IMG/VR virus record: IMGVR_UViG_3300010234_000001
Span: 50,612-114,611 of that record
From: a virus
Taxonomy: Duplodnaviria > Heunggongvirae > Uroviricota > Caudoviricetes
DNA length: 64,000 bases
Strand: one strand, 5' to 3'
In this document: positions 1-64,000 of the stretch, piece by piece
Layout: every line of letters begins with the position of its first letter
Numbering within the stretch: position 1 is the stretch's first letter
Program-made: the position numbers and the translations under genes
The notes under the pieces: model-generated
Told to the model about the DNA's origin: nothing
The model's input: the letters and a program-made list of their open reading frames with translations, nothing else
Databases searched by the model: none

Positions 1-169
1 TTTTTGCTTGGGAAATTTTTTGGATCGGTTTTTCATATAGGGATTTTCCAAATATGTCAAGGATTTTTTTTCGTTGTCCGAATGATAGGTACTCTGTACT
101 GCACACAGAACATCCCGTTTCACTGGCCGAAACAGTGTCCTTTTGGCAACACCCCGTGTGGCCCAAATG

Positions 170-514
170 TCACACCATGGCGAATCCGCAACCGGTTGCA
201 ATGATTCCCGCGAATCGCACGGAATCCGCGAATTGCTTCCCCTCAGGGGTTGAAGTGAAATTACTCATAACCCCGTGCAACCCGCCACAATTCGAGGTAA
301 CGGCAAACGGCCATGTCCATGCAACCCCTTCATTGGGAATCAACAGGATATCACCATCATTGATCGAATCATCACACTAGCATGCATTGTAGGCGTCATG
401 CGTCGAATCGAACGTGAGAACCTTATGCGTGGCAGTGGCGAGTGAAGCGAAAGGCGAAACCGAATCGTAATCAATTGCGCCATCAGTCCAATCGTTTTCC
501 GTAATGCGAATCAT
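170..514 (-). pseudogene. Small phage protein interrupted by an in-frame TAG at 377-379
   Basis: Promoter and RBS upstream of ATG 514; the frame continues ...THDAYNAC*CDDSINDGDILLIPNEGVAWTWPFAVT... to TGA at 170-172. Confidence 0.5.
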
Positions 515-1077
515 GCTTTGAGTCCCTTTCCTTAGTGGAAAACCCTTATCCCATATCATGGGTCCAGAGTCAAGCGCTAAATCGCAATTAAAATGCACTT
601 ATTTTGCTCTCATGGGTCATTCCCTTATATCGTCAAATAAAACGCGTTTCTATTAAATTGACCCTCTTTTTTATCAATGATATCAATGGGTTACAAAACC
701 GTTTTTTTAGGGGTTTATGGGGGAATTGGGCTTATGACATTTTTGTGCACCCTCATACCAGAATATACCCTAGAATCGGCTCTAGGCGTCATACAGCGGG
801 GTTAGACCATTCCTAGGCGTCATGCCTAGCCTAGCGCTTCCAACGCGTGTCACAAGCCACGACAAGCGCTAGCAAGGCAATACAGAGAATCCATGCGCTA
901 GCGCTCAAAACCAAAGCGCCATGGTCAGGACGTATCCAATCAAGAGTCCTGCCGTGATTGATGTTTTCATGATATGCGTTTCCTTGCGTTCTAAGCGCCA
1001 TACGGCGGAGTTGTCGGGGTTAGGCTAGGCGAGTAACTAGGAATGATTGATTGCCCTTCCTAGCCCTTCCCTGCGCT

Positions 1078-1986
1078 CTAGATGATTTCGCCTTTCGTGG
1101 GGCGATTAAAGAATCCAAACTTAGGGTCATCCCGCGACGGCTGAATCTTCGCATCAAATGCAACCCGCGTACCCTTGGAATCTTCGCCAACGTCCAATCC
1201 GGCCGGGACAGTCCCGTAAACCTTGAATCCGTCATCCGAACGTACCAGCATTTTCAGCATGGTTCCGTATGCGGTATCCTTCCACTTGACGGACAGAATC
1301 TCACCAGTGATACGGATTCGCTTGTCAGTTACAGGAACGGGATTCGCCGCATCCGATTCGGCTTGCCTTGCCGCCTCAATAGCGGGGCGATTCTCAATAT
1401 CCTTCACAAGCTTTGCCATGAAAGCGAATTGCTTGTCGGACAGATCGCCATAAGCAATAAGCTTCCCGACCATATCGCGAATCACTTCATACGCGAAAGA
1501 AATATCCATGTATCCATTGCGCTTTTCCTGCGGAATCTCGGCATACGGCATTTCAAAAACATTCCAAGCGCCGGACAATCCCATATCATCCAGAATCGCC
1601 TTAGCCTTAGCCTTTCCGGCTTTCGCCTTCCTTGCGTCGTTTACCGCATTGCGAAACGCAGTCCCGTCATAATCGGATGCGAGATTTTCCGCGCAATCCT
1701 GTCCCGTGCGAATATACGTATTCGACGGCTTATGGTGAAACAGGACGGTATAAATAGCGTTGACGTTGCCGCAAATGTGGCAGTTGCCGCCATGCGCATG
1801 GCGCGAATAGGTTCCGCCAGTGCACTTCATATGATCGGCAATCCGCGCACGATTCCACGCGACCATTGCCACGTCACCCATATCCTCGATTTTCATAACC
1901 TCTTCGCCAACGTAGTCATAATCGGCGGGGTTAATGACGCTGGGGCGATGCACATCCGTGCGAAGCGTGCGAATCAGGTTTTCCAT
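1078..1986 (-). CDS. Hypothetical phage protein, 302 aa (CxxC/Cys motifs, possible C-terminal OB-like fold)
   Basis: Long ORF with RBS and repeat unit upstream; HCHICG...GQDCA motif. Confidence 0.75.
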   Translation of the reverse strand: MENLIRTLRTDVHRPSVINPADYDYVGEEVMKIEDMGDVAMVAWNRARIADHMKCTGGTYSRHAHGGNCHICGNVNAIYTVLFHHKPSNTYIRTGQDCAENLASDYDGTAFRNAVNDARKAKAGKAKAKAILDDMGLSGAWNVFEMPYAEIPQEKRNGYMDISFAYEVIRDMVGKLIAYGDLSDKQFAFMAKLVKDIENRPAIEAARQAESDAANPVPVTDKRIRITGEILSVKWKDTAYGTMLKMLVRSDDGFKVYGTVPAGLDVGEDSKGTRVAFDAKIQPSRDDPKFGFFNRPTKGEII

Positions 1987-2047
1987 GGGTCCGTTTTCCT
2001 TTTCCGTTTCAAACTGTCCGAGAGTAATACAGGACAGTCAACCCCGC

Positions 2048-2206
2048 TTAGGCGAAATCTTTTCCATCAATTTTGAAGCCGCGCATATAATCGCGATTGA
2101 AACGAATCCAGTTAATAGCTTCCATGCGATCCCGCGCTTCATACGTAACCGGCAAATCGACCTTTCCAGTTTCGCGATTGTAAGCATTTGCAGTAACAGT
2201 GATCAT
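2048..2206 (-). CDS. Hypothetical protein, 52 aa (MITVTANAYNRETGK...), not in ORF track
   Basis: Directly downstream of promoter 2224-2272 and a GGAAAGG RBS. Confidence 0.6.
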   Translation of the reverse strand: MITVTANAYNRETGKVDLPVTYEARDRMEAINWIRFNRDYMRGFKIDGKDFA

Positions 2207-2265
2207 TGATTTGCCTTTCCTATTCCCAAACTGTCCGGATGTTTTACACTACGGAATCCGGCATG

Positions 2266-2517
2266 TCAACCCCAATGGATAGGGGACAGCACCTTTATTT
2301 TCCCGTCAACCCGATTTGCGACATATGCCGGGACATTATAGCATGTGCCGAGTCGCGTTGCGTATGCCTTAGTATGCGAATATTCCGCCTCGCCAATCTG
2401 GAATCCGTTCGCATCCATTTTCTGGATTGTCCACATTTTGATTTCGGAATTGAACCAAACATCCACATGGTGCAACGGTCCAACCGTATCAAACGTCTTA
2501 ACATTCAGAATCCGCAT
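2266..2517 (-). CDS. Hypothetical protein, 83 aa
   Basis: Follows palindromic promoter 2537-2589 and RBS. Confidence 0.65.
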   Translation of the reverse strand: MRILNVKTFDTVGPLHHVDVWFNSEIKMWTIQKMDANGFQIGEAEYSHTKAYATRLGTCYNVPAYVANRVDGKIKVLSPIHWG

Positions 2518-2588
2518 AGCCCTGATTTCCTTTTCTATTCCCGATATGGTCCAGTCTTTTTATATGACCATATCGGGAATGTCAACCC

Positions 2589-3188
2589 CTACAGGTCACC
2601 TTTTGCGTGATTTTTCCCTTTCGTCGTGATCGCGCCACGCTTGTTGAGGTAACCGCCATCGATCAAACTAGCCTTAGCGGCTTCCCACTGGACACGCGTC
2701 GGAATGGTCGCACCTTCCCGATACCGAAGCGTATTGCAAGCCATAACGAATCTATCGCGCCCGTTATGGGACGATTTCAGGCTACGAGCGGCAATCAAAA
2801 CGATCCGCTCAATTTCGGAAAAATGAACGGTTTCGGGAAGGCGAATCGCATTGATCGAATCCGGATGCACGTATATCGTGATTCCGACATCCTTACCCTG
2901 AAAAATGGTATGGCGCACAATGGCATAATTCGGAACCATGGTAAAGGAACGATCCGCCTTTGGATCGCGCATTGCGAGCATACCGGATTCGGTATCGTCC
3001 AGTGACACGGATTCGCCCGTTGTCATATTCACAACGCGGAACGTGTCGCGGCTTCCGCCATTCCATGCGCCATGGTCAAAAGGAATCTGAAAATTGCCGG
3101 TTACGGCAATCTTGAACTTGCGGCCGGTATAGAAATCCGGAATCAGAATCGACGGAACGTCATTCCGTTCAACGTGAATATAATTCAT
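2589..3188 (-). CDS. Hypothetical protein, about 199 aa (start re-set to MNYIHVERN)
   Basis: ATG 3188 follows promoter 3208-3257 and RBS; the track start runs through the promoter. Confidence 0.7.
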   Translation of the reverse strand: MNYIHVERNDVPSILIPDFYTGRKFKIAVTGNFQIPFDHGAWNGGSRDTFRVVNMTTGESVSLDDTESGMLAMRDPKADRSFTMVPNYAIVRHTIFQGKDVGITIYVHPDSINAIRLPETVHFSEIERIVLIAARSLKSSHNGRDRFVMACNTLRYREGATIPTRVQWEAAKASLIDGGYLNKRGAITTKGKNHAKGDL

Positions 3189-3228
3189 TTGACTTGTTCC
3201 TTTCGATTTCCCAAACTGTCCGAGTGTT

Positions 3229-3579
3229 TTACACGACGGAATCCGGAAAGTCAACCCGTTGTTTTGAGATAATGTCGGATTCTTTGAATGCAACCTGACA
3301 TTGACCCTTGATTATGTTTTCCACCTCATATTCAAAAAAGTGGTATCCATGCCGTGTTAATGCGCGCAATTCGAATCGATTAAACCAACGATTCATCTGG
3401 CGAATCGAGCCGAATCCGAATCGCATATCTTGAGTTATGAAATTGATTCCGTCCCTTTCCGGCAATGGGTGGCGTAGCTGGCTTTGGTGATCGCCATGCA
3501 AATTATAATATCCAAGACGATTCGGCCCGTTATACGGACCATAACCGTTTTTATCCTCGATTCGGTATAACCGCGCCAT
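3229..3579 (-). CDS. Hypothetical phage protein, 116 aa
   Basis: Coupled to upstream ORF (TAATG overlap); YRIE..G.GPY pattern typical of small phage proteins. Confidence 0.7.
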   Translation of the reverse strand: MARLYRIEDKNGYGPYNGPNRLGYYNLHGDHQSQLRHPLPERDGINFITQDMRFGFGSIRQMNRWFNRFELRALTRHGYHFFEYEVENIIKGQCQVAFKESDIISKQRVDFPDSVV

Positions 3580-3848
3580 TATTCGTCGCCTAGCCCTACG
3601 TCATCCAGCCATGCCAGCCGGTGACCATCCGCCCAATGATCGAAATCCGTCGAACCGGCCGGATAAGGGTTATCCGTTTTTCCGGCAAAATACGCGTCAT
3701 ACCCATAATTGCGCACATCATCGGCCCGAATCATGCGGTAATGCGCCAACGCCTTATCCTTATCCGTAGTGGAGAGAACCGCCTTGTCGCCGCGCCAAAC
3801 CTGATAGGCGTAAGGGTAGCAAGAATCAATTACAATGCGGGAATTCAT
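3579..3848 (-). CDS. Hypothetical protein, 89 aa
   Basis: Start re-set to MNSRIVID after repeat 3875-3920. Confidence 0.65.
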   Translation of the reverse strand: MNSRIVIDSCYPYAYQVWRGDKAVLSTTDKDKALAHYRMIRADDVRNYGYDAYFAGKTDNPYPAGSTDFDHWADGHRLAWLDDVGLGDE

Positions 3849-3919
3849 GGGTCCGTTTTCCTTTCCGGTCCGTCTTTCGATGATTGTGTTATCCCACACT
3901 GTCAGGCGAGAGTCAACCC

Positions 3920-4324
3920 CTATTCATCCGAATAATCGGAATCTTCATAAGTGGCCAAATCGGCCGCAAGGGAATCCGACACGCCAGTTTCGAAAGCTTC
4001 CCACAAATCATCCGCGACCGGATCGTTATCGCCCCTGTCGCCATCGTAACCGGCCGAATTGAATTCGTGCGCAGTGAATTCAAAGGGCGAATAGCTACGC
4101 GAATTGGATTCCGCCTCATAACAAAGGCTGGCATGCACTTCGCGCGCATCGTCAACCGTTTCAACCGTAACGCGGCCATCCGAATCCGTCCAATAGGTTT
4201 CACCCATGGACGGGACATTGTGGCAAGCAATCCCGTGCGCATGGTTCCAACCCGAGCGATAAGCATCGGCCAGCACGTCATTGGATGCGAATTCGGCGGG
4301 AATCGTGCTAGGAAAATTAGGCAT
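3920..4324 (-). CDS. Hypothetical acidic protein, 134 aa
   Basis: Start MPNFPST after repeat 4350-4395; stop abuts the next repeat. Confidence 0.7.
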   Translation of the reverse strand: MPNFPSTIPAEFASNDVLADAYRSGWNHAHGIACHNVPSMGETYWTDSDGRVTVETVDDAREVHASLCYEAESNSRSYSPFEFTAHEFNSAGYDGDRGDNDPVADDLWEAFETGVSDSLAADLATYEDSDYSDE

Positions 4325-4376
4325 AATCAAGAGTCCTTTTCTGTCCGTCTTTCGATGATTGAAATATGCCACACTG

Positions 4377-4544
4377 TCAGGCGAGAGTCAACCCCTCATA
4401 TGGGCCAATCCGCAAAGCATTGCAGAAACCCGAAAAACAGAAACGCGGATATCGAATCCCATTATCATTTTCCCACACATCCGCATCATATTCCGAATCG
4501 AAAACATAGTAAACATATCCATCCGTATGATAGACAATCCGCAT
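4377..4544 (-). CDS. Hypothetical protein, 55 aa
   Basis: Start MRIVYH after repeat 4567-4609; stop lies inside the next repeat. Confidence 0.55.
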   Translation of the reverse strand: MRIVYHTDGYVYYVFDSEYDADVWENDNGIRYPRFCFSGFCNALRIGPYEGLTLA

Positions 4545-4613
4545 GTGTTTTCCCTTCCCTTGTTTCCGATGATTGGAATATGCCACACTGTCAGGCGAGA
4601 GTCAACCCCTCAT

Positions 4614-4793
4614 CTAAGGATATTTGATTTTATCGGCCGGGACAGCAAAAGACGTGCGCGCGCCAACCGTATCGAAAGACACGGTATAAACGATCCGGAA
4701 TCCGTCAAACGACGTTTTGTCCCGGATCGTAACTGGACGATTAACCCCGTAGGACGAATCCGTAACGATAACGGTATCACCAATATTGAACAT
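4614..4793 (-). CDS. Hypothetical SH3/KOW-like protein, 59 aa (MFNIGDTVIV...), not in ORF track
   Basis: After repeat 4815-4858 and RBS; F.IGD.V motif. Confidence 0.6.
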   Translation of the reverse strand: MFNIGDTVIVTDSSYGVNRPVTIRDKTSFDGFRIVYTVSFDTVGARTSFAVPADKIKYP

Positions 4794-4852
4794 GATTTGC
4801 GTTCCTTTTCCGCGTTTCGATGATTGGACTATCCCACACTATGCCGGGACTG

Positions 4853-5104
4853 TCAACCTATTTCTGCAATTTCTTCCGTCCAGTGTTCCGCAACCTCTTC
4901 CCAATTGACATTTTCCATTTCGTCGCGGGACATGTCGCACGTTCCTTCCGGGAACAACCCGCACGCGAATTCTTTTGCTTCCCACTCGTCAACCGACAGG
5001 CGACGCTTCAAAAAATTAAACTTCGCGTCATAGCTCCATTCATCATTGTCAATGTGAAGCATGATATTCCACGTTTCGTAATTTGTCCAGCCGTTATAAG
5101 CCAT
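4853..5104 (-). CDS. Conserved phage hypothetical protein (YNGWTNYETW family), 83 aa
   Basis: Recognisable N-terminal motif; repeat 5126-5171 upstream. Confidence 0.75.
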   Translation of the reverse strand: MAYNGWTNYETWNIMLHIDNDEWSYDAKFNFLKRRLSVDEWEAKEFACGLFPEGTCDMSRDEMENVNWEEVAEHWTEEIAEIG

Positions 5105-5170
5105 GCGTCCGTTTCCTTTTCTGTCTTTCGATGATTGGAATATGCCACACTGTCAGGCGAGAGTCAACCC

Positions 5171-5389
5171 CTATTCCGAATAATATTTGGAATAAAGCGA
5201 AGCGATAAAATCCGCGTCTTCATGCGCTACCGCGTCAACCGACGCAATGGAAATCATGTCAACAGTAGAGTTTTCCGCCTTGATGCGCTTTGCGGCCTTT
5301 TCCGCGACGGTCCGATTCGTCATGATGAAAACCGCGTTAGGCATGGTTTTGAACGCAACATAAACCCGCATGAGAACCTTATCAGTCAT
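5171..5389 (-). CDS. Hypothetical protein, 72 aa
   Basis: Lies between repeats 5414-5453 and 5126-5171. Confidence 0.65.
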   Translation of the reverse strand: MTDKVLMRVYVAFKTMPNAVFIMTNRTVAEKAAKRIKAENSTVDMISIASVDAVAHEDADFIASLYSKYYSE

Positions 5390-5599
5390 TTGATATTTCC
5401 TTTCCGTTGCTTCCGATGATTAGAATATGCCACACTGTCAGACGAAAGTCAACAGGGAAAATGAAAAAAGATTCGATCCGTTTTAAGCGCCGTTGACGGG
5501 GTTTCCCAATAGGGCGGACAACCCCTAGGCCATTGGCCGGAACCCCGTCAACGGGCACGACAAGCGCTTAAACGGACAGGAAAAGCGCTTGCCTTATTG

Positions 5600-5836
5600 C
5601 TAGTCCGTTACCGGAACGGCCGGGACGGGCAGAATCCGAAGATTCCCGCAACCCTCCGCAACAATCTTGTTCAATTCGCGGGACTGACTCGCGTTTGCGT
5701 TGACAACCTCGCCGGAAATCACGTCAACAGTCTGCCACTTGCCAGCCTTGCCAGCCTTGGAAGGGTAATCACGGCCGATTGCCTTGTAACCCCACGAATA
5801 AGCCTTTCCGCCGATTGTCGCATACCAGTTAGTCAT
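5600..5836 (-). CDS. Hypothetical protein, 78 aa
   Basis: Start MTNWYAT after repeat 5857-5902. Confidence 0.6.
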   Translation of the reverse strand: MTNWYATIGGKAYSWGYKAIGRDYPSKAGKAGKWQTVDVISGEVVNANASQSRELNKIVAEGCGNLRILPVPAVPVTD

Positions 5837-5901
5837 TTTTTGCATTCCTTTCCGCGTTTCGATGATTGTGTTATGCCACACTGTCAGGCGAGAGTCAACC
5901 C

Positions 5902-6108
5902 CTAACCTTGAACAATTACCGAATATTTGATGTCATCCGGCAAAATTTCTTCAACAAGCTTACGCGCCGCCGTGTCAATCCCGTTTGTCAGCATGTCGCA
6001 AGTTTCCGGCCAATGGGAATCTTCCCACGATTCAGCGGTATTCGGAACCTTGGAAGATTCCACCCTAACCGTTACCGTGATGTGCTTCAAAATATCCGTG
6101 TCAGTCAT
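5902..6108 (-). CDS. Hypothetical protein, 68 aa
   Basis: After repeat 6121-6168; stop abuts the next repeat. Confidence 0.6.
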   Translation of the reverse strand: MTDTDILKHITVTVRVESSKVPNTAESWEDSHWPETCDMLTNGIDTAARKLVEEILPDDIKYSVIVQG

Positions 6109-6297
6109 GCTTGTTTCCTTTCCGATTTGATGCGCAAGTTATCGCACGCGGCGCGACAAGAGTCAAGCGCTAATTTGCGAAATCCTGATATATTTCATAT
6201 ATCGTTTCGGTTGTGGCGTCTATCCTTTCCCAATTAGGGGTTAAGTAGTATGCGGCAACCGCGCCGCATACTATCCAAAAAATAAATCGATCCGTTG

Positions 6298-6540
6298 TCA
6301 CTTTGCCATGCCAGTGTCAACAAAACCGTCCGCAATCACAACGCGAGTTCCGCCGCTACCTTCGTATGGCATGCGCACAACCTCAAACTTATCGCGGCCG
6401 GTAAACTCGTCATAAAAGAGGCGAGTCTGAATCTTCCCCTGCCAGCTTTGTGCTTCGGTAACGATATCAGTCTTTTTCGTACCAAGACGCGAGGCAACCG
6501 ACTTGCCGCTACCCTGAATCGTTCCGCGAAAATGAGCCAT
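6298..6540 (-). CDS. Conserved phage hypothetical protein, 80 aa (MAHFRGTIQG...SRLG)
   Basis: After repeat 6566-6610 and RBS. Confidence 0.7.
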   Translation of the reverse strand: MAHFRGTIQGSGKSVASRLGTKKTDIVTEAQSWQGKIQTRLFYDEFTGRDKFEVVRMPYEGSGGTRVVIADGFVDTGMAK

Positions 6541-6626
6541 GTCTGTTTTCCTTTCGGGTTGTCTGTTTCGATGATTGGAATATAGCAAGGGTTGACCGGA
6601 TTGTCAACCCTTTTTTTTTCACTGTT

Positions 6627-6923
6627 TTACCAGTACCATTCTTCGGGCAATTCCAAGCCAACCGGAATCAGGAACACGTCACCATTCTGGTAAACAGTGT
6701 ATTCGATTCCGGTTTTCGGCATGGTAATGACCGCGTTATTCAACACGGAATCCCACGCTTCCCAATACCACTCGCCATCCGGACCGGCCTCAAGCGTAGC
6801 CCAATCCGAATCAGACAAGCCCGACACGCAATCGCGCGAAACCTCTTCCGCGAAGTTTTGCGGAATGAAAACGCCACGATTGGAGTCGAAAAGAATCTCA
6901 ATATCGTTTTCAGTGTAAGCCAT
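6627..6923 (-). CDS. Conserved phage hypothetical protein, 98 aa (LFDSNRGVFIPQNFA)
   Basis: After repeat 6950-6995. Confidence 0.7.
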   Translation of the reverse strand: MAYTENDIEILFDSNRGVFIPQNFAEEVSRDCVSGLSDSDWATLEAGPDGEWYWEAWDSVLNNAVITMPKTGIEYTVYQNGDVFLIPVGLELPEEWYW

Positions 6924-6987
6924 GAGTCCGTTTCCTTTCGGGTTGTCCGTTTCGATGATTGGACTATGCCATACTATGGCGGGACTG

Positions 6988-7185
6988 TCAACCCCTATAA
7001 CCAAACATTTCCGCAATGGCAATTTCGCCCGGTGTCAATCGGCGATAGCTGGCGAATTCTTCCGCACATTTGCGGATTTCCGCGCCGGAAATTGCGGAAC
7101 ACATTTGACGTTCGGTTGCGGTATGGCAAAGCGCCAAGTCCGCCAGATGCGCCTCATGCAATTGCTTAATGTTCCAAGCTTTCAT
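6988..7185 (-). CDS. Hypothetical protein, 65 aa
   Basis: After repeat 7205-7250. Confidence 0.6.
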   Translation of the reverse strand: MKAWNIKQLHEAHLADLALCHTATERQMCSAISGAEIRKCAEEFASYRRLTPGEIAIAEMFGYRG

Positions 7186-7254
7186 GTCCGTTTACCTTTC
7201 TTCGTTTCGATGATTGTGTTATGCCATACTCAAAGCGGCATGTCAACCCCTATT

Positions 7255-7530
7255 TTAGCAAATGATCGTGCCGATTTTGTATGATTCGCCATCGTCGCAA
7301 ATCTGAATCACGACGCCAGAAAAGAATGAATCGCCCTTGAATCCATGCCAGCCGGGAAACGAATTGGTATATTCGAATTCGGACATGTGATACCACGATC
7401 CGCGATACTTGAAAAAACCGTCCGTTGCCTCATCGGGGCTAAGCCAATCGAATTCGGATTTCATGACATCGGCCGGAACATCAAGCCAATACTTGAATTC
7501 ATGCCACTTGTTATCCGTCGTGGTAATCAT
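7255..7530 (-). CDS. Conserved phage hypothetical protein, 91 aa (FFKYRGSWYHMSEF...W.G...DSFFSG)
   Basis: After repeat 7558-7598. Confidence 0.7.
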   Translation of the reverse strand: MITTTDNKWHEFKYWLDVPADVMKSEFDWLSPDEATDGFFKYRGSWYHMSEFEYTNSFPGWHGFKGDSFFSGVVIQICDDGESYKIGTIIC

Positions 7531-7572
7531 GTGATTTTGTCCCTTCCTGTCCGCCCGTTCGATGATTTGAAT

Positions 7573-7839
7573 CTAGCGCATTAAATCCGGATTGTCAATC
7601 GCTTTATTGAGGCAATGGCGAATGAAATCCTTTTCCAGCAACGCGCCGTGCACAACGCTAATCCGATCCATGCCGGATTCAAACTTGGCAAACTTGGCAT
7701 TGAAAAGCACCTTGCGAACCTTGATAGCGTCCGCCCGGTCAATGCCGCCAAGCTCCATCAAAACCTCGTCAAAATTGCGATTCGCGTTGTCAATGCGATC
7801 AGCAAAAATCTTTGCAGTATTCTTGATTGCGTCCGTCAT
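7573..7839 (-). CDS. Hypothetical protein, 88 aa
   Basis: After repeat 7861-7906. Confidence 0.6.
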   Translation of the reverse strand: MTDAIKNTAKIFADRIDNANRNFDEVLMELGGIDRADAIKVRKVLFNAKFAKFESGMDRISVVHGALLEKDFIRHCLNKAIDNPDLMR

Positions 7840-7922
7840 TTGTTATGAATCCCTGTCCGGTTTCGATGATTGGAATTTAGCAAGGGTTGACCGGATTGTC
7901 AACCCCTTTTTTTCATTTTTTC

Positions 7923-8225
7923 CTACCGCAGCACAAGCCGGTGAATTCGCTTGCGGCTACTAGGCGTCACGTTGTCCGGAATATGCAGCGAACGCGTTTC
8001 CTGCGCACCCGTAAAGAATTCAGACGAATTGTAAACGGAAATCCAACGTGCGCCTTCCACGTTCGAATCGTTCGCCTCAATTCCGCCAACGTGAATCGTG
8101 CGAGTCTGGAAAAGAAAATCAATAGCCTCGCGTAGCGTCACGTTGCGCGCAATCATGCCACGTTCGGCACAATCACCATATGATGCAGACTCTGGCGTCA
8201 CAATCTCGTATGAAACACTAAACAT
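7923..8225 (-). CDS. Hypothetical protein, 100 aa (YEIVTPESA..GD family)
   Basis: After repeat 8248-8293. Confidence 0.7.
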   Translation of the reverse strand: MFSVSYEIVTPESASYGDCAERGMIARNVTLREAIDFLFQTRTIHVGGIEANDSNVEGARWISVYNSSEFFTGAQETRSLHIPDNVTPSSRKRIHRLVLR

Positions 8226-8296
8226 TCCCGTTCCTTTCCTGTCCGTCTTTCGATGATTGTGTTATGCCATACTCTGCCGGGACTGTCAACCCCGTT

Positions 8297-8647
8297 TTAG
8301 AGCAAAACCGCAATATTTGACGGAACGTCATTTTCGGAAATCATACCGAAACGAATCAGATCGGCATACGCGCAAGCCTCATCGTTTTCAACCTGCCATG
8401 CTTCCGACCCATAGGCGTTTGAGTGGAATTGCCAATGTTCAATATTAATGGTCCCGCGTTCCTTTACGCGCTCCACAAGCCGGTTTGCCAGCATTTCCGC
8501 ACGATCCCCGCCGAAATCTTCCGCGAATATATGGGAATGAGTCCAGCGGGAACCGTCAACAGCCTCACAAAAAACAGTATATTCGGGCGCGTTGTCAACC
8601 CCATGAATCCATTCAACCGACTTAACCTTAAGAATCATGGTTTGCAT
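8297..8647 (-). CDS. Hypothetical protein, 116 aa
   Basis: After repeat 8664-8708. Confidence 0.65.
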   Translation of the reverse strand: MQTMILKVKSVEWIHGVDNAPEYTVFCEAVDGSRWTHSHIFAEDFGGDRAEMLANRLVERVKERGTINIEHWQFHSNAYGSEAWQVENDEACAYADLIRFGMISENDVPSNIAVLL

Positions 8648-8909
8648 TCCTTTTCTGTCCGTCTTTGATGGTCCGGAACCTAGCAGGCTCCGGACCGATT
8701 GTCAACCCATTACGTGAACATTTTTTTATTCTCCGTTGTTTGAGTAAACATTACGCGTCATTTCCATTCATTTAATTGGTTTCTCAAGCTAAAAGGTTAA
8801 ATCCTAGCTAGGGCCATGTCATGTTAGAATCTCCTATAAGTAAGGAATAACTAGTTTTAGGTAAAAGGCAGTTTAATGACTTACCCTAGGTCAATTCACG
8901 ATCCGGAAC

Positions 8910-9101
8910 CTACCAGACTCCGGACCGATTTAGACTATCGTAAAGCCGCTGGTATTCGGCTTTCATGTCCGCAAGCTTTGCGTATGCCATTGCGTCGCGC
9001 CCCTGTCCATGCTGCCAGATAACGGCCGCAGCAAGGTCATATGTTGCCGTTGCGTGCTCGCCTTCAAAAGCAATATTCATTGCTTCGCTCAAGTCCATCA
9101 T
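8910..9101 (-). CDS. Hypothetical protein, 63 aa
   Basis: Start MMDLSEA after repeat 9120-9163. Confidence 0.6.
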   Translation of the reverse strand: MMDLSEAMNIAFEGEHATATYDLAAAVIWQHGQGRDAMAYAKLADMKAEYQRLYDSLNRSGVW

Positions 9102-9157
9102 GATTGAGTCCTTTCCGTGTTTCGATGATTGGAATATTGCACGTTTTGATTCGCGTG

Positions 9158-9457
9158 TCAACCGAATCTGGACATAAAAACCGTTTTCGGCCATTCCGAA
9201 AACGTATCAAACGAGATAAGCCCGGAACCAAAATTGTAGTCAATAGATCGCACGAATTCCTTAGCCAATTCAATCGGAATTGCCGTTTCACCTTCCACGA
9301 TTCGAATGACTTCAACAAGCGCCATGCGGGGAACAATATGGCGCATAGACCTGATAATCGCAATCTTGCGAGAGTTATCATGAATCGTTATCCGCGCCGA
9401 ATTAAGTTCAACATTCGATTCAGTGTAAGAAATCATTCCATGCCAGTCATTTTTCAT
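9158..9457 (-). CDS. Hypothetical protein, 99 aa
   Basis: After repeat 9481-9523. Confidence 0.6.
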   Translation of the reverse strand: MKNDWHGMISYTESNVELNSARITIHDNSRKIAIIRSMRHIVPRMALVEVIRIVEGETAIPIELAKEFVRSIDYNFGSGLISFDTFSEWPKTVFMSRFG

Positions 9458-9527
9458 AATTGAGTCCTTTCCTGTCTATCTTTCGATGATTGGAATATTG
9501 CACGTTTTGATTCGCGTGTCAACAAAA

Positions 9528-9582
9528 AAATGCCGGTCATGCGATCACGGCTTTTGAGTCCACTCACACACAACCGGCATTT
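9528..9582 (-). terminator. Terminator-like stem (10 bp, large loop) followed by U-run
   Basis: aaatgccggt 9528-9537 / accggcattt 9573-9582; plus-strand A-run 9524-9530 gives a U-tract on the minus strand. Confidence 0.55.
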
Positions 9583-9665
9583 GATCCCGAAATCCGCATA
9601 GCTTCCACTAGTCAAACCTAGCTACCTCACAATGCGGCGTTCACCATTAAAGCTATTCGGGAAAC

Positions 9666-10151
9666 CTAGAAATTATAATCATGAAACTTTACCGGATTTT
9701 TGCTTGCCCTATAAAGTCCCTGCGCCCAACCCTTAGCACCGAGTCGCACCTTGGAAGCGCTGCCACAAATGCCGCCATAAATCCACTGTTGCTCCCGGTT
9801 ATTCGTGCAATGACCGGCAAAACCGCCCGGAACGATTTCCGGCTTCCATTCCGGATTTCGCTTTGCTTCAACCGGCGCAATCGTCACGGTTTTGCCACTC
9901 TTCGTAATCGCAATAACCTTGAACGGATTCACGTCCGAAAACAAGTGCTGATTGATATAATCACCGACTTTCACTTCGCGGCCGACCATGTAACGATCAA
10001 TTGCAAAACTTGTCTTAATCACAACCGGCACGATTCCCGTAAGCGCACGGCCAATCCTTTCGGCTTCGATTGCGGCATCTTCGGCCGTTTCAAATCGTCC
10101 GAATTCGGGCAGCGGAATATATGAGCCGTTATCGCGTTTCGTGTCAATCAT
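9666..10151 (-). CDS. Hypothetical phage protein, 161 aa
   Basis: Start MIDTKR after palindromic repeat 10175-10217. Confidence 0.7.
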   Translation of the reverse strand: MIDTKRDNGSYIPLPEFGRFETAEDAAIEAERIGRALTGIVPVVIKTSFAIDRYMVGREVKVGDYINQHLFSDVNPFKVIAITKSGKTVTIAPVEAKRNPEWKPEIVPGGFAGHCTNNREQQWIYGGICGSASKVRLGAKGWAQGLYRASKNPVKFHDYNF

Positions 10152-10225
10152 GATTGAGTCCTTTTCTGTCCGTCTTTCGATGGTCCGGAGCCTACTAGGC
10201 TCCGGACCGATTGTCAAGCGGTTTT

Positions 10226-10396
10226 TTATCGCGTGGAAATCCACCGATTAACGCGCGACTCCGGATGCGTATCGTTCATAAACTTGGCGTGGTCCAGAAG
10301 AAACGCGTTGACATTGTAACCCGCCTTTGTAACGCGTTCCTTAATTTCCGTAATGTTAAGGTCGCTCTCACGATTCGACTTATATTCGTAAGACAT
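10226..10396 (-). CDS. Hypothetical protein, 56 aa, not in ORF track
   Basis: After repeat 10413-10455 and an AGGAAA RBS. Confidence 0.55.
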   Translation of the reverse strand: MSYEYKSNRESDLNITEIKERVTKAGYNVNAFLLDHAKFMNDTHPESRVNRWISTR

Positions 10397-10433
10397 TTGA
10401 TTTCCTTTCTTGTTTCGATGATTTGGTTATAGC

Positions 10434-10661
10434 CTAACGATTCGCCTTTGTCAAGCTATTATTTCGGACTTGTTCCAATGCATCCGCCATAGTGGAACGA
10501 TAGCCTAGAATCTTCCAACGTTGCCGCCCGTTGACGGTTGTGTAAGGCTCCACCTTGGCAAACATTGAAATCCAAGGCTCTTCCGTAATCAGGTAAGCGT
10601 TAAGCGCTTCCACGGCTGATATTTCGGACGTAAAACCGGAATCTACAATGATTTCCACCAT
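10434..10661 (-). CDS. Hypothetical protein, about 75 aa
   Basis: Third gene of the 11009-11051 unit; ATG lies just after the previous stop. Confidence 0.55.
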   Translation of the reverse strand: MVEIIVDSGFTSEISAVEALNAYLITEEPWISMFAKVEPYTTVNGRQRWKILGYRSTMADALEQVRNNSLTKANR

Positions 10662-10665
10662 AGCA

Positions 10666-10878
10666 TTAACAATAAAGTTCGTTAGCGTCAACCTTATAGT
10701 AACGCCCGACCGTCATGTTGCTCCGCATGTCTTTAATTGAGGCAAAATCGTTTTCGTCTGGCATGCTGAATCCGAGTGAATTCAATTCCGCTAGCATTCC
10801 TTCATATGAATCGAATGACGAAACCGAATCACGCTCGACTCCGTCATCCCAAAATGTCATGATAACAACCCAATGCAT
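10666..10878 (-). CDS. Hypothetical protein, 70 aa
   Basis: Start MHWVVIM immediately after the ArfA-like stop. Confidence 0.55.
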   Translation of the reverse strand: MHWVVIMTFWDDGVERDSVSSFDSYEGMLAELNSLGFSMPDENDFASIKDMRSNMTVGRYYKVDANELYC

Positions 10879-10879
10879 C

Positions 10880-10987
10880 TTACCAATCCTTTCGCTTACG
10901 ATTGTAAGAACCCTTCCCCTTGCGAGGCTTGATTTTCTTCGGCCGATACACGGCCGTCCGAACCATCTTGGCAATCGGATTTTTCAT
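10880..10987 (-). CDS. arfA: Minimal alternative ribosome rescue factor A (ArfA)-like peptide, 35 aa
   Basis: MKNPIAKMVRTAVYRPKKIKPRKGKGSYNRKRKDW aligns without gaps to the E. coli ArfA core [29 protein letters not shown] (as remembered); GGGAG RBS; own promoter 11009-11051. Confidence 0.75.
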   Translation of the reverse strand: MKNPIAKMVRTAVYRPKKIKPRKGKGSYNRKRKDW

Positions 10988-11081
10988 GTCTGAATCTCCC
11001 TGTCCGCGTTTCGATGATTCGGTTATAGCCTAACGATTCGCCCTTGTCAAGCACTAATAATACGTGGTTTTTATCGAATCA

Positions 11082-11381
11082 TTAAAAAAAAAGGTCGTCG
11101 TCCATTTCATATTCTTCATCCGTAAAAAAATGCTTATCCCATGCGTGAATCATGCCGAGTCCCATGGAATCCGAATGCATTGCGCCACCATGCAGCGCAG
11201 AAAAGCGGCCATCTTCGGCAATCCGCCAGATCACACTTTCCCAATCCGAATCGGACTTCACAACGATTCCAATTCCATCAAAGAAAAACCGGCCATGATA
11301 ATTTGGACGAACTTCGATATTAATATCGAGCGCCATATTAATCAGGAAGTCAAGAAATTCACTTCTATTAACCTTGTCCAT
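11082..11381 (-). CDS. Hypothetical acidic protein, 99 aa
   Basis: RBS present; DSMG motif seen in small phage proteins. Confidence 0.65.
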   Translation of the reverse strand: MDKVNRSEFLDFLINMALDINIEVRPNYHGRFFFDGIGIVVKSDSDWESVIWRIAEDGRFSALHGGAMHSDSMGLGMIHAWDKHFFTDEEYEMDDDLFF

Positions 11382-11383
11382 GT

Positions 11384-11560
11384 TTAGTTCCTTTCAATCA
11401 GAGTAAGATACCACGGGTCATAGTATCCGTCAACCCCCCCAAAAAATACTTTATACTGGATATTTCCATAAATATCCAGCGGATCAACTAGCGTAACAAC
11501 GCCAATAAAACCCGTAGACTCTTCCCGAACAATATCACCAACTTTAAATTCTGTATTCAT
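11384..11560 (-). CDS. Hypothetical SH3/KOW-like protein, 58 aa (MNTEFKVGDIV...), not in ORF track
   Basis: After repeat 11577-11618; FKVGD.V motif. Confidence 0.6.
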   Translation of the reverse strand: MNTEFKVGDIVREESTGFIGVVTLVDPLDIYGNIQYKVFFGGVDGYYDPWYLTLIERN

Positions 11561-11618
11561 CGGTTTCCCTTTCTAGTTCGATGGTCCGGTTATAGCCTAA
11601 CGATTCGCCCTTGTCAAG

Positions 11619-11828
11619 CTACATTTTGATCTTTTGTGAAATCTTTTCATAGGTGTCGCCAAGGGGATACCGGCCGAGAATCAAATCACCATTCGGCAAT
11701 CGAATCCACTTCAACTTACTCCATGTCTCTTTTTCATCCATAAGCATATCGGTTGCAAAATCAATGTTAGCATTGACCGAATACGAAATCACACGCTCGC
11801 CAGAATCATCGTATGTGTAATTTACCAT
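11619..11828 (-). CDS. Hypothetical protein, 69 aa
   Basis: Operonic ORF; stop abuts the next repeat. Confidence 0.55.
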   Translation of the reverse strand: MVNYTYDDSGERVISYSVNANIDFATDMLMDEKETWSKLKWIRLPNGDLILGRYPLGDTYEKISQKIKM

Positions 11829-11831
11829 GGG

Positions 11832-11999
11832 TCAAGACTCATCTTGGCGTGCTAGTTCCCTCTGGCGTTCGGCGATGGCGGCCCAAAGGTGTCTGCGGGC
11901 GAGGGCAGACACAAAGGCGGATTCCCGTTGCCAGAAAGCCGCGTCGGACACGTCGGCTGTCTCTGGCGGCATATCGTCAAGATACTTATTCAAAGTCAT
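11832..11999 (-). CDS. Hypothetical protein, 55 aa, not in ORF track
   Basis: AGGAG RBS; fills the gap between neighbouring genes. Confidence 0.55.
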   Translation of the reverse strand: MTLNKYLDDMPPETADVSDAAFWQRESAFVSALARRHLWAAIAERQRELARQDES

Positions 12000-12022
12000 T
12001 GGATTTGCTCCTATGTTGCAGT

Positions 12023-12292
12023 TTAAACGATTTCAAACATTGGTGCGGTAGCACTGGCGACAACCTCGCCGCCATAGACGTTCCGAATAACCTCAAACTT
12101 GCTGATATGCGGAACATATCCGGACAACTCCGACACGCGCCAGTTAGCACCGCCCGGTTGAAAGGATTTGTTGTAATCCTTCCTAGTCTGTTCCGCCCTA
12201 GCATCGGACGGGCGACCCTTCCACATGATATCATGCCAGCCCTTTTGATCACGATATCGGGCGCGATACTTCGGAGTGATTGACTTACCCAT
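12023..12292 (-). CDS. Hypothetical phage protein, 89 aa
   Basis: Start MGKSITP after repeat 12314-12356. Confidence 0.65.
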   Translation of the reverse strand: MGKSITPKYRARYRDQKGWHDIMWKGRPSDARAEQTRKDYNKSFQPGGANWRVSELSGYVPHISKFEVIRNVYGGEVVASATAPMFEIV

Positions 12293-12356
12293 TGTCCGTT
12301 TTCCTTTCCAACGTTTCGATGGTCCGGTTATAGCCGAACGATTTGGCTTTGTCAAC

Positions 12357-12602
12357 TCATGTTTCCAAGCCGGGCGGACGAATACTAATGACGGTTTCGA
12401 CCAGTTCACTAAGATCATCGCCGACAATGGCCCATGGGCCATTACTTCCATCTTCGGAAGGCAACTCGGAATCGTCATACGGCTCGCATACCATAAACTT
12501 GCCTGAAAATTTTGTGTTGATACGGAAATCCCGTTTCCCTACTATCCATCCGCGATTGCGAATAAATTCAATTTTTTCAGTCAAACTCGCATCGATTTTC
12601 AT
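12357..12602 (-). CDS. Hypothetical protein, 81 aa
   Basis: Start MKIDASL after repeat 12624-12669. Confidence 0.6.
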   Translation of the reverse strand: MKIDASLTEKIEFIRNRGWIVGKRDFRINTKFSGKFMVCEPYDDSELPSEDGSNGPWAIVGDDLSELVETVISIRPPGLET

Positions 12603-12679
12603 GATGTCAGGTTCCTTTCCTCGTTTCGATGGTCTGGAACCTAAACGATTTCGGACCAATTGTCAACCCTTTTTTTGGG

Positions 12680-12883
12680 TTACTCGCCGGAATCCATGAA
12701 GGCTTGAAATCCATCCTCAAGAGCTTGGACAAGCTCCGGATTGTTCCTTACTGATATCTGTAAAGCACCAACAACGCCAATAAAGATTTCCGTGATTGCC
12801 TCATCGTCGCCAATGATATCAAACAACTCCATACCACCGCAAAAAGCATCACGCATAAGACCAACTTTAGTTTCGCTATCCAT
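12680..12883 (-). CDS. Hypothetical protein, 67 aa
   Basis: AGGAG RBS before MDSETK. Confidence 0.6.
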   Translation of the reverse strand: MDSETKVGLMRDAFCGGMELFDIIGDDEAITEIFIGVVGALQISVRNNPELVQALEDGFQAFMDSGE

Positions 12884-12994
12884 AACAAAGTTCTCCTGTT
12901 TTTTTGTGTGAAATTGGACCGGGGACGCCAAACCCCGATAAATCGATTCGCCGCATTCGCTTCGGCATTCCAATTATTGAAGCTATCGCGTCCC

Positions 12995-13210
12995 CTAGCT
13001 GGCTTCAATTGGCTTGATTCGAAGGACAGAGTCCCCGCGAATCGAATTCAGTGAACCGTTCTGACCGAAATTGACCGGCACCTTGGAACCATCGTCAAGA
13101 GTGGCAACCCATGCGCCAGCCTTGCCGCCCTTCGGCCAATCACGCTCAATTGCGACATAACCCCAAGCCGCAGTCTTTGCGGCAATCGCGTTGCGCCACT
13201 CTTTTGCCAT
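12995..13210 (-). CDS. Hypothetical protein, 71 aa
   Basis: GAAGGGA RBS. Confidence 0.55.
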   Translation of the reverse strand: MAKEWRNAIAAKTAAWGYVAIERDWPKGGKAGAWVATLDDGSKVPVNFGQNGSLNSIRGDSVLRIKPIEAS

Positions 13211-13273
13211 GATTATATCCCTTCAAATGTTCGGGTTAAGGCGGGGATTCGTTCCCCGCCTTAACCCATGCCG

Positions 13274-13456
13274 TTACTCGCTCGCGTGCTCCGCGATCTT
13301 CGCAACCAGATCGGCCGAAATCTCGACGCGCGAACCGTCCTTTGCGACCAGCGACACGTTGCCGTTGTCCTCATCCGCAAACACGATGTGCGGGACGAAC
13401 TCCACCGGAACCCGAGTGCCGCGAGTCTTGAAAAGCTGAAGAGTGTTCTCGTTCAT
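13274..13456 (-). CDS. Hypothetical protein, 60 aa
   Basis: After repeat 13495-13538. Confidence 0.55.
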   Translation of the reverse strand: MNENTLQLFKTRGTRVPVEFVPHIVFADEDNGNVSLVAKDGSRVEISADLVAKIAEHASE

Positions 13457-13692
13457 GATATTTTCCTTTCCTGTTATGGGCGGGTCATCCGCCCTTTCGA
13501 TGATTGGAATGTAGCCTAGTCCGATCCGAATGTCAACCGATTTTTTAAGTTTCGTTCGATTTTTTTTCTGACTGGTCCAAGCCGCTTCCCTTTGGCCGGG
13601 GGACGCTTCATCGCCCTTCCGATGATTAGAATATAGGGGAACCCGATTCGAAAGTCAACACCTATTTTCACTTTTTTCGGACAACATGACAT

Positions 13693-13730
13693 AAAAAAAG
13701 AGTGATGCGGGCATAGTCCCGCATCACTCT
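13693..13730 (-). terminator. Rho-independent terminator after ardA
   Basis: 13-bp stem agagtgatgcggg 13699-13711 / cccgcatcactct 13718-13730 plus U-run on the minus strand. Confidence 0.8.
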
Positions 13731-13763
13731 ATGTCTCACCGGTCGGCACAACCTCTAAACACC

Positions 13764-14303
13764 CTACCCCGGCGAGAAAACCCAAGTATAACCATTATAT
13801 TCGTGGAACGTCCAACCATCGTAACTCATATCGCGGGCCATCTTTTCGTAATCGATGTAATTTTCCAGATGTTCCGGAATGTTCGACGTTTCCAGAGTGA
13901 TTTCGCGCGCAAAGTCGGCGGGCCAATTAAACTTGCCATGATACGAATCGCGCGCTTCATCAATATAACCATTTTCATCAATGGCACACTGATATACATC
14001 AATCAACTCGCGGTCATCATCATCCAGATTGATGTAATTATCCCACAAATCCGAATCAATGTGATCAATGATTGGAGTATCGCCATTATTTTTGATGAAG
14101 CTATCCGGAACACCATGGGCGGTCATGATGCGAACGGCAACGTCCCCGTCATGTTCCTCAAGTCCAAGGGATTCGCGAACCTCTTCATTCATATCATCCC
14201 AATCAGTTACGGATTCAAGATCATACCAAACGGACGGCTTGCCTGCATTGATGCGGGTGGCCGTGTTGACACAAATTGCGAATTCGGCGTTTTCCATTTT
14301 CAA
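13764..14303 (-). CDS. ardA: ArdA-like antirestriction (DNA-mimic) protein, 179 aa
   Basis: Highly acidic; C-terminal Y.G.F....DFA.E......IPE.L..YIDYE..ARD motif of ArdA. Confidence 0.8.
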   Translation of the reverse strand: MKMENAEFAICVNTATRINAGKPSVWYDLESVTDWDDMNEEVRESLGLEEHDGDVAVRIMTAHGVPDSFIKNNGDTPIIDHIDSDLWDNYINLDDDDRELIDVYQCAIDENGYIDEARDSYHGKFNWPADFAREITLETSNIPEHLENYIDYEKMARDMSYDGWTFHEYNGYTWVFSPG

Positions 14304-14357
14304 TTCTCCATGTCCGTCGTTTTGATGATTGTGTTATAGCCGAACGAATCCGCATTG

Positions 14358-14582
14358 TCAAGCGGATTTTGCGAATCCGGCCATGTAAGTGATAGCACCA
14401 AACACCACCCAAAGAGGCGCATTGATTCCAAGCGGCTCTAGAATGGAGTAGAAAATCCAACCAAACCCGAGAATCTGAATCACGAATCCATTGACCGCGC
14501 CGATCATGAAACCGGCAATCGGAATGAAAACGACCCTTATCGCCAACTCAATAAAAACTGAAAACCGCGATTCGTCTGCCAT
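14358..14582 (-). CDS. Small membrane protein, 74 aa
   Basis: Hydrophobic helices; after repeat 14605-14647. Confidence 0.6.
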   Translation of the reverse strand: MADESRFSVFIELAIRVVFIPIAGFMIGAVNGFVIQILGFGWIFYSILEPLGINAPLWVVFGAITYMAGFAKSA

Positions 14583-14672
14583 AATTGTGTGTGCTCCATT
14601 TCCGTTTTGATACACACAACATAGGGCAAACGAATCACAATGTCAAGCGAAAAAAAGGAAAAGACCGCAAAA

Positions 14673-14747
14673 TGGTGCACCCTATATCCGGGAATCGAAC
14701 CCGAAAATGAACAGTATAAAAGACTGCCACCATATCCCAAATTATAG
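14673..14747 (-). ncRNA. Degenerate tRNA-Lys(UUU)-like element
   Basis: T-arm tcggg-TTCGATT-cccgg; anticodon arm gcagt-CTTTTAT-actgt; terminal ACCA; D-arm short and acceptor stem irregular. Confidence 0.5.
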
Positions 14748-14794
14748 CATTTTGCGGCCCCCATCGGGGCTTCAACGCGTTTGAAGTTCCCGAA

Positions 14795-15034
14795 TTACTT
14801 GTTGTTGGTATTCGTCTGAATCGACTTGAAGAATCCGCCCAAGAATCCGAGACCGCCACCAATCTGCCATAGCGGCATGCCGGTGATTCCAAACTTGGAC
14901 AGCAACGCGAGGGCCATCCAGTCCAGCCCGAACAGAGCCAAAACCCAACCGCCGAACATTCCGCCAAGCGTGCCGACCAAAGGCAACACCAGCAAAAGCG
15001 CAACGAAACCCACAGCACCAAGAAATACAACCAT
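14795..15034 (-). CDS. Small Gly-rich membrane protein, 79 aa
   Basis: Hydrophobic and Gly-rich; after repeat 15055-15097. Confidence 0.65.
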   Translation of the reverse strand: MVVFLGAVGFVALLLVLPLVGTLGGMFGGWVLALFGLDWMALALLSKFGITGMPLWQIGGGLGFLGGFFKSIQTNTNNK

Positions 15035-15092
15035 TTTATTTTCCTTTCTGTTACTTTCGATAATTGAAACCTAGCACAAGGCTAGTGGCTTG

Positions 15093-15302
15093 TCAAGTGA
15101 AAAATCCGGCAATCGCCGCGACTAGCAGGCTTCCGCCAACCAGAATCGGCCCGACGAATATCGCGTACCCTAGCCATGCCATGCCAGCACCGGGACCGGG
15201 CGGTAGAATTGCGGTTTCCAATCCCGGAACGAACAATACCACGTAAGGAATTGCGAATAACCCGGCTAAAACTAGCGCTATAACTTGTACTGCACGCATC
15301 AC
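15093..15302 (-). CDS. Small membrane protein, 69 aa
   Basis: Two hydrophobic segments; 4-nt start/stop overlap with upstream gene. Confidence 0.6.
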   Translation of the reverse strand: MMRAVQVIALVLAGLFAIPYVVLFVPGLETAILPPGPGAGMAWLGYAIFVGPILVGGSLLVAAIAGFFT

Positions 15303-15709
15303 GAAACTCTTTCCAATTCGCCGCGCAAGATGGCGGAACGGGTTTCCAGTCTAATCAATTCGGCTAGTTTCGCTGCCATTTCTTCGGCTTGTTTCGTTCT
15401 GATCGATTCATTATACACTTCCGTTATACGAGCCAAACGGGTGTCTCTGTTTCGAGAAAAGAATCTCCGAGGTAGATAATGCGTTTCCGTATTAAAACAA
15501 CCGTATGACGATAGGTCTTGAACAATTTGCACATTCCGACCACAATCTCTCCAATCATAAACCCCATGACAAATCGCAATATTGAATATATCACAATAAT
15601 CCGAAAAGACTTTATCAACATGATCATCCGTCAAAAAATCTTCCGGAACGCGTCCGGTCCCATTACAATGCGGGCATTCAATTGTATCGCACATTTTACC
15701 ATCCTTCAT
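15299..15709 (-). CDS. Hypothetical protein with CPHCNGTG zinc-finger-like motif, about 136 aa
   Basis: DnaJ-type CxxCxGxG motif; operonic. Confidence 0.6.
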   Translation of the reverse strand: MKDGKMCDTIECPHCNGTGRVPEDFLTDDHVDKVFSDYCDIFNIAICHGVYDWRDCGRNVQIVQDLSSYGCFNTETHYLPRRFFSRNRDTRLARITEVYNESIRTKQAEEMAAKLAELIRLETRSAILRGELERVS

Positions 15710-15917
15710 CGATAAGGTTTTGCAAGGCATCCAAAGCATTTGGAACGCTTTCGATATCCGGAACGGTTACGGAATTATATTCCGCATGAACAAAATTTGA
15801 AACACTTTCGTTGCAATATTTGACAATCACTTTAGCCTCATTTTCGTGGCTTACCGGAACGATCTTATCGAATCCGGAACGACGAAAATGAATCCTTACT
15901 TTGTAGTACGTGCTCAT
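15696..15917 (-). CDS. Hypothetical protein, 73 aa
   Basis: Overlapping operonic ORF. Confidence 0.55.
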   Translation of the reverse strand: MSTYYKVRIHFRRSGFDKIVPVSHENEAKVIVKYCNESVSNFVHAEYNSVTVPDIESVPNALDALQNLIDEGW

Positions 15918-16123
15918 AGCATGCCATCCTTTCCGCGTGCGAGGAACATGAAAATCTCAATTTCTATGTCCCTTATACCATCACAACGACTGACTGTCAA
16001 GCCATGTTCGTCACAATATTCGAGAATCATATCGGCCATAACCCCGGCGTGTTCCGAGAATGGATGATCGATATTTTCCATCGCTTCCAGCATGGCATTG
16101 CCTTCCCGGTTACGAATTGTCAT
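15914..16123 (-). CDS. Hypothetical protein, up to 69 aa
   Basis: Overlapping operonic ORF. Confidence 0.55.
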   Translation of the reverse strand: MTIRNREGNAMLEAMENIDHPFSEHAGVMADMILEYCDEHGLTVSRCDGIRDIEIEIFMFLARGKDGML

Positions 16124-16277
16124 GGCTCAATTCCTTTACAAGATCATCCGCGCTATACCCTTGCGCAAAGCACATTGCAACCCAATGCCTGTACTCATCG
16201 AAGTTTTCAACAAGATCGACTGGCGGAATGGCGGCATAAACCCGCTCAAAGTCAAGAATTCCGTAAAACTTAACCAT
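16110..16277 (-). CDS. Hypothetical protein, 55 aa, not in ORF track
   Basis: After repeat 16300-16345 and a GGAG RBS. Confidence 0.55.
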   Translation of the reverse strand: MVKFYGILDFERVYAAIPPVDLVENFDEYRHWVAMCFAQGYSADDLVKELSHDNS

Positions 16278-16337
16278 TTTTATGTCTCCGCGTTTGCTGT
16301 TTCGATGATTGGAATATAGCGGAACGGAATCGACTTG

Positions 16338-16922
16338 TCAACCCCGTTCCGCAGGATTATTTTGATCGATCATGTTATTAAGCGACTCGTGAAAGGACTC
16401 ACCTATTTCATACCCATCATCATATACGGCATCAAGGTCAATAGCAGCATCATCCTTCGCCGCCTCTTCCTCGTCTCGTTTCTCCAACCAAGCCGCATAT
16501 TCGTTCAATGGACCACTGTATATTACCGTGGAACCATCCCGCACGGACATATGAATCAGTCGCGTTTCTGTAAGAAAATTGCTCGGACGGTTTCCTTCAA
16601 CCCATAGCTTGTAAGTAAATTCCTCCATTTCCGAATCATCCGGCTTGTTGATGTAAACGTTGCCAGCTTCGGCACCAGCACCAGCACCAGCACCAGCACC
16701 ATTCTTCAAATCGTGAATAAGAACGGCAGCGGCACAATCAATACCATTGACGCACGACATGCGATCATCCGAAATGCCATTGACAAGCTTTCGGTGCGCC
16801 AGACTATTGTAAATATCCATACCTATTCCATCCGGTTGGCCGTCATACTGACGATAAATACTTACAAGCACATCGCCCGAGTAATTATCCTGATAAATGT
16901 GAATGATTGAACGTGTTCCCAT
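16338..16922 (-). CDS. Conserved phage hypothetical protein (MGTRS...IY...DG.P family), 194 aa
   Basis: Recognisable N-terminal motif; contains a (GA)n insert. Confidence 0.7.
   Translation of the reverse strand: MGTRSIIHIYQDNYSGDVLVSIYRQYDGQPDGIGMDIYNSLAHRKLVNGISDDRMSCVNGIDCAAAVLIHDLKNGAGAGAGAGAEAGNVYINKPDDSEMEEFTYKLWVEGNRPSNFLTETRLIHMSVRDGSTVIYSGPLNEYAAWLEKRDEEEAAKDDAAIDLDAVYDDGYEIGESFHESLNNMIDQNNPAERG
16672..16701. repeat. Hexamer tandem repeat (gcacca)x5 encoding an Ala-Gly tract
   Basis: Seen directly. Confidence 0.9.
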
Positions 16923-16943
16923 GATCTAAGTTCCTTTTCGCTC

Positions 16944-17237
16944 TTAACTGATTAGTACGTCATTTCTAGTGACCATACCACGGTTTTTATAATATAGCAA
17001 GACATATTCCCGTATTGCACTCGAAAAAGATTTTGCGGCAAAATCCCGGCCACGATCAATTTCCGATAACAACGCGTTAAGCGTCATGCGTCGGCTCTTG
17101 GCAATCTCTTTAAGGGAGAACCAAAATTCATCTTCCATTGTGACGGATGTTTCACATCCGGCTATTAAGATAGAACGTTTCTTCATACTTCTAGGCATAT
17201 TATTATATAGTGCGCGGGCCAGTGGACTACCATCCAC
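16944..17237 (-). CDS. Ribbon-helix-helix domain protein (RHH_4-like)
   Basis: KRSILIAGCETSVTMEDEFWFSLKEIA...TLNALLSEID...SSAIREYVL matches the alphaproteobacterial RHH_4 pattern. Confidence 0.8.
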   Translation of the reverse strand: MDGSPLARALYNNMPRSMKKRSILIAGCETSVTMEDEFWFSLKEIAKSRRMTLNALLSEIDRGRDFAAKSFSSAIREYVLLYYKNRGMVTRNDVLIS

Positions 17238-17286
17238 CGTTTTAGCTCCCCAATGGGAGACCCGCTTTCCGTTGCCAACGGAATTG

Positions 17287-17487
17287 TTAACCCTTTGCTG
17301 ATGCGTCGTTAATGGTCGCTACGATATTTTGGCGATCACCATCAACGTAAATCTTATTCCCGTTGGTAAATTCAACGATGGACCTGCCCTCATACATTGA
17401 ATTCTCCACGCTGAAAATCGTATTAACGTTGAAGGATTTATAATCACCCTCATCCTTGCCGACTAAAAGAAACGTGACCATGCGCAT
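17287..17487 (-). CDS. Hypothetical protein, about 66 aa (FlbD-like size and pattern)
   Basis: GGGAG RBS after promoter 17525-17553. Confidence 0.55.
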   Translation of the reverse strand: MRMVTFLLVGKDEGDYKSFNVNTIFSVENSMYEGRSIVEFTNGNKIYVDGDRQNIVATINDASAKG

Positions 17488-17533
17488 TACGATTTTCTCC
17501 CGCTGTTTTTTCCGATGTTCATTACCATACACA

Positions 17534-17539
17534 TAAATA
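17534..17539 (+). promoter_or_regulatory. T4-type late promoter TAAATA
   Basis: Upstream of the gp5 N-terminal part; nested in an early promoter spacer. Confidence 0.7.
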
Positions 17540-17569
17540 ATCCGTCTGTCAATAGGGAAAATTGAAAAA

Positions 17570-18757
17570 ATGAGAAAAACTAAATCGGAAGCGGGTGGTC
17601 GCTACATAGGAATCGTTGTCAACTGCACGGACGATCCAAAGAAAATGGGGCGTTGCCGCGTGATGATTCCGCAACTGCACGCTCCACACCTAGAAGAATC
17701 AAAAATGCCATGGATGCAACTCGCATCCAACGCGAATGATGATGGTCAATTTTCGTTTGACCGTCCTCCGCAAGTGGGCGCAACAGTCATGGTATACTAT
17801 CCTCCCGGATCAAAGTCAAGCGGATTCGGCATCATTGAAAACGTTTTGAATGGCGTGCACGATCCTAAAGCGTTGGAAGGTAACATTTCACTGGATAAAC
17901 TAGGATGGGTTATAGCAGCATATGAAGCAATACATGATATGTTTGGACCACCGGATGTTCAACAAACAACAACAACAAATGATACTGGCAAAGAACAAGT
18001 TACAACAACTATTAGCAATACCCGCGATGCTCCATCCATCAAAGGCAAGTTAAGAATTCCATCCAACTTCGCATTCGAAAGCATTGTTAAATTTTACAAT
18101 GAACTTGAAGATGTTGCTACCGCCGTTCAAGATTCCGCCGCATCAATGACAACCGATTTGGCCGCGTTACTTCCGGGGGAAAACTTCTCTCTTTCCGGAT
18201 TGTTATCATTATTTGATGATGATCAGATCGAGCAACTAGAATCATCAATGGGCGAAGCTTATGGTGCAATGCAATCAATATTATCTAATATTGGTACTGA
18301 CTCGCCATTAAGCGGCACGAACTTCACACAAACGGCAAACAGAATGAACCCGGCAACATTCGCATCCAATGCGATAGCCGCATTGCGAAATGCAATCGAT
18401 CTGAAAAGCGTTGACGAAACGCTGAAAAGTCTATTGACGGATAGAACAATTCGTGGTATTGATGAATTGGAAGATGTTGCGACGGAAGTCGCGACAGCAT
18501 TCGGTAATCTGGATATCACACTATCCGCTAATGGCAACATTTCCACATCGGTCAGCGACTCGCTCCAAACTTTAATCAGCGCATTTGAAAGCTTTGCGGG
18601 CGGAATCGAGAATTCCGTTGGAACCATGTTAAGTAAATCGGATATAACCACGGATGGATATAAACGACTATCAACGGAAGTTCAAACGGAATTCAAGGAA
18701 TTCTTGGAAAGCGCCAGCGTAATTAAAGATGCTACCGCCGCCCTTAAGGAAGTTTAA
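17570..18757 (+). CDS. gp5: Baseplate hub gp5-like, N-terminal OB-fold part, 395 aa
   Basis: G.V....DP..MGR.RV.IP.LH...PW motif; no lysozyme domain recognised. Confidence 0.75.
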   Translation: MRKTKSEAGGRYIGIVVNCTDDPKKMGRCRVMIPQLHAPHLEESKMPWMQLASNANDDGQFSFDRPPQVGATVMVYYPPGSKSSGFGIIENVLNGVHDPKALEGNISLDKLGWVIAAYEAIHDMFGPPDVQQTTTTNDTGKEQVTTTISNTRDAPSIKGKLRIPSNFAFESIVKFYNELEDVATAVQDSAASMTTDLAALLPGENFSLSGLLSLFDDDQIEQLESSMGEAYGAMQSILSNIGTDSPLSGTNFTQTANRMNPATFASNAIAALRNAIDLKSVDETLKSLLTDRTIRGIDELEDVATEVATAFGNLDITLSANGNISTSVSDSLQTLISAFESFAGGIENSVGTMLSKSDITTDGYKRLSTEVQTEFKEFLESASVIKDATAALKEV

Positions 18758-18791
18758 ATGGTTTCAATGAAACTATACCATACTGCGTGAT

Positions 18792-18983
18792 TCATGATTC
18801 GATCCTTTCAAGTTCGTTTTCCCCATAATAGAATTCGGAATCCGAATCATACTTCGGAACATTATTTACGGGGAATGTCACATTATACCCATCATAATTG
18901 TATGACTTAACGATACATATCTTTCCGCGAAGAGTACCGTTCATAATCATCGCACGCTCACCATCCTGAAATTTCTTATTCAT
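18792..18983 (-). CDS. Hypothetical SH3-like protein, 63 aa
   Basis: ATGA overlap with upstream gene; antisense island 1. Confidence 0.55.
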   Translation of the reverse strand: MNKKFQDGERAMIMNGTLRGKICIVKSYNYDGYNVTFPVNNVPKYDSDSEFYYGENELERIES

Positions 18984-19393
18984 CCGCTTGAATCCCTTTC
19001 GAATTTGTAGCCGCACTTATTGCATGTATAACGGTGCAGACAATTGCCAATATTTTCATGCCGAAAATCATGCTCGCACTCCGCAAACTTAAAATACACA
19101 ATCGGCTTTGCGGCACGCGCATGCTCGACACGTTCCAGATAACCAACGCCAGTCTTATCACGGTAGACCCACAAAGTCAACCCGTAAAATTTCTTCGGAT
19201 TATCCAATCCCAATTCCGGAACGGGTTTTCCGTACACCTGCTTGCCCGTCTGATACTCCGGGATACGTCCACCACTCCCAAACGTAGCCCAAAAATCATC
19301 TTCCGAAATAGGGACAACATTTGGCGGCGGGGAATTGAAATCCCCCAACCAATACATGGACGTATCCCGCGAAGTCACTGGACGATAAAACAT
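18980..19393 (-). CDS. Hypothetical protein with C-terminal Zn motif (CEHDF...CNKCG...DSSG), 137 aa
   Basis: Antisense island 1. Confidence 0.65.
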   Translation of the reverse strand: MFYRPVTSRDTSMYWLGDFNSPPPNVVPISEDDFWATFGSGGRIPEYQTGKQVYGKPVPELGLDNPKKFYGLTLWVYRDKTGVGYLERVEHARAAKPIVYFKFAECEHDFRHENIGNCLHRYTCNKCGYKFERDSSG

Positions 19394-19620
19394 TACGAAT
19401 TTCCCCGATTGAACGCGCGGCGCATCACGTTAATATTCCGGCGACGCGTCTCGATTGCGAACGCCAGCGCTGACAGCGCGGCAGTGGCTTCCAGAACGAC
19501 GGCCTGCGCCTCATTCGCCCAATTCTCATCAACGAACTGCACATGTTTATCCTCGACCATTTCTTCCGTGAGGCTCACGATATCAGCGATGTTCTTTTGA
19601 ACGTCATCAAAAACTTGCAT
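19393..19620 (-). CDS. Hypothetical helical protein, 75 aa
   Basis: After early promoter and RBS; antisense island 1. Confidence 0.6.
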   Translation of the reverse strand: MQVFDDVQKNIADIVSLTEEMVEDKHVQFVDENWANEAQAVVLEATAALSALAFAIETRRRNINVMRRAFNRGNS

Positions 19621-19637
19621 GTTTTTCCTTTCCGTGT

Positions 19638-19682
19638 TTCGATTGTGAGCGCAGCATACCATAAATAAACGATATGTCAACA
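19638..19682 (-). promoter_or_regulatory. Early promoter of island 1 with nested plus-strand late promoter (TAAATA 19662-19667)
   Basis: Minus: gTTGACatatcgtttatttatggTATGCT...caatcgaaa. Confidence 0.75.
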
Positions 19683-19698
19683 GGGAAAATGAAAATTC

Positions 19699-20400
19699 AT
19701 GGGCAATACACCAAAATGGAAACCGCCAATCGATTCGCGTAAAGAGGGTATGAAATATCCATACTACTCAATGGTGCAATCCCCTTCCGGATCGGGATAC
19801 ATAATTGATGACACGAAAGGTCATGAAAGCATGACATTCTATCATCGTTCCGGTTCTCTCATTCAAATGAAAGAGGATGGATCATTAGTCATTATTAATC
19901 AAAAAGATGCATATCAAGTTACGTTTGGTGATAGCAACATGTTAGTTACTGGCGGATATAACATAACCGTCAATGGTGGTGCAACCCTAAAAGTTGAAGG
20001 CGATTATGATATGACGGTTCATGGGAACGCCAAGCAAACCATTGAAGGCAACATGGATACAATCATTAATGGGGACTCTACCACGGCCATTAAGGGAAGT
20101 CAAGAGGTTTTGGTGGGCGGCGACATGGCGCAACAGGTTGTGGGCACAATGGAGCTAGTCGCGGATCAGGCAACGTTTGGCGGTAATGATCTAAAGATTA
20201 AAGCATTAGGAACGGCAAAGTTCCAAGGTGTTACCGTAACGATGGATGCAACGGCAAGCTATGCAATAACAACTCCGAACTATGATCTGGATTCCGCTGA
20301 TATAGACATCTTTGGTGCATCAATAGTTCTGAATGGTACTGTCACGGACATTTATGGATCGCCAGTAAACATTAACAGCATTACACAGATTGGAAACTAA
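19699..20400 (+). CDS. gp5: Baseplate hub/needle gp5-like, C-terminal beta-helix part, 233 aa
   Basis: YPY.....SG....DDT.G.E....HRSG motif followed by V.G octad repeats. Confidence 0.8.
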   Translation: MGNTPKWKPPIDSRKEGMKYPYYSMVQSPSGSGYIIDDTKGHESMTFYHRSGSLIQMKEDGSLVIINQKDAYQVTFGDSNMLVTGGYNITVNGGATLKVEGDYDMTVHGNAKQTIEGNMDTIINGDSTTAIKGSQEVLVGGDMAQQVVGTMELVADQATFGGNDLKIKALGTAKFQGVTVTMDATASYAITTPNYDLDSADIDIFGASIVLNGTVTDIYGSPVNINSITQIGN

Positions 20401-20918
20401 TGACAATTAATCTAAACTCCGCTTATATTGATACGGATGGGAATTTATATGCAAACAACTATCCCGTAACCAAAGAAATAGTATGCTACTCGGACAATGT
20501 TGGTGGTGCCAATGTTACTCTAGGCGGTGCTGTCATATTTAACAATATTGTATATGAATCAAATGCCAATTCATTCACTTTAGAAGCCGCAACTGGTAAC
20601 ATAAGCGTAAATAAAACCGGACTATATGAAATAATATACGAAATTTCACTTGGCGGAACCGGAACTACTGACTCGCGAACGAATGGTTATAGCGTATTAC
20701 AAGAAGATGGTGATGACGGTTGGAGTAACGTTGAATCAACTTTTGCTTGGCAATATGTTAGAAACCCATGGCGGGGCGAAGATACTGCAACATGCACTAT
20801 ATTTAAACAAATAGAATCGGATAACGTCTATCGAATATTTTCATCCCGCGCATCTGGTGGAGATACTTCCGTTGAAACATTAGCCGAAGCTTCCAGAATA
20901 CTATTCAAGGAGATATAA
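20400..20918 (+). CDS. Virion protein, 172 aa (possible C1q/BclA-like beta sandwich)
   Basis: Coupled to gp5-C; ...TGLYEI.Y pattern. Confidence 0.6.
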   Translation: MTINLNSAYIDTDGNLYANNYPVTKEIVCYSDNVGGANVTLGGAVIFNNIVYESNANSFTLEAATGNISVNKTGLYEIIYEISLGGTGTTDSRTNGYSVLQEDGDDGWSNVESTFAWQYVRNPWRGEDTATCTIFKQIESDNVYRIFSSRASGGDTSVETLAEASRILFKEI

Positions 20919-20919
20919 T

Positions 20920-21315
20920 TTGCCTAAAGCAAGATTACCGGATTATACTGATCTAGACCTAGACTTTATACGCCATCCGGGAACTTCCGATGTAACTAAA
21001 AAGACTGGCGTAGAAGCTATCAAGCGCAGCGTTCGCAATCTTGTGCTTACGAACTTCTATGAGCGTCCATTCAGATCAAGCATTGGATCAAATGCGCAAA
21101 AGCTATTATTCGAAAATGTCAATCCGTTGACCGCAATTAACCTACAAAATGCAATCAAAGAAACTATCTTAAATTTTGAACCTAGAATCAACCTTATCGG
21201 CATTGAGGTTATTGTTGCGCCGGATCAAAATGGTTATAATGTTCGTCTCACATTCCGTATTAACAATCGCTTAGAGCCTGTTGTGTCAGGTCTATTCCTC
21301 AAACGAATAAGATAA
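20920..21315 (+). CDS. gp25: Baseplate wedge subunit gp25
   Basis: Y.DLDL.F..HP...D......AIK.SVRNL..TN..ERPF...G; FEPR. Confidence 0.92.
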   Translation: MPKARLPDYTDLDLDFIRHPGTSDVTKKTGVEAIKRSVRNLVLTNFYERPFRSSIGSNAQKLLFENVNPLTAINLQNAIKETILNFEPRINLIGIEVIVAPDQNGYNVRLTFRINNRLEPVVSGLFLKRIR

Positions 21316-21336
21316 AAAACGTAGAGTTAAAAAGAA

Positions 21337-21342
21337 TAAATA
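21337..21342 (+). promoter_or_regulatory. Late promoter TAAATA
   Basis: Upstream of gp6. Confidence 0.65.
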
Positions 21343-21372
21343 ACCAGAATCCTCAAACGAATAAGGTAACAA

Positions 21373-23457
21373 ATGACGACCGCCAACACAGCACTGCGTA
21401 TTAGCGAACTTGATTTCGATACAATACGGGAAAATCTAAAGAATTATCTAAGAAGTCAAGCGGAATTTACCGATTATGATTTTGAGGGTAGTGGTCTATC
21501 CGTGCTGATAGATTTGCTAGCTTATAACACTCATTATAACGCTATGAATCTTAATCTTGTCGGCAATGAAATGTTCTTGGATTCCGCACAGATTCGTTCG
21601 TCAATTCTTTCTCACGCCAAGGTGATGAACTATATTCCAACCTCGCGTGTCGCACCACAATCAAAGATCAATATTGTTGTTACCCCAAGCAGCGGCGAAG
21701 ATAACACCGCAACAACGCTTACTATTCCAAGATATACTAGATTTCTTTCCGATCCTATTGATGGTGTGTCGTACAATTTTGTTACCGTTAATGCGAACAC
21801 AATAACCAAAGCGGATGAATCATTTTCATTCTCCAACGTTGTCATTAAACAAGGCGAGCATATTCAGCAATCATACACAGTGCTAACAAACAATCCGCTT
21901 AGAAGATTTACACTGCCTACCGCAAATGTTGATACGACAACCATTCGCGTTGCCGTCCAAGAAAGCACTTCCAATACTGTAACGAATACTTACACGCGTT
22001 CACAAGATTTGACCGAAGCTAACGCCAATTCGCAAATTTACTTCATCGAAGAAAATCCGGATAGAATTGGCACATGGACAATGTATTTTGGGGATGGTGT
22101 TATTGGTAAGAATCTAGCCAACGGTAATATAGTTTTGGTTGACTACCTCGACACGAAAGGAACTGCTGCAAACAAGGCGGGAACGTTTACGCTTGTTGCT
22201 GATATTGATGGATATGATGATAACGTTTCCGTTACTACTGTCACAACAGCGGCGGGCGGATCGGACAGACAAAATATTGAGACAATCCGTAAACGTGCGC
22301 CAGTATGGTATACCGCACAAAACCGGGCGGTAACCAAGAATGATTACGGTTCGCTTATTTTGAAAGACTATCCGAATATTAGCGCGGTGTCAACATGGGG
22401 CGGCGAGGAAAATAACCCGCCAATTTATGGCAAGATTTTCATTGCCATGAAGCCGGTTGACAACTATGCGCTGACCGTTGCTGAAAAAGAACGAATCGTT
22501 GATGAAATTATTGCTAACCGTTCCGTCATGACAGTATTTCCGGAAATTGTCGATCCGAATTACACTTATCTTATCAATAACATAACGGTAAACTATAATC
22601 CTAGTCTCACTACGCTGGATGAAACGGAACTGGAATCCCTTGTTCGTGCGGCCGTCATCGACTATAAAGATGCGTACCTGCAAGACTTCAATTCCGTATT
22701 CAGAAAGTCCCAACTGGCAAGAACTATTGATAATGCGCATGAAGCTATTGTATCATCAAGCGTTGATTTATTCGCACAGAAGAGATTTGAACCAACACTA
22801 AGTACACAATCTTCATACGAACTTGAATTTAATATTCCACTTGAAAAAGGTGGCATTATCAATAAGCTATATTCATATCCGGAAGTAACAGTCCGGGATG
22901 ATGAAAGTATCTCGCGTAATGTCCTAATTGAAGAAGTTCCGGATTCGTTCACTGGTATTGATTCTATCTCCGTAACCAATGCGGGATCAAACTATTCCGC
23001 CATTCCAACAGTTACAATCACGGGTGACGGTAGTGGCGCGACCGCTACGGCAAAGGTTGTTAACGGCAAGGTTACAACCATTACAATTACGGAACGGGGA
23101 ACCAACTATTCCCGCGCAACAGTGACAATTAATGGCGGCGGAACGGGCAGCGGTGCAACGGCTACGGCAAAGCTTGAAGCCACGAATGGTGAACTACGAA
23201 CATACTATTTCAAAACTAATGGCGAGCGGGTTATTGTTGATGAAGCGGCCGGAACAATCGACTATGAATCGGGACTAATTACGTTGAATGATTTCTTGCC
23301 AATAGACATAGTGGACAATGCAAGATATACCAACACAATTCTGACGATTGCGGTGCAGCCCCAAAAGGATACAATCACAACCGCCAGAAATCAAATTCTT
23401 GACATTGATGAAAACGATCCATCATCCATTCAGATTACAATGGTTGCGGAAAGTTAA
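21373..23457 (+). CDS. gp6: Baseplate wedge subunit gp6, 694 aa
   Basis: ELDFD.I..NL..YL..Q.EF.DYDFEGS.LS.L.D.LAYNTHY; QNRAVT..DY. Confidence 0.95.
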   Translation: MTTANTALRISELDFDTIRENLKNYLRSQAEFTDYDFEGSGLSVLIDLLAYNTHYNAMNLNLVGNEMFLDSAQIRSSILSHAKVMNYIPTSRVAPQSKINIVVTPSSGEDNTATTLTIPRYTRFLSDPIDGVSYNFVTVNANTITKADESFSFSNVVIKQGEHIQQSYTVLTNNPLRRFTLPTANVDTTTIRVAVQESTSNTVTNTYTRSQDLTEANANSQIYFIEENPDRIGTWTMYFGDGVIGKNLANGNIVLVDYLDTKGTAANKAGTFTLVADIDGYDDNVSVTTVTTAAGGSDRQNIETIRKRAPVWYTAQNRAVTKNDYGSLILKDYPNISAVSTWGGEENNPPIYGKIFIAMKPVDNYALTVAEKERIVDEIIANRSVMTVFPEIVDPNYTYLINNITVNYNPSLTTLDETELESLVRAAVIDYKDAYLQDFNSVFRKSQLARTIDNAHEAIVSSSVDLFAQKRFEPTLSTQSSYELEFNIPLEKGGIINKLYSYPEVTVRDDESISRNVLIEEVPDSFTGIDSISVTNAGSNYSAIPTVTITGDGSGATATAKVVNGKVTTITITERGTNYSRATVTINGGGTGSGATATAKLEATNGELRTYYFKTNGERVIVDEAAGTIDYESGLITLNDFLPIDIVDNARYTNTILTIAVQPQKDTITTARNQILDIDENDPSSIQITMVAES

Positions 23458-23639
23458 TCCTTCAAGAAAGGCTTGAGTTTTTCCGCAAGCACTTCGTATG
23501 AAAGAAAAGTAACTACCGTTTCTTCCGGAACATCATATTCATAATCCCATGGATTGTGAACTGATATCTCAATTTTTATGGCCTTTTCCTCAAAGTAATG
23601 ATTCAAAACCCAATTGTCCGGCCAAAGCATTTCACTCAT
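23454..23639 (-). CDS. Hypothetical protein, 61 aa
   Basis: Antisense island 2. Confidence 0.55.
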   Translation of the reverse strand: MSEMLWPDNWVLNHYFEEKAIKIEISVHNPWDYEYDVPEETVVTFLSYEVLAEKLKPFLKD

Positions 23640-23662
23640 GGTTTCATCCTTTCTTATCTTGA

Positions 23663-23854
23663 TTACGGGGTAACTCTCGACTTTTTCATATAGTAATCCA
23701 TCAGATATTTGGCTTGTTCATCCAACCATCCGGTGACCCAATCCTGAAACGCGCCAGTTTTTTCCGGGTATGGATTTTGAAATAGCGAAAAGCCTTCATC
23801 ATAGGCTTTCCTACCTTCATCATACACTGTAATTGGTTCAATTGTATTCGTCAT
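23663..23854 (-). CDS. Hypothetical protein, about 63 aa (EGR.AY..G...NPY...W..GW motif)
   Basis: Antisense island 2; motif similar to ORF 3579-3848. Confidence 0.6.
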   Translation of the reverse strand: MTNTIEPITVYDEGRKAYDEGFSLFQNPYPEKTGAFQDWVTGWLDEQAKYLMDYYMKKSRVTP

Positions 23855-24252
23855 TTCTCCCATCCTATCCATGTTGTACCCCATCTTCTAATCAATAGCC
23901 ATTCGCGGCTAATGTCTTCCGGTAGATTATCGCAAAACCAATGATCAGTTTTTTCCATCCAAACATAATCATCAATCCACGTTTCATCCGAATTTTCAAT
24001 CCACCATTCGTAGTGACCAACGCGAATACTACCATCATCGAAGATAAACCAAACTTCCACGTCCCCGCAGTCATCCGAGTCATAAACCTTATAGTTTTGT
24101 CTCATATAATCTATGACTGTATTATCAATAATTTCCTGCGGATCGCATTCATTATATTTCGATAGTGTGTTTTTCCATGGAAGGGGGATTGGGACGGTTT
24201 TACCCGTCCCAACCATAACGTTATCATACATGTCGCTCGCGTAGAATCTCAT
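23851..24252 (-). CDS. Hypothetical Trp/Asp-rich protein, 133 aa
   Basis: Antisense island 2. Confidence 0.6.
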   Translation of the reverse strand: MRFYASDMYDNVMVGTGKTVPIPLPWKNTLSKYNECDPQEIIDNTVIDYMRQNYKVYDSDDCGDVEVWFIFDDGSIRVGHYEWWIENSDETWIDDYVWMEKTDHWFCDNLPEDISREWLLIRRWGTTWIGWEK

Positions 24253-24734
24253 TATTTTTTGCTCACATACCAAATATGAGTCACCCGCCGCTTACCCCGC
24301 TTATAAAAACCAAAATGGATCGGCTTCCGGTACTGCGTATCCGTGATGTAGCCGTTATGCATCGCCATGAAGTGCTTCGACACTCCAACAATAATAAGCT
24401 CGTCATCCGGAAGCTCCGGAGCAATCTCCGAAATTGGCGGGCAATAGCGCTCATCCACGGTGCCGCTGTTGGAGTCGTAAGGGGTTTCCGAACGATACTC
24501 CTGCGTTAGCCGCGCCTTAAAGCCAAGGCGATCCAGAACCGGCTCAACCTCATCCGCCCATACGCCAACCACCTTGTTATGACCACCCCGCTTACGCGGC
24601 TTCGCTTCGGTGGCGCGGCGGTATGACAGAATTTCCTGCTCGATAACAGGGACAGGAATTCCGGTCACTGCGGCGAACGCAGTAGGGCCACACCAACCGG
24701 TCTCTCCTACGGTGCTGGTAAGCTTCTCACTCAT
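24252..24734 (-). CDS. Hypothetical protein, 160 aa (CGPTAFAAVTG...H, papain/C39-like candidate)
   Basis: AGGAG RBS; Cys and His motifs. Confidence 0.6.
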   Translation of the reverse strand: MSEKLTSTVGETGWCGPTAFAAVTGIPVPVIEQEILSYRRATEAKPRKRGGHNKVVGVWADEVEPVLDRLGFKARLTQEYRSETPYDSNSGTVDERYCPPISEIAPELPDDELIIVGVSKHFMAMHNGYITDTQYRKPIHFGFYKRGKRRVTHIWYVSKK

Positions 24735-24759
24735 TTCGATTTTTCTCCTGTCTGACGTG

Positions 24760-24804
24760 ATCGATGGGGAGACTATCGCATAAATACTCCCGAACGTCAA
24801 CCCC
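24760..24804 (-). promoter_or_regulatory. Early promoter of island 2 with nested late promoter (TAAATA 24781-24786)
   Basis: Minus: gTTGACgttcgggagtatttatgCGATAG. Confidence 0.75.
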
Positions 24805-24827
24805 TTATTTCAGGAATTTTCATTTTC

Positions 24828-26948
24828 ATGGCAACCAACAATCGCATATCGCCGCTGGTTTCAACACAGCTTCCTTTCTTTGTCAGGGATGACCATGAGA
24901 CATTTATTACGTTTGTATCTGCGTATTATGAATACCTAGAGCAATCCAACACGACTGTCAACCTAGGAAAGACGACGGAACGAACAAAAAATCTGCTAAA
25001 TTATTTTGATGTGGATAACACGTTGGATGATTTCTCCGAAACTCTTTATAAGCAGTTTCTAAAGTTTCTACCCAAAGACACGGAAGCAAACCGGGATATC
25101 ATCATCAAGAATGCGAAAGACTTCTATCGTGCAAAAGGTACGGAAAAAGCATTAACTTTCCTTCTAAGAATTTTGTATGGCAAAGAGGCGACATATTATT
25201 ATCCAAAACGGGATATTCTCAAAGCATCGGATGGTAAATGGTTCATACAAAAGTCATTGCGTGTATCATCAGTAGAAATTGAAAATGTTTCCGCACCTTC
25301 GCTAGAAGAACTTACAAATTTTGTAGCAACATCCATCATAGGCAATACAACCAACTCGACTGCAACGGTGGAACGGGTTGATAGATTTAATGAAGTTGGA
25401 ATAACAATCAACGAACTAATATTGACCGGCATTGATGGCGAATTTGAAAACGGGGAAACATTATTCACAACGTTCTCCGATACTCCAAACAATACAACAA
25501 AAGTAATTACCGCTAATGTATTTGGTGGTATTGTCACAACGATTACATTGGATCATGCGGGGCAAGGTTATGAAGTTGGTGACTTGCTTTCCTTTAGTGG
25601 TGGTGGCGGATCGGGTGCTAATGGTTATGTTTCGGCGGTAACAACGGGTAACGTATCGGCATTAACAGTATCAAATAATGGAGCGGGATTCCTAGCAAAT
25701 GATAACATCCTTATTACCGGTGGTGGTGGATCGGGGGCCAATGCGTATATTTCGTCAATCAATGATGATGAAACTTATCACCCTAATACTTACAACGTTA
25801 TTTCTTCTCTCATTGGCGATGAAGCTAATACTCTAATAAGCAACACGGAATATTCCAATCTATCAAGCGGTGCTAATGCTAACACTACTCTTCTTGATGC
25901 ATTGCTATCATTTGTTTATGGACCTTGTGGACCAATTGATGAAATAACTATTCGCTCGCAGGGAACGGACTATTCTTCAAATCCTTCGGTTGATGCCGTT
26001 TCCAACACCAAGATTAAAACCCTTGGAGTATTGGGACGAATGTCTATTGATAATGGCGGATTGGGATATGCCGTCAATGACATAATTGAATTTACTTCAC
26101 TATATGGAAGTGGAGCAAATGCAAATGTAAAGAATGTTGCCGCAAATGGCATGATCACTGAAGTGCAATTTACCGAGAATTCCGGTTGGCTTATTGGTGG
26201 TGTAGGATATAAACAATCAAGCCTACCAACAACCAACGTTTCTACAACTACGGGGGATGGTAATGCTAACATTCAAGTAACTGCAATAGTTGGTGACGGT
26301 GAACAATTCTTAATATCAACCGGTAATATTGGATCAATCAGATCAATTACACTAACATCCGGTGGTAGTGACTATGCTAATGCGCCTTCCATTAATATTT
26401 CTTCCGTATCAGGGGCAAACGGTAACGTTTATGCTACCGTTGTTGCGGGTGTATTCACATATCCGGGCAGATATCTAAATGATGACGGACACCTGAGCAG
26501 CTATAACTTCTTGCAAGACCGTCATTACTACCAAAACTTCTCCTATGTTGTAAAGATCAGGGAATCATTAAGTCGATACAAGCGGGCATTGACTGAAATG
26601 GGCCATCCGACCGGAATTAAAATATTCGGAGAGTATACTGAAATCAGCGAAAGTTCTAATAACTTCAATGAAGTAACGTCATCGCTTGATACTAAGGTTT
26701 CATATACTTCCGCAACATGGTCGTATAGCAATTCATCCAACATTATTTCCGTTACCGATACTGCGCATGGAGTATCCAATGGTGTATCAATATATCTTGA
26801 ATTCCAAGATGGTCATTCGGGAAATGTTTCGAATGGAATGTACACGGTATCCAATGTTCCTAACGCTAATGTAATATTCACAACACATTATGACGATTCG
26901 GATGTAAATTCTTCCGGAAATGTGTTGATCGGCAAAATTATCTCCTAA
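24828..26948 (+). CDS. gp7: Baseplate wedge initiator gp7-like, 706 aa
   Basis: Q.P.F......F..F..AYYE; K..KDFY..KGT..A...L.RILYG; YYQ.FSY..K. Confidence 0.85.
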   Translation: MATNNRISPLVSTQLPFFVRDDHETFITFVSAYYEYLEQSNTTVNLGKTTERTKNLLNYFDVDNTLDDFSETLYKQFLKFLPKDTEANRDIIIKNAKDFYRAKGTEKALTFLLRILYGKEATYYYPKRDILKASDGKWFIQKSLRVSSVEIENVSAPSLEELTNFVATSIIGNTTNSTATVERVDRFNEVGITINELILTGIDGEFENGETLFTTFSDTPNNTTKVITANVFGGIVTTITLDHAGQGYEVGDLLSFSGGGGSGANGYVSAVTTGNVSALTVSNNGAGFLANDNILITGGGGSGANAYISSINDDETYHPNTYNVISSLIGDEANTLISNTEYSNLSSGANANTTLLDALLSFVYGPCGPIDEITIRSQGTDYSSNPSVDAVSNTKIKTLGVLGRMSIDNGGLGYAVNDIIEFTSLYGSGANANVKNVAANGMITEVQFTENSGWLIGGVGYKQSSLPTTNVSTTTGDGNANIQVTAIVGDGEQFLISTGNIGSIRSITLTSGGSDYANAPSINISSVSGANGNVYATVVAGVFTYPGRYLNDDGHLSSYNFLQDRHYYQNFSYVVKIRESLSRYKRALTEMGHPTGIKIFGEYTEISESSNNFNEVTSSLDTKVSYTSATWSYSNSSNIISVTDTAHGVSNGVSIYLEFQDGHSGNVSNGMYTVSNVPNANVIFTTHYDDSDVNSSGNVLIGKIIS

Positions 26949-26951
26949 ATA
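26946..26951 (+). promoter_or_regulatory. Late promoter TAAATA
   Basis: Overlaps the gp7 stop, upstream of gp8. Confidence 0.6.
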
Positions 26952-26979
26952 GTTTGACTAACGAATAAGGAAAACAATC

Positions 26980-28290
26980 TTGAGTTTGCACGATATCAGA
27001 GTATACGCTGCCGATGAGTTCTTACGCTCAATTTCCAACACGGACAGCAACGTATATGCCACATTCGGAAAAGTTGATGGATGGTCCAACGAGGCTAATC
27101 CACCAACCGCCAATAGTTCATACTCCACTGTTGTTGAAGTATGGAGAAACATGATCGGCGCTAAAAAGCTAACCGGCAGTAATGTTTCTCTAGCAACAAG
27201 ACGCAACGACTGGACGGCAAACACCGTATACGATCAATACGACCACACTAATCCGAATCTATACCTTTCCAATCAACAATTCTTTATAGTGACAAGCGAT
27301 TATAATGTTTATAAGTGCCTCTCCAATGCGGGTGGCGCTAATTCTACAATTGAACCAACCGCAGTAAATGCAAACAACATAACGAATACTGCCGATGGAT
27401 ATACTTGGAAGTATATGTTTACCGTTCGCGAAGCGGATCGCATTAAATTCATGACGGAAAATTATGTCCCCGTCAGGGAACTTACAACGGATGACAACTC
27501 ATTACAATGGGACGTACAACAAGCCGCCATTGAAGGTACAATATACGCCACTAAAGTTACTAATGGTGGATCGGGTTATTCGAATTCTTCCAATGTTACA
27601 ATAACATTTACGGGTGATGGTGAAGATGCGGCGGCGAATGTCACGCTAAACACCGTGACAAATACCGTAAACACTATTGAAATGACAACATACGGAACGG
27701 AGTATTCTCGCGCCACAGCAACAATAACCGGTGGTGGTGGATCGGGCGCAACGGTTGTTCCATTATTGAGTCCCCATAAAGGGCATGGATCAGAACCGGT
27801 TTATGAACTTGGGGGAGCTTTCCTTGTTATAAATATAAGATTGGAAAGTGATGAGAATGGGGCATTCTCCGTCCAGAATGAATATCGACAAATTGCCCTA
27901 ATTAAAGACCCGCTTGAATATGCGGGAGTTAATGTTGCTTCCAATGGTACAATATCCCAAAGCATGGATATTACAGTATCCGGATCGGGCGCAACATACA
28001 GCGAAGATGAGCAAGTATATCAGGGCGCATCACTTGCCGCCGCAACATTCTCCGGACGGGTAATAGAATATGATGAATCAAATACCTTGCTACGCGTCAT
28101 AGACACTGTTGGAACACCAACAAACGAATTACTAATTGGTGCAAATACCACAGCATCCAAGTTTGTTGTCTCCGTTGATAACCCCGGTCTAAAGTCGTAC
28201 AGCGGAAGACTTATTCATCTTGATAACATAGTTGCAATAGAACGCAACACGGACCAAACGGAAGATTTCAAAATCGTGGTGGGCTTCTGA
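26980..28290 (+). CDS. gp8: Baseplate wedge subunit gp8, 436 aa
   Basis: W..MI.AKK....V....RR.DW...T.YD.Y; VYKCL.N; DGY.WKYM. Confidence 0.92.
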   Translation: MSLHDIRVYAADEFLRSISNTDSNVYATFGKVDGWSNEANPPTANSSYSTVVEVWRNMIGAKKLTGSNVSLATRRNDWTANTVYDQYDHTNPNLYLSNQQFFIVTSDYNVYKCLSNAGGANSTIEPTAVNANNITNTADGYTWKYMFTVREADRIKFMTENYVPVRELTTDDNSLQWDVQQAAIEGTIYATKVTNGGSGYSNSSNVTITFTGDGEDAAANVTLNTVTNTVNTIEMTTYGTEYSRATATITGGGGSGATVVPLLSPHKGHGSEPVYELGGAFLVINIRLESDENGAFSVQNEYRQIALIKDPLEYAGVNVASNGTISQSMDITVSGSGATYSEDEQVYQGASLAAATFSGRVIEYDESNTLLRVIDTVGTPTNELLIGANTTASKFVVSVDNPGLKSYSGRLIHLDNIVAIERNTDQTEDFKIVVGF

Positions 28291-28367
28291 TAGAATTTTA
28301 TTATAAAGGATACAAAGTTAGAAAGCTAGACTAATTGTTGTTGGCTTCTAAATGAAAAGGAACTGAA

Positions 28368-28667
28368 ATGGAACACAAAGTTTATAGAACATTTGATCAC
28401 GAGAATTACCGCAAATATACTGATGGTATGAATCGGGCATACACAAGCTGCGACACCCAACTCGCAATGGACCTATTGAATAGCGGATTCTTGGATATAT
28501 TTAATATTCACTTTATTCCCGGAACGGATATTGTTTATTCAGACACTATTCCGGATGAACTGGTCAATCATTGGGTAACATTTAATGTGCAAGGTGTGAG
28601 CGATGCCTTAAAAAACAACAAAGGCAATAATAGAGGAAAAGTTTTCATCGAATGGAAACGAAAGTAA
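28368..28667 (+). CDS. Hypothetical protein, 99 aa
   Basis: AAGGA RBS. Confidence 0.6.
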   Translation: MEHKVYRTFDHENYRKYTDGMNRAYTSCDTQLAMDLLNSGFLDIFNIHFIPGTDIVYSDTIPDELVNHWVTFNVQGVSDALKNNKGNNRGKVFIEWKRK

Positions 28668-28670
28668 ATA
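28665..28670 (+). promoter_or_regulatory. Late promoter TAAATA
   Basis: Upstream of the HNH remnant and the DUF4815 gene. Confidence 0.55.
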
Positions 28671-28679
28671 GGGAAATAA

Positions 28680-28871
28680 ATGGCTAGCGTCAATGTCACG
28701 AATCAAATTGTTTATCACAGGCATCATATAATACCGAAGCATGTGGGTGGAACAGATGATCAATCCAATTTGATTAAGGTGAACATTCCTTATGTTATTA
28801 CTGAAGAAACGAGACAAAAATTAAGCCAATCAGCAAAGGCTGATTGGGCTAAAAGAAAGGCTAACGCATAA
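28680..28871 (+). pseudogene. Internally deleted HNH homing endonuclease remnant, 63 aa
   Basis: HRHHIIPKHVGGTDDQSNL joined directly to a NUMOD3-like EETRQKLS segment; similar to ORF 52410-52925. Confidence 0.75.
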
Positions 28872-31800
28872 TGACTTCGGTCAATGTCACGAATACCGAT
28901 GTAGTTGTAGCGGGTACAACAACCTCACCATACTACGATGATTATAGTGAGCTTAGTAACTTCTATCGTATCCTGTTTCGACCGGGATACGCAGTACAGG
29001 CTCGCGAACTAACACAACTACAGACGATGGGGCAAGTTCAAGTTGAAAGACTTGGACGGCATATCTTTAAGAATGGTTCCATTGTTATCGGTGGACAGAT
29101 TTCTTATGACACGTCAACCTCGCTAAATCTACAAACACAATACGCGGGAACGGATGTTGATGTTAGTGATTTTGTTGGTAAAGAAGTTGGTTTTGCCAGC
29201 GGAAATAATGATGTTCGTGCTTATGTTGTTGCCGGATCAAATGCGGAAGATTCCGATCCCCCAACATTGATGATCAAATATCTGTCCGGTACGGAATTTG
29301 GCGTTAGTTCATCCATTAAGGTAAGCGGAGAAGAAACTTACGCTAACGTAGCAACATCCGGCCATCAATCAAATGGTATCACATCATCAATTTCGGATGG
29401 TGTGTTCTTTGTTAATGGTTTCTTTGTTCGTAATGGACGCCAAACCATTCTTGTCAGTAAATATGACACGGAACCAAACGTAAAAATTGGTCTTGAATTT
29501 ACCGAAGCTATTGTTGATGAAAACCAAGACACTACGCTACTTGACCCCGCCCTAGAGTCTTCGAATTACCAAGCACCGGGCGCAACCCGCTATAAGATGG
29601 ACCTTACGCTTGCAAAGAGAACACTTTCAAGCACTGATGATGAAGCATTCGTTGAACTATCCAGAGTCAGTGAAGGTATTCAACAAAAAGTCATTCGCCT
29701 TCCAATTTATTCGGAACTTGAAGAAACATTCGCCCGTCGAACGTATGACGAATCCGGTAACTATACCGTTCGTCCTTTCAGACTTGAGCAGAAACAAGAT
29801 AGTTCCAATTCATCAAATCTAATTTCACGTCTAGACCCCGGAAAAGCTTACGTGTTCGGTTATGAATATGAAACAATTGTTCCGGAAGAATTAACCTATC
29901 CGCGCCCACGGGATACTTCATCAGTTTCGGCTTATGATATTTCCGCCGCTTATGGTAACTACATCAACTGTAAAGATGTTCAAGGTTTTATCGACATATC
30001 AACTATGCCGATTGCTAATGTTCATTGTATTCCATGGAACTACGCAAATAACGAAAATGCGGCAACATTTACATCAACGCAAATTGGTACTACCCGAATC
30101 AGAAATCTTACCTATTATGCGACATCCAATGTTGCTAATGGTCAAAACACAAGCGTATCAACATACATTTTTGATACGAGACTGAAATCAATAACCGGTA
30201 ATGCTACGGGTGGTACGGCAAATACAATTCTTCTGCATGGACCAATATTCTCCGGAAACAATGATGCATACAATCGGGCAACAATCCGAGTCACGGACGG
30301 AACAAGCGTAGGATATAGCGGAACGGTTACCGCTTATGATGGCTCCACTAAGACGGCAACAGTCACTCCGAATGTTACAACCCTAGTTGATGATCTAACT
30401 GATGCAAACTCCGTTGTCTCAATTGACTTCTCAAAGCGGGAAATTGAATCATTCATGATTGGCGGTGCCGGATCGGCAATATCCGCAAACCTAAATGTTT
30501 GCCTGTCATGCAAAGATGACGGAACTTCGACCGGTAATACCATTGTTAGAGAACCGGCCTTCCAGAGTCTTGTTTTCCCATTCCCCCAATCCTTTGTTAA
30601 GGATGGGGTAACCCTTAATAACTATCAATACCGCAAGGTATTCAGTGGACGAAGCTTTACGGCTGGCGTCGGCACAGTCACGGCCGGAACGGGTGAAGCC
30701 CTAGTAGGATCGGGAAGTCTATCAGAATCACAGAAGCTTGAAAACTACCTAGTAGTTGTAAATGATCCGGATACTTCCGGGTTCGTTGCGGGACAGGTTG
30801 TCTCGCTATGCGACACGGGTGCGGGTGTTGTGGTTGCCGGTTCAACCGCAACAATCACGGTTAACGACGCGGGTAACTTTACTGCGGATGTTATAACAAG
30901 CATTGAAATTGATTCGGGAACGGAGACAAATCCAAAAACCAAGACGCAAGTTGGTGCAAATACTTCGCACATCACTAGCGTTGCCGCTAATGGTAGTTTC
31001 GTCTCTACTGCCGGTTCAAATGCTACAGTATATCTAAACGAGGGGCAGGTTCATATTGAAACCCCAAACAGAACACCAACACAAATTGATTCCCTTTACA
31101 TTTCCGACCTGCATCCGTCAGGAAACGCAAAGGTTTATGATCTGAATGGCGCATCAATTTCTGCCGGTGCGGCCCTATCTTCCTACACCGATGTAACAAG
31201 CAAATTTACATTCGATGACGGACAGCGTGACACCATGTATGATCACGGTGGAATCATTCTAAAATCGGGCGTAACTGCACCGAAAGGACCACTTATTGTT
31301 TGTGTTGACTACTTTACTCACGAATCCGGTACATCCGATGGTAAAGGTTTCTTCAATGTTGATTCATATCCGGACAGCGACACTGTTGCCGGATATCAAA
31401 ACATTGGCTACTTTACCGATACGCGCGGTAATAAGTATCGCCTATCGGATGTTGTAGACTTCAGACCAAAGAGAGCTAATGCGGCAAATAATACGCCAAA
31501 CTTTAGTATTTCCGGAATTCGTATTCCAACACCGAACGAAGAATACACGGTAACGTTTGATCACTATCTTCCAAGACGTGACTTGCTAGTCTTGACACGG
31601 GATAGAAAGTTTAGACATATACAGGGTATTTCCGATATTAATCCGTATCCGCCGAACAATCCGGATGATGCGATGGTATTGTATAGACTGGATCATCCGC
31701 CATTCGTTCTATATCCGGCAAACTCCTATGTGCAGTATGTCGAAAACAAACGGTATACCATGCGGGATATCGGTAAGCTTGAAACAAGACTTAAAAATCT

Positions 31801-34800
31801 TGAATATTATGTAACCCTTAATGCGCTTGAGAAAGATGCAACCGATCTTCTTATCACGGACGTTAATGGACTCGAAAGAACCAAATACGGAATCGTTGCG
31901 GACCAGTTTACCGGTCACCAAATGGGTGATGTGACCAATCCGGATTATCGTTGCTCAATGGACTTCAAGAAGGGTGAACTTCGCCCATTCTTCAAGTCTT
32001 ACGGCCATGATATGAACTTTGCAACGGGGGATGGGGATTACACTCTTAATGGCACAACGCTAACACTAAGCTATTCCGAAGTTGATTTCATTGTTCAAGA
32101 CACCGCTTCCAAGGCGGAAAATGTGCAGCCATATTTGATTGCCAAGTTCATTGGTCACATGGAACTAGTTCCGGATAATGATATTTGGGTTGCTACTGAC
32201 AGAAGACCCGACGTTGTTGTTAACCTTGATGGCGTCAATGACGCATGGGAACAACTGTTCCAAGTTCTTCCGGATGACGTATTCGGCACCGAGTGGAATA
32301 GCTGGCAGACGCACTGGACGGGAACAAACCGAAGCGTACAATCCGTAAGAGCTAATCCAAGTGATGGCGCGGGCGGACTGCAAGGAACAATTACAACAAT
32401 CACACGAACGGGCGTGGAAACGCGAACCGGTCTACAAACTGAATTGAATTGGGAGACTATTAATGAAGAAATTGGTGATCGCGTCGTTGATGTATCTATT
32501 ATTCCTTTCATCAGAAGTAGACAAGTTGACTTTATGGCAACTAACCTACGTCCTAACAGACAGGTATATCCATTCTTCGATGACGTAAGCGTTGTAGACT
32601 ACACTAAAAAGCCTAACATCATTGAACTTACTTCGAACACGATGTTTAATGATGCTACCGGCTTCAACGAGCCTATGATTTCCGGTGCTAACACGGCAAG
32701 AGTATTGCTATCAAGATTGGCAAACAGCGGCAACACGCAACTGCATGTAACCGACGTTTCCGGCGTACTTGAAGCCGGTCAAGAATGGACCGGTAACCTA
32801 TCCGCAAATGTGGCAACCGTAGGAACGGTGGATCACTATTCCGGAAATGCTACTGGTGGTTCAACAAGCTCTATTACACTAGAGTCTTGGGCTTCCGATA
32901 CGGATGACTACTATAACGGAAATACGGTATATCTTGTTGCGGGTGTTGGTATTGGATCAAATACATCCATCACTGACTACAATGGTACAACTAAGGTTGC
33001 CACCCTGTCACCCGCACTAAGCGTATCCCCAACAACCAACACGCAATACTCTATTGGTACTTGGTATTCCACGCGGGGCGGTTCCGTTGTCGGACAGTTT
33101 AATATTCCTTCAAGTGATGATCTAAACTTCCGAACGGGTGAAAGAGTATTCAGAATCATTGATAGAAATGACAATGATCTGGATAATATTACAACGCGTG
33201 CGGATGGTAGATATACTGCGCAAGGATTGATGCAATCCAAAGAAGGCGTGTCTATTTCAACGACAGTTCCCCAAGTCACTCTTACGGAAATCAACGAGTC
33301 GCGTCCGGTTACGGAACGAAGAGTACAAAGAAACCTTACTCCGGTTGGTGACCCGCTTGCGCAAACATTCTTCGTTAATTCCGAAGAACATCCGAATGGT
33401 GTATTCCTTTCAAGCGTTGATCTATTCTTCAAGCTTAAAGATGATACGTTGCCTGTTTGGGTTGAGATTAGACCAACGGTCAATGGATATCCGCACAGCA
33501 ATATTCGAATTCCTTATTCTAAGAAGACATTGTATCCGGATCAGATTGCCACATCGGATATTCCAAGTTCGAGTGATGCGGCAACATCAACAACGTTCAC
33601 ATTCAATAATCCGGTCTATATTGAACCGGATAAAGAATACGCGCTTGTTATGCAAACCAACAGCCTAAACTACGAGGCATGGGTATCCGAGCTTGGCAAG
33701 ACTAGAGTCGGAACGGATAGAATTATTTCCGAACAGCCTCACATGGGATCATTGTTCAAGTCACAGAACGCTTCAACATGGACACCGTTCCAGTTTGAAG
33801 ATTTGATGTTTGTCATCAAGAAATGCGAGTTTACTACAAATCAGTCAGTTATATTCTTTGAGAACAAGAAACCGGCAAGCAACAATGCTATGGACTGGAT
33901 GGATGTACAAGCCAACGAACTTGTGTTGGCTAATACGTCAACCGCTTATGCATTCAAGTCAACTAGACAATCCGATCTAACGGTTGATTCAACTTGGACA
34001 AACTTCCTGACCAACACGAACTTCAAGCACAACGAAAGAAAAATTATTCACAATGTGAGTGCCGGTTCGCTTAACTTAAGAGCAACACTTGCAACAACCA
34101 ATCCGGATGTATCGCCAGTTCTTGATACTACCAGATTCAATGTTATCGCAATTGAAAACGTTGTTAACAATGCTAATATCTCCAACTCTAATATCATCCT
34201 GACAAATGACGGTGATGGATTCTTGGATGGGGATGAGGCTAATGTTTCAATAACATTCACTGGTGGTGATTTTGTGACGGCGGCAAATGCTTACGTTGGG
34301 GCAATCAGCGGTGGTGAAATTACCAGCATTATTGTTGACACTCCGGGTAGCTACTACAGCAACACGGCGAATGTGACTATCGCTGGTGGTTCCGGCGCAA
34401 ATGCCGCTGCGGTTGTTGAATCCGAATTAAGTCCATCCGGTGGTGTTGCGCTATCAAAGTATATCACAAGAAAAGCAACACTAAACGAAGGATTTGATGC
34501 GGGTGATATTCGTGTATATCTAACAGCATATAAGCCATTCGGTACTGACATTAAAGTGTATGTCAAGATCAAGAACTACTATGATCCTGATAGATTCCAA
34601 GATAAAGAGTATATCTTGCTTGAACAAATTACCCCAAGCAATAGATATTCACGATCATCCTTGACGGAAGACAATCTTGGAAATGATGCCGTTGAGCTTG
34701 AATTCAGACCTTCATCATCCGCCAATGAAATCAAGTATGTTTCCAATGGTGTACTATTCGATACATTCAATGACTTTGCAATCAAGGTTGTTATGCTGGC

Positions 34801-34867
34801 GGATAATCCAACGGTTGTGCCGCATATCCACGACATGCGTGCAATCGCACTACCATCAAGCGAATAA
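28871..34867 (+). CDS. Large baseplate/tail structural protein (DUF4815, VrlC-like), 1998 aa
   Basis: PYYDDY....FYRILFRPG.AVQARELTQLQ; RRTYDESGNY; DPLAQTF.V. Confidence 0.85.
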   Translation: MTSVNVTNTDVVVAGTTTSPYYDDYSELSNFYRILFRPGYAVQARELTQLQTMGQVQVERLGRHIFKNGSIVIGGQISYDTSTSLNLQTQYAGTDVDVSDFVGKEVGFASGNNDVRAYVVAGSNAEDSDPPTLMIKYLSGTEFGVSSSIKVSGEETYANVATSGHQSNGITSSISDGVFFVNGFFVRNGRQTILVSKYDTEPNVKIGLEFTEAIVDENQDTTLLDPALESSNYQAPGATRYKMDLTLAKRTLSSTDDEAFVELSRVSEGIQQKVIRLPIYSELEETFARRTYDESGNYTVRPFRLEQKQDSSNSSNLISRLDPGKAYVFGYEYETIVPEELTYPRPRDTSSVSAYDISAAYGNYINCKDVQGFIDISTMPIANVHCIPWNYANNENAATFTSTQIGTTRIRNLTYYATSNVANGQNTSVSTYIFDTRLKSITGNATGGTANTILLHGPIFSGNNDAYNRATIRVTDGTSVGYSGTVTAYDGSTKTATVTPNVTTLVDDLTDANSVVSIDFSKREIESFMIGGAGSAISANLNVCLSCKDDGTSTGNTIVREPAFQSLVFPFPQSFVKDGVTLNNYQYRKVFSGRSFTAGVGTVTAGTGEALVGSGSLSESQKLENYLVVVNDPDTSGFVAGQVVSLCDTGAGVVVAGSTATITVNDAGNFTADVITSIEIDSGTETNPKTKTQVGANTSHITSVAANGSFVSTAGSNATVYLNEGQVHIETPNRTPTQIDSLYISDLHPSGNAKVYDLNGASISAGAALSSYTDVTSKFTFDDGQRDTMYDHGGIILKSGVTAPKGPLIVCVDYFTHESGTSDGKGFFNVDSYPDSDTVAGYQNIGYFTDTRGNKYRLSDVVDFRPKRANAANNTPNFSISGIRIPTPNEEYTVTFDHYLPRRDLLVLTRDRKFRHIQGISDINPYPPNNPDDAMVLYRLDHPPFVLYPANSYVQYVENKRYTMRDIGKLETRLKNLEYYVTLNALEKDATDLLITDVNGLERTKYGIVADQFTGHQMGDVTNPDYRCSMDFKKGELRPFFKSYGHDMNFATGDGDYTLNGTTLTLSYSEVDFIVQDTASKAENVQPYLIAKFIGHMELVPDNDIWVATDRRPDVVVNLDGVNDAWEQLFQVLPDDVFGTEWNSWQTHWTGTNRSVQSVRANPSDGAGGLQGTITTITRTGVETRTGLQTELNWETINEEIGDRVVDVSIIPFIRSRQVDFMATNLRPNRQVYPFFDDVSVVDYTKKPNIIELTSNTMFNDATGFNEPMISGANTARVLLSRLANSGNTQLHVTDVSGVLEAGQEWTGNLSANVATVGTVDHYSGNATGGSTSSITLESWASDTDDYYNGNTVYLVAGVGIGSNTSITDYNGTTKVATLSPALSVSPTTNTQYSIGTWYSTRGGSVVGQFNIPSSDDLNFRTGERVFRIIDRNDNDLDNITTRADGRYTAQGLMQSKEGVSISTTVPQVTLTEINESRPVTERRVQRNLTPVGDPLAQTFFVNSEEHPNGVFLSSVDLFFKLKDDTLPVWVEIRPTVNGYPHSNIRIPYSKKTLYPDQIATSDIPSSSDAATSTTFTFNNPVYIEPDKEYALVMQTNSLNYEAWVSELGKTRVGTDRIISEQPHMGSLFKSQNASTWTPFQFEDLMFVIKKCEFTTNQSVIFFENKKPASNNAMDWMDVQANELVLANTSTAYAFKSTRQSDLTVDSTWTNFLTNTNFKHNERKIIHNVSAGSLNLRATLATTNPDVSPVLDTTRFNVIAIENVVNNANISNSNIILTNDGDGFLDGDEANVSITFTGGDFVTAANAYVGAISGGEITSIIVDTPGSYYSNTANVTIAGGSGANAAAVVESELSPSGGVALSKYITRKATLNEGFDAGDIRVYLTAYKPFGTDIKVYVKIKNYYDPDRFQDKEYILLEQITPSNRYSRSSLTEDNLGNDAVELEFRPSSSANEIKYVSNGVLFDTFNDFAIKVVMLADNPTVVPHIHDMRAIALPSSE

Positions 34868-34882
34868 TAAAGAGGAAAGAAC

Positions 34883-35197
34883 ATGGAAAATTCCGAAGTT
34901 CAGCAATACGTAGCCGAACAAAAGAAAAATTTCAAGATTATACCGACGGATACGCGCAAATATTTGCCGGGTAATTGGGAAATTGACGAAAATAGTGGCT
35001 ACATAAAAGAGAGCGTTAAGCGGGAACAGCAACAGTTCCCGCACGGATTTGGTGCTGATAGTGGGGGTGGCGGTATTGACGATAGAATTCGTCAACGCAT
35101 TCGGGAGAATGCCCGACAGCCGCAACCCCAACAGCCAACCATTCGTCCCGTTCAAGAGTCTACTCGAAACAAGATCAGAGACTTGTTACGTAAATGA
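34883..35197 (+). CDS. Hypothetical protein, 104 aa
   Basis: GAGG RBS, operonic. Confidence 0.6.
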   Translation: MENSEVQQYVAEQKKNFKIIPTDTRKYLPGNWEIDENSGYIKESVKREQQQFPHGFGADSGGGGIDDRIRQRIRENARQPQPQQPTIRPVQESTRNKIRDLLRK

Positions 35198-35385
35198 AAA
35201 TAAAAACCGAAAATCGCGATTATGTGCGGGATATTCACTCCAAGGCACTACTTGCCGTAAATCGCACAAAAGCGCAAGATTATGAATTTAAGCGTAATTT
35301 AATTAAAGAAAACAATAACTTAAAAGAAGAAATTACGGATATGCAAAATCAGCTATCCGCAATCAGGGAAAAGCTAGGACTGTAA
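35194..35385 (+). CDS. Small coiled-coil protein conserved in T4-like marine/soil phages, 63 aa
   Basis: ..RD..SKA....N.....Y motif; position after the DUF4815 gene. Confidence 0.65.
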   Translation: MKIKTENRDYVRDIHSKALLAVNRTKAQDYEFKRNLIKENNNLKEEITDMQNQLSAIREKLGL

Positions 35386-36672
35386 ATGGCTATAACAACA
35401 ATCTCATTGTTAAACACGTTCCTTGAGCAAATGCTTAAGGTGAACGAGCTTGCGTCATGGGTTAACGGTGCGGAAACCGGTTCGTCCAGCGTCGCAAACA
35501 CGGCCATTACTGGTGCGGTTTTCAAAACGGGTTCAAACAATTCCGGACTATCATTGTCCGAGTCAAGCGTACAGGTTGGAAACACCGTATACATTGATGT
35601 TGGAACACTTGGAACAAGCGTTGGAAACACGGCAACTCACATCATTGCCTCAATGAATGTGGTAAATTCCGTACACCAATTCACCAGATCGATTGCGGCA
35701 AACGCAAACGTTGGTTTTACTGCCGCCACAGCGGCGCAAGTTCAAGCCGCCATTGGTAGGGATGATGCCAACACTGCAAGCCTTGAAGCGGGTGGGGCGC
35801 ATGGAACGGCAAATACGGGACTGACAACGGCACAAGGGGCTTTTGCTAAAGCCAACGCATCTTCCAATGTAGCGGATGACACGACGCCACAGCTATCATC
35901 CAATTTGGACTCACAAGGTAAAAGCTTTGAGAATGTTAGCACCATAACAATCCATAGTGGTGAACGAGTCGAGTGGGAAGGCACGGATAACGTTGTCAAT
36001 GGCGCAATTCAAACCGGCGCATCCGGACTTGTATTCTACATTCGACGGGCGGGTAACACCGGACTGACTGACGTTGTTAGGGTTAATCAACAAGGTCATT
36101 TCCATCCGCTTTATGATAACCAATCAAGTCTTGGTGTTAATGATCGTGGATGGACTGAATTATATGTTACGGATGGCGGAACAATTTATTATGGCGATCA
36201 CGAAATTACCCAATCGGGAAATGTAATTACATTTGATACGGACGTATCCATGAACGCATGGGTTGGCGGATCGGGACGATTTGATGATGTGGCAACAGTA
36301 TCCGAAATCTGGTCTCATGCCAATAACAAAGTTCTAACAACTGACGGTGCTTGGGATGCGGTAGGTTATGCGGCGGTTGCGGGTGCTTCTGGTATTACAC
36401 TTAACATGGCAGCCAACAACAATTTCAATGTTGTCATTAATCAAACAACCACACTAAACAATCCATCCAACCTTAAACCCGGACAGTCCGGTGTGCTTGT
36501 TCTATCCTTCACGGGGGCACACAGCGTTTCCTATGGAACTAATTGGGTGTTCGAGTCCGACACGGCTCCATCCGCATCCGGTAATACTGCGGCACGCGAT
36601 CTTCTATCATACATCGTGACTCCGAATAAGAAAATCTTTGGAACACTATTCACCAACGTACCGATAACCTAA
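35386..36672 (+). CDS. Tail fibre/virion appendage protein, 428 aa
   Basis: DDTTPQL..NLD motif; C-terminal NPSN.KPGQSG domain. Confidence 0.75.
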   Translation: MAITTISLLNTFLEQMLKVNELASWVNGAETGSSSVANTAITGAVFKTGSNNSGLSLSESSVQVGNTVYIDVGTLGTSVGNTATHIIASMNVVNSVHQFTRSIAANANVGFTAATAAQVQAAIGRDDANTASLEAGGAHGTANTGLTTAQGAFAKANASSNVADDTTPQLSSNLDSQGKSFENVSTITIHSGERVEWEGTDNVVNGAIQTGASGLVFYIRRAGNTGLTDVVRVNQQGHFHPLYDNQSSLGVNDRGWTELYVTDGGTIYYGDHEITQSGNVITFDTDVSMNAWVGGSGRFDDVATVSEIWSHANNKVLTTDGAWDAVGYAAVAGASGITLNMAANNNFNVVINQTTTLNNPSNLKPGQSGVLVLSFTGAHSVSYGTNWVFESDTAPSASGNTAARDLLSYIVTPNKKIFGTLFTNVPIT

Positions 36673-36818
36673 TGATAGTACCAATATTTAATTCTTTTTT
36701 TTTATGGGTAAGAAATTTATACCCATGACCACTGTATTGACTGATATTGCCAGTTATGCTTCCGCTAGTGGTGTTACAGACACTATTATCAAGAATATTA
36801 TGCCACAGCAGCAGTAAT

Positions 36819-37256
36819 ATGTCAAGCTTCACTGATCCACTAGAGTATGTCTATATCGGGAAGTTCATGGGTGAACACCAATATCAGATTACCAAGGAGT
36901 TTACCTATCATATAGGCTCACTCGAAAACTCAATAGGAAAGGTGACAGTTCCTGAAGGATTCGTCACCGATCTGACGAGTATTCCTTGGCCTCTATCACT
37001 ACTGTTACCAGTGGATGGACCGTATGCACAGGCGGCGGTATTGCATGATTACATGTATGTCGTCATAGCACAAAACACCCTTATGAACAAGATATCGGAT
37101 AATGACAAATACAAGGTATTATCAAGAATAGTGGCAGACGCTATATTCTATGAATCCCTCAAGGTATTAAAAATAAATCCAATATTATCCAGACTTTTTT
37201 ATTGGGCGGTGCGTTTATTCGGCAATGGAAGCATAAATATCAATACGAATGCTTAA
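36819..37256 (+). CDS. DUF1353 domain protein
   Basis: VP.GFVTDL.SIP..L....G.Y..AAVLHDY.Y...AD.IF...L. Confidence 0.85.
   Translation: MSSFTDPLEYVYIGKFMGEHQYQITKEFTYHIGSLENSIGKVTVPEGFVTDLTSIPWPLSLLLPVDGPYAQAAVLHDYMYVVIAQNTLMNKISDNDKYKVLSRIVADAIFYESLKVLKINPILSRLFYWAVRLFGNGSININTNA
37234..37239 (+). promoter_or_regulatory. Late promoter TAAATA
   Basis: Upstream of ORF 37269. Confidence 0.55.
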
Positions 37257-37268
37257 AAGGAAACAATA

Positions 37269-37871
37269 ATGCTACTACGCAAATTAGGTGTGAATAATTT
37301 CGTTCGTTGGAATGGGGAAGCCATTGGTGGCATTCACCATCCAAGAAACATCGAATATTTATGGACGCAAGAACAACTGGCCGAAATCGACCTATTCTTT
37401 ATTAAGAAAACTCCCGTTCCCGACGATAAAATTTCGAATGGTGTTTCTTATATACAGGATGGTAATCTTGCGAAAGAAGTCCATGATCTGACCGATAAAA
37501 CATACACAACACATGATGTTTTATCCGAACGGGATAGACGCATCAGTCAGAATTTTAATTGGAATGGCAACATGATTCAAGGGCGGGAAGACGACCGGGA
37601 AAATATTATGGGCGCTACCGTCTCCGCAACCCTTGCTGTTATGAACGGGGTGCAACCGGGGGATACTAAATGGGCGGGCGGCAACACGGATTTCACATGG
37701 ATTGTTGCCAACAATAGCACAATCGTACTTGACGCATATCAAATGATTGATATGGGACAGACTGCAATGGGTGTAAAGAAATTCTACATCTATAAAGCAA
37801 AAGATATTAAGGAGTCTGTTGAAGCCAATCCAACAATTAATCCTACCAACGACGCACTATGGACACCATAA
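37269..37871 (+). CDS. DUF4376-like tail fibre assembly protein, 200 aa
   Basis: ERD.RI...F...G...Q....DR.NI...F.W...N......L.A..M..M. Confidence 0.7.
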   Translation: MLLRKLGVNNFVRWNGEAIGGIHHPRNIEYLWTQEQLAEIDLFFIKKTPVPDDKISNGVSYIQDGNLAKEVHDLTDKTYTTHDVLSERDRRISQNFNWNGNMIQGREDDRENIMGATVSATLAVMNGVQPGDTKWAGGNTDFTWIVANNSTIVLDAYQMIDMGQTAMGVKKFYIYKAKDIKESVEANPTINPTNDALWTP

Positions 37872-38210
37872 ATGGCCGCATTTATCGAACTATACATGGG
37901 ACAAGGCGAGACCTTTACTTATAACGTTGTTCTTTCGAATGATGTGACCGGTGCTGCCATTAACGTTTCAAGTTATCAAGTTCGATCTAAGTTGCGACGA
38001 TCTTACTATAGTCAAAATTCAAGCGCAAATCTTGTTTGCTCCGTCGCGGATGGTTCTAATGGAAATATTTCAATCTCGTTAGCCGCATCAAATACTGCCA
38101 ACCTGAAAGCGGGTAGATATGTGTTTGATGTGGAAACTGAAGATAATTCAAACGTTGTTACGCGGATTCTTCAAGGATACATATATGTAACACCCGAAGC
38201 AACAAAATAA
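37872..38210 (+). CDS. Virion structural protein (BppU/LtfC-like Ig fold), 112 aa
   Basis: QG.TF.......; G.I..SL.A..T..L.AGRYV.DVE.....V.RI..G...VTP. Confidence 0.75.
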   Translation: MAAFIELYMGQGETFTYNVVLSNDVTGAAINVSSYQVRSKLRRSYYSQNSSANLVCSVADGSNGNISISLAASNTANLKAGRYVFDVETEDNSNVVTRILQGYIYVTPEATK

Positions 38211-38219
38211 GGACGGCTA

Positions 38220-41200
38220 ATGCCAACAGTTCGCGTAACGCAAGGCAACCCTCAAGTATCAAGAGTCTCTTCGCCTAGTACACAACAAATCGACACAAAA
38301 ACTGTATCCATTGGTCCGGTAAGTGACGCATCAGCAACAGCCGCTTTTGAAGCTGCTAATAATGCGACAATTACTGCGGGTGCCGCTTTCGATGTTGCTA
38401 ATGCTGCGAGTGGTATTACCATTGGAGTGGCTTTCGATAAAGCCAATGCGGCGAATATTTTGGCTTGCACCGCATATAGTGCGGCGAATACGGCTTCTAT
38501 AGAAGCGGCGGGTGCTCACACCACGGCTAACGCAGCGGCAACTACCGCAAGTGCCGCTTGGGATCGTTCGGTTGTCGCTAACACAACTGCCGCTGCGGCA
38601 TTCTCACAAGCGAACAGTCTTAATTATACAGCACAAAGCGCTTACAGTCAAGCAAACACCGCTTCTCTAGAGGCTGGTGGTGCTCACTCTACTGCCAACG
38701 ATGCACTAGGTACGGCACAAGCCGCTTACGGTCAAGCCAATGGACTAAACTTCACTGCACAATCGGCTTATAGCCAAGCAAATACTGCCACAACCGATGC
38801 TGCTACCGCATCAGGTGAAGCTGCCGGTGCGCATACTAAAGCCAATAGTGTTCTAGTTACTGCCATAGCAGGTTATGCGCAGGCTAATAGTCTAAACTTT
38901 ACCGCACAAAGCGCATACGATAAAGCAAACACGGCAACAACATATGCTGGTGCGGCTTATGATACTGCAAATTCCGGAACATCCGAAGCAACCGCCGCTA
39001 ATACAACTGCCCAAGCCGCATTTGATGAAGCAAACTCACTAAACTTCACTGCTCAATCCGCCTATAGTCAAGCAAACACCGCCACGACTGACGCGGCTAC
39101 TGCTAGTGCAGAGGCTGGTGGAGCACATGGCACCGCCAATAATGCATTGGGTACGGCACAAGCAAGTTACGCACAAGCCAACTCACTAAACTTCACCGCA
39201 CAATCGGCCTATATCCAAGCAAACACCGCTTCACTAGAGGCTGGTGGAGCACATGCACAAGCGAACACTGCCACAACCGATGCTGCCACTGCATCAGGTG
39301 AAGCTGCCGGTGCTCACTCTACTGCCAACGATGCACTAGGTACGGCACAAGCCGCTTACGGTCAAGCCAATGGACTAAACTTCACTGCACAATCGGCTTA
39401 CAGTCAAGCCAATACTGCGAGTCTTGAAGCGGGTGGTGCTCACTCCACTGCCAACGATGCATCAACTACGGCAGGATCAGCGTATGATCATGCAAATACA
39501 AAATATGCTTCTGCCGGTGGTACAATTTCCGGTGATGTGGAGATTACTGGTAACCTTGTAGTATCCGGTGATCAAACTTTTGCAAATACTCAGCATCTTC
39601 TAATCGGTGATGCCGTCCTTACACTCAATTCCGATCTTCCACAAGCAACCTCACCTTCCGAAGATGCTGGCATAGAGATTAACCGAGGTTCATCTTCTAA
39701 TGTAAGTGTACTTTGGGATGAAGTGGATAACATCTGGACCTTCAGTAACGACGGAACAACATGGCAGGCAATTGCTTCAAATGTTGACATTCAGAATGTT
39801 GGAACTGGTGCAAATGCGTATGCCGCACTAGCGGCTGGTGGAGCACATGCAGCCGCCAACACGGGAGTTTCTGATGCAGCTACTGCACAGGGAACAGCGG
39901 ATGTGGCAGCGGCACAGGCAGTAATTGCAAGAGGGGATGCCAATACAAACGCTGGCGATATTACTGCTAGTGCTGCGGAAATCGTTATTGCAAGAGACCA
40001 AGCAAATACAGGCGTAACGGATGCGGCGACAGCATCGGCAGAAGCGGGTGGGGCACATGCAACTGCCAATTCTGCCACAACCACTGCCGGTGCGGCATAT
40101 GATGCGGCCAATGCATTCAGTGAACTAAGTGAAGACCTTTCCCCACAACTTGGTGCTAATCTTGATGCTCAAGGATATACTATAAAAAACACACAATCTA
40201 TTCACATCACGGGTGGCGGAAGTGCTGGTAATTGGACTCCATTTGCTGGACGAGAAACGCTTATAGTCGAAAATGATGGTGATGTTGGAATCACGTTTGC
40301 AATGCCCGACACTGCTACGGCAGCATTTGTATTTGCAACAGCTTCGGATGATCATGCCGGATCATTCAGATTCGATTATCCAAACGAACTATACCAGATA
40401 CAAACAAGTGTGACGAATGGTGCCATTGAATTTCGTCCCGGAAATCAAGCCCTAGCTCAAAAATTATATGCCAATTTAACGTCAGTATTCAGCAATAATG
40501 TTATATTGAAAACTGATACGTCATATATTGGATGGTCGGATGCAAGACTATACCATGATGCAGCCAATGCAGTGGCTGTTATAAATGGTGTGCATGGACA
40601 AACATTCAAGATTTATAATACGCATGATGGAGCGGCAAACACAGAGTCCGGTCTTCTAGGATGGTCTGGTAATCAGTTCATCATTGGTGCCACAAGAAGT
40701 GGTACCGGTTCATTCCGAAACATGGTCTTCCAGACGAGCAACACGACACGATGGAAGGTAACGGCTTCAGGTAACTTCATTGCCGGTGCAGACAATTCAT
40801 ATGATGTTGGTGAAGTTGCCGATAATAGACCACAGAATATTCATGCGGCAAACGGAGTATTCACACCTTCACTTTTCGTGAACGGGGCTAATCATGATGT
40901 AACAGCACAAAGCGCCTACGACCAAGCGAATACGGCTTACATCCATGCCAACAATGCATACGCCGCAGCAAACGCTGGTGGTGGCGGAGCTTCGGTTACT
41001 ATTGCCAACACACCTCCCGGTGGGGCTTCTGCCGGTGATATGTGGTGGTCATCCAATGTAGCTTCCGGTCAGCTATACGTCTATTATGACGATAGTGCAA
41101 ACTCCCAATGGGTTCTTGCGTCCCCACCATGGAGCATAACCGCCAACATTGTATCCGACCTAACACCACAACTCGGTGCCGATCTTGACCTAAATGGTTT

Positions 41201-41675
41201 CAATATTGATTTCCCAAGCACATCAAATATTGATGATGTATTGGATGAAGATGATCTAACTTCCAATTCAGCAACGGGACTAGCTACACAGCAGTCTATC
41301 AAGGCGTATGTAGATCAATATAGAAGATCATTCACGGCGGGTGAAGTATGTAACGTTGGGGATGTATGTTACTTCAAGTCGGATGGTAAAATGTGGCAAA
41401 CCGATGCGGATGCGGAAGCATCTTCGGGTGGTCTACTATCAATTTGCACGGAAGATATTGCGGCGGATGCTTCGGGTGACTTCCTACTCCGTGGATACTA
41501 TGTAACTTCCGGGCTTACTACCGCATCAACGTATTTCTTGTCCACAACCAAGGGAGCATGGACGACGACACAACCATCCGGCAATACTGATATTGTTCGT
41601 GTAATTGGGTATGCTCTAAGCACAACAGAACTATACTTTGATCCTGATAAATCATACGTACAGGTATTGGTCTAA
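38220..41675 (+). CDS. Long tail fibre-like protein with Ala-rich coiled-coil repeats, 1151 aa
   Basis: Repeated AQSAYSQANTA units; DAGIEINRG..W.E..D.W motif; PQLG..LD motifs. Confidence 0.8.
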   Translation: MPTVRVTQGNPQVSRVSSPSTQQIDTKTVSIGPVSDASATAAFEAANNATITAGAAFDVANAASGITIGVAFDKANAANILACTAYSAANTASIEAAGAHTTANAAATTASAAWDRSVVANTTAAAAFSQANSLNYTAQSAYSQANTASLEAGGAHSTANDALGTAQAAYGQANGLNFTAQSAYSQANTATTDAATASGEAAGAHTKANSVLVTAIAGYAQANSLNFTAQSAYDKANTATTYAGAAYDTANSGTSEATAANTTAQAAFDEANSLNFTAQSAYSQANTATTDAATASAEAGGAHGTANNALGTAQASYAQANSLNFTAQSAYIQANTASLEAGGAHAQANTATTDAATASGEAAGAHSTANDALGTAQAAYGQANGLNFTAQSAYSQANTASLEAGGAHSTANDASTTAGSAYDHANTKYASAGGTISGDVEITGNLVVSGDQTFANTQHLLIGDAVLTLNSDLPQATSPSEDAGIEINRGSSSNVSVLWDEVDNIWTFSNDGTTWQAIASNVDIQNVGTGANAYAALAAGGAHAAANTGVSDAATAQGTADVAAAQAVIARGDANTNAGDITASAAEIVIARDQANTGVTDAATASAEAGGAHATANSATTTAGAAYDAANAFSELSEDLSPQLGANLDAQGYTIKNTQSIHITGGGSAGNWTPFAGRETLIVENDGDVGITFAMPDTATAAFVFATASDDHAGSFRFDYPNELYQIQTSVTNGAIEFRPGNQALAQKLYANLTSVFSNNVILKTDTSYIGWSDARLYHDAANAVAVINGVHGQTFKIYNTHDGAANTESGLLGWSGNQFIIGATRSGTGSFRNMVFQTSNTTRWKVTASGNFIAGADNSYDVGEVADNRPQNIHAANGVFTPSLFVNGANHDVTAQSAYDQANTAYIHANNAYAAANAGGGGASVTIANTPPGGASAGDMWWSSNVASGQLYVYYDDSANSQWVLASPPWSITANIVSDLTPQLGADLDLNGFNIDFPSTSNIDDVLDEDDLTSNSATGLATQQSIKAYVDQYRRSFTAGEVCNVGDVCYFKSDGKMWQTDADAEASSGGLLSICTEDIAADASGDFLLRGYYVTSGLTTASTYFLSTTKGAWTTTQPSGNTDIVRVIGYALSTTELYFDPDKSYVQVLV

Positions 41676-42424
41676 TGGCGCAAGTTGATAAGTTTCTAGT
41701 CAGTGATGAATCTATAAATGCATCCATAGGTGTGCATAGACTATCTATTCATTCCATAAATGGTGTTCAATTCGTGACAGTCCCACAAGGAGTATCTTTT
41801 GATCTGTCATATCTAACATCCGCAACTTCCAGTGCTGATCAAACAACATACACATTTTCTTCGCAATCATTTGGTACCGCCGATACTGACAGATACATAG
41901 TAGTGGGTGTCGGGTTTGTTAGTAGAAACGAACCGCAAACCATATCTTCCGTTACTATTGGTGGAGTAGCAGCAACTGCATTGACCGCCCGATCCGAACA
42001 AGATGAAGGTACTTGGTCATCAGTCGCTCAATTCTGGATTGCCGCCGTTCCTTCCGGGACAACAGGGGATGTTGTCGTTGCATTGAATGCACAAGCATCA
42101 GCTTGTGGTGTTGGACTTTGGAGATTGATTACTGATGATATCACACCACATGACACCGCAACTGACACTGCGGATACAATCAGTGTTAATGTTAACGTTC
42201 AAGATGGTGGCGGTGTTTGCGCAATTGCAATGTGTAGAAATGGATCAACGACCACATGGACTGGTGTTACGGAAGATTTTGATACTGATGCTCAAACAGG
42301 AGAATATTTTACGGGAGGATCACACACGGCAACATCAAATGAAACGCCAAGAACAGTGTCTGGTAACAACGATGGAGCGACCGCATCCATGGCAGGTTGT
42401 GCAGTGTCATTCGCAGCAATCTAA
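41675..42424 (+). CDS. Virion beta-sandwich protein, 249 aa (paralog of 43004-43705)
   Basis: FSS.SFG.AD..R.I.V motif shared. Confidence 0.7.
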   Translation: MAQVDKFLVSDESINASIGVHRLSIHSINGVQFVTVPQGVSFDLSYLTSATSSADQTTYTFSSQSFGTADTDRYIVVGVGFVSRNEPQTISSVTIGGVAATALTARSEQDEGTWSSVAQFWIAAVPSGTTGDVVVALNAQASACGVGLWRLITDDITPHDTATDTADTISVNVNVQDGGGVCAIAMCRNGSTTTWTGVTEDFDTDAQTGEYFTGGSHTATSNETPRTVSGNNDGATASMAGCAVSFAAI

Positions 42425-42436
42425 GGAAAAAAATAA

Positions 42437-42982
42437 ATGCCACTAACATTTCCAGCAACCCCAACTAATGGGGACACTTACACAAGCGAGAATGGGGTTG
42501 AATACATCTTCAACAACGGTGCTTGGGGTGTATCCTATAGTTCACCAGACCTTATATCCACAACTGATCTTGCTTCCAATACCGCCAATGGTATAGTGAC
42601 ATACGCCACAAAAGCACAATGGTTATCGAGTGATGACAACAGAGTATTGGAAGCATCACAAGTATGGGAATCCGGCAAAGAGATAGGATTGACTGATGCC
42701 GCCACCATTGCAGTTGATCTTAATCTTGGATTAAATTTCAACGTTACTCTTGGAGCTTCCAGATCGCTTGGTAATCCATCAAATACCAAACCCGGACAAT
42801 CCGGATACATTGCAATATATAGTGGAGGATCATATACTCTTTCTTATGGCGATCAATGGAAATTTATTGACGACACTGCTCCGGATAATTCTGCCAATAC
42901 ATCAGCCAAAGACATTCTATGGTATGTGGTAATGAATGATTCCAATGTACATGGTTCTCTTATAACCAATATACCAGATTAA
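42437..42982 (+). CDS. Virion protein, 181 aa; C-terminal domain paralogous to 35386-36672
   Basis: FP..PTNGDTY...G..Y.F; NPSN.KPGQSG...SYG..W.F...AP. Confidence 0.7.
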   Translation: MPLTFPATPTNGDTYTSENGVEYIFNNGAWGVSYSSPDLISTTDLASNTANGIVTYATKAQWLSSDDNRVLEASQVWESGKEIGLTDAATIAVDLNLGLNFNVTLGASRSLGNPSNTKPGQSGYIAIYSGGSYTLSYGDQWKFIDDTAPDNSANTSAKDILWYVVMNDSNVHGSLITNIPD

Positions 42983-43003
42983 CAAAAAGGAAGAATAATA
43001 CAC

Positions 43004-43705
43004 ATGTTTATGGGAATAAAACCATTAGGAATACTTGGTAAATCCAAATCCATTACAGAATTTGGATACGTAACATCAACATCCGATCTTACGGATGGCA
43101 CAGACTTTTCTTTTTCAAGTGTAAGTTTCGGCGCTGCTGACGCTACTCGTGAAATAATTGTAGTTGCATCATTTTATGATGACACGGATACTGCCAGTCC
43201 ATCCGCAACAGGGTGTACTATTGGTGGCGAGACTGCCGTCCGCGATAAATCACAAGGAGACTTCTTGTTTGGTCGCCTAAAAGTAGAAGTATGGAGAGCA
43301 ACGGTTCCTACGGGAACGTCAGGAACAATTACTATAGATTCAATATCTCAATCTGTTACATGGTGTGCAATATCCGTGTATAGGGCGGTTGGTGGAATAT
43401 CCGAAGTGTATGATTCGGGATCATCGGATGGTGTTAATGGTAAAGTTGACTCTGATACAATGCAGCTACGATTAAATACTCTATCAAAAAGTGCAGTTAT
43501 AGGTATGAGTGCTCAAGTAACTGGAAGCACAACTACTTGGTTAGGATTGACAGAAGATGTGGACCTAAATATAACAGGATCACATTATCTAAGCACGGCT
43601 TCGGATTTTGGGGTGGGCGTCACAACAGAAACCAATCGCCAAGTTGAACCCACCCGAGACTCAACTGTTGACAGATGGGTTGGAATAAGCATAAGCTACA
43701 ATTAG
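43004..43705 (+). CDS. Virion beta-sandwich protein, 233 aa
   Basis: Paralog of 41675-42424. Confidence 0.7.
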   Translation: MFMGIKPLGILGKSKSITEFGYVTSTSDLTDGTDFSFSSVSFGAADATREIIVVASFYDDTDTASPSATGCTIGGETAVRDKSQGDFLFGRLKVEVWRATVPTGTSGTITIDSISQSVTWCAISVYRAVGGISEVYDSGSSDGVNGKVDSDTMQLRLNTLSKSAVIGMSAQVTGSTTTWLGLTEDVDLNITGSHYLSTASDFGVGVTTETNRQVEPTRDSTVDRWVGISISYN

Positions 43706-43713
43706 TATAAATA
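43706..43713 (+). promoter_or_regulatory. Late promoter TATAAATA
   Basis: Perfect T4 late consensus upstream of gp13. Confidence 0.85.
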
Positions 43714-43731
43714 CTCCTAAAGGGGAGAAAA

Positions 43732-44481
43732 ATGCCAGCAACAGCAACAAGAACGCAATTCATCGATTACTGCCTTAGAGACTTGGGTCATCCCGTTATT
43801 CAAATTAACGTTGATGATGATCAGGTTGAAGATCGCGTGGATGAAGCATTCTACTATTACCAGCAATTCCACTTCGATGCTACGGAAAGATATTATCTCT
43901 CCCATGAATTAACTTCGACCGATGTTACTAATAAATATATCGATATATCAAGTGTTGATAGCAACATTATCGGAATTAAACGAATATTTTCATTCACAAA
44001 CTCCAATCTGACGAGAAACATGTTTGATATTCGATATCAGATGCGTCTCCAAGATATTCAATCCCTGCTTTCCGCAAGTTTTTCCAACTATTTCATCACG
44101 CAAACACACTTGTCGATGATTGACCTATTGCTTGTCGGACAGGTGCCGATTGATTACTCGCGTCATACGGGACGACTATATCTTCGTTTCGATTGGGACA
44201 CCGTTGATGCAGGGGATTGGATTGTCGTGGAGACTACGCGAGTCCTAGACCCCGACACATATCCGGCAGTGTATGGCGACATATGGCTGAAAAGATACGC
44301 TACGGCGCTTATTAAGAAGCAATGGGGCAACAACATGCACAAGTTCTCCGGCGTGACGCTTCCGGGCGGAATCATGCTGAATGGGGATAAAATCTATGAG
44401 GAAGCAAAGGCGGAAATCACGGAGCTTGAACAACAAATACGTAGTGAGTTTGAACTTCCGCCCTCCCTCATGGTTGGATAG
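43732..44481 (+). CDS. gp13: Neck protein gp13
   Basis: DYCLR.LG.PVI.INVDDDQ.EDR.DEA; WLK.YATALIK.QWG.N..KF.G..LPGG..LNG. Confidence 0.95.
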   Translation: MPATATRTQFIDYCLRDLGHPVIQINVDDDQVEDRVDEAFYYYQQFHFDATERYYLSHELTSTDVTNKYIDISSVDSNIIGIKRIFSFTNSNLTRNMFDIRYQMRLQDIQSLLSASFSNYFITQTHLSMIDLLLVGQVPIDYSRHTGRLYLRFDWDTVDAGDWIVVETTRVLDPDTYPAVYGDIWLKRYATALIKKQWGNNMHKFSGVTLPGGIMLNGDKIYEEAKAEITELEQQIRSEFELPPSLMVG

Positions 44482-44552
44482 ACCCCACAATCAAATGTGG
44501 AGGTAATAAGTTTCCTAAATAGATGTGTATTATAAAAACAAGGACACATCTA

Positions 44553-45296
44553 ATGAAAATTTACTGCATTGAAAATATAATCAATGAAAAAAAGTATGTT
44601 GGACTAACTATTCAGACAATTAATGAAAGATACCGTCAGCATATAAATTCATCTATAAACGGAAGTAGTCACACAATACATAATGCTATACGAAAGCATG
44701 GTCAAAACAACTTTATAATCTATGAACTTGATAGTTGCGATGATGTGGAACAACTCAAAGAACGCGAGAAATTTTGGATCAAAATTTTAGAAACAAAATC
44801 CAAGGGATATAATAATACGGATGGCGGTGACGGTTCTCCCGGAAGAGTCCTAAGCGAAGAGTCCAAGAAGAAAATGAGTGAGGCAGCAATCCTTCGCTTT
44901 AGTGATCCGAAACAACGAAAGAAAACTTCGAATACAACCAAAGAAGGAATGAAACGTTGGTGGAATGATATGACCAAAGAGGAACAGGATAACTGGATTG
45001 AGAGATGCAAAAAGCGACCAGAGGGATATAAACCTCCACCCATGAGTGAAAATCATAAAAGGGCGATATCGAAAGCCAATAAAGGTAATAAATATGCTTT
45101 AGGAATCAAACGGTCTGAAGAAACAAAAGCTAAATTAAGTAAGAATCGTAAAGGTAAAGGAACTGGAAAGAATAACGCAATGGCAAATCCGGAAAACAGA
45201 AAAAAAGTTAGTGACTCCAAAAGGGGTAAAAAGCGGTTCTATCTCCCGGATGGTTCGTATAAAATGGTTTATCCAGAACAAATGATGGTGGGCTAA
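44553..45296 (+). mobile_element. GIY-YIG homing endonuclease with NUMOD3 repeats (Seg-like), about 247 aa
   Basis: KIYCIEN.IN.KKYVG.T...ER...H; YN...GGDG; SEE.K.KMSE. Confidence 0.9.
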
Positions 45297-45297
45297 A

Positions 45298-46173
45298 ATG
45301 GCTACAAACCATTACTTCAACCATTTTCCGAAGGTGCGAACGAACGAGCAAATGCTTGTTCAAGAACTTGTCACTGAAACCATTCAAATAATGGGGCATG
45401 ATTGCTACTACATTCCAAGGGAATCGTGGTCTTCCGTGGATTATATCTTCGGTGAAGATGCTTCATCCAAATTTACCAAAGCTTATAACATTGAAATGTA
45501 TATTGAAACGGGTAATATGCTTGGCGGGGATAATCACTTTGATGGCATGAACGACATGTTCACCCAATTCGGCGCGGAAATCCAAGATGACGCAAATTTC
45601 TTGGTATCCCGTCAATCTTTTGAACGTTGGATACCGACAAGCACGCGAAACCATCCAAGGGAAGGTGATCTTGTTTATGTTCCTCTTTGGGATAAAATAT
45701 TTGAAATTAAGTTCGTTGAACAGGATATATTCTTCTTCCAAGTCGGTCATCGAGTCCCATACGCGTTCGAACTGCGTTGCGAGTCATTCCGTTATAGCGA
45801 TGAAGACCTTGACACGGGAGTTGAAGAAATTGATCAGATTGAACTTGATAACAGCTATACGCAACAACTTACGCTTATCAGCGGCACGGGAGATTATCAC
45901 ATCGGAGAGTCAGTATCAGTTGATGCCGCAACCACGGCCAATGTTGTTTCTTGGGTATCCACTAATGGTACCATAACTATCGTGGATGTCAAGGGGCAAT
46001 TCAACACAGGCACGCTTGTTGGAGCATCTTCCAATGCGCAGTGGAGTATTTCCACGGTGGATGAGCTTGGTGATCATAGCAGATTTGACTTCTACGACAA
46101 CAAGCGTTTCGAAGATGACGCCAATACTATTCTCGACAAAACTACAGAGGTTAATCCTCTAGGAGTCAGCTAA
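45298..46173 (+). CDS. gp14: Neck protein gp14
   Basis: EQ.LV..LV.E.I...G.D.YYIPR; P.EGDL.Y.P....FEI.FVE...F.Q.G. Confidence 0.95.
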   Translation: MATNHYFNHFPKVRTNEQMLVQELVTETIQIMGHDCYYIPRESWSSVDYIFGEDASSKFTKAYNIEMYIETGNMLGGDNHFDGMNDMFTQFGAEIQDDANFLVSRQSFERWIPTSTRNHPREGDLVYVPLWDKIFEIKFVEQDIFFFQVGHRVPYAFELRCESFRYSDEDLDTGVEEIDQIELDNSYTQQLTLISGTGDYHIGESVSVDAATTANVVSWVSTNGTITIVDVKGQFNTGTLVGASSNAQWSISTVDELGDHSRFDFYDNKRFEDDANTILDKTTEVNPLGVS

Positions 46174-47183
46174 TGCTTTCAAATCGTCATTTTTACCATC
46201 AGCTTACAAAAAAGTACGTAACCATTTTCGGTAATCTTTTCAATGACATATGGTTATTGAAAAGGGACAATGACACGGCTGCGGAGATTGAACGTCGCAA
46301 AGTTCCGGTCATATATTCACCAAAAGAAAAATGGGTGACACGACCGGAAACTGATGGACCGCTGGCAAAACAAGTGCAGATTACGTTGCCCCGAATGGGC
46401 TTCGAAATCGTTGATATGCGATGGGCCGGTGAGAAAAAAAAGATGACCACCCTTCGTCATGTTGCGGCAAATACTGCGAGTCAGTATTCATCGCAGTATG
46501 TTGAAGTTCCTTACGACCTAACGTTCCGTCTTGAAATATATGCGCGTAATATTGACGACGCGGATCAAATTATGGAACAAATTCTTCCGTATTTCACGCC
46601 GGATTACACTGTCAACGCACTTCTTATTCCGGAAATGAGTCATTATCGGGATATTTTTGTTAAACTTATGAGTATCGAAGATAAGTTTGAATACGCGGGT
46701 GATAGGGACTCCACTCGTATTGTTACCAAGTCGCTAGTCTTCAACATGGGGGCTTACTATTACGGGGCGGTAACACAGTCCAGTCTTATCAGACACGCCA
46801 TCACAAACATCTACAACCATCCGGAGTTACGCGCCGGATACATCACGAAGGTCAATCTTACGGGCGGAAACAGCGGTGATTATCCTATCGATTCTTGGGT
46901 CTATCAAGGCAACAGCGAGGCTACGGCATACGCTACAGCCAAAGTGATAAAATGGGAAAAAGCGAACGGCGATCTATACTTAGGGGGCACGCAAGGCAAC
47001 TTCAAATCCAATCAATTTGTCTACAGCGTTGAAACTAATGCTAAATATAACCTAATAACGTTTGCCGCCAATCCCATCAAGCTGGCAAATATATCAATTT
47101 CACCAAATCCGGTGACCGCCAATGTTGACGATGCTTATGGCTACACGACAATTATTACGGAGTTTCCGGATACATTAGAGTAA
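46173..47183 (+). CDS. gp15: Tail sheath stabilizer/completion protein gp15
   Basis: FYH....KYV..FG.LFN.I; VP..Y.PKEK; LPRM.FE; QILPYF.P. Confidence 0.93.
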   Translation: MLSNRHFYHQLTKKYVTIFGNLFNDIWLLKRDNDTAAEIERRKVPVIYSPKEKWVTRPETDGPLAKQVQITLPRMGFEIVDMRWAGEKKKMTTLRHVAANTASQYSSQYVEVPYDLTFRLEIYARNIDDADQIMEQILPYFTPDYTVNALLIPEMSHYRDIFVKLMSIEDKFEYAGDRDSTRIVTKSLVFNMGAYYYGAVTQSSLIRHAITNIYNHPELRAGYITKVNLTGGNSGDYPIDSWVYQGNSEATAYATAKVIKWEKANGDLYLGGTQGNFKSNQFVYSVETNAKYNLITFAANPIKLANISISPNPVTANVDDAYGYTTIITEFPDTLE

Positions 47184-47189
47184 GGGTTT

Positions 47190-47639
47190 ATGCCTCAAGA
47201 ACTTTCGAGAACGTTGAATATAGAACATGACGTGGAACCTAGAAACGATATTGTTCCAGTAAAACCAAATCTTCCCGCCAATCATATAGATTTGAGCGAC
47301 GCGGATGAAGATTACAGCAAGGTGCGTGATACGCTTCAAGACTTGCTGGATACATCCCAAGACGCTATCAATGATATGGTTGATATTGCCAAAGAGTCCG
47401 ATAAGGCGCGGGACTATGAAGTGCTATCCGGTCTAATCAAGACCGCTTCGGACACGGCAAACAAGCTTATCATGCTTCAACAAAAAGTTCTTGATCTAAA
47501 GAAGAATAACATGGTCAAACAAAACATTGGTAAACCTTCCTTTGGAAACGCACAACAAGTTAACGTGGACCAAATTTTTGTAGGCACACCGGCCGATTTA
47601 ATCAGAGCAATGAAGGCAGCAGACAAAAATGTCGGATAA
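47190..47639 (+). CDS. gp16: Terminase small subunit gp16
   Basis: DY...R..L...........A.ES...R.YEV...LIK; FVG...DL. Confidence 0.9.
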   Translation: MPQELSRTLNIEHDVEPRNDIVPVKPNLPANHIDLSDADEDYSKVRDTLQDLLDTSQDAINDMVDIAKESDKARDYEVLSGLIKTASDTANKLIMLQQKVLDLKKNNMVKQNIGKPSFGNAQQVNVDQIFVGTPADLIRAMKAADKNVG

Positions 47640-49293
47640 CCAACAAGATTGGTTCCAAAGGAATCGTCAACTATTCAAGATGAATGTTGAGCGGGATTTC
47701 ACTCAACAGGAAATCGCCGAATTGTATAGATGCAGTCAGGATATTCTGCACTTCTGTTCTAACTACATCAAGATCATCACGCTTGACGAAGGTATTACCG
47801 ATTTTTATCCTAGGGAATATCAGAAAAAGCTAATTAAGTCTTTCCAAGAAGAGAGATACAATATCTGCAAGATGCCGAGACAGGTCGGCAAGTCAACCAC
47901 CGCCATCGCATTCTTGTTGCATTATATCCTATTCAACGAGAATGTGCAAGTGGCAATCTTGGCTAACAAGGCGGAAATTTCCAGAGAGCTACTTGGCCGA
48001 CTGCAACTCGCCTTCGAAAATCTGCCGGATTTCATGAAGCACGGTATCAAGACTTGGAACAAGGGTGACATTGAACTTGAGAACGGTTCATCCATCACGG
48101 CCAAATCCACATCTTCCGACTCCATTCGTGGTATGACATTTAACGTCATTTTCCTTGACGAGTTTGCGCACGTTCCCAACTCTATTGCGGAAGAGTTTTT
48201 TCGGTCAACATATCCGACAATTACATCCGGTAAAGATTCTAAGATTATTGTTGTATCAACACCAAACGGAATGAACATGTTCTATGGAATGTGGGTACAA
48301 GCAAATCTTCCGGTAGGCGATCCAAACAAAAATGAATATGTGCCGCATGAAGTTCATTGGTCGGAAGTTCCGGGAAGAGACGCGGAATGGAAAAGACAAG
48401 TTGTCGCAAATACGAGCGAGGAACAATTCAGACAAGAGTTTGAATGCGAGTTCCTAGGTTCAACCCACACGCTTGTTGCCGCTTCTAAGCTGGACTTGAT
48501 GATCAGAACTTGGATGAAAGACCCAATATATAAAGAGGATGACCTTTTTGTGTATGCTTATCCACACAAGAATCACACATACGTATGCACGGTTGACGTG
48601 TCGGAAGGATTACAGCAAGACTATTCGGCAATCACAGTCATTGATGTGACCAGCATTCCATATAAGGTGGTTGCGGTTTGGAAAAGCAACACGGTCGATC
48701 CAATTATATTGCCCAATTACATATACAAGATATCCCAAGGCTACAACGAAGCTTTTGTGCTTGTGGAAATTAACTCCATCGGGCTACAGGTCGCTAATGC
48801 AATGCATTTTGACTTGGAATACGAAAATCTGGTCAAGATGCAAATGAAAGCGGCGCAAGGACAAACAGTATCCGGCGGTTTTAATAGCCGATATCAACTT
48901 GGAGTCAAGACAACAGCGCCCGTTAAACGAATGGGTTGCGCCAATCTAAAATCCCTTATCGAGAATGACAAGCTTATTGTTCCGGATAGGGATGCGATAT
49001 ACGAGCTTGCATCATTTTCCGTTCGTAAAAACACTTACATGGCCGAAGAAGGTAACTATGATGACTTGGCAATGTGCTTAGTTCATTTTGCATGGCTGGT
49101 TAATCAAAGCTACTTTAAAGAATTTATTGATACTGACATAAGAAAAGAGCTTGAACGGGATGTGAATGTTCAAGAACAACACATTAAAATTCCTATTATT
49201 ATAGATGATGGGGTACGATTTACTGAAGACGCATCTGAAATGAATGAGTTTGGCGACAACGATGTTTGGGAACCCGTTCTACACACTTGGTAA
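47629..49293 (+). CDS. gp17: Terminase large subunit gp17
   Basis: MPRQVGKST Walker A; IFLDEFAH Walker B; DVSEG...DYSA. Confidence 0.98.
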   Translation: MSDNQQDWFQRNRQLFKMNVERDFTQQEIAELYRCSQDILHFCSNYIKIITLDEGITDFYPREYQKKLIKSFQEERYNICKMPRQVGKSTTAIAFLLHYILFNENVQVAILANKAEISRELLGRLQLAFENLPDFMKHGIKTWNKGDIELENGSSITAKSTSSDSIRGMTFNVIFLDEFAHVPNSIAEEFFRSTYPTITSGKDSKIIVVSTPNGMNMFYGMWVQANLPVGDPNKNEYVPHEVHWSEVPGRDAEWKRQVVANTSEEQFRQEFECEFLGSTHTLVAASKLDLMIRTWMKDPIYKEDDLFVYAYPHKNHTYVCTVDVSEGLQQDYSAITVIDVTSIPYKVVAVWKSNTVDPIILPNYIYKISQGYNEAFVLVEINSIGLQVANAMHFDLEYENLVKMQMKAAQGQTVSGGFNSRYQLGVKTTAPVKRMGCANLKSLIENDKLIVPDRDAIYELASFSVRKNTYMAEEGNYDDLAMCLVHFAWLVNQSYFKEFIDTDIRKELERDVNVQEQHIKIPIIIDDGVRFTEDASEMNEFGDNDVWEPVLHTW

Positions 49294-49297
49294 TTCC

Positions 49298-49303
49298 TAA
49301 ATA
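49298..49303 (+). promoter_or_regulatory. Late promoter TAAATA
   Basis: Upstream of gp18. Confidence 0.7.
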
Positions 49304-49352
49304 CTAAGAACAATAAAGCATAACTCACTAACACGCTAAGGAGAATAAAATA

Positions 49353-51077
49353 ATGGCGTTTCAGCTTTCACCGGGTGTATCCGTTTCAGAAATCGACTTG
49401 ACCACTGTTGTTCCGGCAGTCGGAACGACGGTTGGTGCCTACGTTGGACACTTTCAATGGGGACCAGTCAACGAGATTTTCACCGTTGCTGATGAATTAA
49501 AGCTTGTCGAAAGAGTTTTTGAACCTGATGCAAACACATTCGTTCACTTTTTCACTTGTGCCAACTTCCTAAGTTATGCACGGACACTTAGAATGGTTCG
49601 TGCCGATGCATCTGGAATGTTAAATGCTAGTGCCAATGGCGCTGCTCCAAAAGTCAAAAACGAAACCGACTATACCCAAAACTATTCTACCGGCGCTAAC
49701 ACATACGGCGCTTTCATTGCTAAGTATCCGGGCGATCTTGGTAACAGCCTTAAGGTTTCCGTGTATGCGTCTTCAAACACGCAAGGATTCACTTCATGGG
49801 TTTATAACCGTAATTTTGACAGCGCTCCAAGCACATCCGACTATGCTTCGGATCGGGGTGGACTGAATGACGAACTACACATTGTCGTTATTGACGAGGA
49901 TGGTAAGTTCACCGGAACGGCCAACACCGTTTTGGAACGTTACGGATATCTATCAAAAGCATCCGACGCTAAGTCCGATGATGGTACCTCCATTTACTAT
50001 AAGAACGTCATCAATGATCGTTCCAAGTATCTATGGTGGGGTGCGCATCCGGATGTTGGTATTGGTGCTCCGATTGGACAGTCCAACACGGATAATTGGG
50101 GATCAACCTCAACATCAACCACATTCGGAATGATGGGTAACGGGGCTTATAGCCTTTCGCTAGCGAATGGTGCTATTGCTACACCCGCTTCCGCAAACGT
50201 TGTGACCGGTTACGATTACTTCAAGAATGCGGAAGAGGTTGATATTGATCTTATTCTTACGGGTAACCACTCAAACACTACGATTACCAGCATTTACAGC
50301 AACTTGGTTGACTTCCGTCGCCTAGCCGCTTCGCCGGTCATCATGTTCGTTTCTCCGGAATTGGCTGATGTTGTTGATAACTATGGAAACGAAGCAACGG
50401 ATGTTATTGCCCACAGAAATAGCTTGACTTCATCATCCTACATGATCATGGACAACAACTGGAAATACATGTTCGACAAATATAACGACGTGTATCGTTG
50501 GGTTCCATGTAATGCGGACATTGCCGGTCTATGCGTAAGAACAGACCTAGAGCGCGATGCTTGGTTCTCGCCTGCCGGATTTAACCGTGGACACCTTAAG
50601 GGGGTTGTCAAGCTTGCTTGGAATCCTAACCAGACGGAACGGGATGATCTATACAAGAATGGCGTCAATCCTATCGTATCGTTCGTTGGTCAGGGTCCAA
50701 TCCTTTACGGAGACAAGACCATGCTATCCAAGCCTTCGGCATTCGACAGAATTAATGTTCGAAGACTATTCATCGTACTCGAAAAAGCTATCGCAAGAGC
50801 GGCTAAATTCTCGCTGTTCGAATTCAACGACGCATTTACGCGGGCGCAATTCGTATCACTTGTCGAGCCGTTCCTACGGGATGTTCAAGGACGACGGGGA
50901 ATCTTCGATTTCCGTGTTGTTTGCGACGAAACAAACAATACGCCGGAAGTCATCGATAGAAACGAATTCGTTGGCGATATCTATATTAAGCCTTCCAGAA
51001 GCATCAACTACATCCAGCTAAACTTTGTGGCTGTTAGAACTGGTGTTGCATTTGAAGAAATCGTCGGGAGTTTTTGA
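49353..51077 (+). CDS. gp18: Tail sheath protein gp18, 574 aa
   Basis: FQLSPGV.V.EIDLT; WFSPAG.NRG; FDRINVRRLF; IKP.RSIN.I.LNFVA.RTGV.F.E. Confidence 0.98.
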   Translation: MAFQLSPGVSVSEIDLTTVVPAVGTTVGAYVGHFQWGPVNEIFTVADELKLVERVFEPDANTFVHFFTCANFLSYARTLRMVRADASGMLNASANGAAPKVKNETDYTQNYSTGANTYGAFIAKYPGDLGNSLKVSVYASSNTQGFTSWVYNRNFDSAPSTSDYASDRGGLNDELHIVVIDEDGKFTGTANTVLERYGYLSKASDAKSDDGTSIYYKNVINDRSKYLWWGAHPDVGIGAPIGQSNTDNWGSTSTSTTFGMMGNGAYSLSLANGAIATPASANVVTGYDYFKNAEEVDIDLILTGNHSNTTITSIYSNLVDFRRLAASPVIMFVSPELADVVDNYGNEATDVIAHRNSLTSSSYMIMDNNWKYMFDKYNDVYRWVPCNADIAGLCVRTDLERDAWFSPAGFNRGHLKGVVKLAWNPNQTERDDLYKNGVNPIVSFVGQGPILYGDKTMLSKPSAFDRINVRRLFIVLEKAIARAAKFSLFEFNDAFTRAQFVSLVEPFLRDVQGRRGIFDFRVVCDETNNTPEVIDRNEFVGDIYIKPSRSINYIQLNFVAVRTGVAFEEIVGSF

Positions 51078-51105
51078 TCTTAATAGTAGGTAAGTTCTAA
51101 AAAAC

Positions 51106-51141
51106 ATAAATACTCCCTGTAGAAATATAGGGAGTATTTAT
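51106..51141 (+). promoter_or_regulatory. Late promoter inside an RBS-sequestering hairpin
   Basis: ataaatactccct 51106-51118 / agggagtatttat 51129-51141; stem extends to a GAAA tetraloop. Confidence 0.8.
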
Positions 51142-51142
51142 A

Positions 51143-51745
51143 ATGCCAGTAGTATACAAAGCAACAAATAATATCAATGGAAAATGTTATGTTGGCGTCG
51201 ATAAAAATTGGCCACACAGAAAAGCGGCTCATAAATGTGCAGTCAAAAAGGGATCAACATTAGTCTTTCATAATGCTATAAGACAATATGGTTGGAAAAA
51301 TTTTAGTTGGGAAATATTGGAAGAATCAGGAAACCATCAACTCCTTTTAAATGAACGAGAACCATTCTATATTAATGAATTGAACACACATTATTTAACT
51401 GGTAATGGGTATAACATGACAAATGGTGGTGATGCAACAATGGGATGGGTTCCATCCGAAGAAACAAAAATAAAGATAAGTGAGGCGAACAAAGGAAGAC
51501 AAGCTTGGAATAAAGGTAAACCTTCACCATGGACTTCCAAAAGAAACAAGGAAATATCAGGCATTCCGCAACAAAAGTTGAAAAAAGAATATTTAATAAT
51601 TTCTCCAAAAAAAGAAGTATTTGAAATAAAAGGTTTGCTAGAATTTTGTAAGGAGAATGGTTTACATGCGGGAAATATGTGTTCTGTCGCGAAAGGAAGG
51701 CTAAAGCACTATAAAGGATGGAAGTGTGAGCCAATTCTAACCTAA
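51143..51745 (+). mobile_element. GIY-YIG homing endonuclease with NUMOD3/NUMOD1-like C-terminus, 200 aa
   Basis: VVYKATN.INGKCYVG; AIR.YG...F.W..LE; GYNMT.GG. Confidence 0.9.
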
Positions 51746-51748
51746 ATA
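51743..51748 (+). promoter_or_regulatory. Late promoter TAAATA
   Basis: Overlaps the endonuclease stop, upstream of gp19. Confidence 0.7.
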
Positions 51749-51785
51749 TAAACGTAAGAAACAACAACAGGAGTTAATCAAAGAA

Positions 51786-52385
51786 ATGGCTTTCGATATC
51801 CAAGAATTCAGATCAGAAATGGTTGGCGATGGTGCAAGACCTAATTTATTTGAGGTCAACATTCCATTGCCATCCACCGGATTTGCTAGCGTAGGTGGTT
51901 CCCTCGACTTTAACAGAAAAATCACTTTTATGTGCCGATCAGCCGAACTTCCGGGTTCCACGATGGGCGTAGCACCAGTGCAGTTTTTTGGCCGAGATAT
52001 CAAACTTGCCGGTAATAGAACATTCGATGACTGGACAGTCACCGTCTACAACGACGAAGACTTTACAGTACGAAATGCGATGGAAAAGTGGATGAATGGA
52101 CTAAATTCACACCGTTCTAACCTTCGTGTCGCATCCGGATATAATAACAACCAGTATACTGCGGACTCCGAAGTCTATCAGTATGGTAAGCGTGGTGTTG
52201 AACTTGGTTCTGTTGGAATCGGTGGAAGACCGGGACCAATTAAGAAGTATAAGTTCATCGGCATGTGGCCGGTAAACGTTTCCCCAATTCAACTTGATTG
52301 GGGCGACAATGACCGGGTTGAAGAATTTTCGGTAACATTCGCGTACAACTGGTGGCAGAGTCAGGAGGATGGAGTCACTACTTAG
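51786..52385 (+). CDS. gp19: Tail tube protein gp19
   Basis: GARPNLFEV; C.SA.LPGS..G...V.F.GR..KLAG.R.F..W.VT..ND.DF; EEF.VT..Y..W. Confidence 0.97.
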   Translation: MAFDIQEFRSEMVGDGARPNLFEVNIPLPSTGFASVGGSLDFNRKITFMCRSAELPGSTMGVAPVQFFGRDIKLAGNRTFDDWTVTVYNDEDFTVRNAMEKWMNGLNSHRSNLRVASGYNNNQYTADSEVYQYGKRGVELGSVGIGGRPGPIKKYKFIGMWPVNVSPIQLDWGDNDRVEEFSVTFAYNWWQSQEDGVTT

Positions 52386-52409
52386 AGTAGATACTCCATC
52401 TTCTAGCTA

Positions 52410-52925
52410 ATGGAAAAAATCATTTTTCATAAGCATCATATCGTTCCCAAACATATGGGAGGCACGAACAAACCTTCAAATCTATTGAAGGTCAATGTGC
52501 CTCTTCATGCCTTCCTTCATAAACTTCTGTGGGGAGAATACGGTAAAACTGAAGACTTTCTAGCATGGAAAATGTTAGAAGGAACAATCACCAATAAAGA
52601 ATTTTATCGATCTATTGGTAAACTCAACAAAGGAAAAGACCCATGGAATAAAGGTCTTTGCACTGGACCCAACCCTTGGTCAAATGAACATCTTGAAAAC
52701 CATAAAAAATTCGTAAAGCGGGGTAAAGAACATCATGCTTATGGAATAACACAAGATACTACTAAATTTAGAATAGCTCAACCAAAAAAGAAAAGAGTCA
52801 TCACACCGGATAGAATATTTGAAAGTGTGAGACAGTGTGCTAAACATTATGATGTAGCCCCTAATAGTATTAGAGGCAGAATTAAAAGTAAATCGGATCA
52901 ATACAAGGACTGGAAAACAGAATGA
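52410..52925 (+). mobile_element. HNH homing endonuclease (Mob-like), 171 aa
   Basis: HKHHIVPKHMGG.N...NL......HA..H..L; PWNKG. Confidence 0.88.
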
Positions 52926-54676
52926 AAATTTTTGGTTGGGAGATTAACAGACCAATAGAAGATAGTGGTGGCGGGGAAACCCGCCACACTAAACAAACAT
53001 TTGTACCTCCCCAATATGACGACGGAGCACTTACAATTCAGTCGGGTAGCCACTTCGGTAGCTATCAACTGGACATGGAAGGTGTTGTCCGAAATGAAGT
53101 CGAGCTTATTACCCGATATCGGGAAATGGCTATACAGCCCGAAATGGACGATGCTATCAATGATATCGTCAACGAAGCTGTTATCAAAGACAAAAAGGGA
53201 AAAAGTGTTGAACTACGTATGGACGAACTTGATGTTTCGGACAAGCTAAAGAAAACAATACAGGAAGAATTCGAAGGGGTTCTTCGTCTGCTAAACTTTT
53301 CCGATCTTGGATTGGATGTGTTTAGAACTTGGTATATTGACGGAAGATTATTCTATCATGCAATCATTGATGAAAAGAATCCGCAGCTTGGTATTCAAGA
53401 ATTGCGTTATATTGATCCTAGAAAGATCAGAAAGATTCGGGAAATCGTCAAGGGCCGCGACAAACAGACCGGCATGGAAACGATCAAGAAAGAAGTTCAA
53501 TATTATCTTTACAATGAGCGCGGACTGACCGGAGCACCCGGCACCATCGCCCAATACTCCAATCTTGGACACAGAATTACGGTTGACGCTATCGTTAACG
53601 TCAACAGCGGACTATTGGACGCCAAGCGTAATCAAGTAATTTCATATCTTCACAAAGCAATTAAGCCTCTTAATCAGCTAAGAATGGTTGAAGATGCTAC
53701 TGTTATCTACCGTCTTTCCCGCGCACCGGAACGTCGTATTTTCTATATTGACGTTGGTTCGATGCAGACTACGAAAGCGGAACAGTATATGAAAGACATA
53801 ATGACCAAGTATAGAAATAAACTGGTCTATGATTCTTCAACCGGTGAGATTAGGGATGATCGTCGCCATCTTGCCATGCTTGAAGACTTCTGGCTCCCCC
53901 GTCGTGAGGGTGGTCGTGGTACCGAAATCGACACCCTACAGGGGGGTCAGAATCTTGGTGAGATTGAAGACGTTGTATATTTCGAACAGAAACTATACAA
54001 GGCTCTTAACATCCCTTATTCGCGCACACAGCCGGATCAAGGATTTAACCTTGGACGTTCAACCGAAATCACGCGGGACGAACTTAAATTTAATAAATTC
54101 ATCGATAAATTAAGAAGTAAATTCTCCACATTACTGGATGAACTGCTTAAGAGACAGCTAATTCTTAAGAGAGTCATGACCGAAGAAGAATGGTTCGACT
54201 ATCGCGAATATATCTTCTTTTCATGGCTTGAAGATAATAACTTCACCGAACTTAAGAATGCGGAACTTAACCGCGAACGTCTAAGCATGCTACAGCTTGT
54301 CGATCCATACGTTGGTCGATATTACTCGCTACAATGGGTATATGAAAATGCGCTTAACATGGCGGATGATGAAATGGAAGAAATGATGCAGCAAATGAAG
54401 AGCGAACGGGATTCCGGCATGTATGAAGAACTTGGAATCGGCATGGACGCTATGATGGCAGGTCAGGAAGAAGTTCCGCCCGATGACAGTGGCGGAAGCG
54501 ATAGTAGTGGTGGCGGAAGCAAGAGCAGTAGCAGCAGCAGCAGCAGTAAAAAGTCGGACGGCCATGATAAGATGCCTAAGATGCCAAAAGGCACGGCTTT
54601 GATCAACACGGAAGAAAATGACCGTAGTTGCGCAAGAAAAATCATGCCCCTAAGCGAGTGGTCCGAGAATTTATAA
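52922..54676 (+). CDS. gp20: Portal protein gp20 with Ser/Gly-rich tail
   Basis: WY.DGRL.YH; RYIDPRKI; KP.NQLRM.EDA.VIYR..RAPERR.FYIDVG; EDFWLPRREGGRGTEI.TL.GG. Confidence 0.98.
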   Translation: MKIFGWEINRPIEDSGGGETRHTKQTFVPPQYDDGALTIQSGSHFGSYQLDMEGVVRNEVELITRYREMAIQPEMDDAINDIVNEAVIKDKKGKSVELRMDELDVSDKLKKTIQEEFEGVLRLLNFSDLGLDVFRTWYIDGRLFYHAIIDEKNPQLGIQELRYIDPRKIRKIREIVKGRDKQTGMETIKKEVQYYLYNERGLTGAPGTIAQYSNLGHRITVDAIVNVNSGLLDAKRNQVISYLHKAIKPLNQLRMVEDATVIYRLSRAPERRIFYIDVGSMQTTKAEQYMKDIMTKYRNKLVYDSSTGEIRDDRRHLAMLEDFWLPRREGGRGTEIDTLQGGQNLGEIEDVVYFEQKLYKALNIPYSRTQPDQGFNLGRSTEITRDELKFNKFIDKLRSKFSTLLDELLKRQLILKRVMTEEEWFDYREYIFFSWLEDNNFTELKNAELNRERLSMLQLVDPYVGRYYSLQWVYENALNMADDEMEEMMQQMKSERDSGMYEELGIGMDAMMAGQEEVPPDDSGGSDSSGGGSKSSSSSSSSKKSDGHDKMPKMPKGTALINTEENDRSCARKIMPLSEWSENL

Positions 54677-54679
54677 ATA
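54672..54679 (+). promoter_or_regulatory. Late promoter TATAAATA
   Basis: Perfect consensus at the gp20 stop. Confidence 0.85.
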
Positions 54680-54714
54680 TCCCTAAGAGTATAACCCTAA
54701 AAGGAACCTAATAA

Positions 54715-55125
54715 ATGTCAAAGATCAAACACCTTATTCGTGAAAGCTTTGAAGACAACATTACTAACGTCGAAAGTGGCATGAGCGCATATCTGTATCA
54801 GATTGCGGAAGCCAAGCTTGACGAAATGAAGCGGGACGTTGCGACAATCTATCTTGGGGAAGGTAAGACTTTCCGGAGTGGTGAAGGAAACAAATTCCGT
54901 GACAGACAGAGCGCGCGAAAGCAGGTTCTCGCACAAAAGGAAAAGAACCTTTCCTCAAAGAATTTTGACGATAAAATCAAAGAAGATGAAGACCTAGAGG
55001 AAGGTAAGACTTTCCGTAAAGGTGAAGGTGACAAATTCAAGAATCGTCGTAGTCTTAGAAAGCAAGTTGCCGCAAAGAAGCAGGACTTCGACAATGACGG
55101 CAACGAAGATGATGATGATCGATAA
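54715..55125 (+). CDS. Putative prohead core/internal protein, 136 aa, with internal duplication
   Basis: Position after portal; EGKTFR.GEG.KF twice. Confidence 0.65.
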   Translation: MSKIKHLIRESFEDNITNVESGMSAYLYQIAEAKLDEMKRDVATIYLGEGKTFRSGEGNKFRDRQSARKQVLAQKEKNLSSKNFDDKIKEDEDLEEGKTFRKGEGDKFKNRRSLRKQVAAKKQDFDNDGNEDDDDR

Positions 55126-55313
55126 TGAATCTAAAAGAACTATCGGATTTAGTTAAGAGTCGGTACAAGAGACGGGCAGTCCAAGATTTGGACTCCCGTG
55201 ACGAAAACGATCCAAAGTTTCAAAGACGACGCATTAAAATATCCCGTATGCAGAATCGAAGTTATGGGAGTAGACAAAATGACGCGGAATTTAGACACAG
55301 AAAGAAGTTCTAA
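55125..55313 (+). CDS. Small basic protein, 62 aa
   Basis: TAATG coupling on both sides. Confidence 0.55.
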   Translation: MNLKELSDLVKSRYKRRAVQDLDSRDENDPKFQRRRIKISRMQNRSYGSRQNDAEFRHRKKF

Positions 55314-55561
55314 TGAAATCCCTAAAAGAATTGAGAGAGTCGTTCGATAAGACTAAACCCAAAATCGAACATCCAATTATGGAAGAGACATTAGAACTTG
55401 ATGAAAAAACATCAAATCAAGATATACCTTTCATGGTTGTTCTAAAAAGACGCGCAATTAGACAGTATCCGGATGGACAAGTGGTTGCCCTATATTATTC
55501 CGATAAACTAAAACAATACGTAACCGTGCCTTTCTCCGGAATTGGCGTCGGAACACCTTAA
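55313..55561 (+). CDS. Conserved T4-like head-region protein, 82 aa
   Basis: P...VLKR.AIR.YP.GQ.VALYY...L..Y..VP motif. Confidence 0.7.
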   Translation: MKSLKELRESFDKTKPKIEHPIMEETLELDEKTSNQDIPFMVVLKRRAIRQYPDGQVVALYYSDKLKQYVTVPFSGIGVGTP

Positions 55562-55570
55562 GGAAAACAA

Positions 55571-56068
55571 ATGGCTAACGTATATACGGAAGACAGATTA
55601 ATAGACACGAATCGACGGGCGTTGCTTAAAATTACTGGCACGCTTGACAGTGATATGTCCGATCTTGTCGTTGTTGACGCTTCGACGCTTGGACAAGCCA
55701 TGAATGCTAATAACTTGTTGATGGTCTCCAATACGCATCCTAAGAGCCTCTACAGAGTCTCCGTTAGTCGTATTTGGGGTGACACAACGATTGATGGCTA
55801 TTTGACGCTACAATTTGATGGCGATGATAATCTAATCCAGACTATTAGCACTGGCGCATTTAATATGGACTTGGACGGCGTGCTTGCCGGTGACATTGAC
55901 AACGATGTGGCAAACACCACGGGCGATATTACTCTATCCGGTGTGGGTATAGGGGCTAACGACTCATATACAATCTACATCGATATGCGTAAAGACCCTC
56001 GCGACTTCAACTATGGTCAACTTAATGACCCGGCCGCATTCAACTATGGGGATTATGGCATTGTCTAA
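55571..56068 (+). CDS. Conserved T4-like head-region protein, 165 aa
   Basis: AAGGA RBS; TGDI......YTI..D.RK..G motif. Confidence 0.7.
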   Translation: MANVYTEDRLIDTNRRALLKITGTLDSDMSDLVVVDASTLGQAMNANNLLMVSNTHPKSLYRVSVSRIWGDTTIDGYLTLQFDGDDNLIQTISTGAFNMDLDGVLAGDIDNDVANTTGDITLSGVGIGANDSYTIYIDMRKDPRDFNYGQLNDPAAFNYGDYGIV

Positions 56069-56504
56069 GATTGTAAAATCCATTCACGAAGATAAGTATT
56101 CCGAAGTAGGCTCCCGACTTCAGGAACATCTGAAAGGTGTTCTTGAAACGAGACTTGTCGAAAAGAAGAAGCAGATCGTGGCGGAGAAATACAGCGACAA
56201 TGACGAAAGAATTGCCACTGTTGTGCGTGAAGCTATAGAAGCTCTTAAAGAAGGTCGATTTCATGTCGTAAAGACGAGAATCAGACGTGGCAAGGTTGAG
56301 CGACGCAAACAAGTGTCCGATGCGGAAGGTTATACTTTCCGTAAAGTTGGAAGTTCGGTCAAGCTTGTTAGAATGTCGCCAAGCGAACGCCGTAAACGAA
56401 AGATGGGTGCGCGCCGTGCCAAGATCAAGAGACGGGGTAAGCTATCAAGAATTCGGCAGAAGTATGATAGATCAATGCGTCGCTTGAAGTCACTTGGGGG
56501 TTAA
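56055..56504 (+). CDS. gp68: Prohead core protein gp68-like
   Basis: Basic C-terminus RMS..ERRKRK..ARRA..KR.....R.K..RS.RR...LG. Confidence 0.7.
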   Translation: MALSKIVKSIHEDKYSEVGSRLQEHLKGVLETRLVEKKKQIVAEKYSDNDERIATVVREAIEALKEGRFHVVKTRIRRGKVERRKQVSDAEGYTFRKVGSSVKLVRMSPSERRKRKMGARRAKIKRRGKLSRIRQKYDRSMRRLKSLGG

Positions 56505-57240
56505 CATGAAAATTATAGACCTCATTCTTGAGAATGAATACGATGAAACTTCTCTTGGGCAACTATTTCGAACAATAGGCCATATAAAAGGAAGTTCAAA
56601 ATATAAAGGTAAGAAGCTTCTCAAGAGAAATCGTAGGGGAAGAACAATTTCGCGTGCTCCGGTAAGAGTCGCACGACGACCATCCAGTCCTTCACCAGTT
56701 GCTAACGCCAAGCCAAAAACGGTTGCTCCAAAAAGAGTCATCAACACTCCAACAACACACACAAAAGCCGCTGTAGGAACACCAAAACCGGCAAATAACA
56801 ACCGAAAAACATGGTCCAAGACCAAGTTTACGGGCCAGCGACCAAAACCGGCAAACTCTTCACCAAATCCGAAGCCACAGGCGAAGCCACAGGCACCAAT
56901 GATGACTGCGGCTAATAAGAACACGAAGACAAAACGAACTAAAAGCGATCCGGTCGAAAAGCGACAGGCACCCGTCGTCAAGAGCAGCAATCCGTCCACA
57001 AAGATGACAGTCAAGCCTAGGGCAAGCAACTTGAACCTGAAAGGTACTGGCAAACCGGCTCCACGTAAGATTACACCAACCGCAAGAAGTTCAAGTAAAC
57101 TAAATACTGGTAATAGAAACAGAATTGACACCAGTCGATTCTCATCATCACGTCGAAGAAATTCGTTGGCAAGTTCTCCAAAGATTAACAGAGTCAAGAG
57201 ACTTGAACGAAACTTTGATGGTGGCAAGAAGGATAAGTAA
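56494..57240 (+). CDS. Basic low-complexity (K/R/P/S/T) protein, 248 aa
   Basis: Fills the gap between gp68 and gp21 in operon orientation; few acidic residues after the N-terminus. Confidence 0.65.
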   Translation: MGVNMKIIDLILENEYDETSLGQLFRTIGHIKGSSKYKGKKLLKRNRRGRTISRAPVRVARRPSSPSPVANAKPKTVAPKRVINTPTTHTKAAVGTPKPANNNRKTWSKTKFTGQRPKPANSSPNPKPQAKPQAPMMTAANKNTKTKRTKSDPVEKRQAPVVKSSNPSTKMTVKPRASNLNLKGTGKPAPRKITPTARSSSKLNTGNRNRIDTSRFSSSRRRNSLASSPKINRVKRLERNFDGGKKDK

Positions 57241-57891
57241 ATGGGACTTCTAATAACGGAAGACAATTTCGAAGACGTTGAGTTGATCGTTGAAGGAACG
57301 GGCGGCGATAAAAAATATCGCATCCGTGGTATTTTCATGCAAGCGGAAATGACGAACAAAAACGGACGACGTTACCCCCTTCCTATCTTGGAAAGAGAAG
57401 CGAATCGTTACAACAACAATTATGTTGTAAAGAATCGCGCATTAGGAGAACTTGGTCACCCGGATAATCCGTCAATTAACCTTGACCGAGCATCCCACAT
57501 GATTACAAAGTTGCAAAAAGACGGCAACAATTTCATGGGCGAAGCAAAAATCCTGAATACACCCAACGGAAAGATTGTCAAGAACATGCTTGATGAAGGT
57601 GTTTCGCTTGGTGTTTCTACGCGCGGAGTTGGTTCGCTTCGCGAGACTAATGGCGTAAAGCTTGTATGCGATGATTTCCATCTAGCTACTGCGGCAGACA
57701 TTGTGCTTGACCCTTCCGCACCGGAAGCATTTGTTGAAGGAATTCTTGAAGGGAAGCAATGGATTATGGAATCTGGCGACTGGACGGAAATAGATTACGA
57801 CCGAACTAAAAAGTATCTGAAAGAGGCTACAAAACATGATTACGAGGATCGTTTTCTAAATGTCTTTAACAGATTCATTGAAAAACTGTAA
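57241..57891 (+). CDS. gp21: Prohead protease gp21
   Basis: I.GIFMQAE..N.NGR.YP; ALGELGHP; GVS.RG.GS; ADIV.DPSAP.AFV.GI.E. Confidence 0.97.
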   Translation: MGLLITEDNFEDVELIVEGTGGDKKYRIRGIFMQAEMTNKNGRRYPLPILEREANRYNNNYVVKNRALGELGHPDNPSINLDRASHMITKLQKDGNNFMGEAKILNTPNGKIVKNMLDEGVSLGVSTRGVGSLRETNGVKLVCDDFHLATAADIVLDPSAPEAFVEGILEGKQWIMESGDWTEIDYDRTKKYLKEATKHDYEDRFLNVFNRFIEKL

Positions 57892-57896
57892 CTTCA

Positions 57897-57902
57897 TAAA
57901 TA
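57897..57902 (+). promoter_or_regulatory. Late promoter TAAATA
   Basis: Upstream of gp22. Confidence 0.7.
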
Positions 57903-57946
57903 GTTACGCATAAAACAATATCACCACTCAAGGAGATTACTCTACA

Positions 57947-59536
57947 ATGCCTAAGAGTTTCAAAGACACGGTAAAGAGCGTCCTGACTGAAGCTAATGTA
58001 CATCCTAAAGATGATACTAACAACACGCCAAACGTCAAGACTCTAAAGCCAAGTTCCAAGCACAAAGAAAAGTTTGGAATCGACAAAAAGAACACGCACG
58101 GCCTAACCCCCGAGTTTGAAGACCTTGGCGCTCCACACGTACATCCGAATGACGGCGTTGAGAGCAAAGGACGAGCCGCTGCACGTAACATTCTGAAGGC
58201 CGCAAAGCGACGCGCCGACAGCAACCAGCCGGGAGAACCGGGTTACAAACTACGCGAAGAGCTTGAAAACCTTTCCGATGACATTACGACTATTGAAGAA
58301 GCTTTGGCCGCACTTAGCGACGAAGCAATTTCCGATCTTGTCGAAATGGAAGCGGAGCAGGTTGCGGAGCTATTCGGCGAAGATTCGGTTGAAACAATCG
58401 TTGGTTATCTTCAGGAAAATGTTGAATTCGAAGACGATTCAACGGAAGAGCTTTCCGAAGACGATGACGGAATTACCGAAGAGCAGTTCATCGGAGTGAT
58501 GGAAGCTATTGCGGAAGATCAGAACATCGATATCAACAATCTATCCGAAGATGAGCTTGATGAGCTATCAGAAGCCGCTGCCGAACAGATTGAAGAGCTA
58601 TACGGCAAGGGAAGCCTAACGAAGATTCGGGACTTCCATAAGACTGCCGGTGACGCTAACGTTCGATCCGGTTCGGTTGAAAAGGGTAAGTTCAACAAGA
58701 CTTACACCGGTCACCGTTCTTCGGAAGCGCAAGCCAACACCCTTATCAGAAAAGGCAACAAAGCCAAGATGAAGAAAGTAAACGAGCAAGACATTGAAGA
58801 CATTCAGCTAGACATGTCCGATGATGTTGCAGCAATGTTTAACGGCGAAGACCTATCCGAAGAATTCAAGGAAAAGGCTGCCGGTATCTTCGAAACCGCC
58901 GTAAAGGCAAAGATTGTAGAATATCAGAAAGAACTTGACGAAGCATTTGTCGAGTCTCTTGAAGAGGCTACTGAAGAACTTGCCGAAGCTCTTGAAGCTA
59001 AGGTTGAGAAGTATATGGAATACGTTGTTGAAGAGTGGATCAACGAGAACGAGGTTGCCGTCGAGCAGTCACTACGTAACGAGATTACGGAAGACTTTAT
59101 CGCGGGACTGCGTAACTTGTTCATCGAGCACTACATCGACGTTCCAGAGTCACAGATCGATGTGCTAGAAGAGCTTGCCGAAGAAGTTGAAGAACTTAAA
59201 GAAAAGCTTGACGATCAGATCAAGACAAATCTGGACATGCAAGACGAACTTAACGAAGCTAAAAAGATTGAGTTGTTCGCAACGTATGTAAATGAAGCAA
59301 AACTAACGGATACGCAAATTGACAAGCTTGCTTCATTAATTGAGGGCGTAGACTACGACGACGAAGATGGATTCCTAGACAATCTTAACACGTTGAAGGA
59401 AAACTACTTCCCTGTTAACAAGAAAGCCCCTGCAAAGACACTTCAGGAAGAAAATCTTGAAGTTAATGAAGACACGCAGGAACTTTCCGGTCCTATGAGC
59501 AAGTATGTCAAAGCACTAAGCCGCTCAAAACTATAA
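57947..59536 (+). CDS. gp22: Prohead scaffold protein gp22, 529 aa
   Basis: LSEEFKEKA..IFE.AV; Y..YVVEEW..EN..A....LR.EI.E.F..GL..LF.EHY.DVP; KENYF. Confidence 0.93.
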   Translation: MPKSFKDTVKSVLTEANVHPKDDTNNTPNVKTLKPSSKHKEKFGIDKKNTHGLTPEFEDLGAPHVHPNDGVESKGRAAARNILKAAKRRADSNQPGEPGYKLREELENLSDDITTIEEALAALSDEAISDLVEMEAEQVAELFGEDSVETIVGYLQENVEFEDDSTEELSEDDDGITEEQFIGVMEAIAEDQNIDINNLSEDELDELSEAAAEQIEELYGKGSLTKIRDFHKTAGDANVRSGSVEKGKFNKTYTGHRSSEAQANTLIRKGNKAKMKKVNEQDIEDIQLDMSDDVAAMFNGEDLSEEFKEKAAGIFETAVKAKIVEYQKELDEAFVESLEEATEELAEALEAKVEKYMEYVVEEWINENEVAVEQSLRNEITEDFIAGLRNLFIEHYIDVPESQIDVLEELAEEVEELKEKLDDQIKTNLDMQDELNEAKKIELFATYVNEAKLTDTQIDKLASLIEGVDYDDEDGFLDNLNTLKENYFPVNKKAPAKTLQEENLEVNEDTQELSGPMSKYVKALSRSKL

Positions 59537-59539
59537 GAT

Positions 59540-59547
59540 TATAAATA
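59540..59547 (+). promoter_or_regulatory. Late promoter TATAAATA
   Basis: Perfect consensus upstream of gp23. Confidence 0.88.
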
Positions 59548-59587
59548 TACTAAAGAAGCGTAAGAAACCACTAAGGAGAAACCAACC

Positions 59588-60910
59588 ATGTATCTTACCG
59601 AAACTTTGGAGAACAAGTGGGCACCGGTCCTAGACCACCCTGACATGGGCGAAATTAAAGACCCATATCGAAGAGCGGTGACTGCTGTTATCCTAGAAAA
59701 CCAAGAGCAGGATTTGGCGAAAACTTCGCAGATGCTGCGAGAAGATGCGCCAACTAATGCTACAGGTTCCAGCATCGACAACTATGATCCTATTTTGATT
59801 TCTCTAGTACGTCGATCCCTGCCGAACTTGATCGCATATGATATTTGCGGCGTTCAGCCGATGACTGGACCGACAGGTCTTATCTTCGCACTACGTTCAC
59901 GTTACACCAGCCAGACTGGTACCGAAGCTCTATTCCCTGAAGCAAACACTGCATTCTCTAGCACGTCTGCTGCGGGTGCAAACGGTAACATTTCCGGCTC
60001 CGTAACTAACACCAACCCTGTCTTTGCTCTATCCGATGCAACGACATACGGTGTCGGCGCTGGTATGACCACGGCCGCTGCTGAAGGACTTGGTAACGAC
60101 TCTGGAAACCATTTCGCAGAAATGGCCTTCTCAATTGAGAAGATTTCCGTTGAAGCACGTTCGCGTGCCCTAAAGGCGGAATACACCATGGAACTTGCAC
60201 AAGACTTGAAGGCAATCCACGGACTAGACGCAGAGACGGAACTTTCAAACATTCTGTCAACTGAAATTCTAGCCGAGATTAACCGTGAAGTTGTTCGACA
60301 TATCTACAGAACAGCAACAATTGGTGCACAGTACGGCGTAACAACCAACGGAACATTCGACCTAGACACCGACTCAAACGGTCGTTGGATGGTTGAGAAG
60401 TTCAAGGGCTTGATCTTCCAGATTGAGCGTGAAGCGAACGCCATCGCAAAGGCAACAAGACGTGGTAAGGGCAACATCCTTATCGTTTCTTCGGATGTTG
60501 CTTCGGCACTGGCAATGGCGGGTGTCCTAGACTACACGCCTGCGCTTAACGTTAACCTAACGGTTGACGATACTGGTAATACTTTTGCCGGTACTATCCA
60601 CGGACGAATGAGAGTCTACATTGACCCTTACTTCGGTGGTACTTCAAACGGTGACGAGCTTGTCACGGTCGGATATAAGGGTTCATCCCCATTCGATGCG
60701 GGACTGTTCTATTGCCCATACGTACCTCTACAGATGGTTCGTGCTATCGGACAAGACACATTCCAGCCAAAGATCGGCTTCAAAACCCGATACGGAATGG
60801 TCGCAAATCCGTTCGCAACGACTGCGGGAGACGGTGTTGTTGGAAGCAGAGACAATGCTGCACAGACCAACATCTACTACAGAATATTCAGAGTCAGAAA
60901 TATAATGTAG
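59588..60910 (+). CDS. gp23: Major capsid protein gp23, 440 aa
   Basis: KWAPVL.H; LISLVRR..PNLIAYDICGVQPMTGPTGLIFA; SRALKAEYT.ELAQDLKAIHGLDAE; FQPKIGFKTRYG. Confidence 0.99.
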   Translation: MYLTETLENKWAPVLDHPDMGEIKDPYRRAVTAVILENQEQDLAKTSQMLREDAPTNATGSSIDNYDPILISLVRRSLPNLIAYDICGVQPMTGPTGLIFALRSRYTSQTGTEALFPEANTAFSSTSAAGANGNISGSVTNTNPVFALSDATTYGVGAGMTTAAAEGLGNDSGNHFAEMAFSIEKISVEARSRALKAEYTMELAQDLKAIHGLDAETELSNILSTEILAEINREVVRHIYRTATIGAQYGVTTNGTFDLDTDSNGRWMVEKFKGLIFQIEREANAIAKATRRGKGNILIVSSDVASALAMAGVLDYTPALNVNLTVDDTGNTFAGTIHGRMRVYIDPYFGGTSNGDELVTVGYKGSSPFDAGLFYCPYVPLQMVRAIGQDTFQPKIGFKTRYGMVANPFATTAGDGVVGSRDNAAQTNIYYRIFRVRNIM

Positions 60911-60957
60911 TACGCAATTATATGTAATTGCCAATAATAAAAAAAAAAATATATCTT

Positions 60958-60985
60958 GGGGGAACTTCGGTTCCCCCTCTTTTTT
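60958..60985 (+). terminator. Rho-independent terminator after gp23
   Basis: gggggaac-TTCG-gttccccc followed by a T-run. Confidence 0.88.
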
Positions 60986-61027
60986 CTCCTATATATACAT
61001 ATAATTCACAACAAGGAGAACGTAACT

Positions 61028-61618
61028 ATGTGTACCATCTACTGCTATACCAACAAAATTACCGGAAAGAAATATGTTGGGCAAACAATTCATCCGGAAC
61101 AACGTAAACGTAATCATATTCATGAAGCAACTAAAAAAGGAAGCGATTATTATTTTCATAAATCAATACGAAAACATGGTATTGAAAATTTTTCTTATGA
61201 AGTTCTTGAAGAAACGGAAAATCCAAACGAACGGGAGACATATTATATCAAAAAATTAGATACCTACTGGCCTAACGGATATAATATGATTATTGAGCAT
61301 AATGGCATGCCGGAAGAAATTCGTAAAAAAATAAGCGAAACCAAAAAGCGCCAATGGAAAGAATTATCTGAAGAAGAAAAAAATATACGACGAGAAAATC
61401 TAAGACAATCAAATATAGGAAGATTGCAATCAGATCACCAAAAAGAAACCGTCAAAAAACTAAGACAAAAAGAATGGATTATAACTCATCCGGATGGAAC
61501 CAAAGAAAATATCATAAACTTAAATAATTGGTGTAAAGAAAAGGGTTTTGGAACTAATGGACAATCTAATCTTGTTAGGGGTTCATATAAAGAATATAAA
61601 GCAAAAGTGGTTAATTAA
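61028..61618 (+). mobile_element. GIY-YIG homing endonuclease, about 196 aa
   Basis: TIYCYTNKITGKKYVGQT; FH.SIRKHG.ENF.YEVLE; AGGAG RBS (start re-set to 61028). Confidence 0.88.
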
Positions 61619-61651
61619 CCATTATTAAAAGCAAAAACAAAAATGAGACTA

Positions 61652-61679
61652 GGGGGACCATTTGGTCCCCTATTTTTTT
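61652..61679. terminator. Terminator between convergent genes
   Basis: ggggacc-attt-ggtcccc with a T-run on the right and an A-rich left flank. Confidence 0.7.
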
Positions 61680-61689
61680 ATCGGTTTTC

Positions 61690-62100
61690 CTAAACAAAAG
61701 AAACGTTTTCCCGAACAAAAAATATCCATCTATCAAGAACAGGTTCTTTCGGATTATCCGCCAAATATCTCAAATACCATGCGGCTTCATCCTTGGTCGC
61801 ATCAAATGATGATAGAAACAGATTACACCTATCATCATAATCCAAACCAAGATATTCCGCCGCCGAAGCTTCATAACTATAGCTTATAATGTCCATCTTG
61901 GCATCACTTAGGTATCGAGTAGGTTCAAAAGTGAACATGGTATACCCGGCGATACATGCCGCAGTTCCACACATATGCCCGGATTTGACCTCATTAATAT
62001 TAGTAATTGTTACCCATGAATCCATATCAAATACCGGACGGTTTTCACCATTAGACTCGATTTCATCAGCGACTTTTCGCAGATTTTCAACATTTCTCAT
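61690..62100 (-). CDS. Paralog 3 of tandem CGT.ACIAG family, 136 aa
   Basis: MRNVENLRKVADEIE...CGTAACIAGYT. Confidence 0.8.
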   Translation of the reverse strand: MRNVENLRKVADEIESNGENRPVFDMDSWVTITNINEVKSGHMCGTAACIAGYTMFTFEPTRYLSDAKMDIISYSYEASAAEYLGLDYDDRCNLFLSSFDATKDEAAWYLRYLADNPKEPVLDRWIFFVRENVSFV

Positions 62101-62483
62101 GACTTTTTCTCCCATGGTCGTCTCCTTGCCCAATCGCTCACAATAATAGCATCCGGATTGTCCGCTAGATATCGAAGATAAGCTACGGCATCTTCTTCTG
62201 TTGCATCGAAAGATGTTTCGAACAAACCATAGGCTTCGTAACGACTTAGACCCAAGCATTCCATACCTAAAGTTAGAAAATCCGTACCGTATCTATATTC
62301 TTTCGGTTTACATGTGAAAACCGTATATCCGGCGATACACGCCGATGTTCCACACTCATGACCTTCCTCATATTCTTTTATATTCGTAACATCATACCAA
62401 ACATCCATATTAAACTTTGGGCGAGTTTCGCCGTTAGCTTCAATTTCATCCGCCACCTTACGTAGCGCATCAGCATTTCTCAT
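62097..62483 (-). CDS. Paralog 2 of tandem CGT.ACIAG family, 128 aa
   Basis: MRNADALRKVADEIE...CGTSACIAGYT. Confidence 0.8.
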   Translation of the reverse strand: MRNADALRKVADEIEANGETRPKFNMDVWYDVTNIKEYEEGHECGTSACIAGYTVFTCKPKEYRYGTDFLTLGMECLGLSRYEAYGLFETSFDATEEDAVAYLRYLADNPDAIIVSDWARRRPWEKKS

Positions 62484-62875
62484 GACTTTTTCTCCCATGG
62501 CTTTATGTCAGCCCAATCGCTCACAATAATAGCATTCGGATTATCCGCAAGATATCTAAGATAAGCTACAGCATCTTCCTTGGTTGCATTAAAGGATGCA
62601 TCAAATAAATTCAACGATTCTATACGATCCAATCCAAGAAATTCCATTGCTGTTACACGAAAACTAAACCCAAAACTTCTTGTGAAATATTTCTCAGGGG
62701 AGAACACGAAGACAGTGTACCCGGCAATGCATGCGGAAGTTCCGCACGCATGACCTTTATAGTATTCAAATTCGTCCATGATACCGATCCACTGACTCAT
62801 ATCAAACTTTGGACGACTCGAACCATTAGCCTCGATTTCGTCCGCCACTTTTCGTAGATTTTCAGCATTTCTCAT
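62480..62875 (-). CDS. Paralog 1 of tandem CGT.ACIAG family, 131 aa
   Basis: MRNAENLRKVADEIE...CGTSACIAGYT. Confidence 0.8.
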   Translation of the reverse strand: MRNAENLRKVADEIEANGSSRPKFDMSQWIGIMDEFEYYKGHACGTSACIAGYTVFVFSPEKYFTRSFGFSFRVTAMEFLGLDRIESLNLFDASFNATKEDAVAYLRYLADNPNAIIVSDWADIKPWEKKS

Positions 62876-62897
62876 TACAAAAATTCCTTCTGTTCAT

Positions 62898-62942
62898 TTT
62901 CGATAAATATACAGTAGCACATCAAATCCAACATGTCAAGGA
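62898..62942 (-). promoter_or_regulatory. Early promoter of island 3 overlapping plus-strand late promoter (TAAATA 62904-62909)
   Basis: Minus: cTTGACatgttggatttgatgtgCTACTG..tttatcgaaa. Confidence 0.7.
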
Positions 62943-62948
62943 CAAAAT

Positions 62949-63464
62949 ATGGCACTCGATAACAGATTACAGGGAACGCCCACAAATCAAAACTACGTGC
63001 ATCCCCACAAGTTCCGGTTTAATATTCCGGGAATGAATTTCCAGAACTACTTCTGCCAGTCGGTCGTTATGCCCGCCGTATCAACAAACTTCGCGCAACA
63101 AACGGCAATGGGACGGGCGGATGTTAAAAGGCACGGAGACAAGCTAGTATACGATCCGCTTAATATAACATTCTACGTGGACGAAGACTTGCGCTCATAC
63201 GAAGAAATGTATGATTGGCTAAGAGCATTAACAACCCCGCACAGTTTTAGTGAATACGCTCCGCACGTTCGGGAAGACATCTATAAAGACGCTACGCTAT
63301 CAATTCTAAATAACTCCAACCTAGCAAACATACAGATCAACTTCAAGAATTGCCACCCAACGGACCTTGGTTCGCTAGTATTCGATACTACGCTTGAACC
63401 GGAAGCGGTAATGGTTGCCGATCTAACTTTAGTGTATGACACATACGAGATAGTTAGACTTTAA
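62949..63464 (+). CDS. gp3: Tail completion/sheath stabilizer gp3
   Basis: NY..P..F.F.......YFCQSV..P; GDKL.Y..L...F.VDEDL.SY.E.Y.W; DATL.ILN.SN; L..L.F. Confidence 0.9.
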   Translation: MALDNRLQGTPTNQNYVHPHKFRFNIPGMNFQNYFCQSVVMPAVSTNFAQQTAMGRADVKRHGDKLVYDPLNITFYVDEDLRSYEEMYDWLRALTTPHSFSEYAPHVREDIYKDATLSILNNSNLANIQINFKNCHPTDLGSLVFDTTLEPEAVMVADLTLVYDTYEIVRL

Positions 63465-63466
63465 AG

Positions 63467-63494
63467 ACTTGACATATCCGTTTGTTTTTGCTAT
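63467..63494 (+). promoter_or_regulatory. sigma70 early promoter CTTGAC-N17-CTATAC
   Basis: Near-perfect match to the Sinorhizobium RpoD consensus; upstream of uvsY. Confidence 0.8.
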
Positions 63495-63544
63495 ACTTCT
63501 ATTACCACTACACCACCACACAAAAAAAGATAGGGGTATTACTA

Positions 63545-64000
63545 ATGGATATCAAAAATCCAAACATGATTGACACGCTTGATGCATTAATAGCCAAGTG
63601 GAGAACAGACGCGACGGAGATTGACTTGCATCATCCCGATAAGGATGCGGCCAAGATTACCAATCTTCATCAAGACTACATAACCATCAAAGCTATTCAT
63701 AATCGGCTTGTCAAACAAAACGAAAACAAACTGAAAAGAACCAAGCACATTCTCTGGCAATACTTTCGCGGTGATATAGCCGATCCGGAAGAATTGAAAG
63801 AGCATGATCTTGAACCAATTCAAAAGCGCATTAACAAAACTGACGTTGATCAATACGTCAACTCACATGAAAGAGTATTGAACCTTCAATGGAAGATTGA
63901 CAATCATAAAGAGATTGTATCTTACTGCGATTCGGTTCTAAAAGCCCTTTCGGATAGGGGTTGGCTTATCAAGCACGTTATAGATTGGGCAAAGTTAGAA
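63545..64000 (+). CDS. uvsY: Recombination mediator UvsY (runs off window end; not in ORF track)
   Basis: MDIKNPNMIDTLDALIAKWRTDATEID...LH..Y...LWQYFRG...EP....K.D...Y...KI......C...LK....RGW.IK...DW.K; follows gp3 as in T4-like phages. Confidence 0.88.
   Translation, partial: MDIKNPNMIDTLDALIAKWRTDATEIDLHHPDKDAAKITNLHQDYITIKAIHNRLVKQNENKLKRTKHILWQYFRGDIADPEELKEHDLEPIQKRINKTDVDQYVNSHERVLNLQWKIDNHKEIVSYCDSVLKALSDRGWLIKHVIDWAKLE

Follow-up and report, generated by a model that had tools for sequence, protein, structure and literature searches.

The window analysed here is a stretch of 64,000 nt from the complete, 178.6-kb genome of a T4-like phage, and genes of T4 type (gp6/7/8, gp17, gp18, gp20, and gp23) were recognised in it. 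When the minus strand was read through between positions 512 and 19684, 36 promoter-leader-RBS units were counted. They serve about 55 small ORFs, all on the minus strand, which gives one or two genes for each unit. The median and mean spacing calculated from the unit positions were 416 bp and 546 bp, respectively. The left flank of the array carried gp26, a tail-tube-like protein, gp2, and gp48/54, and the right flank carried a split gp5 followed by gp6/7/8. As a hyperplastic early region, the array interrupts the baseplate gene block. The initial annotation had placed about 35 such cassettes of one or two genes each between 540 and 17553; the number and the gene content held, but the right end had to be moved to 19684, with two more units of degenerate box.

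In general, TTGAC(A/T) was separated by 17 nt from a −10 hexamer; a start-site box came next, and a U-poor leader and a strong ribosome site then preceded the ATG. The consensus was TTGAC(A/T)-17 nt-nAnnnT/C-(CC/AC)AATCATCGAAA(C/G), often with (C)GGACAG, followed by GAAAGGA(A), 5–10 nt, and ATG. All 36 units showed TTGAC(A/T) with a hexamer at the −10 position and a spacer of 16–17 nt (predicted sigma70-type promoter). The second position of the hexamer was A in 35/36 units, and GAAAGGA(A) together with ATG was likewise present in 35/36. Directly before TTGAC, most units had GGGG or GC, and only a few had A-runs. The box was present in 27 units, weak in four, and absent from five. A single related unit had been described throughout; this is true for most units, but the five leftmost have a different leader. 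Upstream-gene stop codons adjoined or fell within the units at 3920, 4377, 5171, 5902, and 11619, exactly as first reported. The units and the main landmarks are given below, where unit coordinates run from the ATG to 4 nt before the −35.

512-19684, minus strand: whole array, 36 units and about 55 small early ORFs
3846-16345, minus strand: array core, 27 box units and 2 weak-box units
3846-3920, 4322-4395, 4542-4609, 4791-4860, 5102-5171, minus strand: core box units
5387-5456, 5834-5902, 6538-6611, 6921-6995, 7183-7250, minus strand: core box units
7528-7602, 7837-7906, 8223-8293, 8636-8709, 9099-9165, minus strand: core box units
9455-9526, 10149-10221, 10394-10458, 10985-11054, 11558-11621, minus strand: core box units
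12290-12359, 12600-12670, 13454-13540, 13581-13662, minus strand: core box units
14295-14365, 15032-15100, 16275-16345, minus strand: core box units
6106-6170, 14580-14650, minus strand: weak-box core units
512-577, 1984-2045, 2204-2273, 2515-2589, 3186-3258, minus strand: units without box (region 512-3258)
17485-17556, minus strand: degenerate-box unit, divergent from the plus-strand gp5-like gene
19618-19684, minus strand: rightmost unit of the array, with a degenerate box, oriented divergently to the plus-strand late genes
8895-8930, minus strand: relic half-unit of the palindromic spacer class without −35, recognised by repeat family and sequence, in about 200 nt of non-coding DNA
17570-18757, plus strand: gp5-like baseplate hub piece (N-terminal part) among the early cassettes (phrog_430, 3.1e-07)
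19699-20400, plus strand: second gp5-like piece, with the late baseplate block gp6/7/8 next (phrog_430, 7.4e-30)

Three of the five boxless units (2204-2273, 2515-2589, and 3186-3258) had a −10 of the TAAAAC/TAAAAA type, and the first and last of these three had the CGGACAGTTTGGGAA leader in common. With at most one mismatch, GGGGTTGAC occurred 36 times in the window, compared with 10.9 ± 3.5 in shuffles, and 26 of the 36 matches were on the minus strand below 19.2 kb. A profile of the unit was scanned over the whole 178.6-kb genome and gave 30 matches at E<1e-3 within window positions 2273-16345. The sole other match at this threshold was at genome position 48918 (E 6e-4), just left of the window, and the remaining matches elsewhere all had E≥0.006. 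The box was restricted to the array, and the genome's other sigma70-like promoters lacked it.

The predicted leaders had a median length of 28 nt and a purine content of 75%, compared with 53% in the background, and their folding gave a mean z of +0.5. Candidate CsrA-type A(N)GGA pairs were also noticed in the leader. Searches of 1–20 kb for tRNAs and Rfam families gave no match. A stem-loop (fold z below −2) was found in only 8/36 units, and terminator-like sites were no more frequent than by chance (25 vs 22.6 in shuffles). The structured sites are as follows.

16341, 14361, 10454, 10217, 8705, 7902, 6607, 2585: units folding with z below −2
13699-13730, minus strand: sole strong sense-direction intrinsic terminator inside the array
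6587-6612, no strand assigned: hairpin holding the −35 of unit 6538-6611, with a plus-strand T-run after it that makes it terminator-like against antisense transcription
7884-7905, no strand assigned: second copy of this −35 hairpin

The cargo ORFs were almost all mutually unrelated, most were without any family match, and only one paralogous pair was found among the approximately 55. The ORFs that could be placed are listed here.

13764-14297, minus strand: ArdA-type antirestriction protein, 177 aa (Pfam PF07275, 4.6e-10; phrog_2059, 7.7e-12)
10880-10987, minus strand: ArfA-like peptide, 35 aa (Pfam PF03889, 1.9e-09, 37.3 bits with a cut-off of 25.5)
16944-17237, minus strand: ribbon-helix-helix (RHH_4) protein (PF13467, 2.2e-20)
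4853-5104, minus strand: DUF7249 protein (PF23907, 1.6e-09)
1078-1986, minus strand: 302-aa protein of phrog_4265, a widespread phage family of unknown function
5600-5836, minus strand: first member of the paralogous pair, 45% identical to the second
12995-13210, minus strand: second member of the paralogous pair

The array had been suggested to carry host-takeover/anti-defence genes, and its cargo includes the ArdA-type protein and the ArfA-like peptide. The approximately 55 small candidate host-takeover and anti-defence proteins form a ready list, each with a defined expression unit; these two and the RHH protein can already be recognised in it.

The 17-nt spacers were identical in up to five units (class S1a) ahead of unrelated ORFs, and six further classes had identical spacers in two to four units each. 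Four-gamete quartets were observed between the −35/spacer, −10/discriminator, and SD-to-ATG modules. Because identical spacers stand before unrelated genes and the modules reassort, these patterns speak for earlier recombination among the units. Gene conversion by itself could yield the same mosaic pattern even if no genes had moved. The array could also be an ordinary early transcription region without special mobility, where the likeness of the units reflects the need for strong promoters and ribosome sites together with occasional local tandem duplication, and where the units are not recombination seams. A spacer is not constrained by promoter function, yet within seven classes it is identical or nearly so before unrelated ORFs, and the reassorted modules and the truncated relic unit also speak against such a region. 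The box, on the other hand, is common to unrelated phages, so at least this part of the unit would owe its conservation to function rather than to recent copying. Taken with the spacer classes and the quartets, an ordinary early region seems unlikely to us. The proposal that the promoter repeats act as recombination handles thus gained indirect support from the identical spacers and the reassorted modules, although the box appears to be a functional element as well.

UvsY and a RecA/UvsX homologue are encoded in the genome. No match to a tyrosine integrase (PF00589) was obtained in the complete genome, in agreement with the initial annotation, which had described a library without an integrase. 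Megablast of 20 kb against phage records gave no match, and the 395-aa gp5-like ORF led to no relative in IMG/VR. The closest relatives by protein were only about 50–55% identical. The best gp6 relative was 51% identical, and the array was absent upstream of gp6 in the nearest gp6 relatives (49–51%). In a search of 5.8 billion proteins, the best relative of the 302-aa ORF was 55% identical, and the relatives of this ORF were in unrelated contexts without units. A look-up of sequencing runs that contain the array, RNA data sets included, listed none.

The box, AATCATCGAAAC(GGACA), extends from predicted position −4 to +8, or to +13 with GGACA. It was also found behind promoters in unrelated phage contigs with a GC content of 36–64%, as well as in phages of Paracoccus and Serratia. 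In the T7-like Paracoccus phage ParKuw1, the exact box lies after a CATAAC −10 within the long non-coding early region. In IMG/VR, the box was behind TTGAC at at least 126 sites, 66 of them with SD and start codon next, compared with 34 sites (2 with SD and start codon) for the reversed box and 62 sites (11 with SD and start codon) for the permuted box. The free positions of the pattern at the IMG/VR sites showed −10 features and A at −4. A strict 21-base pattern had 22 matching stretches among 2.9 million viral contigs; among genomes, 596 Gb of sequence yielded 6. In many contigs, the conserved part was as long as 17 nt, covering both the box and GGACA. Searching the literature for the box sequence returned unrelated primers only. 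The T7 A1 start, ATCGAGAGGGACA (annotated +1 at base 498), was identical to the box plus GGACA at 11/13 positions. Its +1 A is in a CATCGA context too, 8 nt after the −10, compared with the predicted 7 nt here. The T7 A3 start reads ATGAAACGACAG.

Between the box-bearing contigs (11 from the first scan and 43 extended-box loci) and the early ORFs of the window, no common proteins were found. A few extended-box contigs had matches to the genome, all in late structural genes. The only cargo recurring between box-bearing arrays was DUF7249, as the second gene in one contig group, which is too little to claim cassette transfer. Since the box is present in unrelated phages, it is better read as a functional start-site/leader element than only as a homology handle; the conservation past +1 noted at the outset is real, but its reading as a handle covers only part of it. 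We consider it possible, though not probable, that the box is a phage-specific early-promoter start/leader element kept across families, with a dedicated function beyond promoter strength. Its range would comprise tailed phages of Alpha- and Gammaproteobacteria, T4-like and T7-like ones among them, as well as uncultured phages of 36–64% GC; T7 A1 would count as a diverged member, and bacterial genomes would hardly contain the element. It might then be, for example, a 5′ tag through which early transcripts contact a conserved component of the host, or alternatively a common adaptor by which early-gene cassettes move between unrelated co-infecting phages. The start-site box is the most useful new point of this analysis, as 12–17 nt at the predicted transcript start recur in unrelated phages of different hosts. 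Should the box have a function of its own, this would hold as a rule for early gene expression in phages generally; the box would also serve as a simple marker of early genes in the genomes of uncultured phages and as a compact part for designing strong expression.

The box could instead be the target of one specific factor that controls all early cassettes, either as an early-shutoff operator or as a 5′ leader tag for an RNA-binding protein or nuclease. Its presence in the array and not at the genome's other sigma70-like promoters, its far higher frequency in viral contigs than in bacterial genomes, and the 17-nt conservation agree with this, but the compared box-bearing contigs share no proteins with the early ORFs of the window, so no shared phage factor is evident. 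Homologues of AsiA and RegB were not found in searches whose controls were silent too, and Rfam gave no match. The similar start of T7 A1, for which we know of no such specific factor, also argues against it, and we regard a dedicated factor as improbable. Gating of the units by DNA methylation at GANTC (CcrM) sites, with early transcription dependent on methylation as with GcrA in Alphaproteobacteria, is very hard to credit. GANTC occurred in 19/36 units (about 8 expected), either at the −35 (TTGACTC) or 9–11 nt into the unit, but this enrichment is inflated because the unit classes share ancestry. The −10 was often GCTATAAC, which fits the consensus of Alphaproteobacteria, and a Paracoccus phage has the same box. 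Against such gating, GANTC is missing from half of the units and, in most units, from the box itself, and low-GC contigs and a Serratia phage also have the box. Three other candidates were rejected. A sigma54 reading of TGGCA(C/T)-N5 failed because the −12 GC is missing and GG is absent from many units; inspection by eye led to the rejection of an IHF site and of complementarity to either the 3′ or the 5′ end of 16S.

The array is probably the main early (host-takeover) hyperplastic region of this T4-like phage, with units that are both promoters and recombination seams. Each unit would act as a strong promoter of the host sigma70 type, and transcription would start at the A of ATCGAAAC that directly follows a C, 7 nt after the −10. 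The resulting leader of about 28 nt would be purine-rich, U-poor, and unstructured, with a strong Shine-Dalgarno sequence at its end. With such a leader and its own promoter, a cassette of one or two genes would be expressed at once and independently. As terminators are few, transcripts of upstream units probably read through. At the seams, recombination or gene conversion between units by the UvsX/UvsY-type machinery of the phage would have reshuffled the unit modules, and most likely the intervening genes too, as described for PeSL cassettes. We infer that cassettes were gained and lost at the units.

PeSL cassettes are known from the T4-type phages RB49/phi1, PST/T4, and nt-1/KVP40 (Arbiol 2010, PMC2839356; Comeau 2014, PMC4122927), and the comparison with them made in the initial annotation was apt; the present units are cassettes of promoter, leader, and RBS in a T4-type phage. 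Like PeSLs, the present units are in a hyperplastic region of a T4-like genome, beside small unrelated ORFans and flanked by T4-like core genes. In both, the upstream stop codon is at a sigma70-type early promoter (predicted here), followed by SD and ATG, and the dense tandem arrays are conserved beyond promoter needs. PeSL repeats were proposed as homologous-recombination sites, and the crossovers of their mini-circles were mapped between −10 and SD/ATG (PMC2839356, PMC4122927), the same segment that holds the box in the present array. Because PeSL-mediated shuffling, mini-circles, and the integron comparison were already published (PMC2839356, PMC4122927), the array is not the undescribed system it was first taken for. 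Unlike PeSLs, which are AT-rich upstream of the −35, the present units are G-rich (GGGG) there; only 8/36 carry the stem-loop, which in PeSLs lies in or beside the promoter and serves as a terminator or attenuator, and the 12–17-nt start-site box of the present units is common to unrelated phages. The array is also larger and denser than the quoted RB49 example (8 PeSLs in ~5 kb). With few stem-loops, chance-level terminators, and a G-rich upstream part, it falls outside the canonical PeSL definition. Judged by its sequence, we class the array as a variant of PeSL cassettes that would work like them. It indicates that the PeSL idea does not require a stem-loop, and it ranks among the largest and most regular sets of self-expressing early-gene cassettes.

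T7 A1 and A3 (NC_001604, +1 at 498 and 750, respectively) resemble the units in the TTGAC −35, the 17-nt spacer, and the predicted start at the A of CATCGA. T7, however, has three such promoters before one long early operon instead of one per gene, without an SD directly after them and without cassette shuffling. Like integrons, the array is one-directional, with small, unrelated, promoter-served genes and a repeated element between them. It differs from integrons in lacking an integrase and an attC-type folded site and in having its own promoter per cassette instead of a common Pc, and any mobility of its cassettes would use general homologous recombination. The host-takeover module of Bacillus phage SPO1 contains 24 genes, arranged as 12 short operons whose early promoters and RBSs are strong. 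SPO1 belongs to another phage family and has another host, but its module resembles the present array: both have many short early operons, and in both the promoters and ribosome sites are unusually strong and alike.

The sequence GGGGTTGAC, with at most one mismatch, was three-fold over-represented in the window, and the minus strand below 19 kb held the majority of its copies. Repeat finding returned families of 58–75 nt with up to 12 copies. Units were defined by listing all minus-strand TTGAC sites followed by in-register alignment, which gave 36 units between 512 and 19684. Every unit carried TTGAC(A/T), a 17-nt spacer, and a −10 such as CATATT, CATAAC, TATAAC, or TAGGTT. The −10 was followed by 2 nt, a start-site box AATCATCGAAA(C/G), often (C)GGACAG, a GAAAGGA(A) ribosome site (SD), and ATG. 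The recurring promoter–leader–RBS unit of the initial annotation was therefore borne out, and the stop codons it had named did abut or overlap the next unit. The array it described exists, with a slightly greater extent than was claimed and with five leftmost units that lack the box. The box was present in 27 of the 36 units, weak in four, and absent from those five (573 and 2041–3254), three of which had a −10 type of their own in common. The median unit-to-unit distance was 416 bp. A unit profile search gave 30 places at E < 1e-3 within the array and only one elsewhere in the genome, directly left of the window (E = 6e-4). About 20 further sigma70-like promoters were scattered genome-wide, all without the box.

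Two identical hairpins (6587–6612 and 7884–7905) each enclosed the −35 of a unit and were followed by a run of 7–9 T on the plus strand. These hairpins look like putative terminators against antisense transcription into the early array.

The virus record is a single sequence of 178,611 bp with direct terminal repeats and a completeness rating of 100%; the window spans its bases 50612–114611. Its major head protein was at most 69% identical to that of any deposited phage, the nearest being those of one Pelagibacter phage and one Stenotrophomonas phage. Left of the window lie genes for a baseplate hub protein, a tail-tube-like protein, a DNA end protector, and a tube cap. The features on the right side of the array were as follows.

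17570–18757, plus strand: first gp5-like baseplate hub/lysozyme ORF
18792–19684, minus strand: three early ORFs with their own unit
19699–20400, plus strand: second gp5-like ORF
From about 19.7 kb onward, plus strand: T4-type late proteins (baseplate wedge gp6/7/8, large terminase, tail sheath, portal, scaffold, major head protein)

As late and tail genes stand on both sides, the array is a hyperplastic insert inside the baseplate and tail gene block. Early cassettes have invaded a late structural operon between the two gp5-like ORFs. The array was absent from the nearest relatives, whose proteins are about 50% identical. A further promoter type was observed in three near-identical copies at genome positions 29, 1438, and 163626 (plus strand), which lie outside the window or at its far end; these copies had ccctagaggcac before the −35, cctag in the spacer, and no box. 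Window positions 540–1080 were filled with CTAG-rich non-coding DNA.

The hexamers and spacing of the units fit a host sigma70-type promoter, judged from sequence. Counting 7 nt from the −10, transcription would start at the A of C|ATCGAAAC, which places the box at predicted −4 to +8, or to +13 with GGACA. The T7 A1 promoter (annotated start base 498) reads TTGACT, 17 nt, GATACT, 7 nt, then ATCGAGAGGGACA, which shares 11 of 13 positions with the box plus GGACA; the T7 A3 start reads ATGAAACGACAG. The likeness to the T7 A1 start lends support to the start site predicted here and suggests that the promoters are of a very strong type. The predicted leaders had a median length of 28 nt and were 75% purine (background 53%), nearly U-free ahead of the SD, and less folded than shuffled controls (mean z +0.5). 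Within the array, a single strong terminator was present in the sense direction (13699–13730) and terminator-like sites were at chance level, which makes it likely that transcripts from upstream units read through.

The box was also present in other phages. An IMG/VR scan with TTGAC, 19 nt, A, 7 nt, ATCATCGAAA gave at least 126 sites; among the matches listed, an SD and start codon followed 66 and a good −10 was present in 56. Control scans with the reversed box gave 34 sites (SD plus start at 2) and with the permuted box 62 sites (SD plus start at 11). At the sites listed, positions left free by the pattern showed the −10 T's, A at −4, C at +8, and T depletion across +8 to +18. Several contigs (36%–55% GC) held arrays of 3–7 box units at about 500-bp spacing. 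These array-bearing contigs had no protein similarity to this genome, and two of them, whose terminase and portal families differ, represent another type of phage. The extended box AATCATCGAAAC-GGACA stood behind −10-like hexamers in more contigs (38–64% GC). Of cultured phages, Serratia phage ChibiTotoro had the box behind a CATAAT −10, and the T7-like Paracoccus phage ParKuw1 had it behind CATAAC, within a long early region that is non-coding. The strict 21-base box matched 22 stretches in 2.9 million viral contigs and only 6 in 596 Gb of genomes from bacteria and archaea.

The few genomic matches indicate that the box is no general bacterial promoter feature, and its occurrence across unrelated phages indicates that it did not arise by copying inside the array. 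Being spread across many phages and rare in bacterial and archaeal genomes, it is either functionally kept or horizontally spread. A literature search on the box found no description, and it matched no Rfam family. This cross-phage, T7 A1-like start-site box may be new. It most likely serves as an optimum for promoter escape or for the leader, and less probably through a dedicated factor or as an adaptor for exchange.

In four IMG/VR contigs of 54% GC (L027, L063, L030, and L103), arrays of 4–7 cassettes were observed. Their units had GAATC directly past the −35 (TTGACGAATCAC) and at the start site (CGAATCATCGAAAC) and a weak −10 (CAAAAA or CATAAA), and their phage type differs (terminase phrog_38, portal phrog_145). 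The 1.2-kb non-coding region of ParKuw1 (record 23163–24389) held several host-type promoters, one with the exact box and a leader much like that of unit 6921–6995, with no ORF directly downstream. GANTC was present in 19 of the 36 units (573–16341) against about 8 expected, in two fixed registers (inside TTGACTC or 9–11 nt past the −35 start), and many unit −10s were GCTATAAC-like. These features and the match in a Paracoccus phage jointly hint at an alphaproteobacterial host with CcrM.

The 17-nt spacer is not fixed by promoter function. The −35-plus-spacer modules were identical or nearly so within seven unit classes (the largest with six members) and stood before unrelated ORFs. For several class pairs, −35/spacer, −10/discriminator, and SD-to-ATG modules occurred in all four combinations (four-gamete quartets). 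The spacer classes of 3916/5898 and 8289/4856 were each found with both CATAAC-ACAATC and (C/G)ATA(T/G)T-CCAATC modules. At 8895–8930, in a non-coding gap, a truncated unit lacked the −35. These patterns show repeated exchange between units, with or without movement of the genes between them. The genome carries genes for UvsY and for a RecA/UvsX-type protein; a tyrosine integrase was not found in it.

A simple gene call gave about 55 ORFs of 31–302 aa in the array, with just one paralogous pair. Assigned products were the following.

4853–5104, minus strand: DUF7249 protein
10880–10987, minus strand: ArfA-like peptide of 35 aa (Pfam ArfA match above the curated cut-off; own unit upstream)
13764–14297, minus strand: ArdA antirestriction protein
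16944–17237, minus strand: RHH_4 protein

A YccV-like match was weak, and the remaining ORFs were ORFans or function-unknown PHROGs. ArfA is alternative ribosome-rescue factor A, and a minimal phage-encoded version would be unusual. Between unit 13658 and the next unit (13536), 122 bp downstream, only a very basic 31-aa ORF or non-coding leader was seen (13516–13662, minus strand); unit 13536 differed from the other units by a GC hairpin in its leader. Past the ORF at 14795–15034, a minus-strand stretch (about 14650–14790) showed a −10-like GCTATAAT, a canonical T-arm (CGGG TTCGATT CCCG), and an ACCA end, with no call by ARAGORN or Rfam; a relic of a tRNA or a tRNA-like module, akin to others in the genome, may lie here.

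PeSL (promoter-early stem-loop) cassettes have been described in T4-type phages (Arbiol et al. 2010, PMC2839356; Comeau et al. 2014, PMC4122927). Each begins with the stop codon of the preceding gene and an AT-rich tract, continues with a sigma70 early promoter, and ends with an SD and ATG. Its stem-loop may lie upstream or in the spacer, or may span the −35 or the −10. PeSLs cluster in hyperplastic regions beside ORFans and are breakpoints of indels between close phage pairs; inverse PCR revealed mini-circles whose crossovers fell between the −10 and SD/ATG, and an integron comparison was explicitly made (PMC2839356, PMC4122927). The integron-like cassette system proposed in the initial annotation was right in kind but not new, as these features make it the published PeSL model. 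Compared with PeSLs, a significant stem-loop was present in only 8 of the 36 units, as follows.

8705 and 10217: palindromic spacers
6607 and 7902: −35 hairpins
16341, 14361, 10454, and 2585: other stem-loops

The tract before the −35 was G-rich here, in contrast to the AT-rich tract of PeSLs. The difference in these two defining features points to a variant that would work like PeSLs rather than a canonical member. This distant T4-like phage would carry a large variant of early PeSL-type cassettes that is poor in stem-loops.

Follow-up and report, generated by a model that had tools for sequence, protein, structure and literature searches.

ArfA is described as a back-up ribosome-rescue factor that is limited to some beta- and gammaproteobacteria and is held off by tmRNA (PMC8012679). 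The control lies in the design of the gene: premature termination or cleavage leaves an mRNA without a stop codon, and through tmRNA the factor is kept silent (PMC8012679). In E. coli ArfA the segment N14-F25 faces RF2 and the decoding centre (PMC5378476), and the basic C-terminal tail fills the vacant mRNA channel (PMC5378476, PMC8012679). L19, L24 and F25 bind Trp319 of RF2, and the beta-sheet in domain 2 of RF2 is extended by a strand formed from Q27-E30 (PMC5378476, PMC8012679). Residues 2-16 are disordered as long as RF2 is closed, and a minidomain with Ile11 packed on Ala18 forms as RF2 opens (PMC5378476, PMC8012679). BrfA in Bacillus subtilis and ArfT in Francisella are likewise small peptides in which a basic C-terminus probes the mRNA channel and a class-I release factor is recruited (PMC8012679, PMC6881298). 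They are not homologous to ArfA, and the phage peptide described here matches the ArfA HMM and not those families.

A survey of 2,376 alphaproteobacterial genomes found ArfA in none of them (PMC11633108). Among phages, g10 of Citromicrobium phage RXM is an ArfA gene by annotation (PMC8953757), and gp30 of pelagiphage HTVC027P, which has a PF03889 domain, is reported to be highly expressed both early and late in infection (PMC12753301), which is counted in favour of a rescue function for the gene described here. The literature found on phage ArfA genes consists of annotation mentions, with no functional test. The phage mini-ArfA is thus already known as an annotated class, to which the present gene adds another copy. 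Since annotated members exist in GenBank phages, this locus alone brings only a modest gain.

The window analysed here, a stretch of 64,000 nucleotides, corresponds to bases 50612-114611 of a virus record of 178,611 bp with terminal repeats. The ArfA-family gene comprises 35 codons on the minus strand (10880-10987), with ATG at 10987 and the stop codon TAA at 10882-10880, and there is no in-frame start upstream of this ATG in the ORF. A Shine-Dalgarno sequence, GGGAG, is found at 10996-11000, 8 nt before the ATG, and relatives in other viral contigs have GGGAG or AGGAGG at the same distance from the start. Further upstream, between the stop of the preceding gene (11082) and the ArfA-like ORF, a pattern match gives a -35 hexamer TTGACA (11045-11050, minus strand) followed after 17 nt by a -10 hexamer TATAAC (11022-11027), which leaves a leader of about 21 nt between TATAAC and GGGAG. 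The pattern TTGAC-N18-TATAAY, with one mismatch allowed, has 21 matches in the window compared with 3.1 expected, and none of 100 shuffles of the window reaches 21. The minus-strand interval 2241-16341 contains sixteen of the matches. Three copies, at 10426, 11022 and 11589, are near-identical across a stretch of about 50 nt that takes in the spacer as well as the beginning of the leader.

The original prediction had called the 35-amino-acid ORF the first gene of its unit, with a GGGAG ribosome-binding site and a promoter of its own, and all of this holds, including the translation given for the minus strand. The promoter is of the sigma70 type, and because repeated copies of it bound the unit, the ArfA-like gene is the first of three ORFs. 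The second encodes 70 amino acids (10666-10878, minus strand) and has its ATG at 10878, 1 nt after the ArfA stop. The third, of about 75 amino acids (10434-10661, minus strand), has its stop inside the next promoter copy, a near-identical repeat found by the pattern match (10426-10454, minus strand) that ends the unit. Neither of these two ORFs has any match in Pfam or PHROG. A 16-bp hairpin with five G-U pairs and a 5-nt loop, and with no U-run after it, lies on the minus strand at 10813-10849 within the second gene of the unit. The gene would be an early one, because of the promoter type and because it belongs to a run of small genes that covers 17 kb of the minus strand. This run is divergent from the structural genes.

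By its sequence, the peptide is a reduced homologue of bacterial ArfA. A search against the Pfam ArfA family (PF03889) had been named as the way to check the proposed ArfA-like identity, and it confirms it with 37.3 bits against a cut-off of 25.5 bits (E 1.9e-9), which is far past chance even with the few thousand small ORFs in the window. The alignment places peptide residues 3-33 on profile positions 12-42 of 44 and leaves positions 1-11 unmatched. A six-frame search of the whole genome with PF03889 again gave a score above the cut-off (32.4 bits), and the peptide is the sole match in the 178.6-kb genome. NCBIfam has no family for the peptide, and in PHROGs the matches were weak, none better than E 0.003, and the families concerned have no known function.

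The peptide aligns without gaps to residues 14-44 of E. coli ArfA (chains 5mgp, 7oj0, 5u4i, 5mdv and 5h5u), so that residues correspond with an offset of 11. N3, I5, K7, M8 and V9 stand at N14, I16, A18, L19 and L20; A12, V13, Y14 and R15 stand at P23, L24, F25 and R26; P16-I19 cover Q27-E30, and K23-Y28, R30 and K31 match K34-Y39, R41 and K42. Codons 3-14 (N3-Y14; 10946-10981, minus strand) are accordingly the counterpart of the short helix and hydrophobic patch at N14-F25, and codons 23-28 (10904-10921, minus strand) encode KGKGSY, the core of the basic tail. The phage peptide and E. coli ArfA (YhdL; 5MGP, 5MDV, 5U4I, 5H5U, 7OJ0) are alike in the KGKGSY.RK tail, the aromatic residue at F25, R26, the equivalents of I16 and L20, and the layout, in which a short helix leads into a basic tail that is extended. 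They differ in that E. coli ArfA has the minidomain residues (about 1-13), Ala18 where the phage has Lys, and Pro23 where the phage has Ala; 72 amino acids are encoded in E. coli, about 55 of them in the mature form, compared with 35 in the phage.

The window peptide is close to the consensus of its subfamily. A logo of 148 motif-bearing cluster representatives shows strong conservation, in E. coli numbering, of N14, P15, I/V16, A17, K/R18, L20, Y/F25, R/K28, V/I29, V30, K31 and the KGKGSY.RK block, and within KGKGSY the percentages are K 97, G 100, K 87, G 100, S 97 and Y 77 or F 22. The window has the commonest residue of the subfamily at N3, P4, I5, A6, K7, R10, T11, Y14, R15, P16, K20 and P21, and likewise throughout KGKGSY and at R30 and K31. 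Such conservation bears on the suggestion that this is a small basic peptide of ArfA ancestry that binds the ribosome or RNA in a role unrelated to non-stop rescue, for example in translation initiation or ribosome stability. The shortness of the peptide, its richness in lysine and arginine, and the fact that function in the phage copies is assigned from sequence would all fit that suggestion. However, the conservation is position-specific along the whole ArfA core and goes beyond charge, and the N-P motif and KGKGSY stand exactly as far apart as in E. coli ArfA, which makes an unrelated role very unlikely.

The features that contact or activate RF2 are retained in part. The hydrophobic patch is present in the window as M8, V13 and Y14 at the L19, L24 and F25 positions. 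In the subfamily, the L19 and L24 positions are not hydrophobic and only the F25 position is consistently so, which counts against a rescue function. The equivalent of Q27-E30 is P16-K17-K18-I19 in the window, and the subfamily consensus P/Q-R-V/I-V is rich in beta-branched residues. When the peptide and its alignment were modelled with AlphaFold2, residues 4-9 formed a helix and the rest was extended (mean pLDDT 75, about 83 over the first 20 residues); the isolated peptide has no strand at P16-I19 in the model, and the model agrees with ArfA, although as evidence this is weak. The predicted complex of the peptide, with alignment, and E. coli RF2 has a score of 0.02 (mark 0.32), which gives the complex no support and does not speak against it. 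The N-terminal minidomain is almost wholly missing, since only two residues precede the N14 equivalent. Ile11, Thr7, Lys8 and the fold-back part of the minidomain are lacking and Lys occupies the Ala18 position, and both features are further points against a rescue function. Activation of RF2 is therefore inferred, and the best indirect argument for it comes from cellular members with the same N-terminus that retain the tmRNA-coupled non-stop design.

The same two features are what speaks for a non-activating mimic, that is, a peptide that docks in the empty mRNA channel, perhaps binds closed RF2 and cannot open it. Host rescue by tmRNA-SmpB or ArfB would then be blocked or delayed on non-stop ribosomes, or RF2 would be tied up. 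The A18T variant of E. coli ArfA, which recruits RF2 without activating it (PMC8012679, PMC5378476), is a precedent. The mimic is nevertheless unlikely. Chromosomal relatives with the same short N-terminus and the same A-K pair keep the tmRNA-coupled non-stop design next to prfC, a stop-type copy among the housekeeping genes of SAR11 is hard to square with a poison, and the phage, with a tmRNA of its own, hardly looks like an opponent of rescue. Should the 35 residues suffice to activate RF2, they would define the minimal ArfA and show that phages boost ribosome recycling during infection; should they fail to do so, the peptide would be a natural inhibitor of rescue.

The preferred reading, to which we assign a probability of roughly 60%, is that the gene encodes a constitutive, RF2-dependent rescue factor that would free ribosomes from truncated mRNAs during infection and leave the released peptides untagged. 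Host RNA polymerase would transcribe the gene soon after infection from the sigma70-type promoter. With an ordinary Shine-Dalgarno sequence and a UAA stop, the gene, unlike E. coli-type arfA, does not give rise to a non-stop mRNA; its product would escape tagging and destruction through tmRNA and so accumulate regardless of trans-translation. Going by homology to the solved E. coli complexes, the basic half at the C-terminus (K20-K33), which includes KGKGSY, would enter the vacant mRNA channel at the 3' end of a truncated mRNA, and the helix N3-Y14 together with R15-I19 in the A site would recruit host RF2, leading to hydrolysis of the peptidyl-tRNA. The net effect would be untagged release while mRNAs are being cut, so that the ribosome pool stays free for phage messages. 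The cutting may come from host mRNA decay induced by the phage or from RNA-cleaving defences and toxins; alternatively, ribosomes may reach 3' ends by read-through. A purpose directed against toxins or defence is compatible with the data, and nothing speaks for it specifically.

The stop codon is central to this reading. The length of the ORF after the KGKGSY motif was measured in 40 loci, which were also searched for a hairpin followed by a U-run, and the outcome is bimodal. In stop-type genes the ORF ends 4-16 codons past the motif and a hairpin is absent; these genes are the window gene (7 codons), 14 further viral or phage-like loci and seven Pelagibacteraceae genomes. In non-stop-type genes a GC-rich hairpin with a U-run starts 0-14 nt after the Tyr codon, and the ORF runs on for 14-61 codons past the motif with the hairpin inside it. 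This type is found in alphaproteobacterial MAG chromosomes (L035, L036, L038, L044, L045 and L048), viral contigs (L015, L021 and L023) and two genome loci (L029 and L033). In a copy from Vibrionaceae (L041), whose N-terminus is long and resembles that of E. coli ArfA, the hairpin lies farther downstream.

A normal stop without a regulatory tail had been predicted for the window gene and is what the measurements give: TAA follows KGKGSY by 7 codons, and no terminator-like hairpin was detected within 110 nt by the same script that detected the non-stop-type relatives. Because of this the window gene lacks the E. coli-type non-stop design. Compared with E. coli ArfA it has an ordinary stop and neither an RNase III nor a terminator hairpin, hence no tmRNA control, and it is encoded by a phage behind an early-type promoter. 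A stop-type gene directly encodes a peptide about as long as the one expected from a non-stop-type gene. The peptide is thus probably made without the usual control of the host, and in most of the phage copies that were read the plain stop codon would free ArfA from tmRNA control.

Chromosomal relatives are found in Alphaproteobacteria, and PF03889 matched in 7-8 of 301 genomes in an even sample of this class. Two neighbourhoods are conserved: prfC-mscS-arfA-DUF2336 in MAG loci (L035, L045, L048, L053 and L059, where L053 is the same place as L048) and ykuD-arfA-pfkB-nth-dapB in five SAR11 copies (L032, L034, L039, L040 and L042; Pelagibacteraceae). These neighbourhoods, prfC-mscS and ykuD-pfkB-nth-dapB, identify the copies as cellular genes. 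The alphaproteobacterial genes share with the window the subfamily consensus R-N-P-x-A-x-x-L ... V-x-x-R-K-G-K-G-S-Y, and the SAR11 copies are, like the window gene, short (35-40 amino acids) with ordinary stops. The MAG copies (L035, L045, L048 and L059) differ from it in that their ORF is longer and contains a terminator and that 8-12 basic residues precede the Asn, and both MAG and SAR11 copies, unlike the window gene, are set in conserved cellular surroundings. The form with the short N-terminus is probably active, because its cellular members keep the non-stop design, which is sensible only for a back-up rescue factor (PMC8012679).

The relatives are numerous and widely spread. A tblastn search of GenBank phages with the 35-amino-acid peptide gave no match. 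When the 49-residue stop-to-stop frame was compared with a collection of 5.8 billion proteins, the closest protein was a 41-amino-acid peptide (P0002; 70% identity), and the search also gave one viral locus. The contigs with the 41-amino-acid relative are full of small unknown ORFs. Used as a tblastn query, this relative matched 106 GenBank phage records, among them Brevundimonas jumbo phages with a 39-amino-acid gene annotated as "alternative ribosome-rescue factor", Caulobacter phage Cr30, where the copy is unannotated and located between annotated genes, and Acinetobacter T4-like phages (for example Acj9p003). A pattern scan of IMG/VR added 21 further loci. The 17 relatives that were aligned all match PF03889 (best E 7.7e-16), and a profile built from them rendered 991 clusters at E <= 0.001 among 1.84 billion cluster representatives, many of them 34-50 amino acids long. 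Among the best 150 of the 991 clusters, 41% are 45 amino acids or shorter. Only 7% of the relatives have two or fewer residues ahead of the conserved Asn, and the window copy is among the shortest members. The shorter form of ArfA, without most of the minidomain, is therefore widespread, with roughly 1,000 related clusters, and occurs in many phages.

Several phage copies share features with that of the window. The genes in Brevundimonas phage vB_BpoS-Kabachok (USN14343.1, 39 amino acids), Cr30 and Acj9 are also short, with an N-P-I/A-A start and ordinary stops, and those in Kabachok and Cr30 keep the V-K-x-R-K-G-K-G-S tail, whereas the Acinetobacter-phage copies have lost KGKGSY. The similarity of the annotated and unannotated phage copies to the window is only 48-71% identity, with no neighbour genes in common. 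Kabachok, like the window phage, has a permuted tmRNA.

Comparison of the early region of the window with 40 other ArfA loci showed no shared gene except ArfA, with one exception. A protein of 114-131 amino acids with no Pfam family, located at 6627-7022 in the window (minus strand), is 42% identical to one at 2158-2502 in three viral contigs (L026-L028); there it is encoded directly upstream of the ArfA-like gene, in the window 4 kb away. The ArfA-like gene travels alone, because the other loci have no neighbour genes in common with the window. The gene is thus without a conserved neighbourhood that would tie it to a pathway, which is counted against a rescue function.

A 35-codon ORF might also arise by chance and never be expressed, and beside its small size it could be pointed out that no sequencing run is listed with this DNA (window 9500-12500). 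Against this stand the Pfam E-value, the promoter and Shine-Dalgarno sequence of the gene, and the conservation of the protein at 40-70% identity across unrelated DNA contexts. A chance ORF is hardly credible and is refuted for practical purposes by the PF03889 match, the matches of all 17 relatives and the 991 clusters.

Other translation and rescue genes are present in the same genome. ARAGORN finds 35 tRNAs outside the window. One of them (genome 173919-173991; Rfam tRNA 55.3 bits) has the anticodon UUA and is ochre-suppressor-like. Yet TAA is the commonest stop codon, used by 116 of 212 long ORFs, and it also ends the ArfA-like gene. A tmRNA of the permuted two-piece type, likewise outside the window, is located on the plus strand at genome 33018-33264 (RF04321, 93.4 bits against a cut-off of 47 bits; ARAGORN agrees). 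Its tag frame starts with A-S-N-D-N and ends with F-A-I-A-A, with an unusually long middle, and no SmpB gene was found in the phage genome. A GGQ-domain protein of 142 amino acids is encoded among tRNA genes at genome 2324-2752 (plus strand, outside the window; PF00472, 65 bits). Its match to RF1/RF2/PrfH is confined to domain 3 (RF1 model positions 212-327), and by NCBIfam it is not an ArfB equivalog. The tmRNA, the GGQ protein and the 35 tRNAs indicate an investment in rescue and translation and are counted in favour of a rescue function.

The GGQ protein also raises the question of the partner. Rescue might proceed with this protein, or with RF1 as for ArfT of Francisella, instead of or besides host RF2; an RF-1-domain protein is encoded in the same genome, and the subfamily keeps the RF2-contacting patch of E. 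coli ArfA only partly. On the other hand, the GGQ protein has no match to domain 2, which holds the beta-sheet on which ArfA docks in RF2 (PMC5378476), the two genes are 59 kb apart, and an RF-1-domain match is absent in four of the five other ArfA-carrying phage records and weak, below the cut-off, in the fifth. A partner other than host RF2 is therefore quite unlikely.

To judge from the genes present, the three rescue-related genes and the possible ochre suppressor form a coherent picture, though the parts are scattered over the genome. It is possible, though doubtful, that the mini-ArfA, the permuted tmRNA and the GGQ protein constitute a phage-borne rescue kit that is needed as the phage itself drives ribosomes to the 3' ends of mRNAs. 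This would be a viral take-over of ribosome recycling by constitutive, untagged, RF2-dependent release, possibly in a host lineage without ArfA, and not a passive copy of a host gene. The idea is drawn from the UUA tRNA in a genome with TAA nevertheless as its commonest stop, and from the probable degradation of host mRNA by a T4-like phage. Co-occurrence of tmRNA and ArfA is not a rule, because a tmRNA was found in only two of the seven ArfA-carrying records examined, of which this genome is one.

The large plus-strand ORFs encode T4-type baseplate, sheath, terminase, portal and scaffold proteins. The portal (PF07230, E 2.8e-170) shares no more than 50-55% identity with its counterparts in T4-like phages of the cyanophage, Pelagibacter, Methylophilales and Stenotrophomonas groups, and the phage is therefore a distinct T4-like lineage. 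A megablast search of window 8000-14000 against phages gave no match. GANTC is not depleted, with 763 sites compared with 661 expected. CCWGG and GGATCC have zero sites in the whole phage genome (178,611 bp), although the base composition predicts about 200 CCWGG sites; certain restriction or modification sites thus seem to be strongly avoided.
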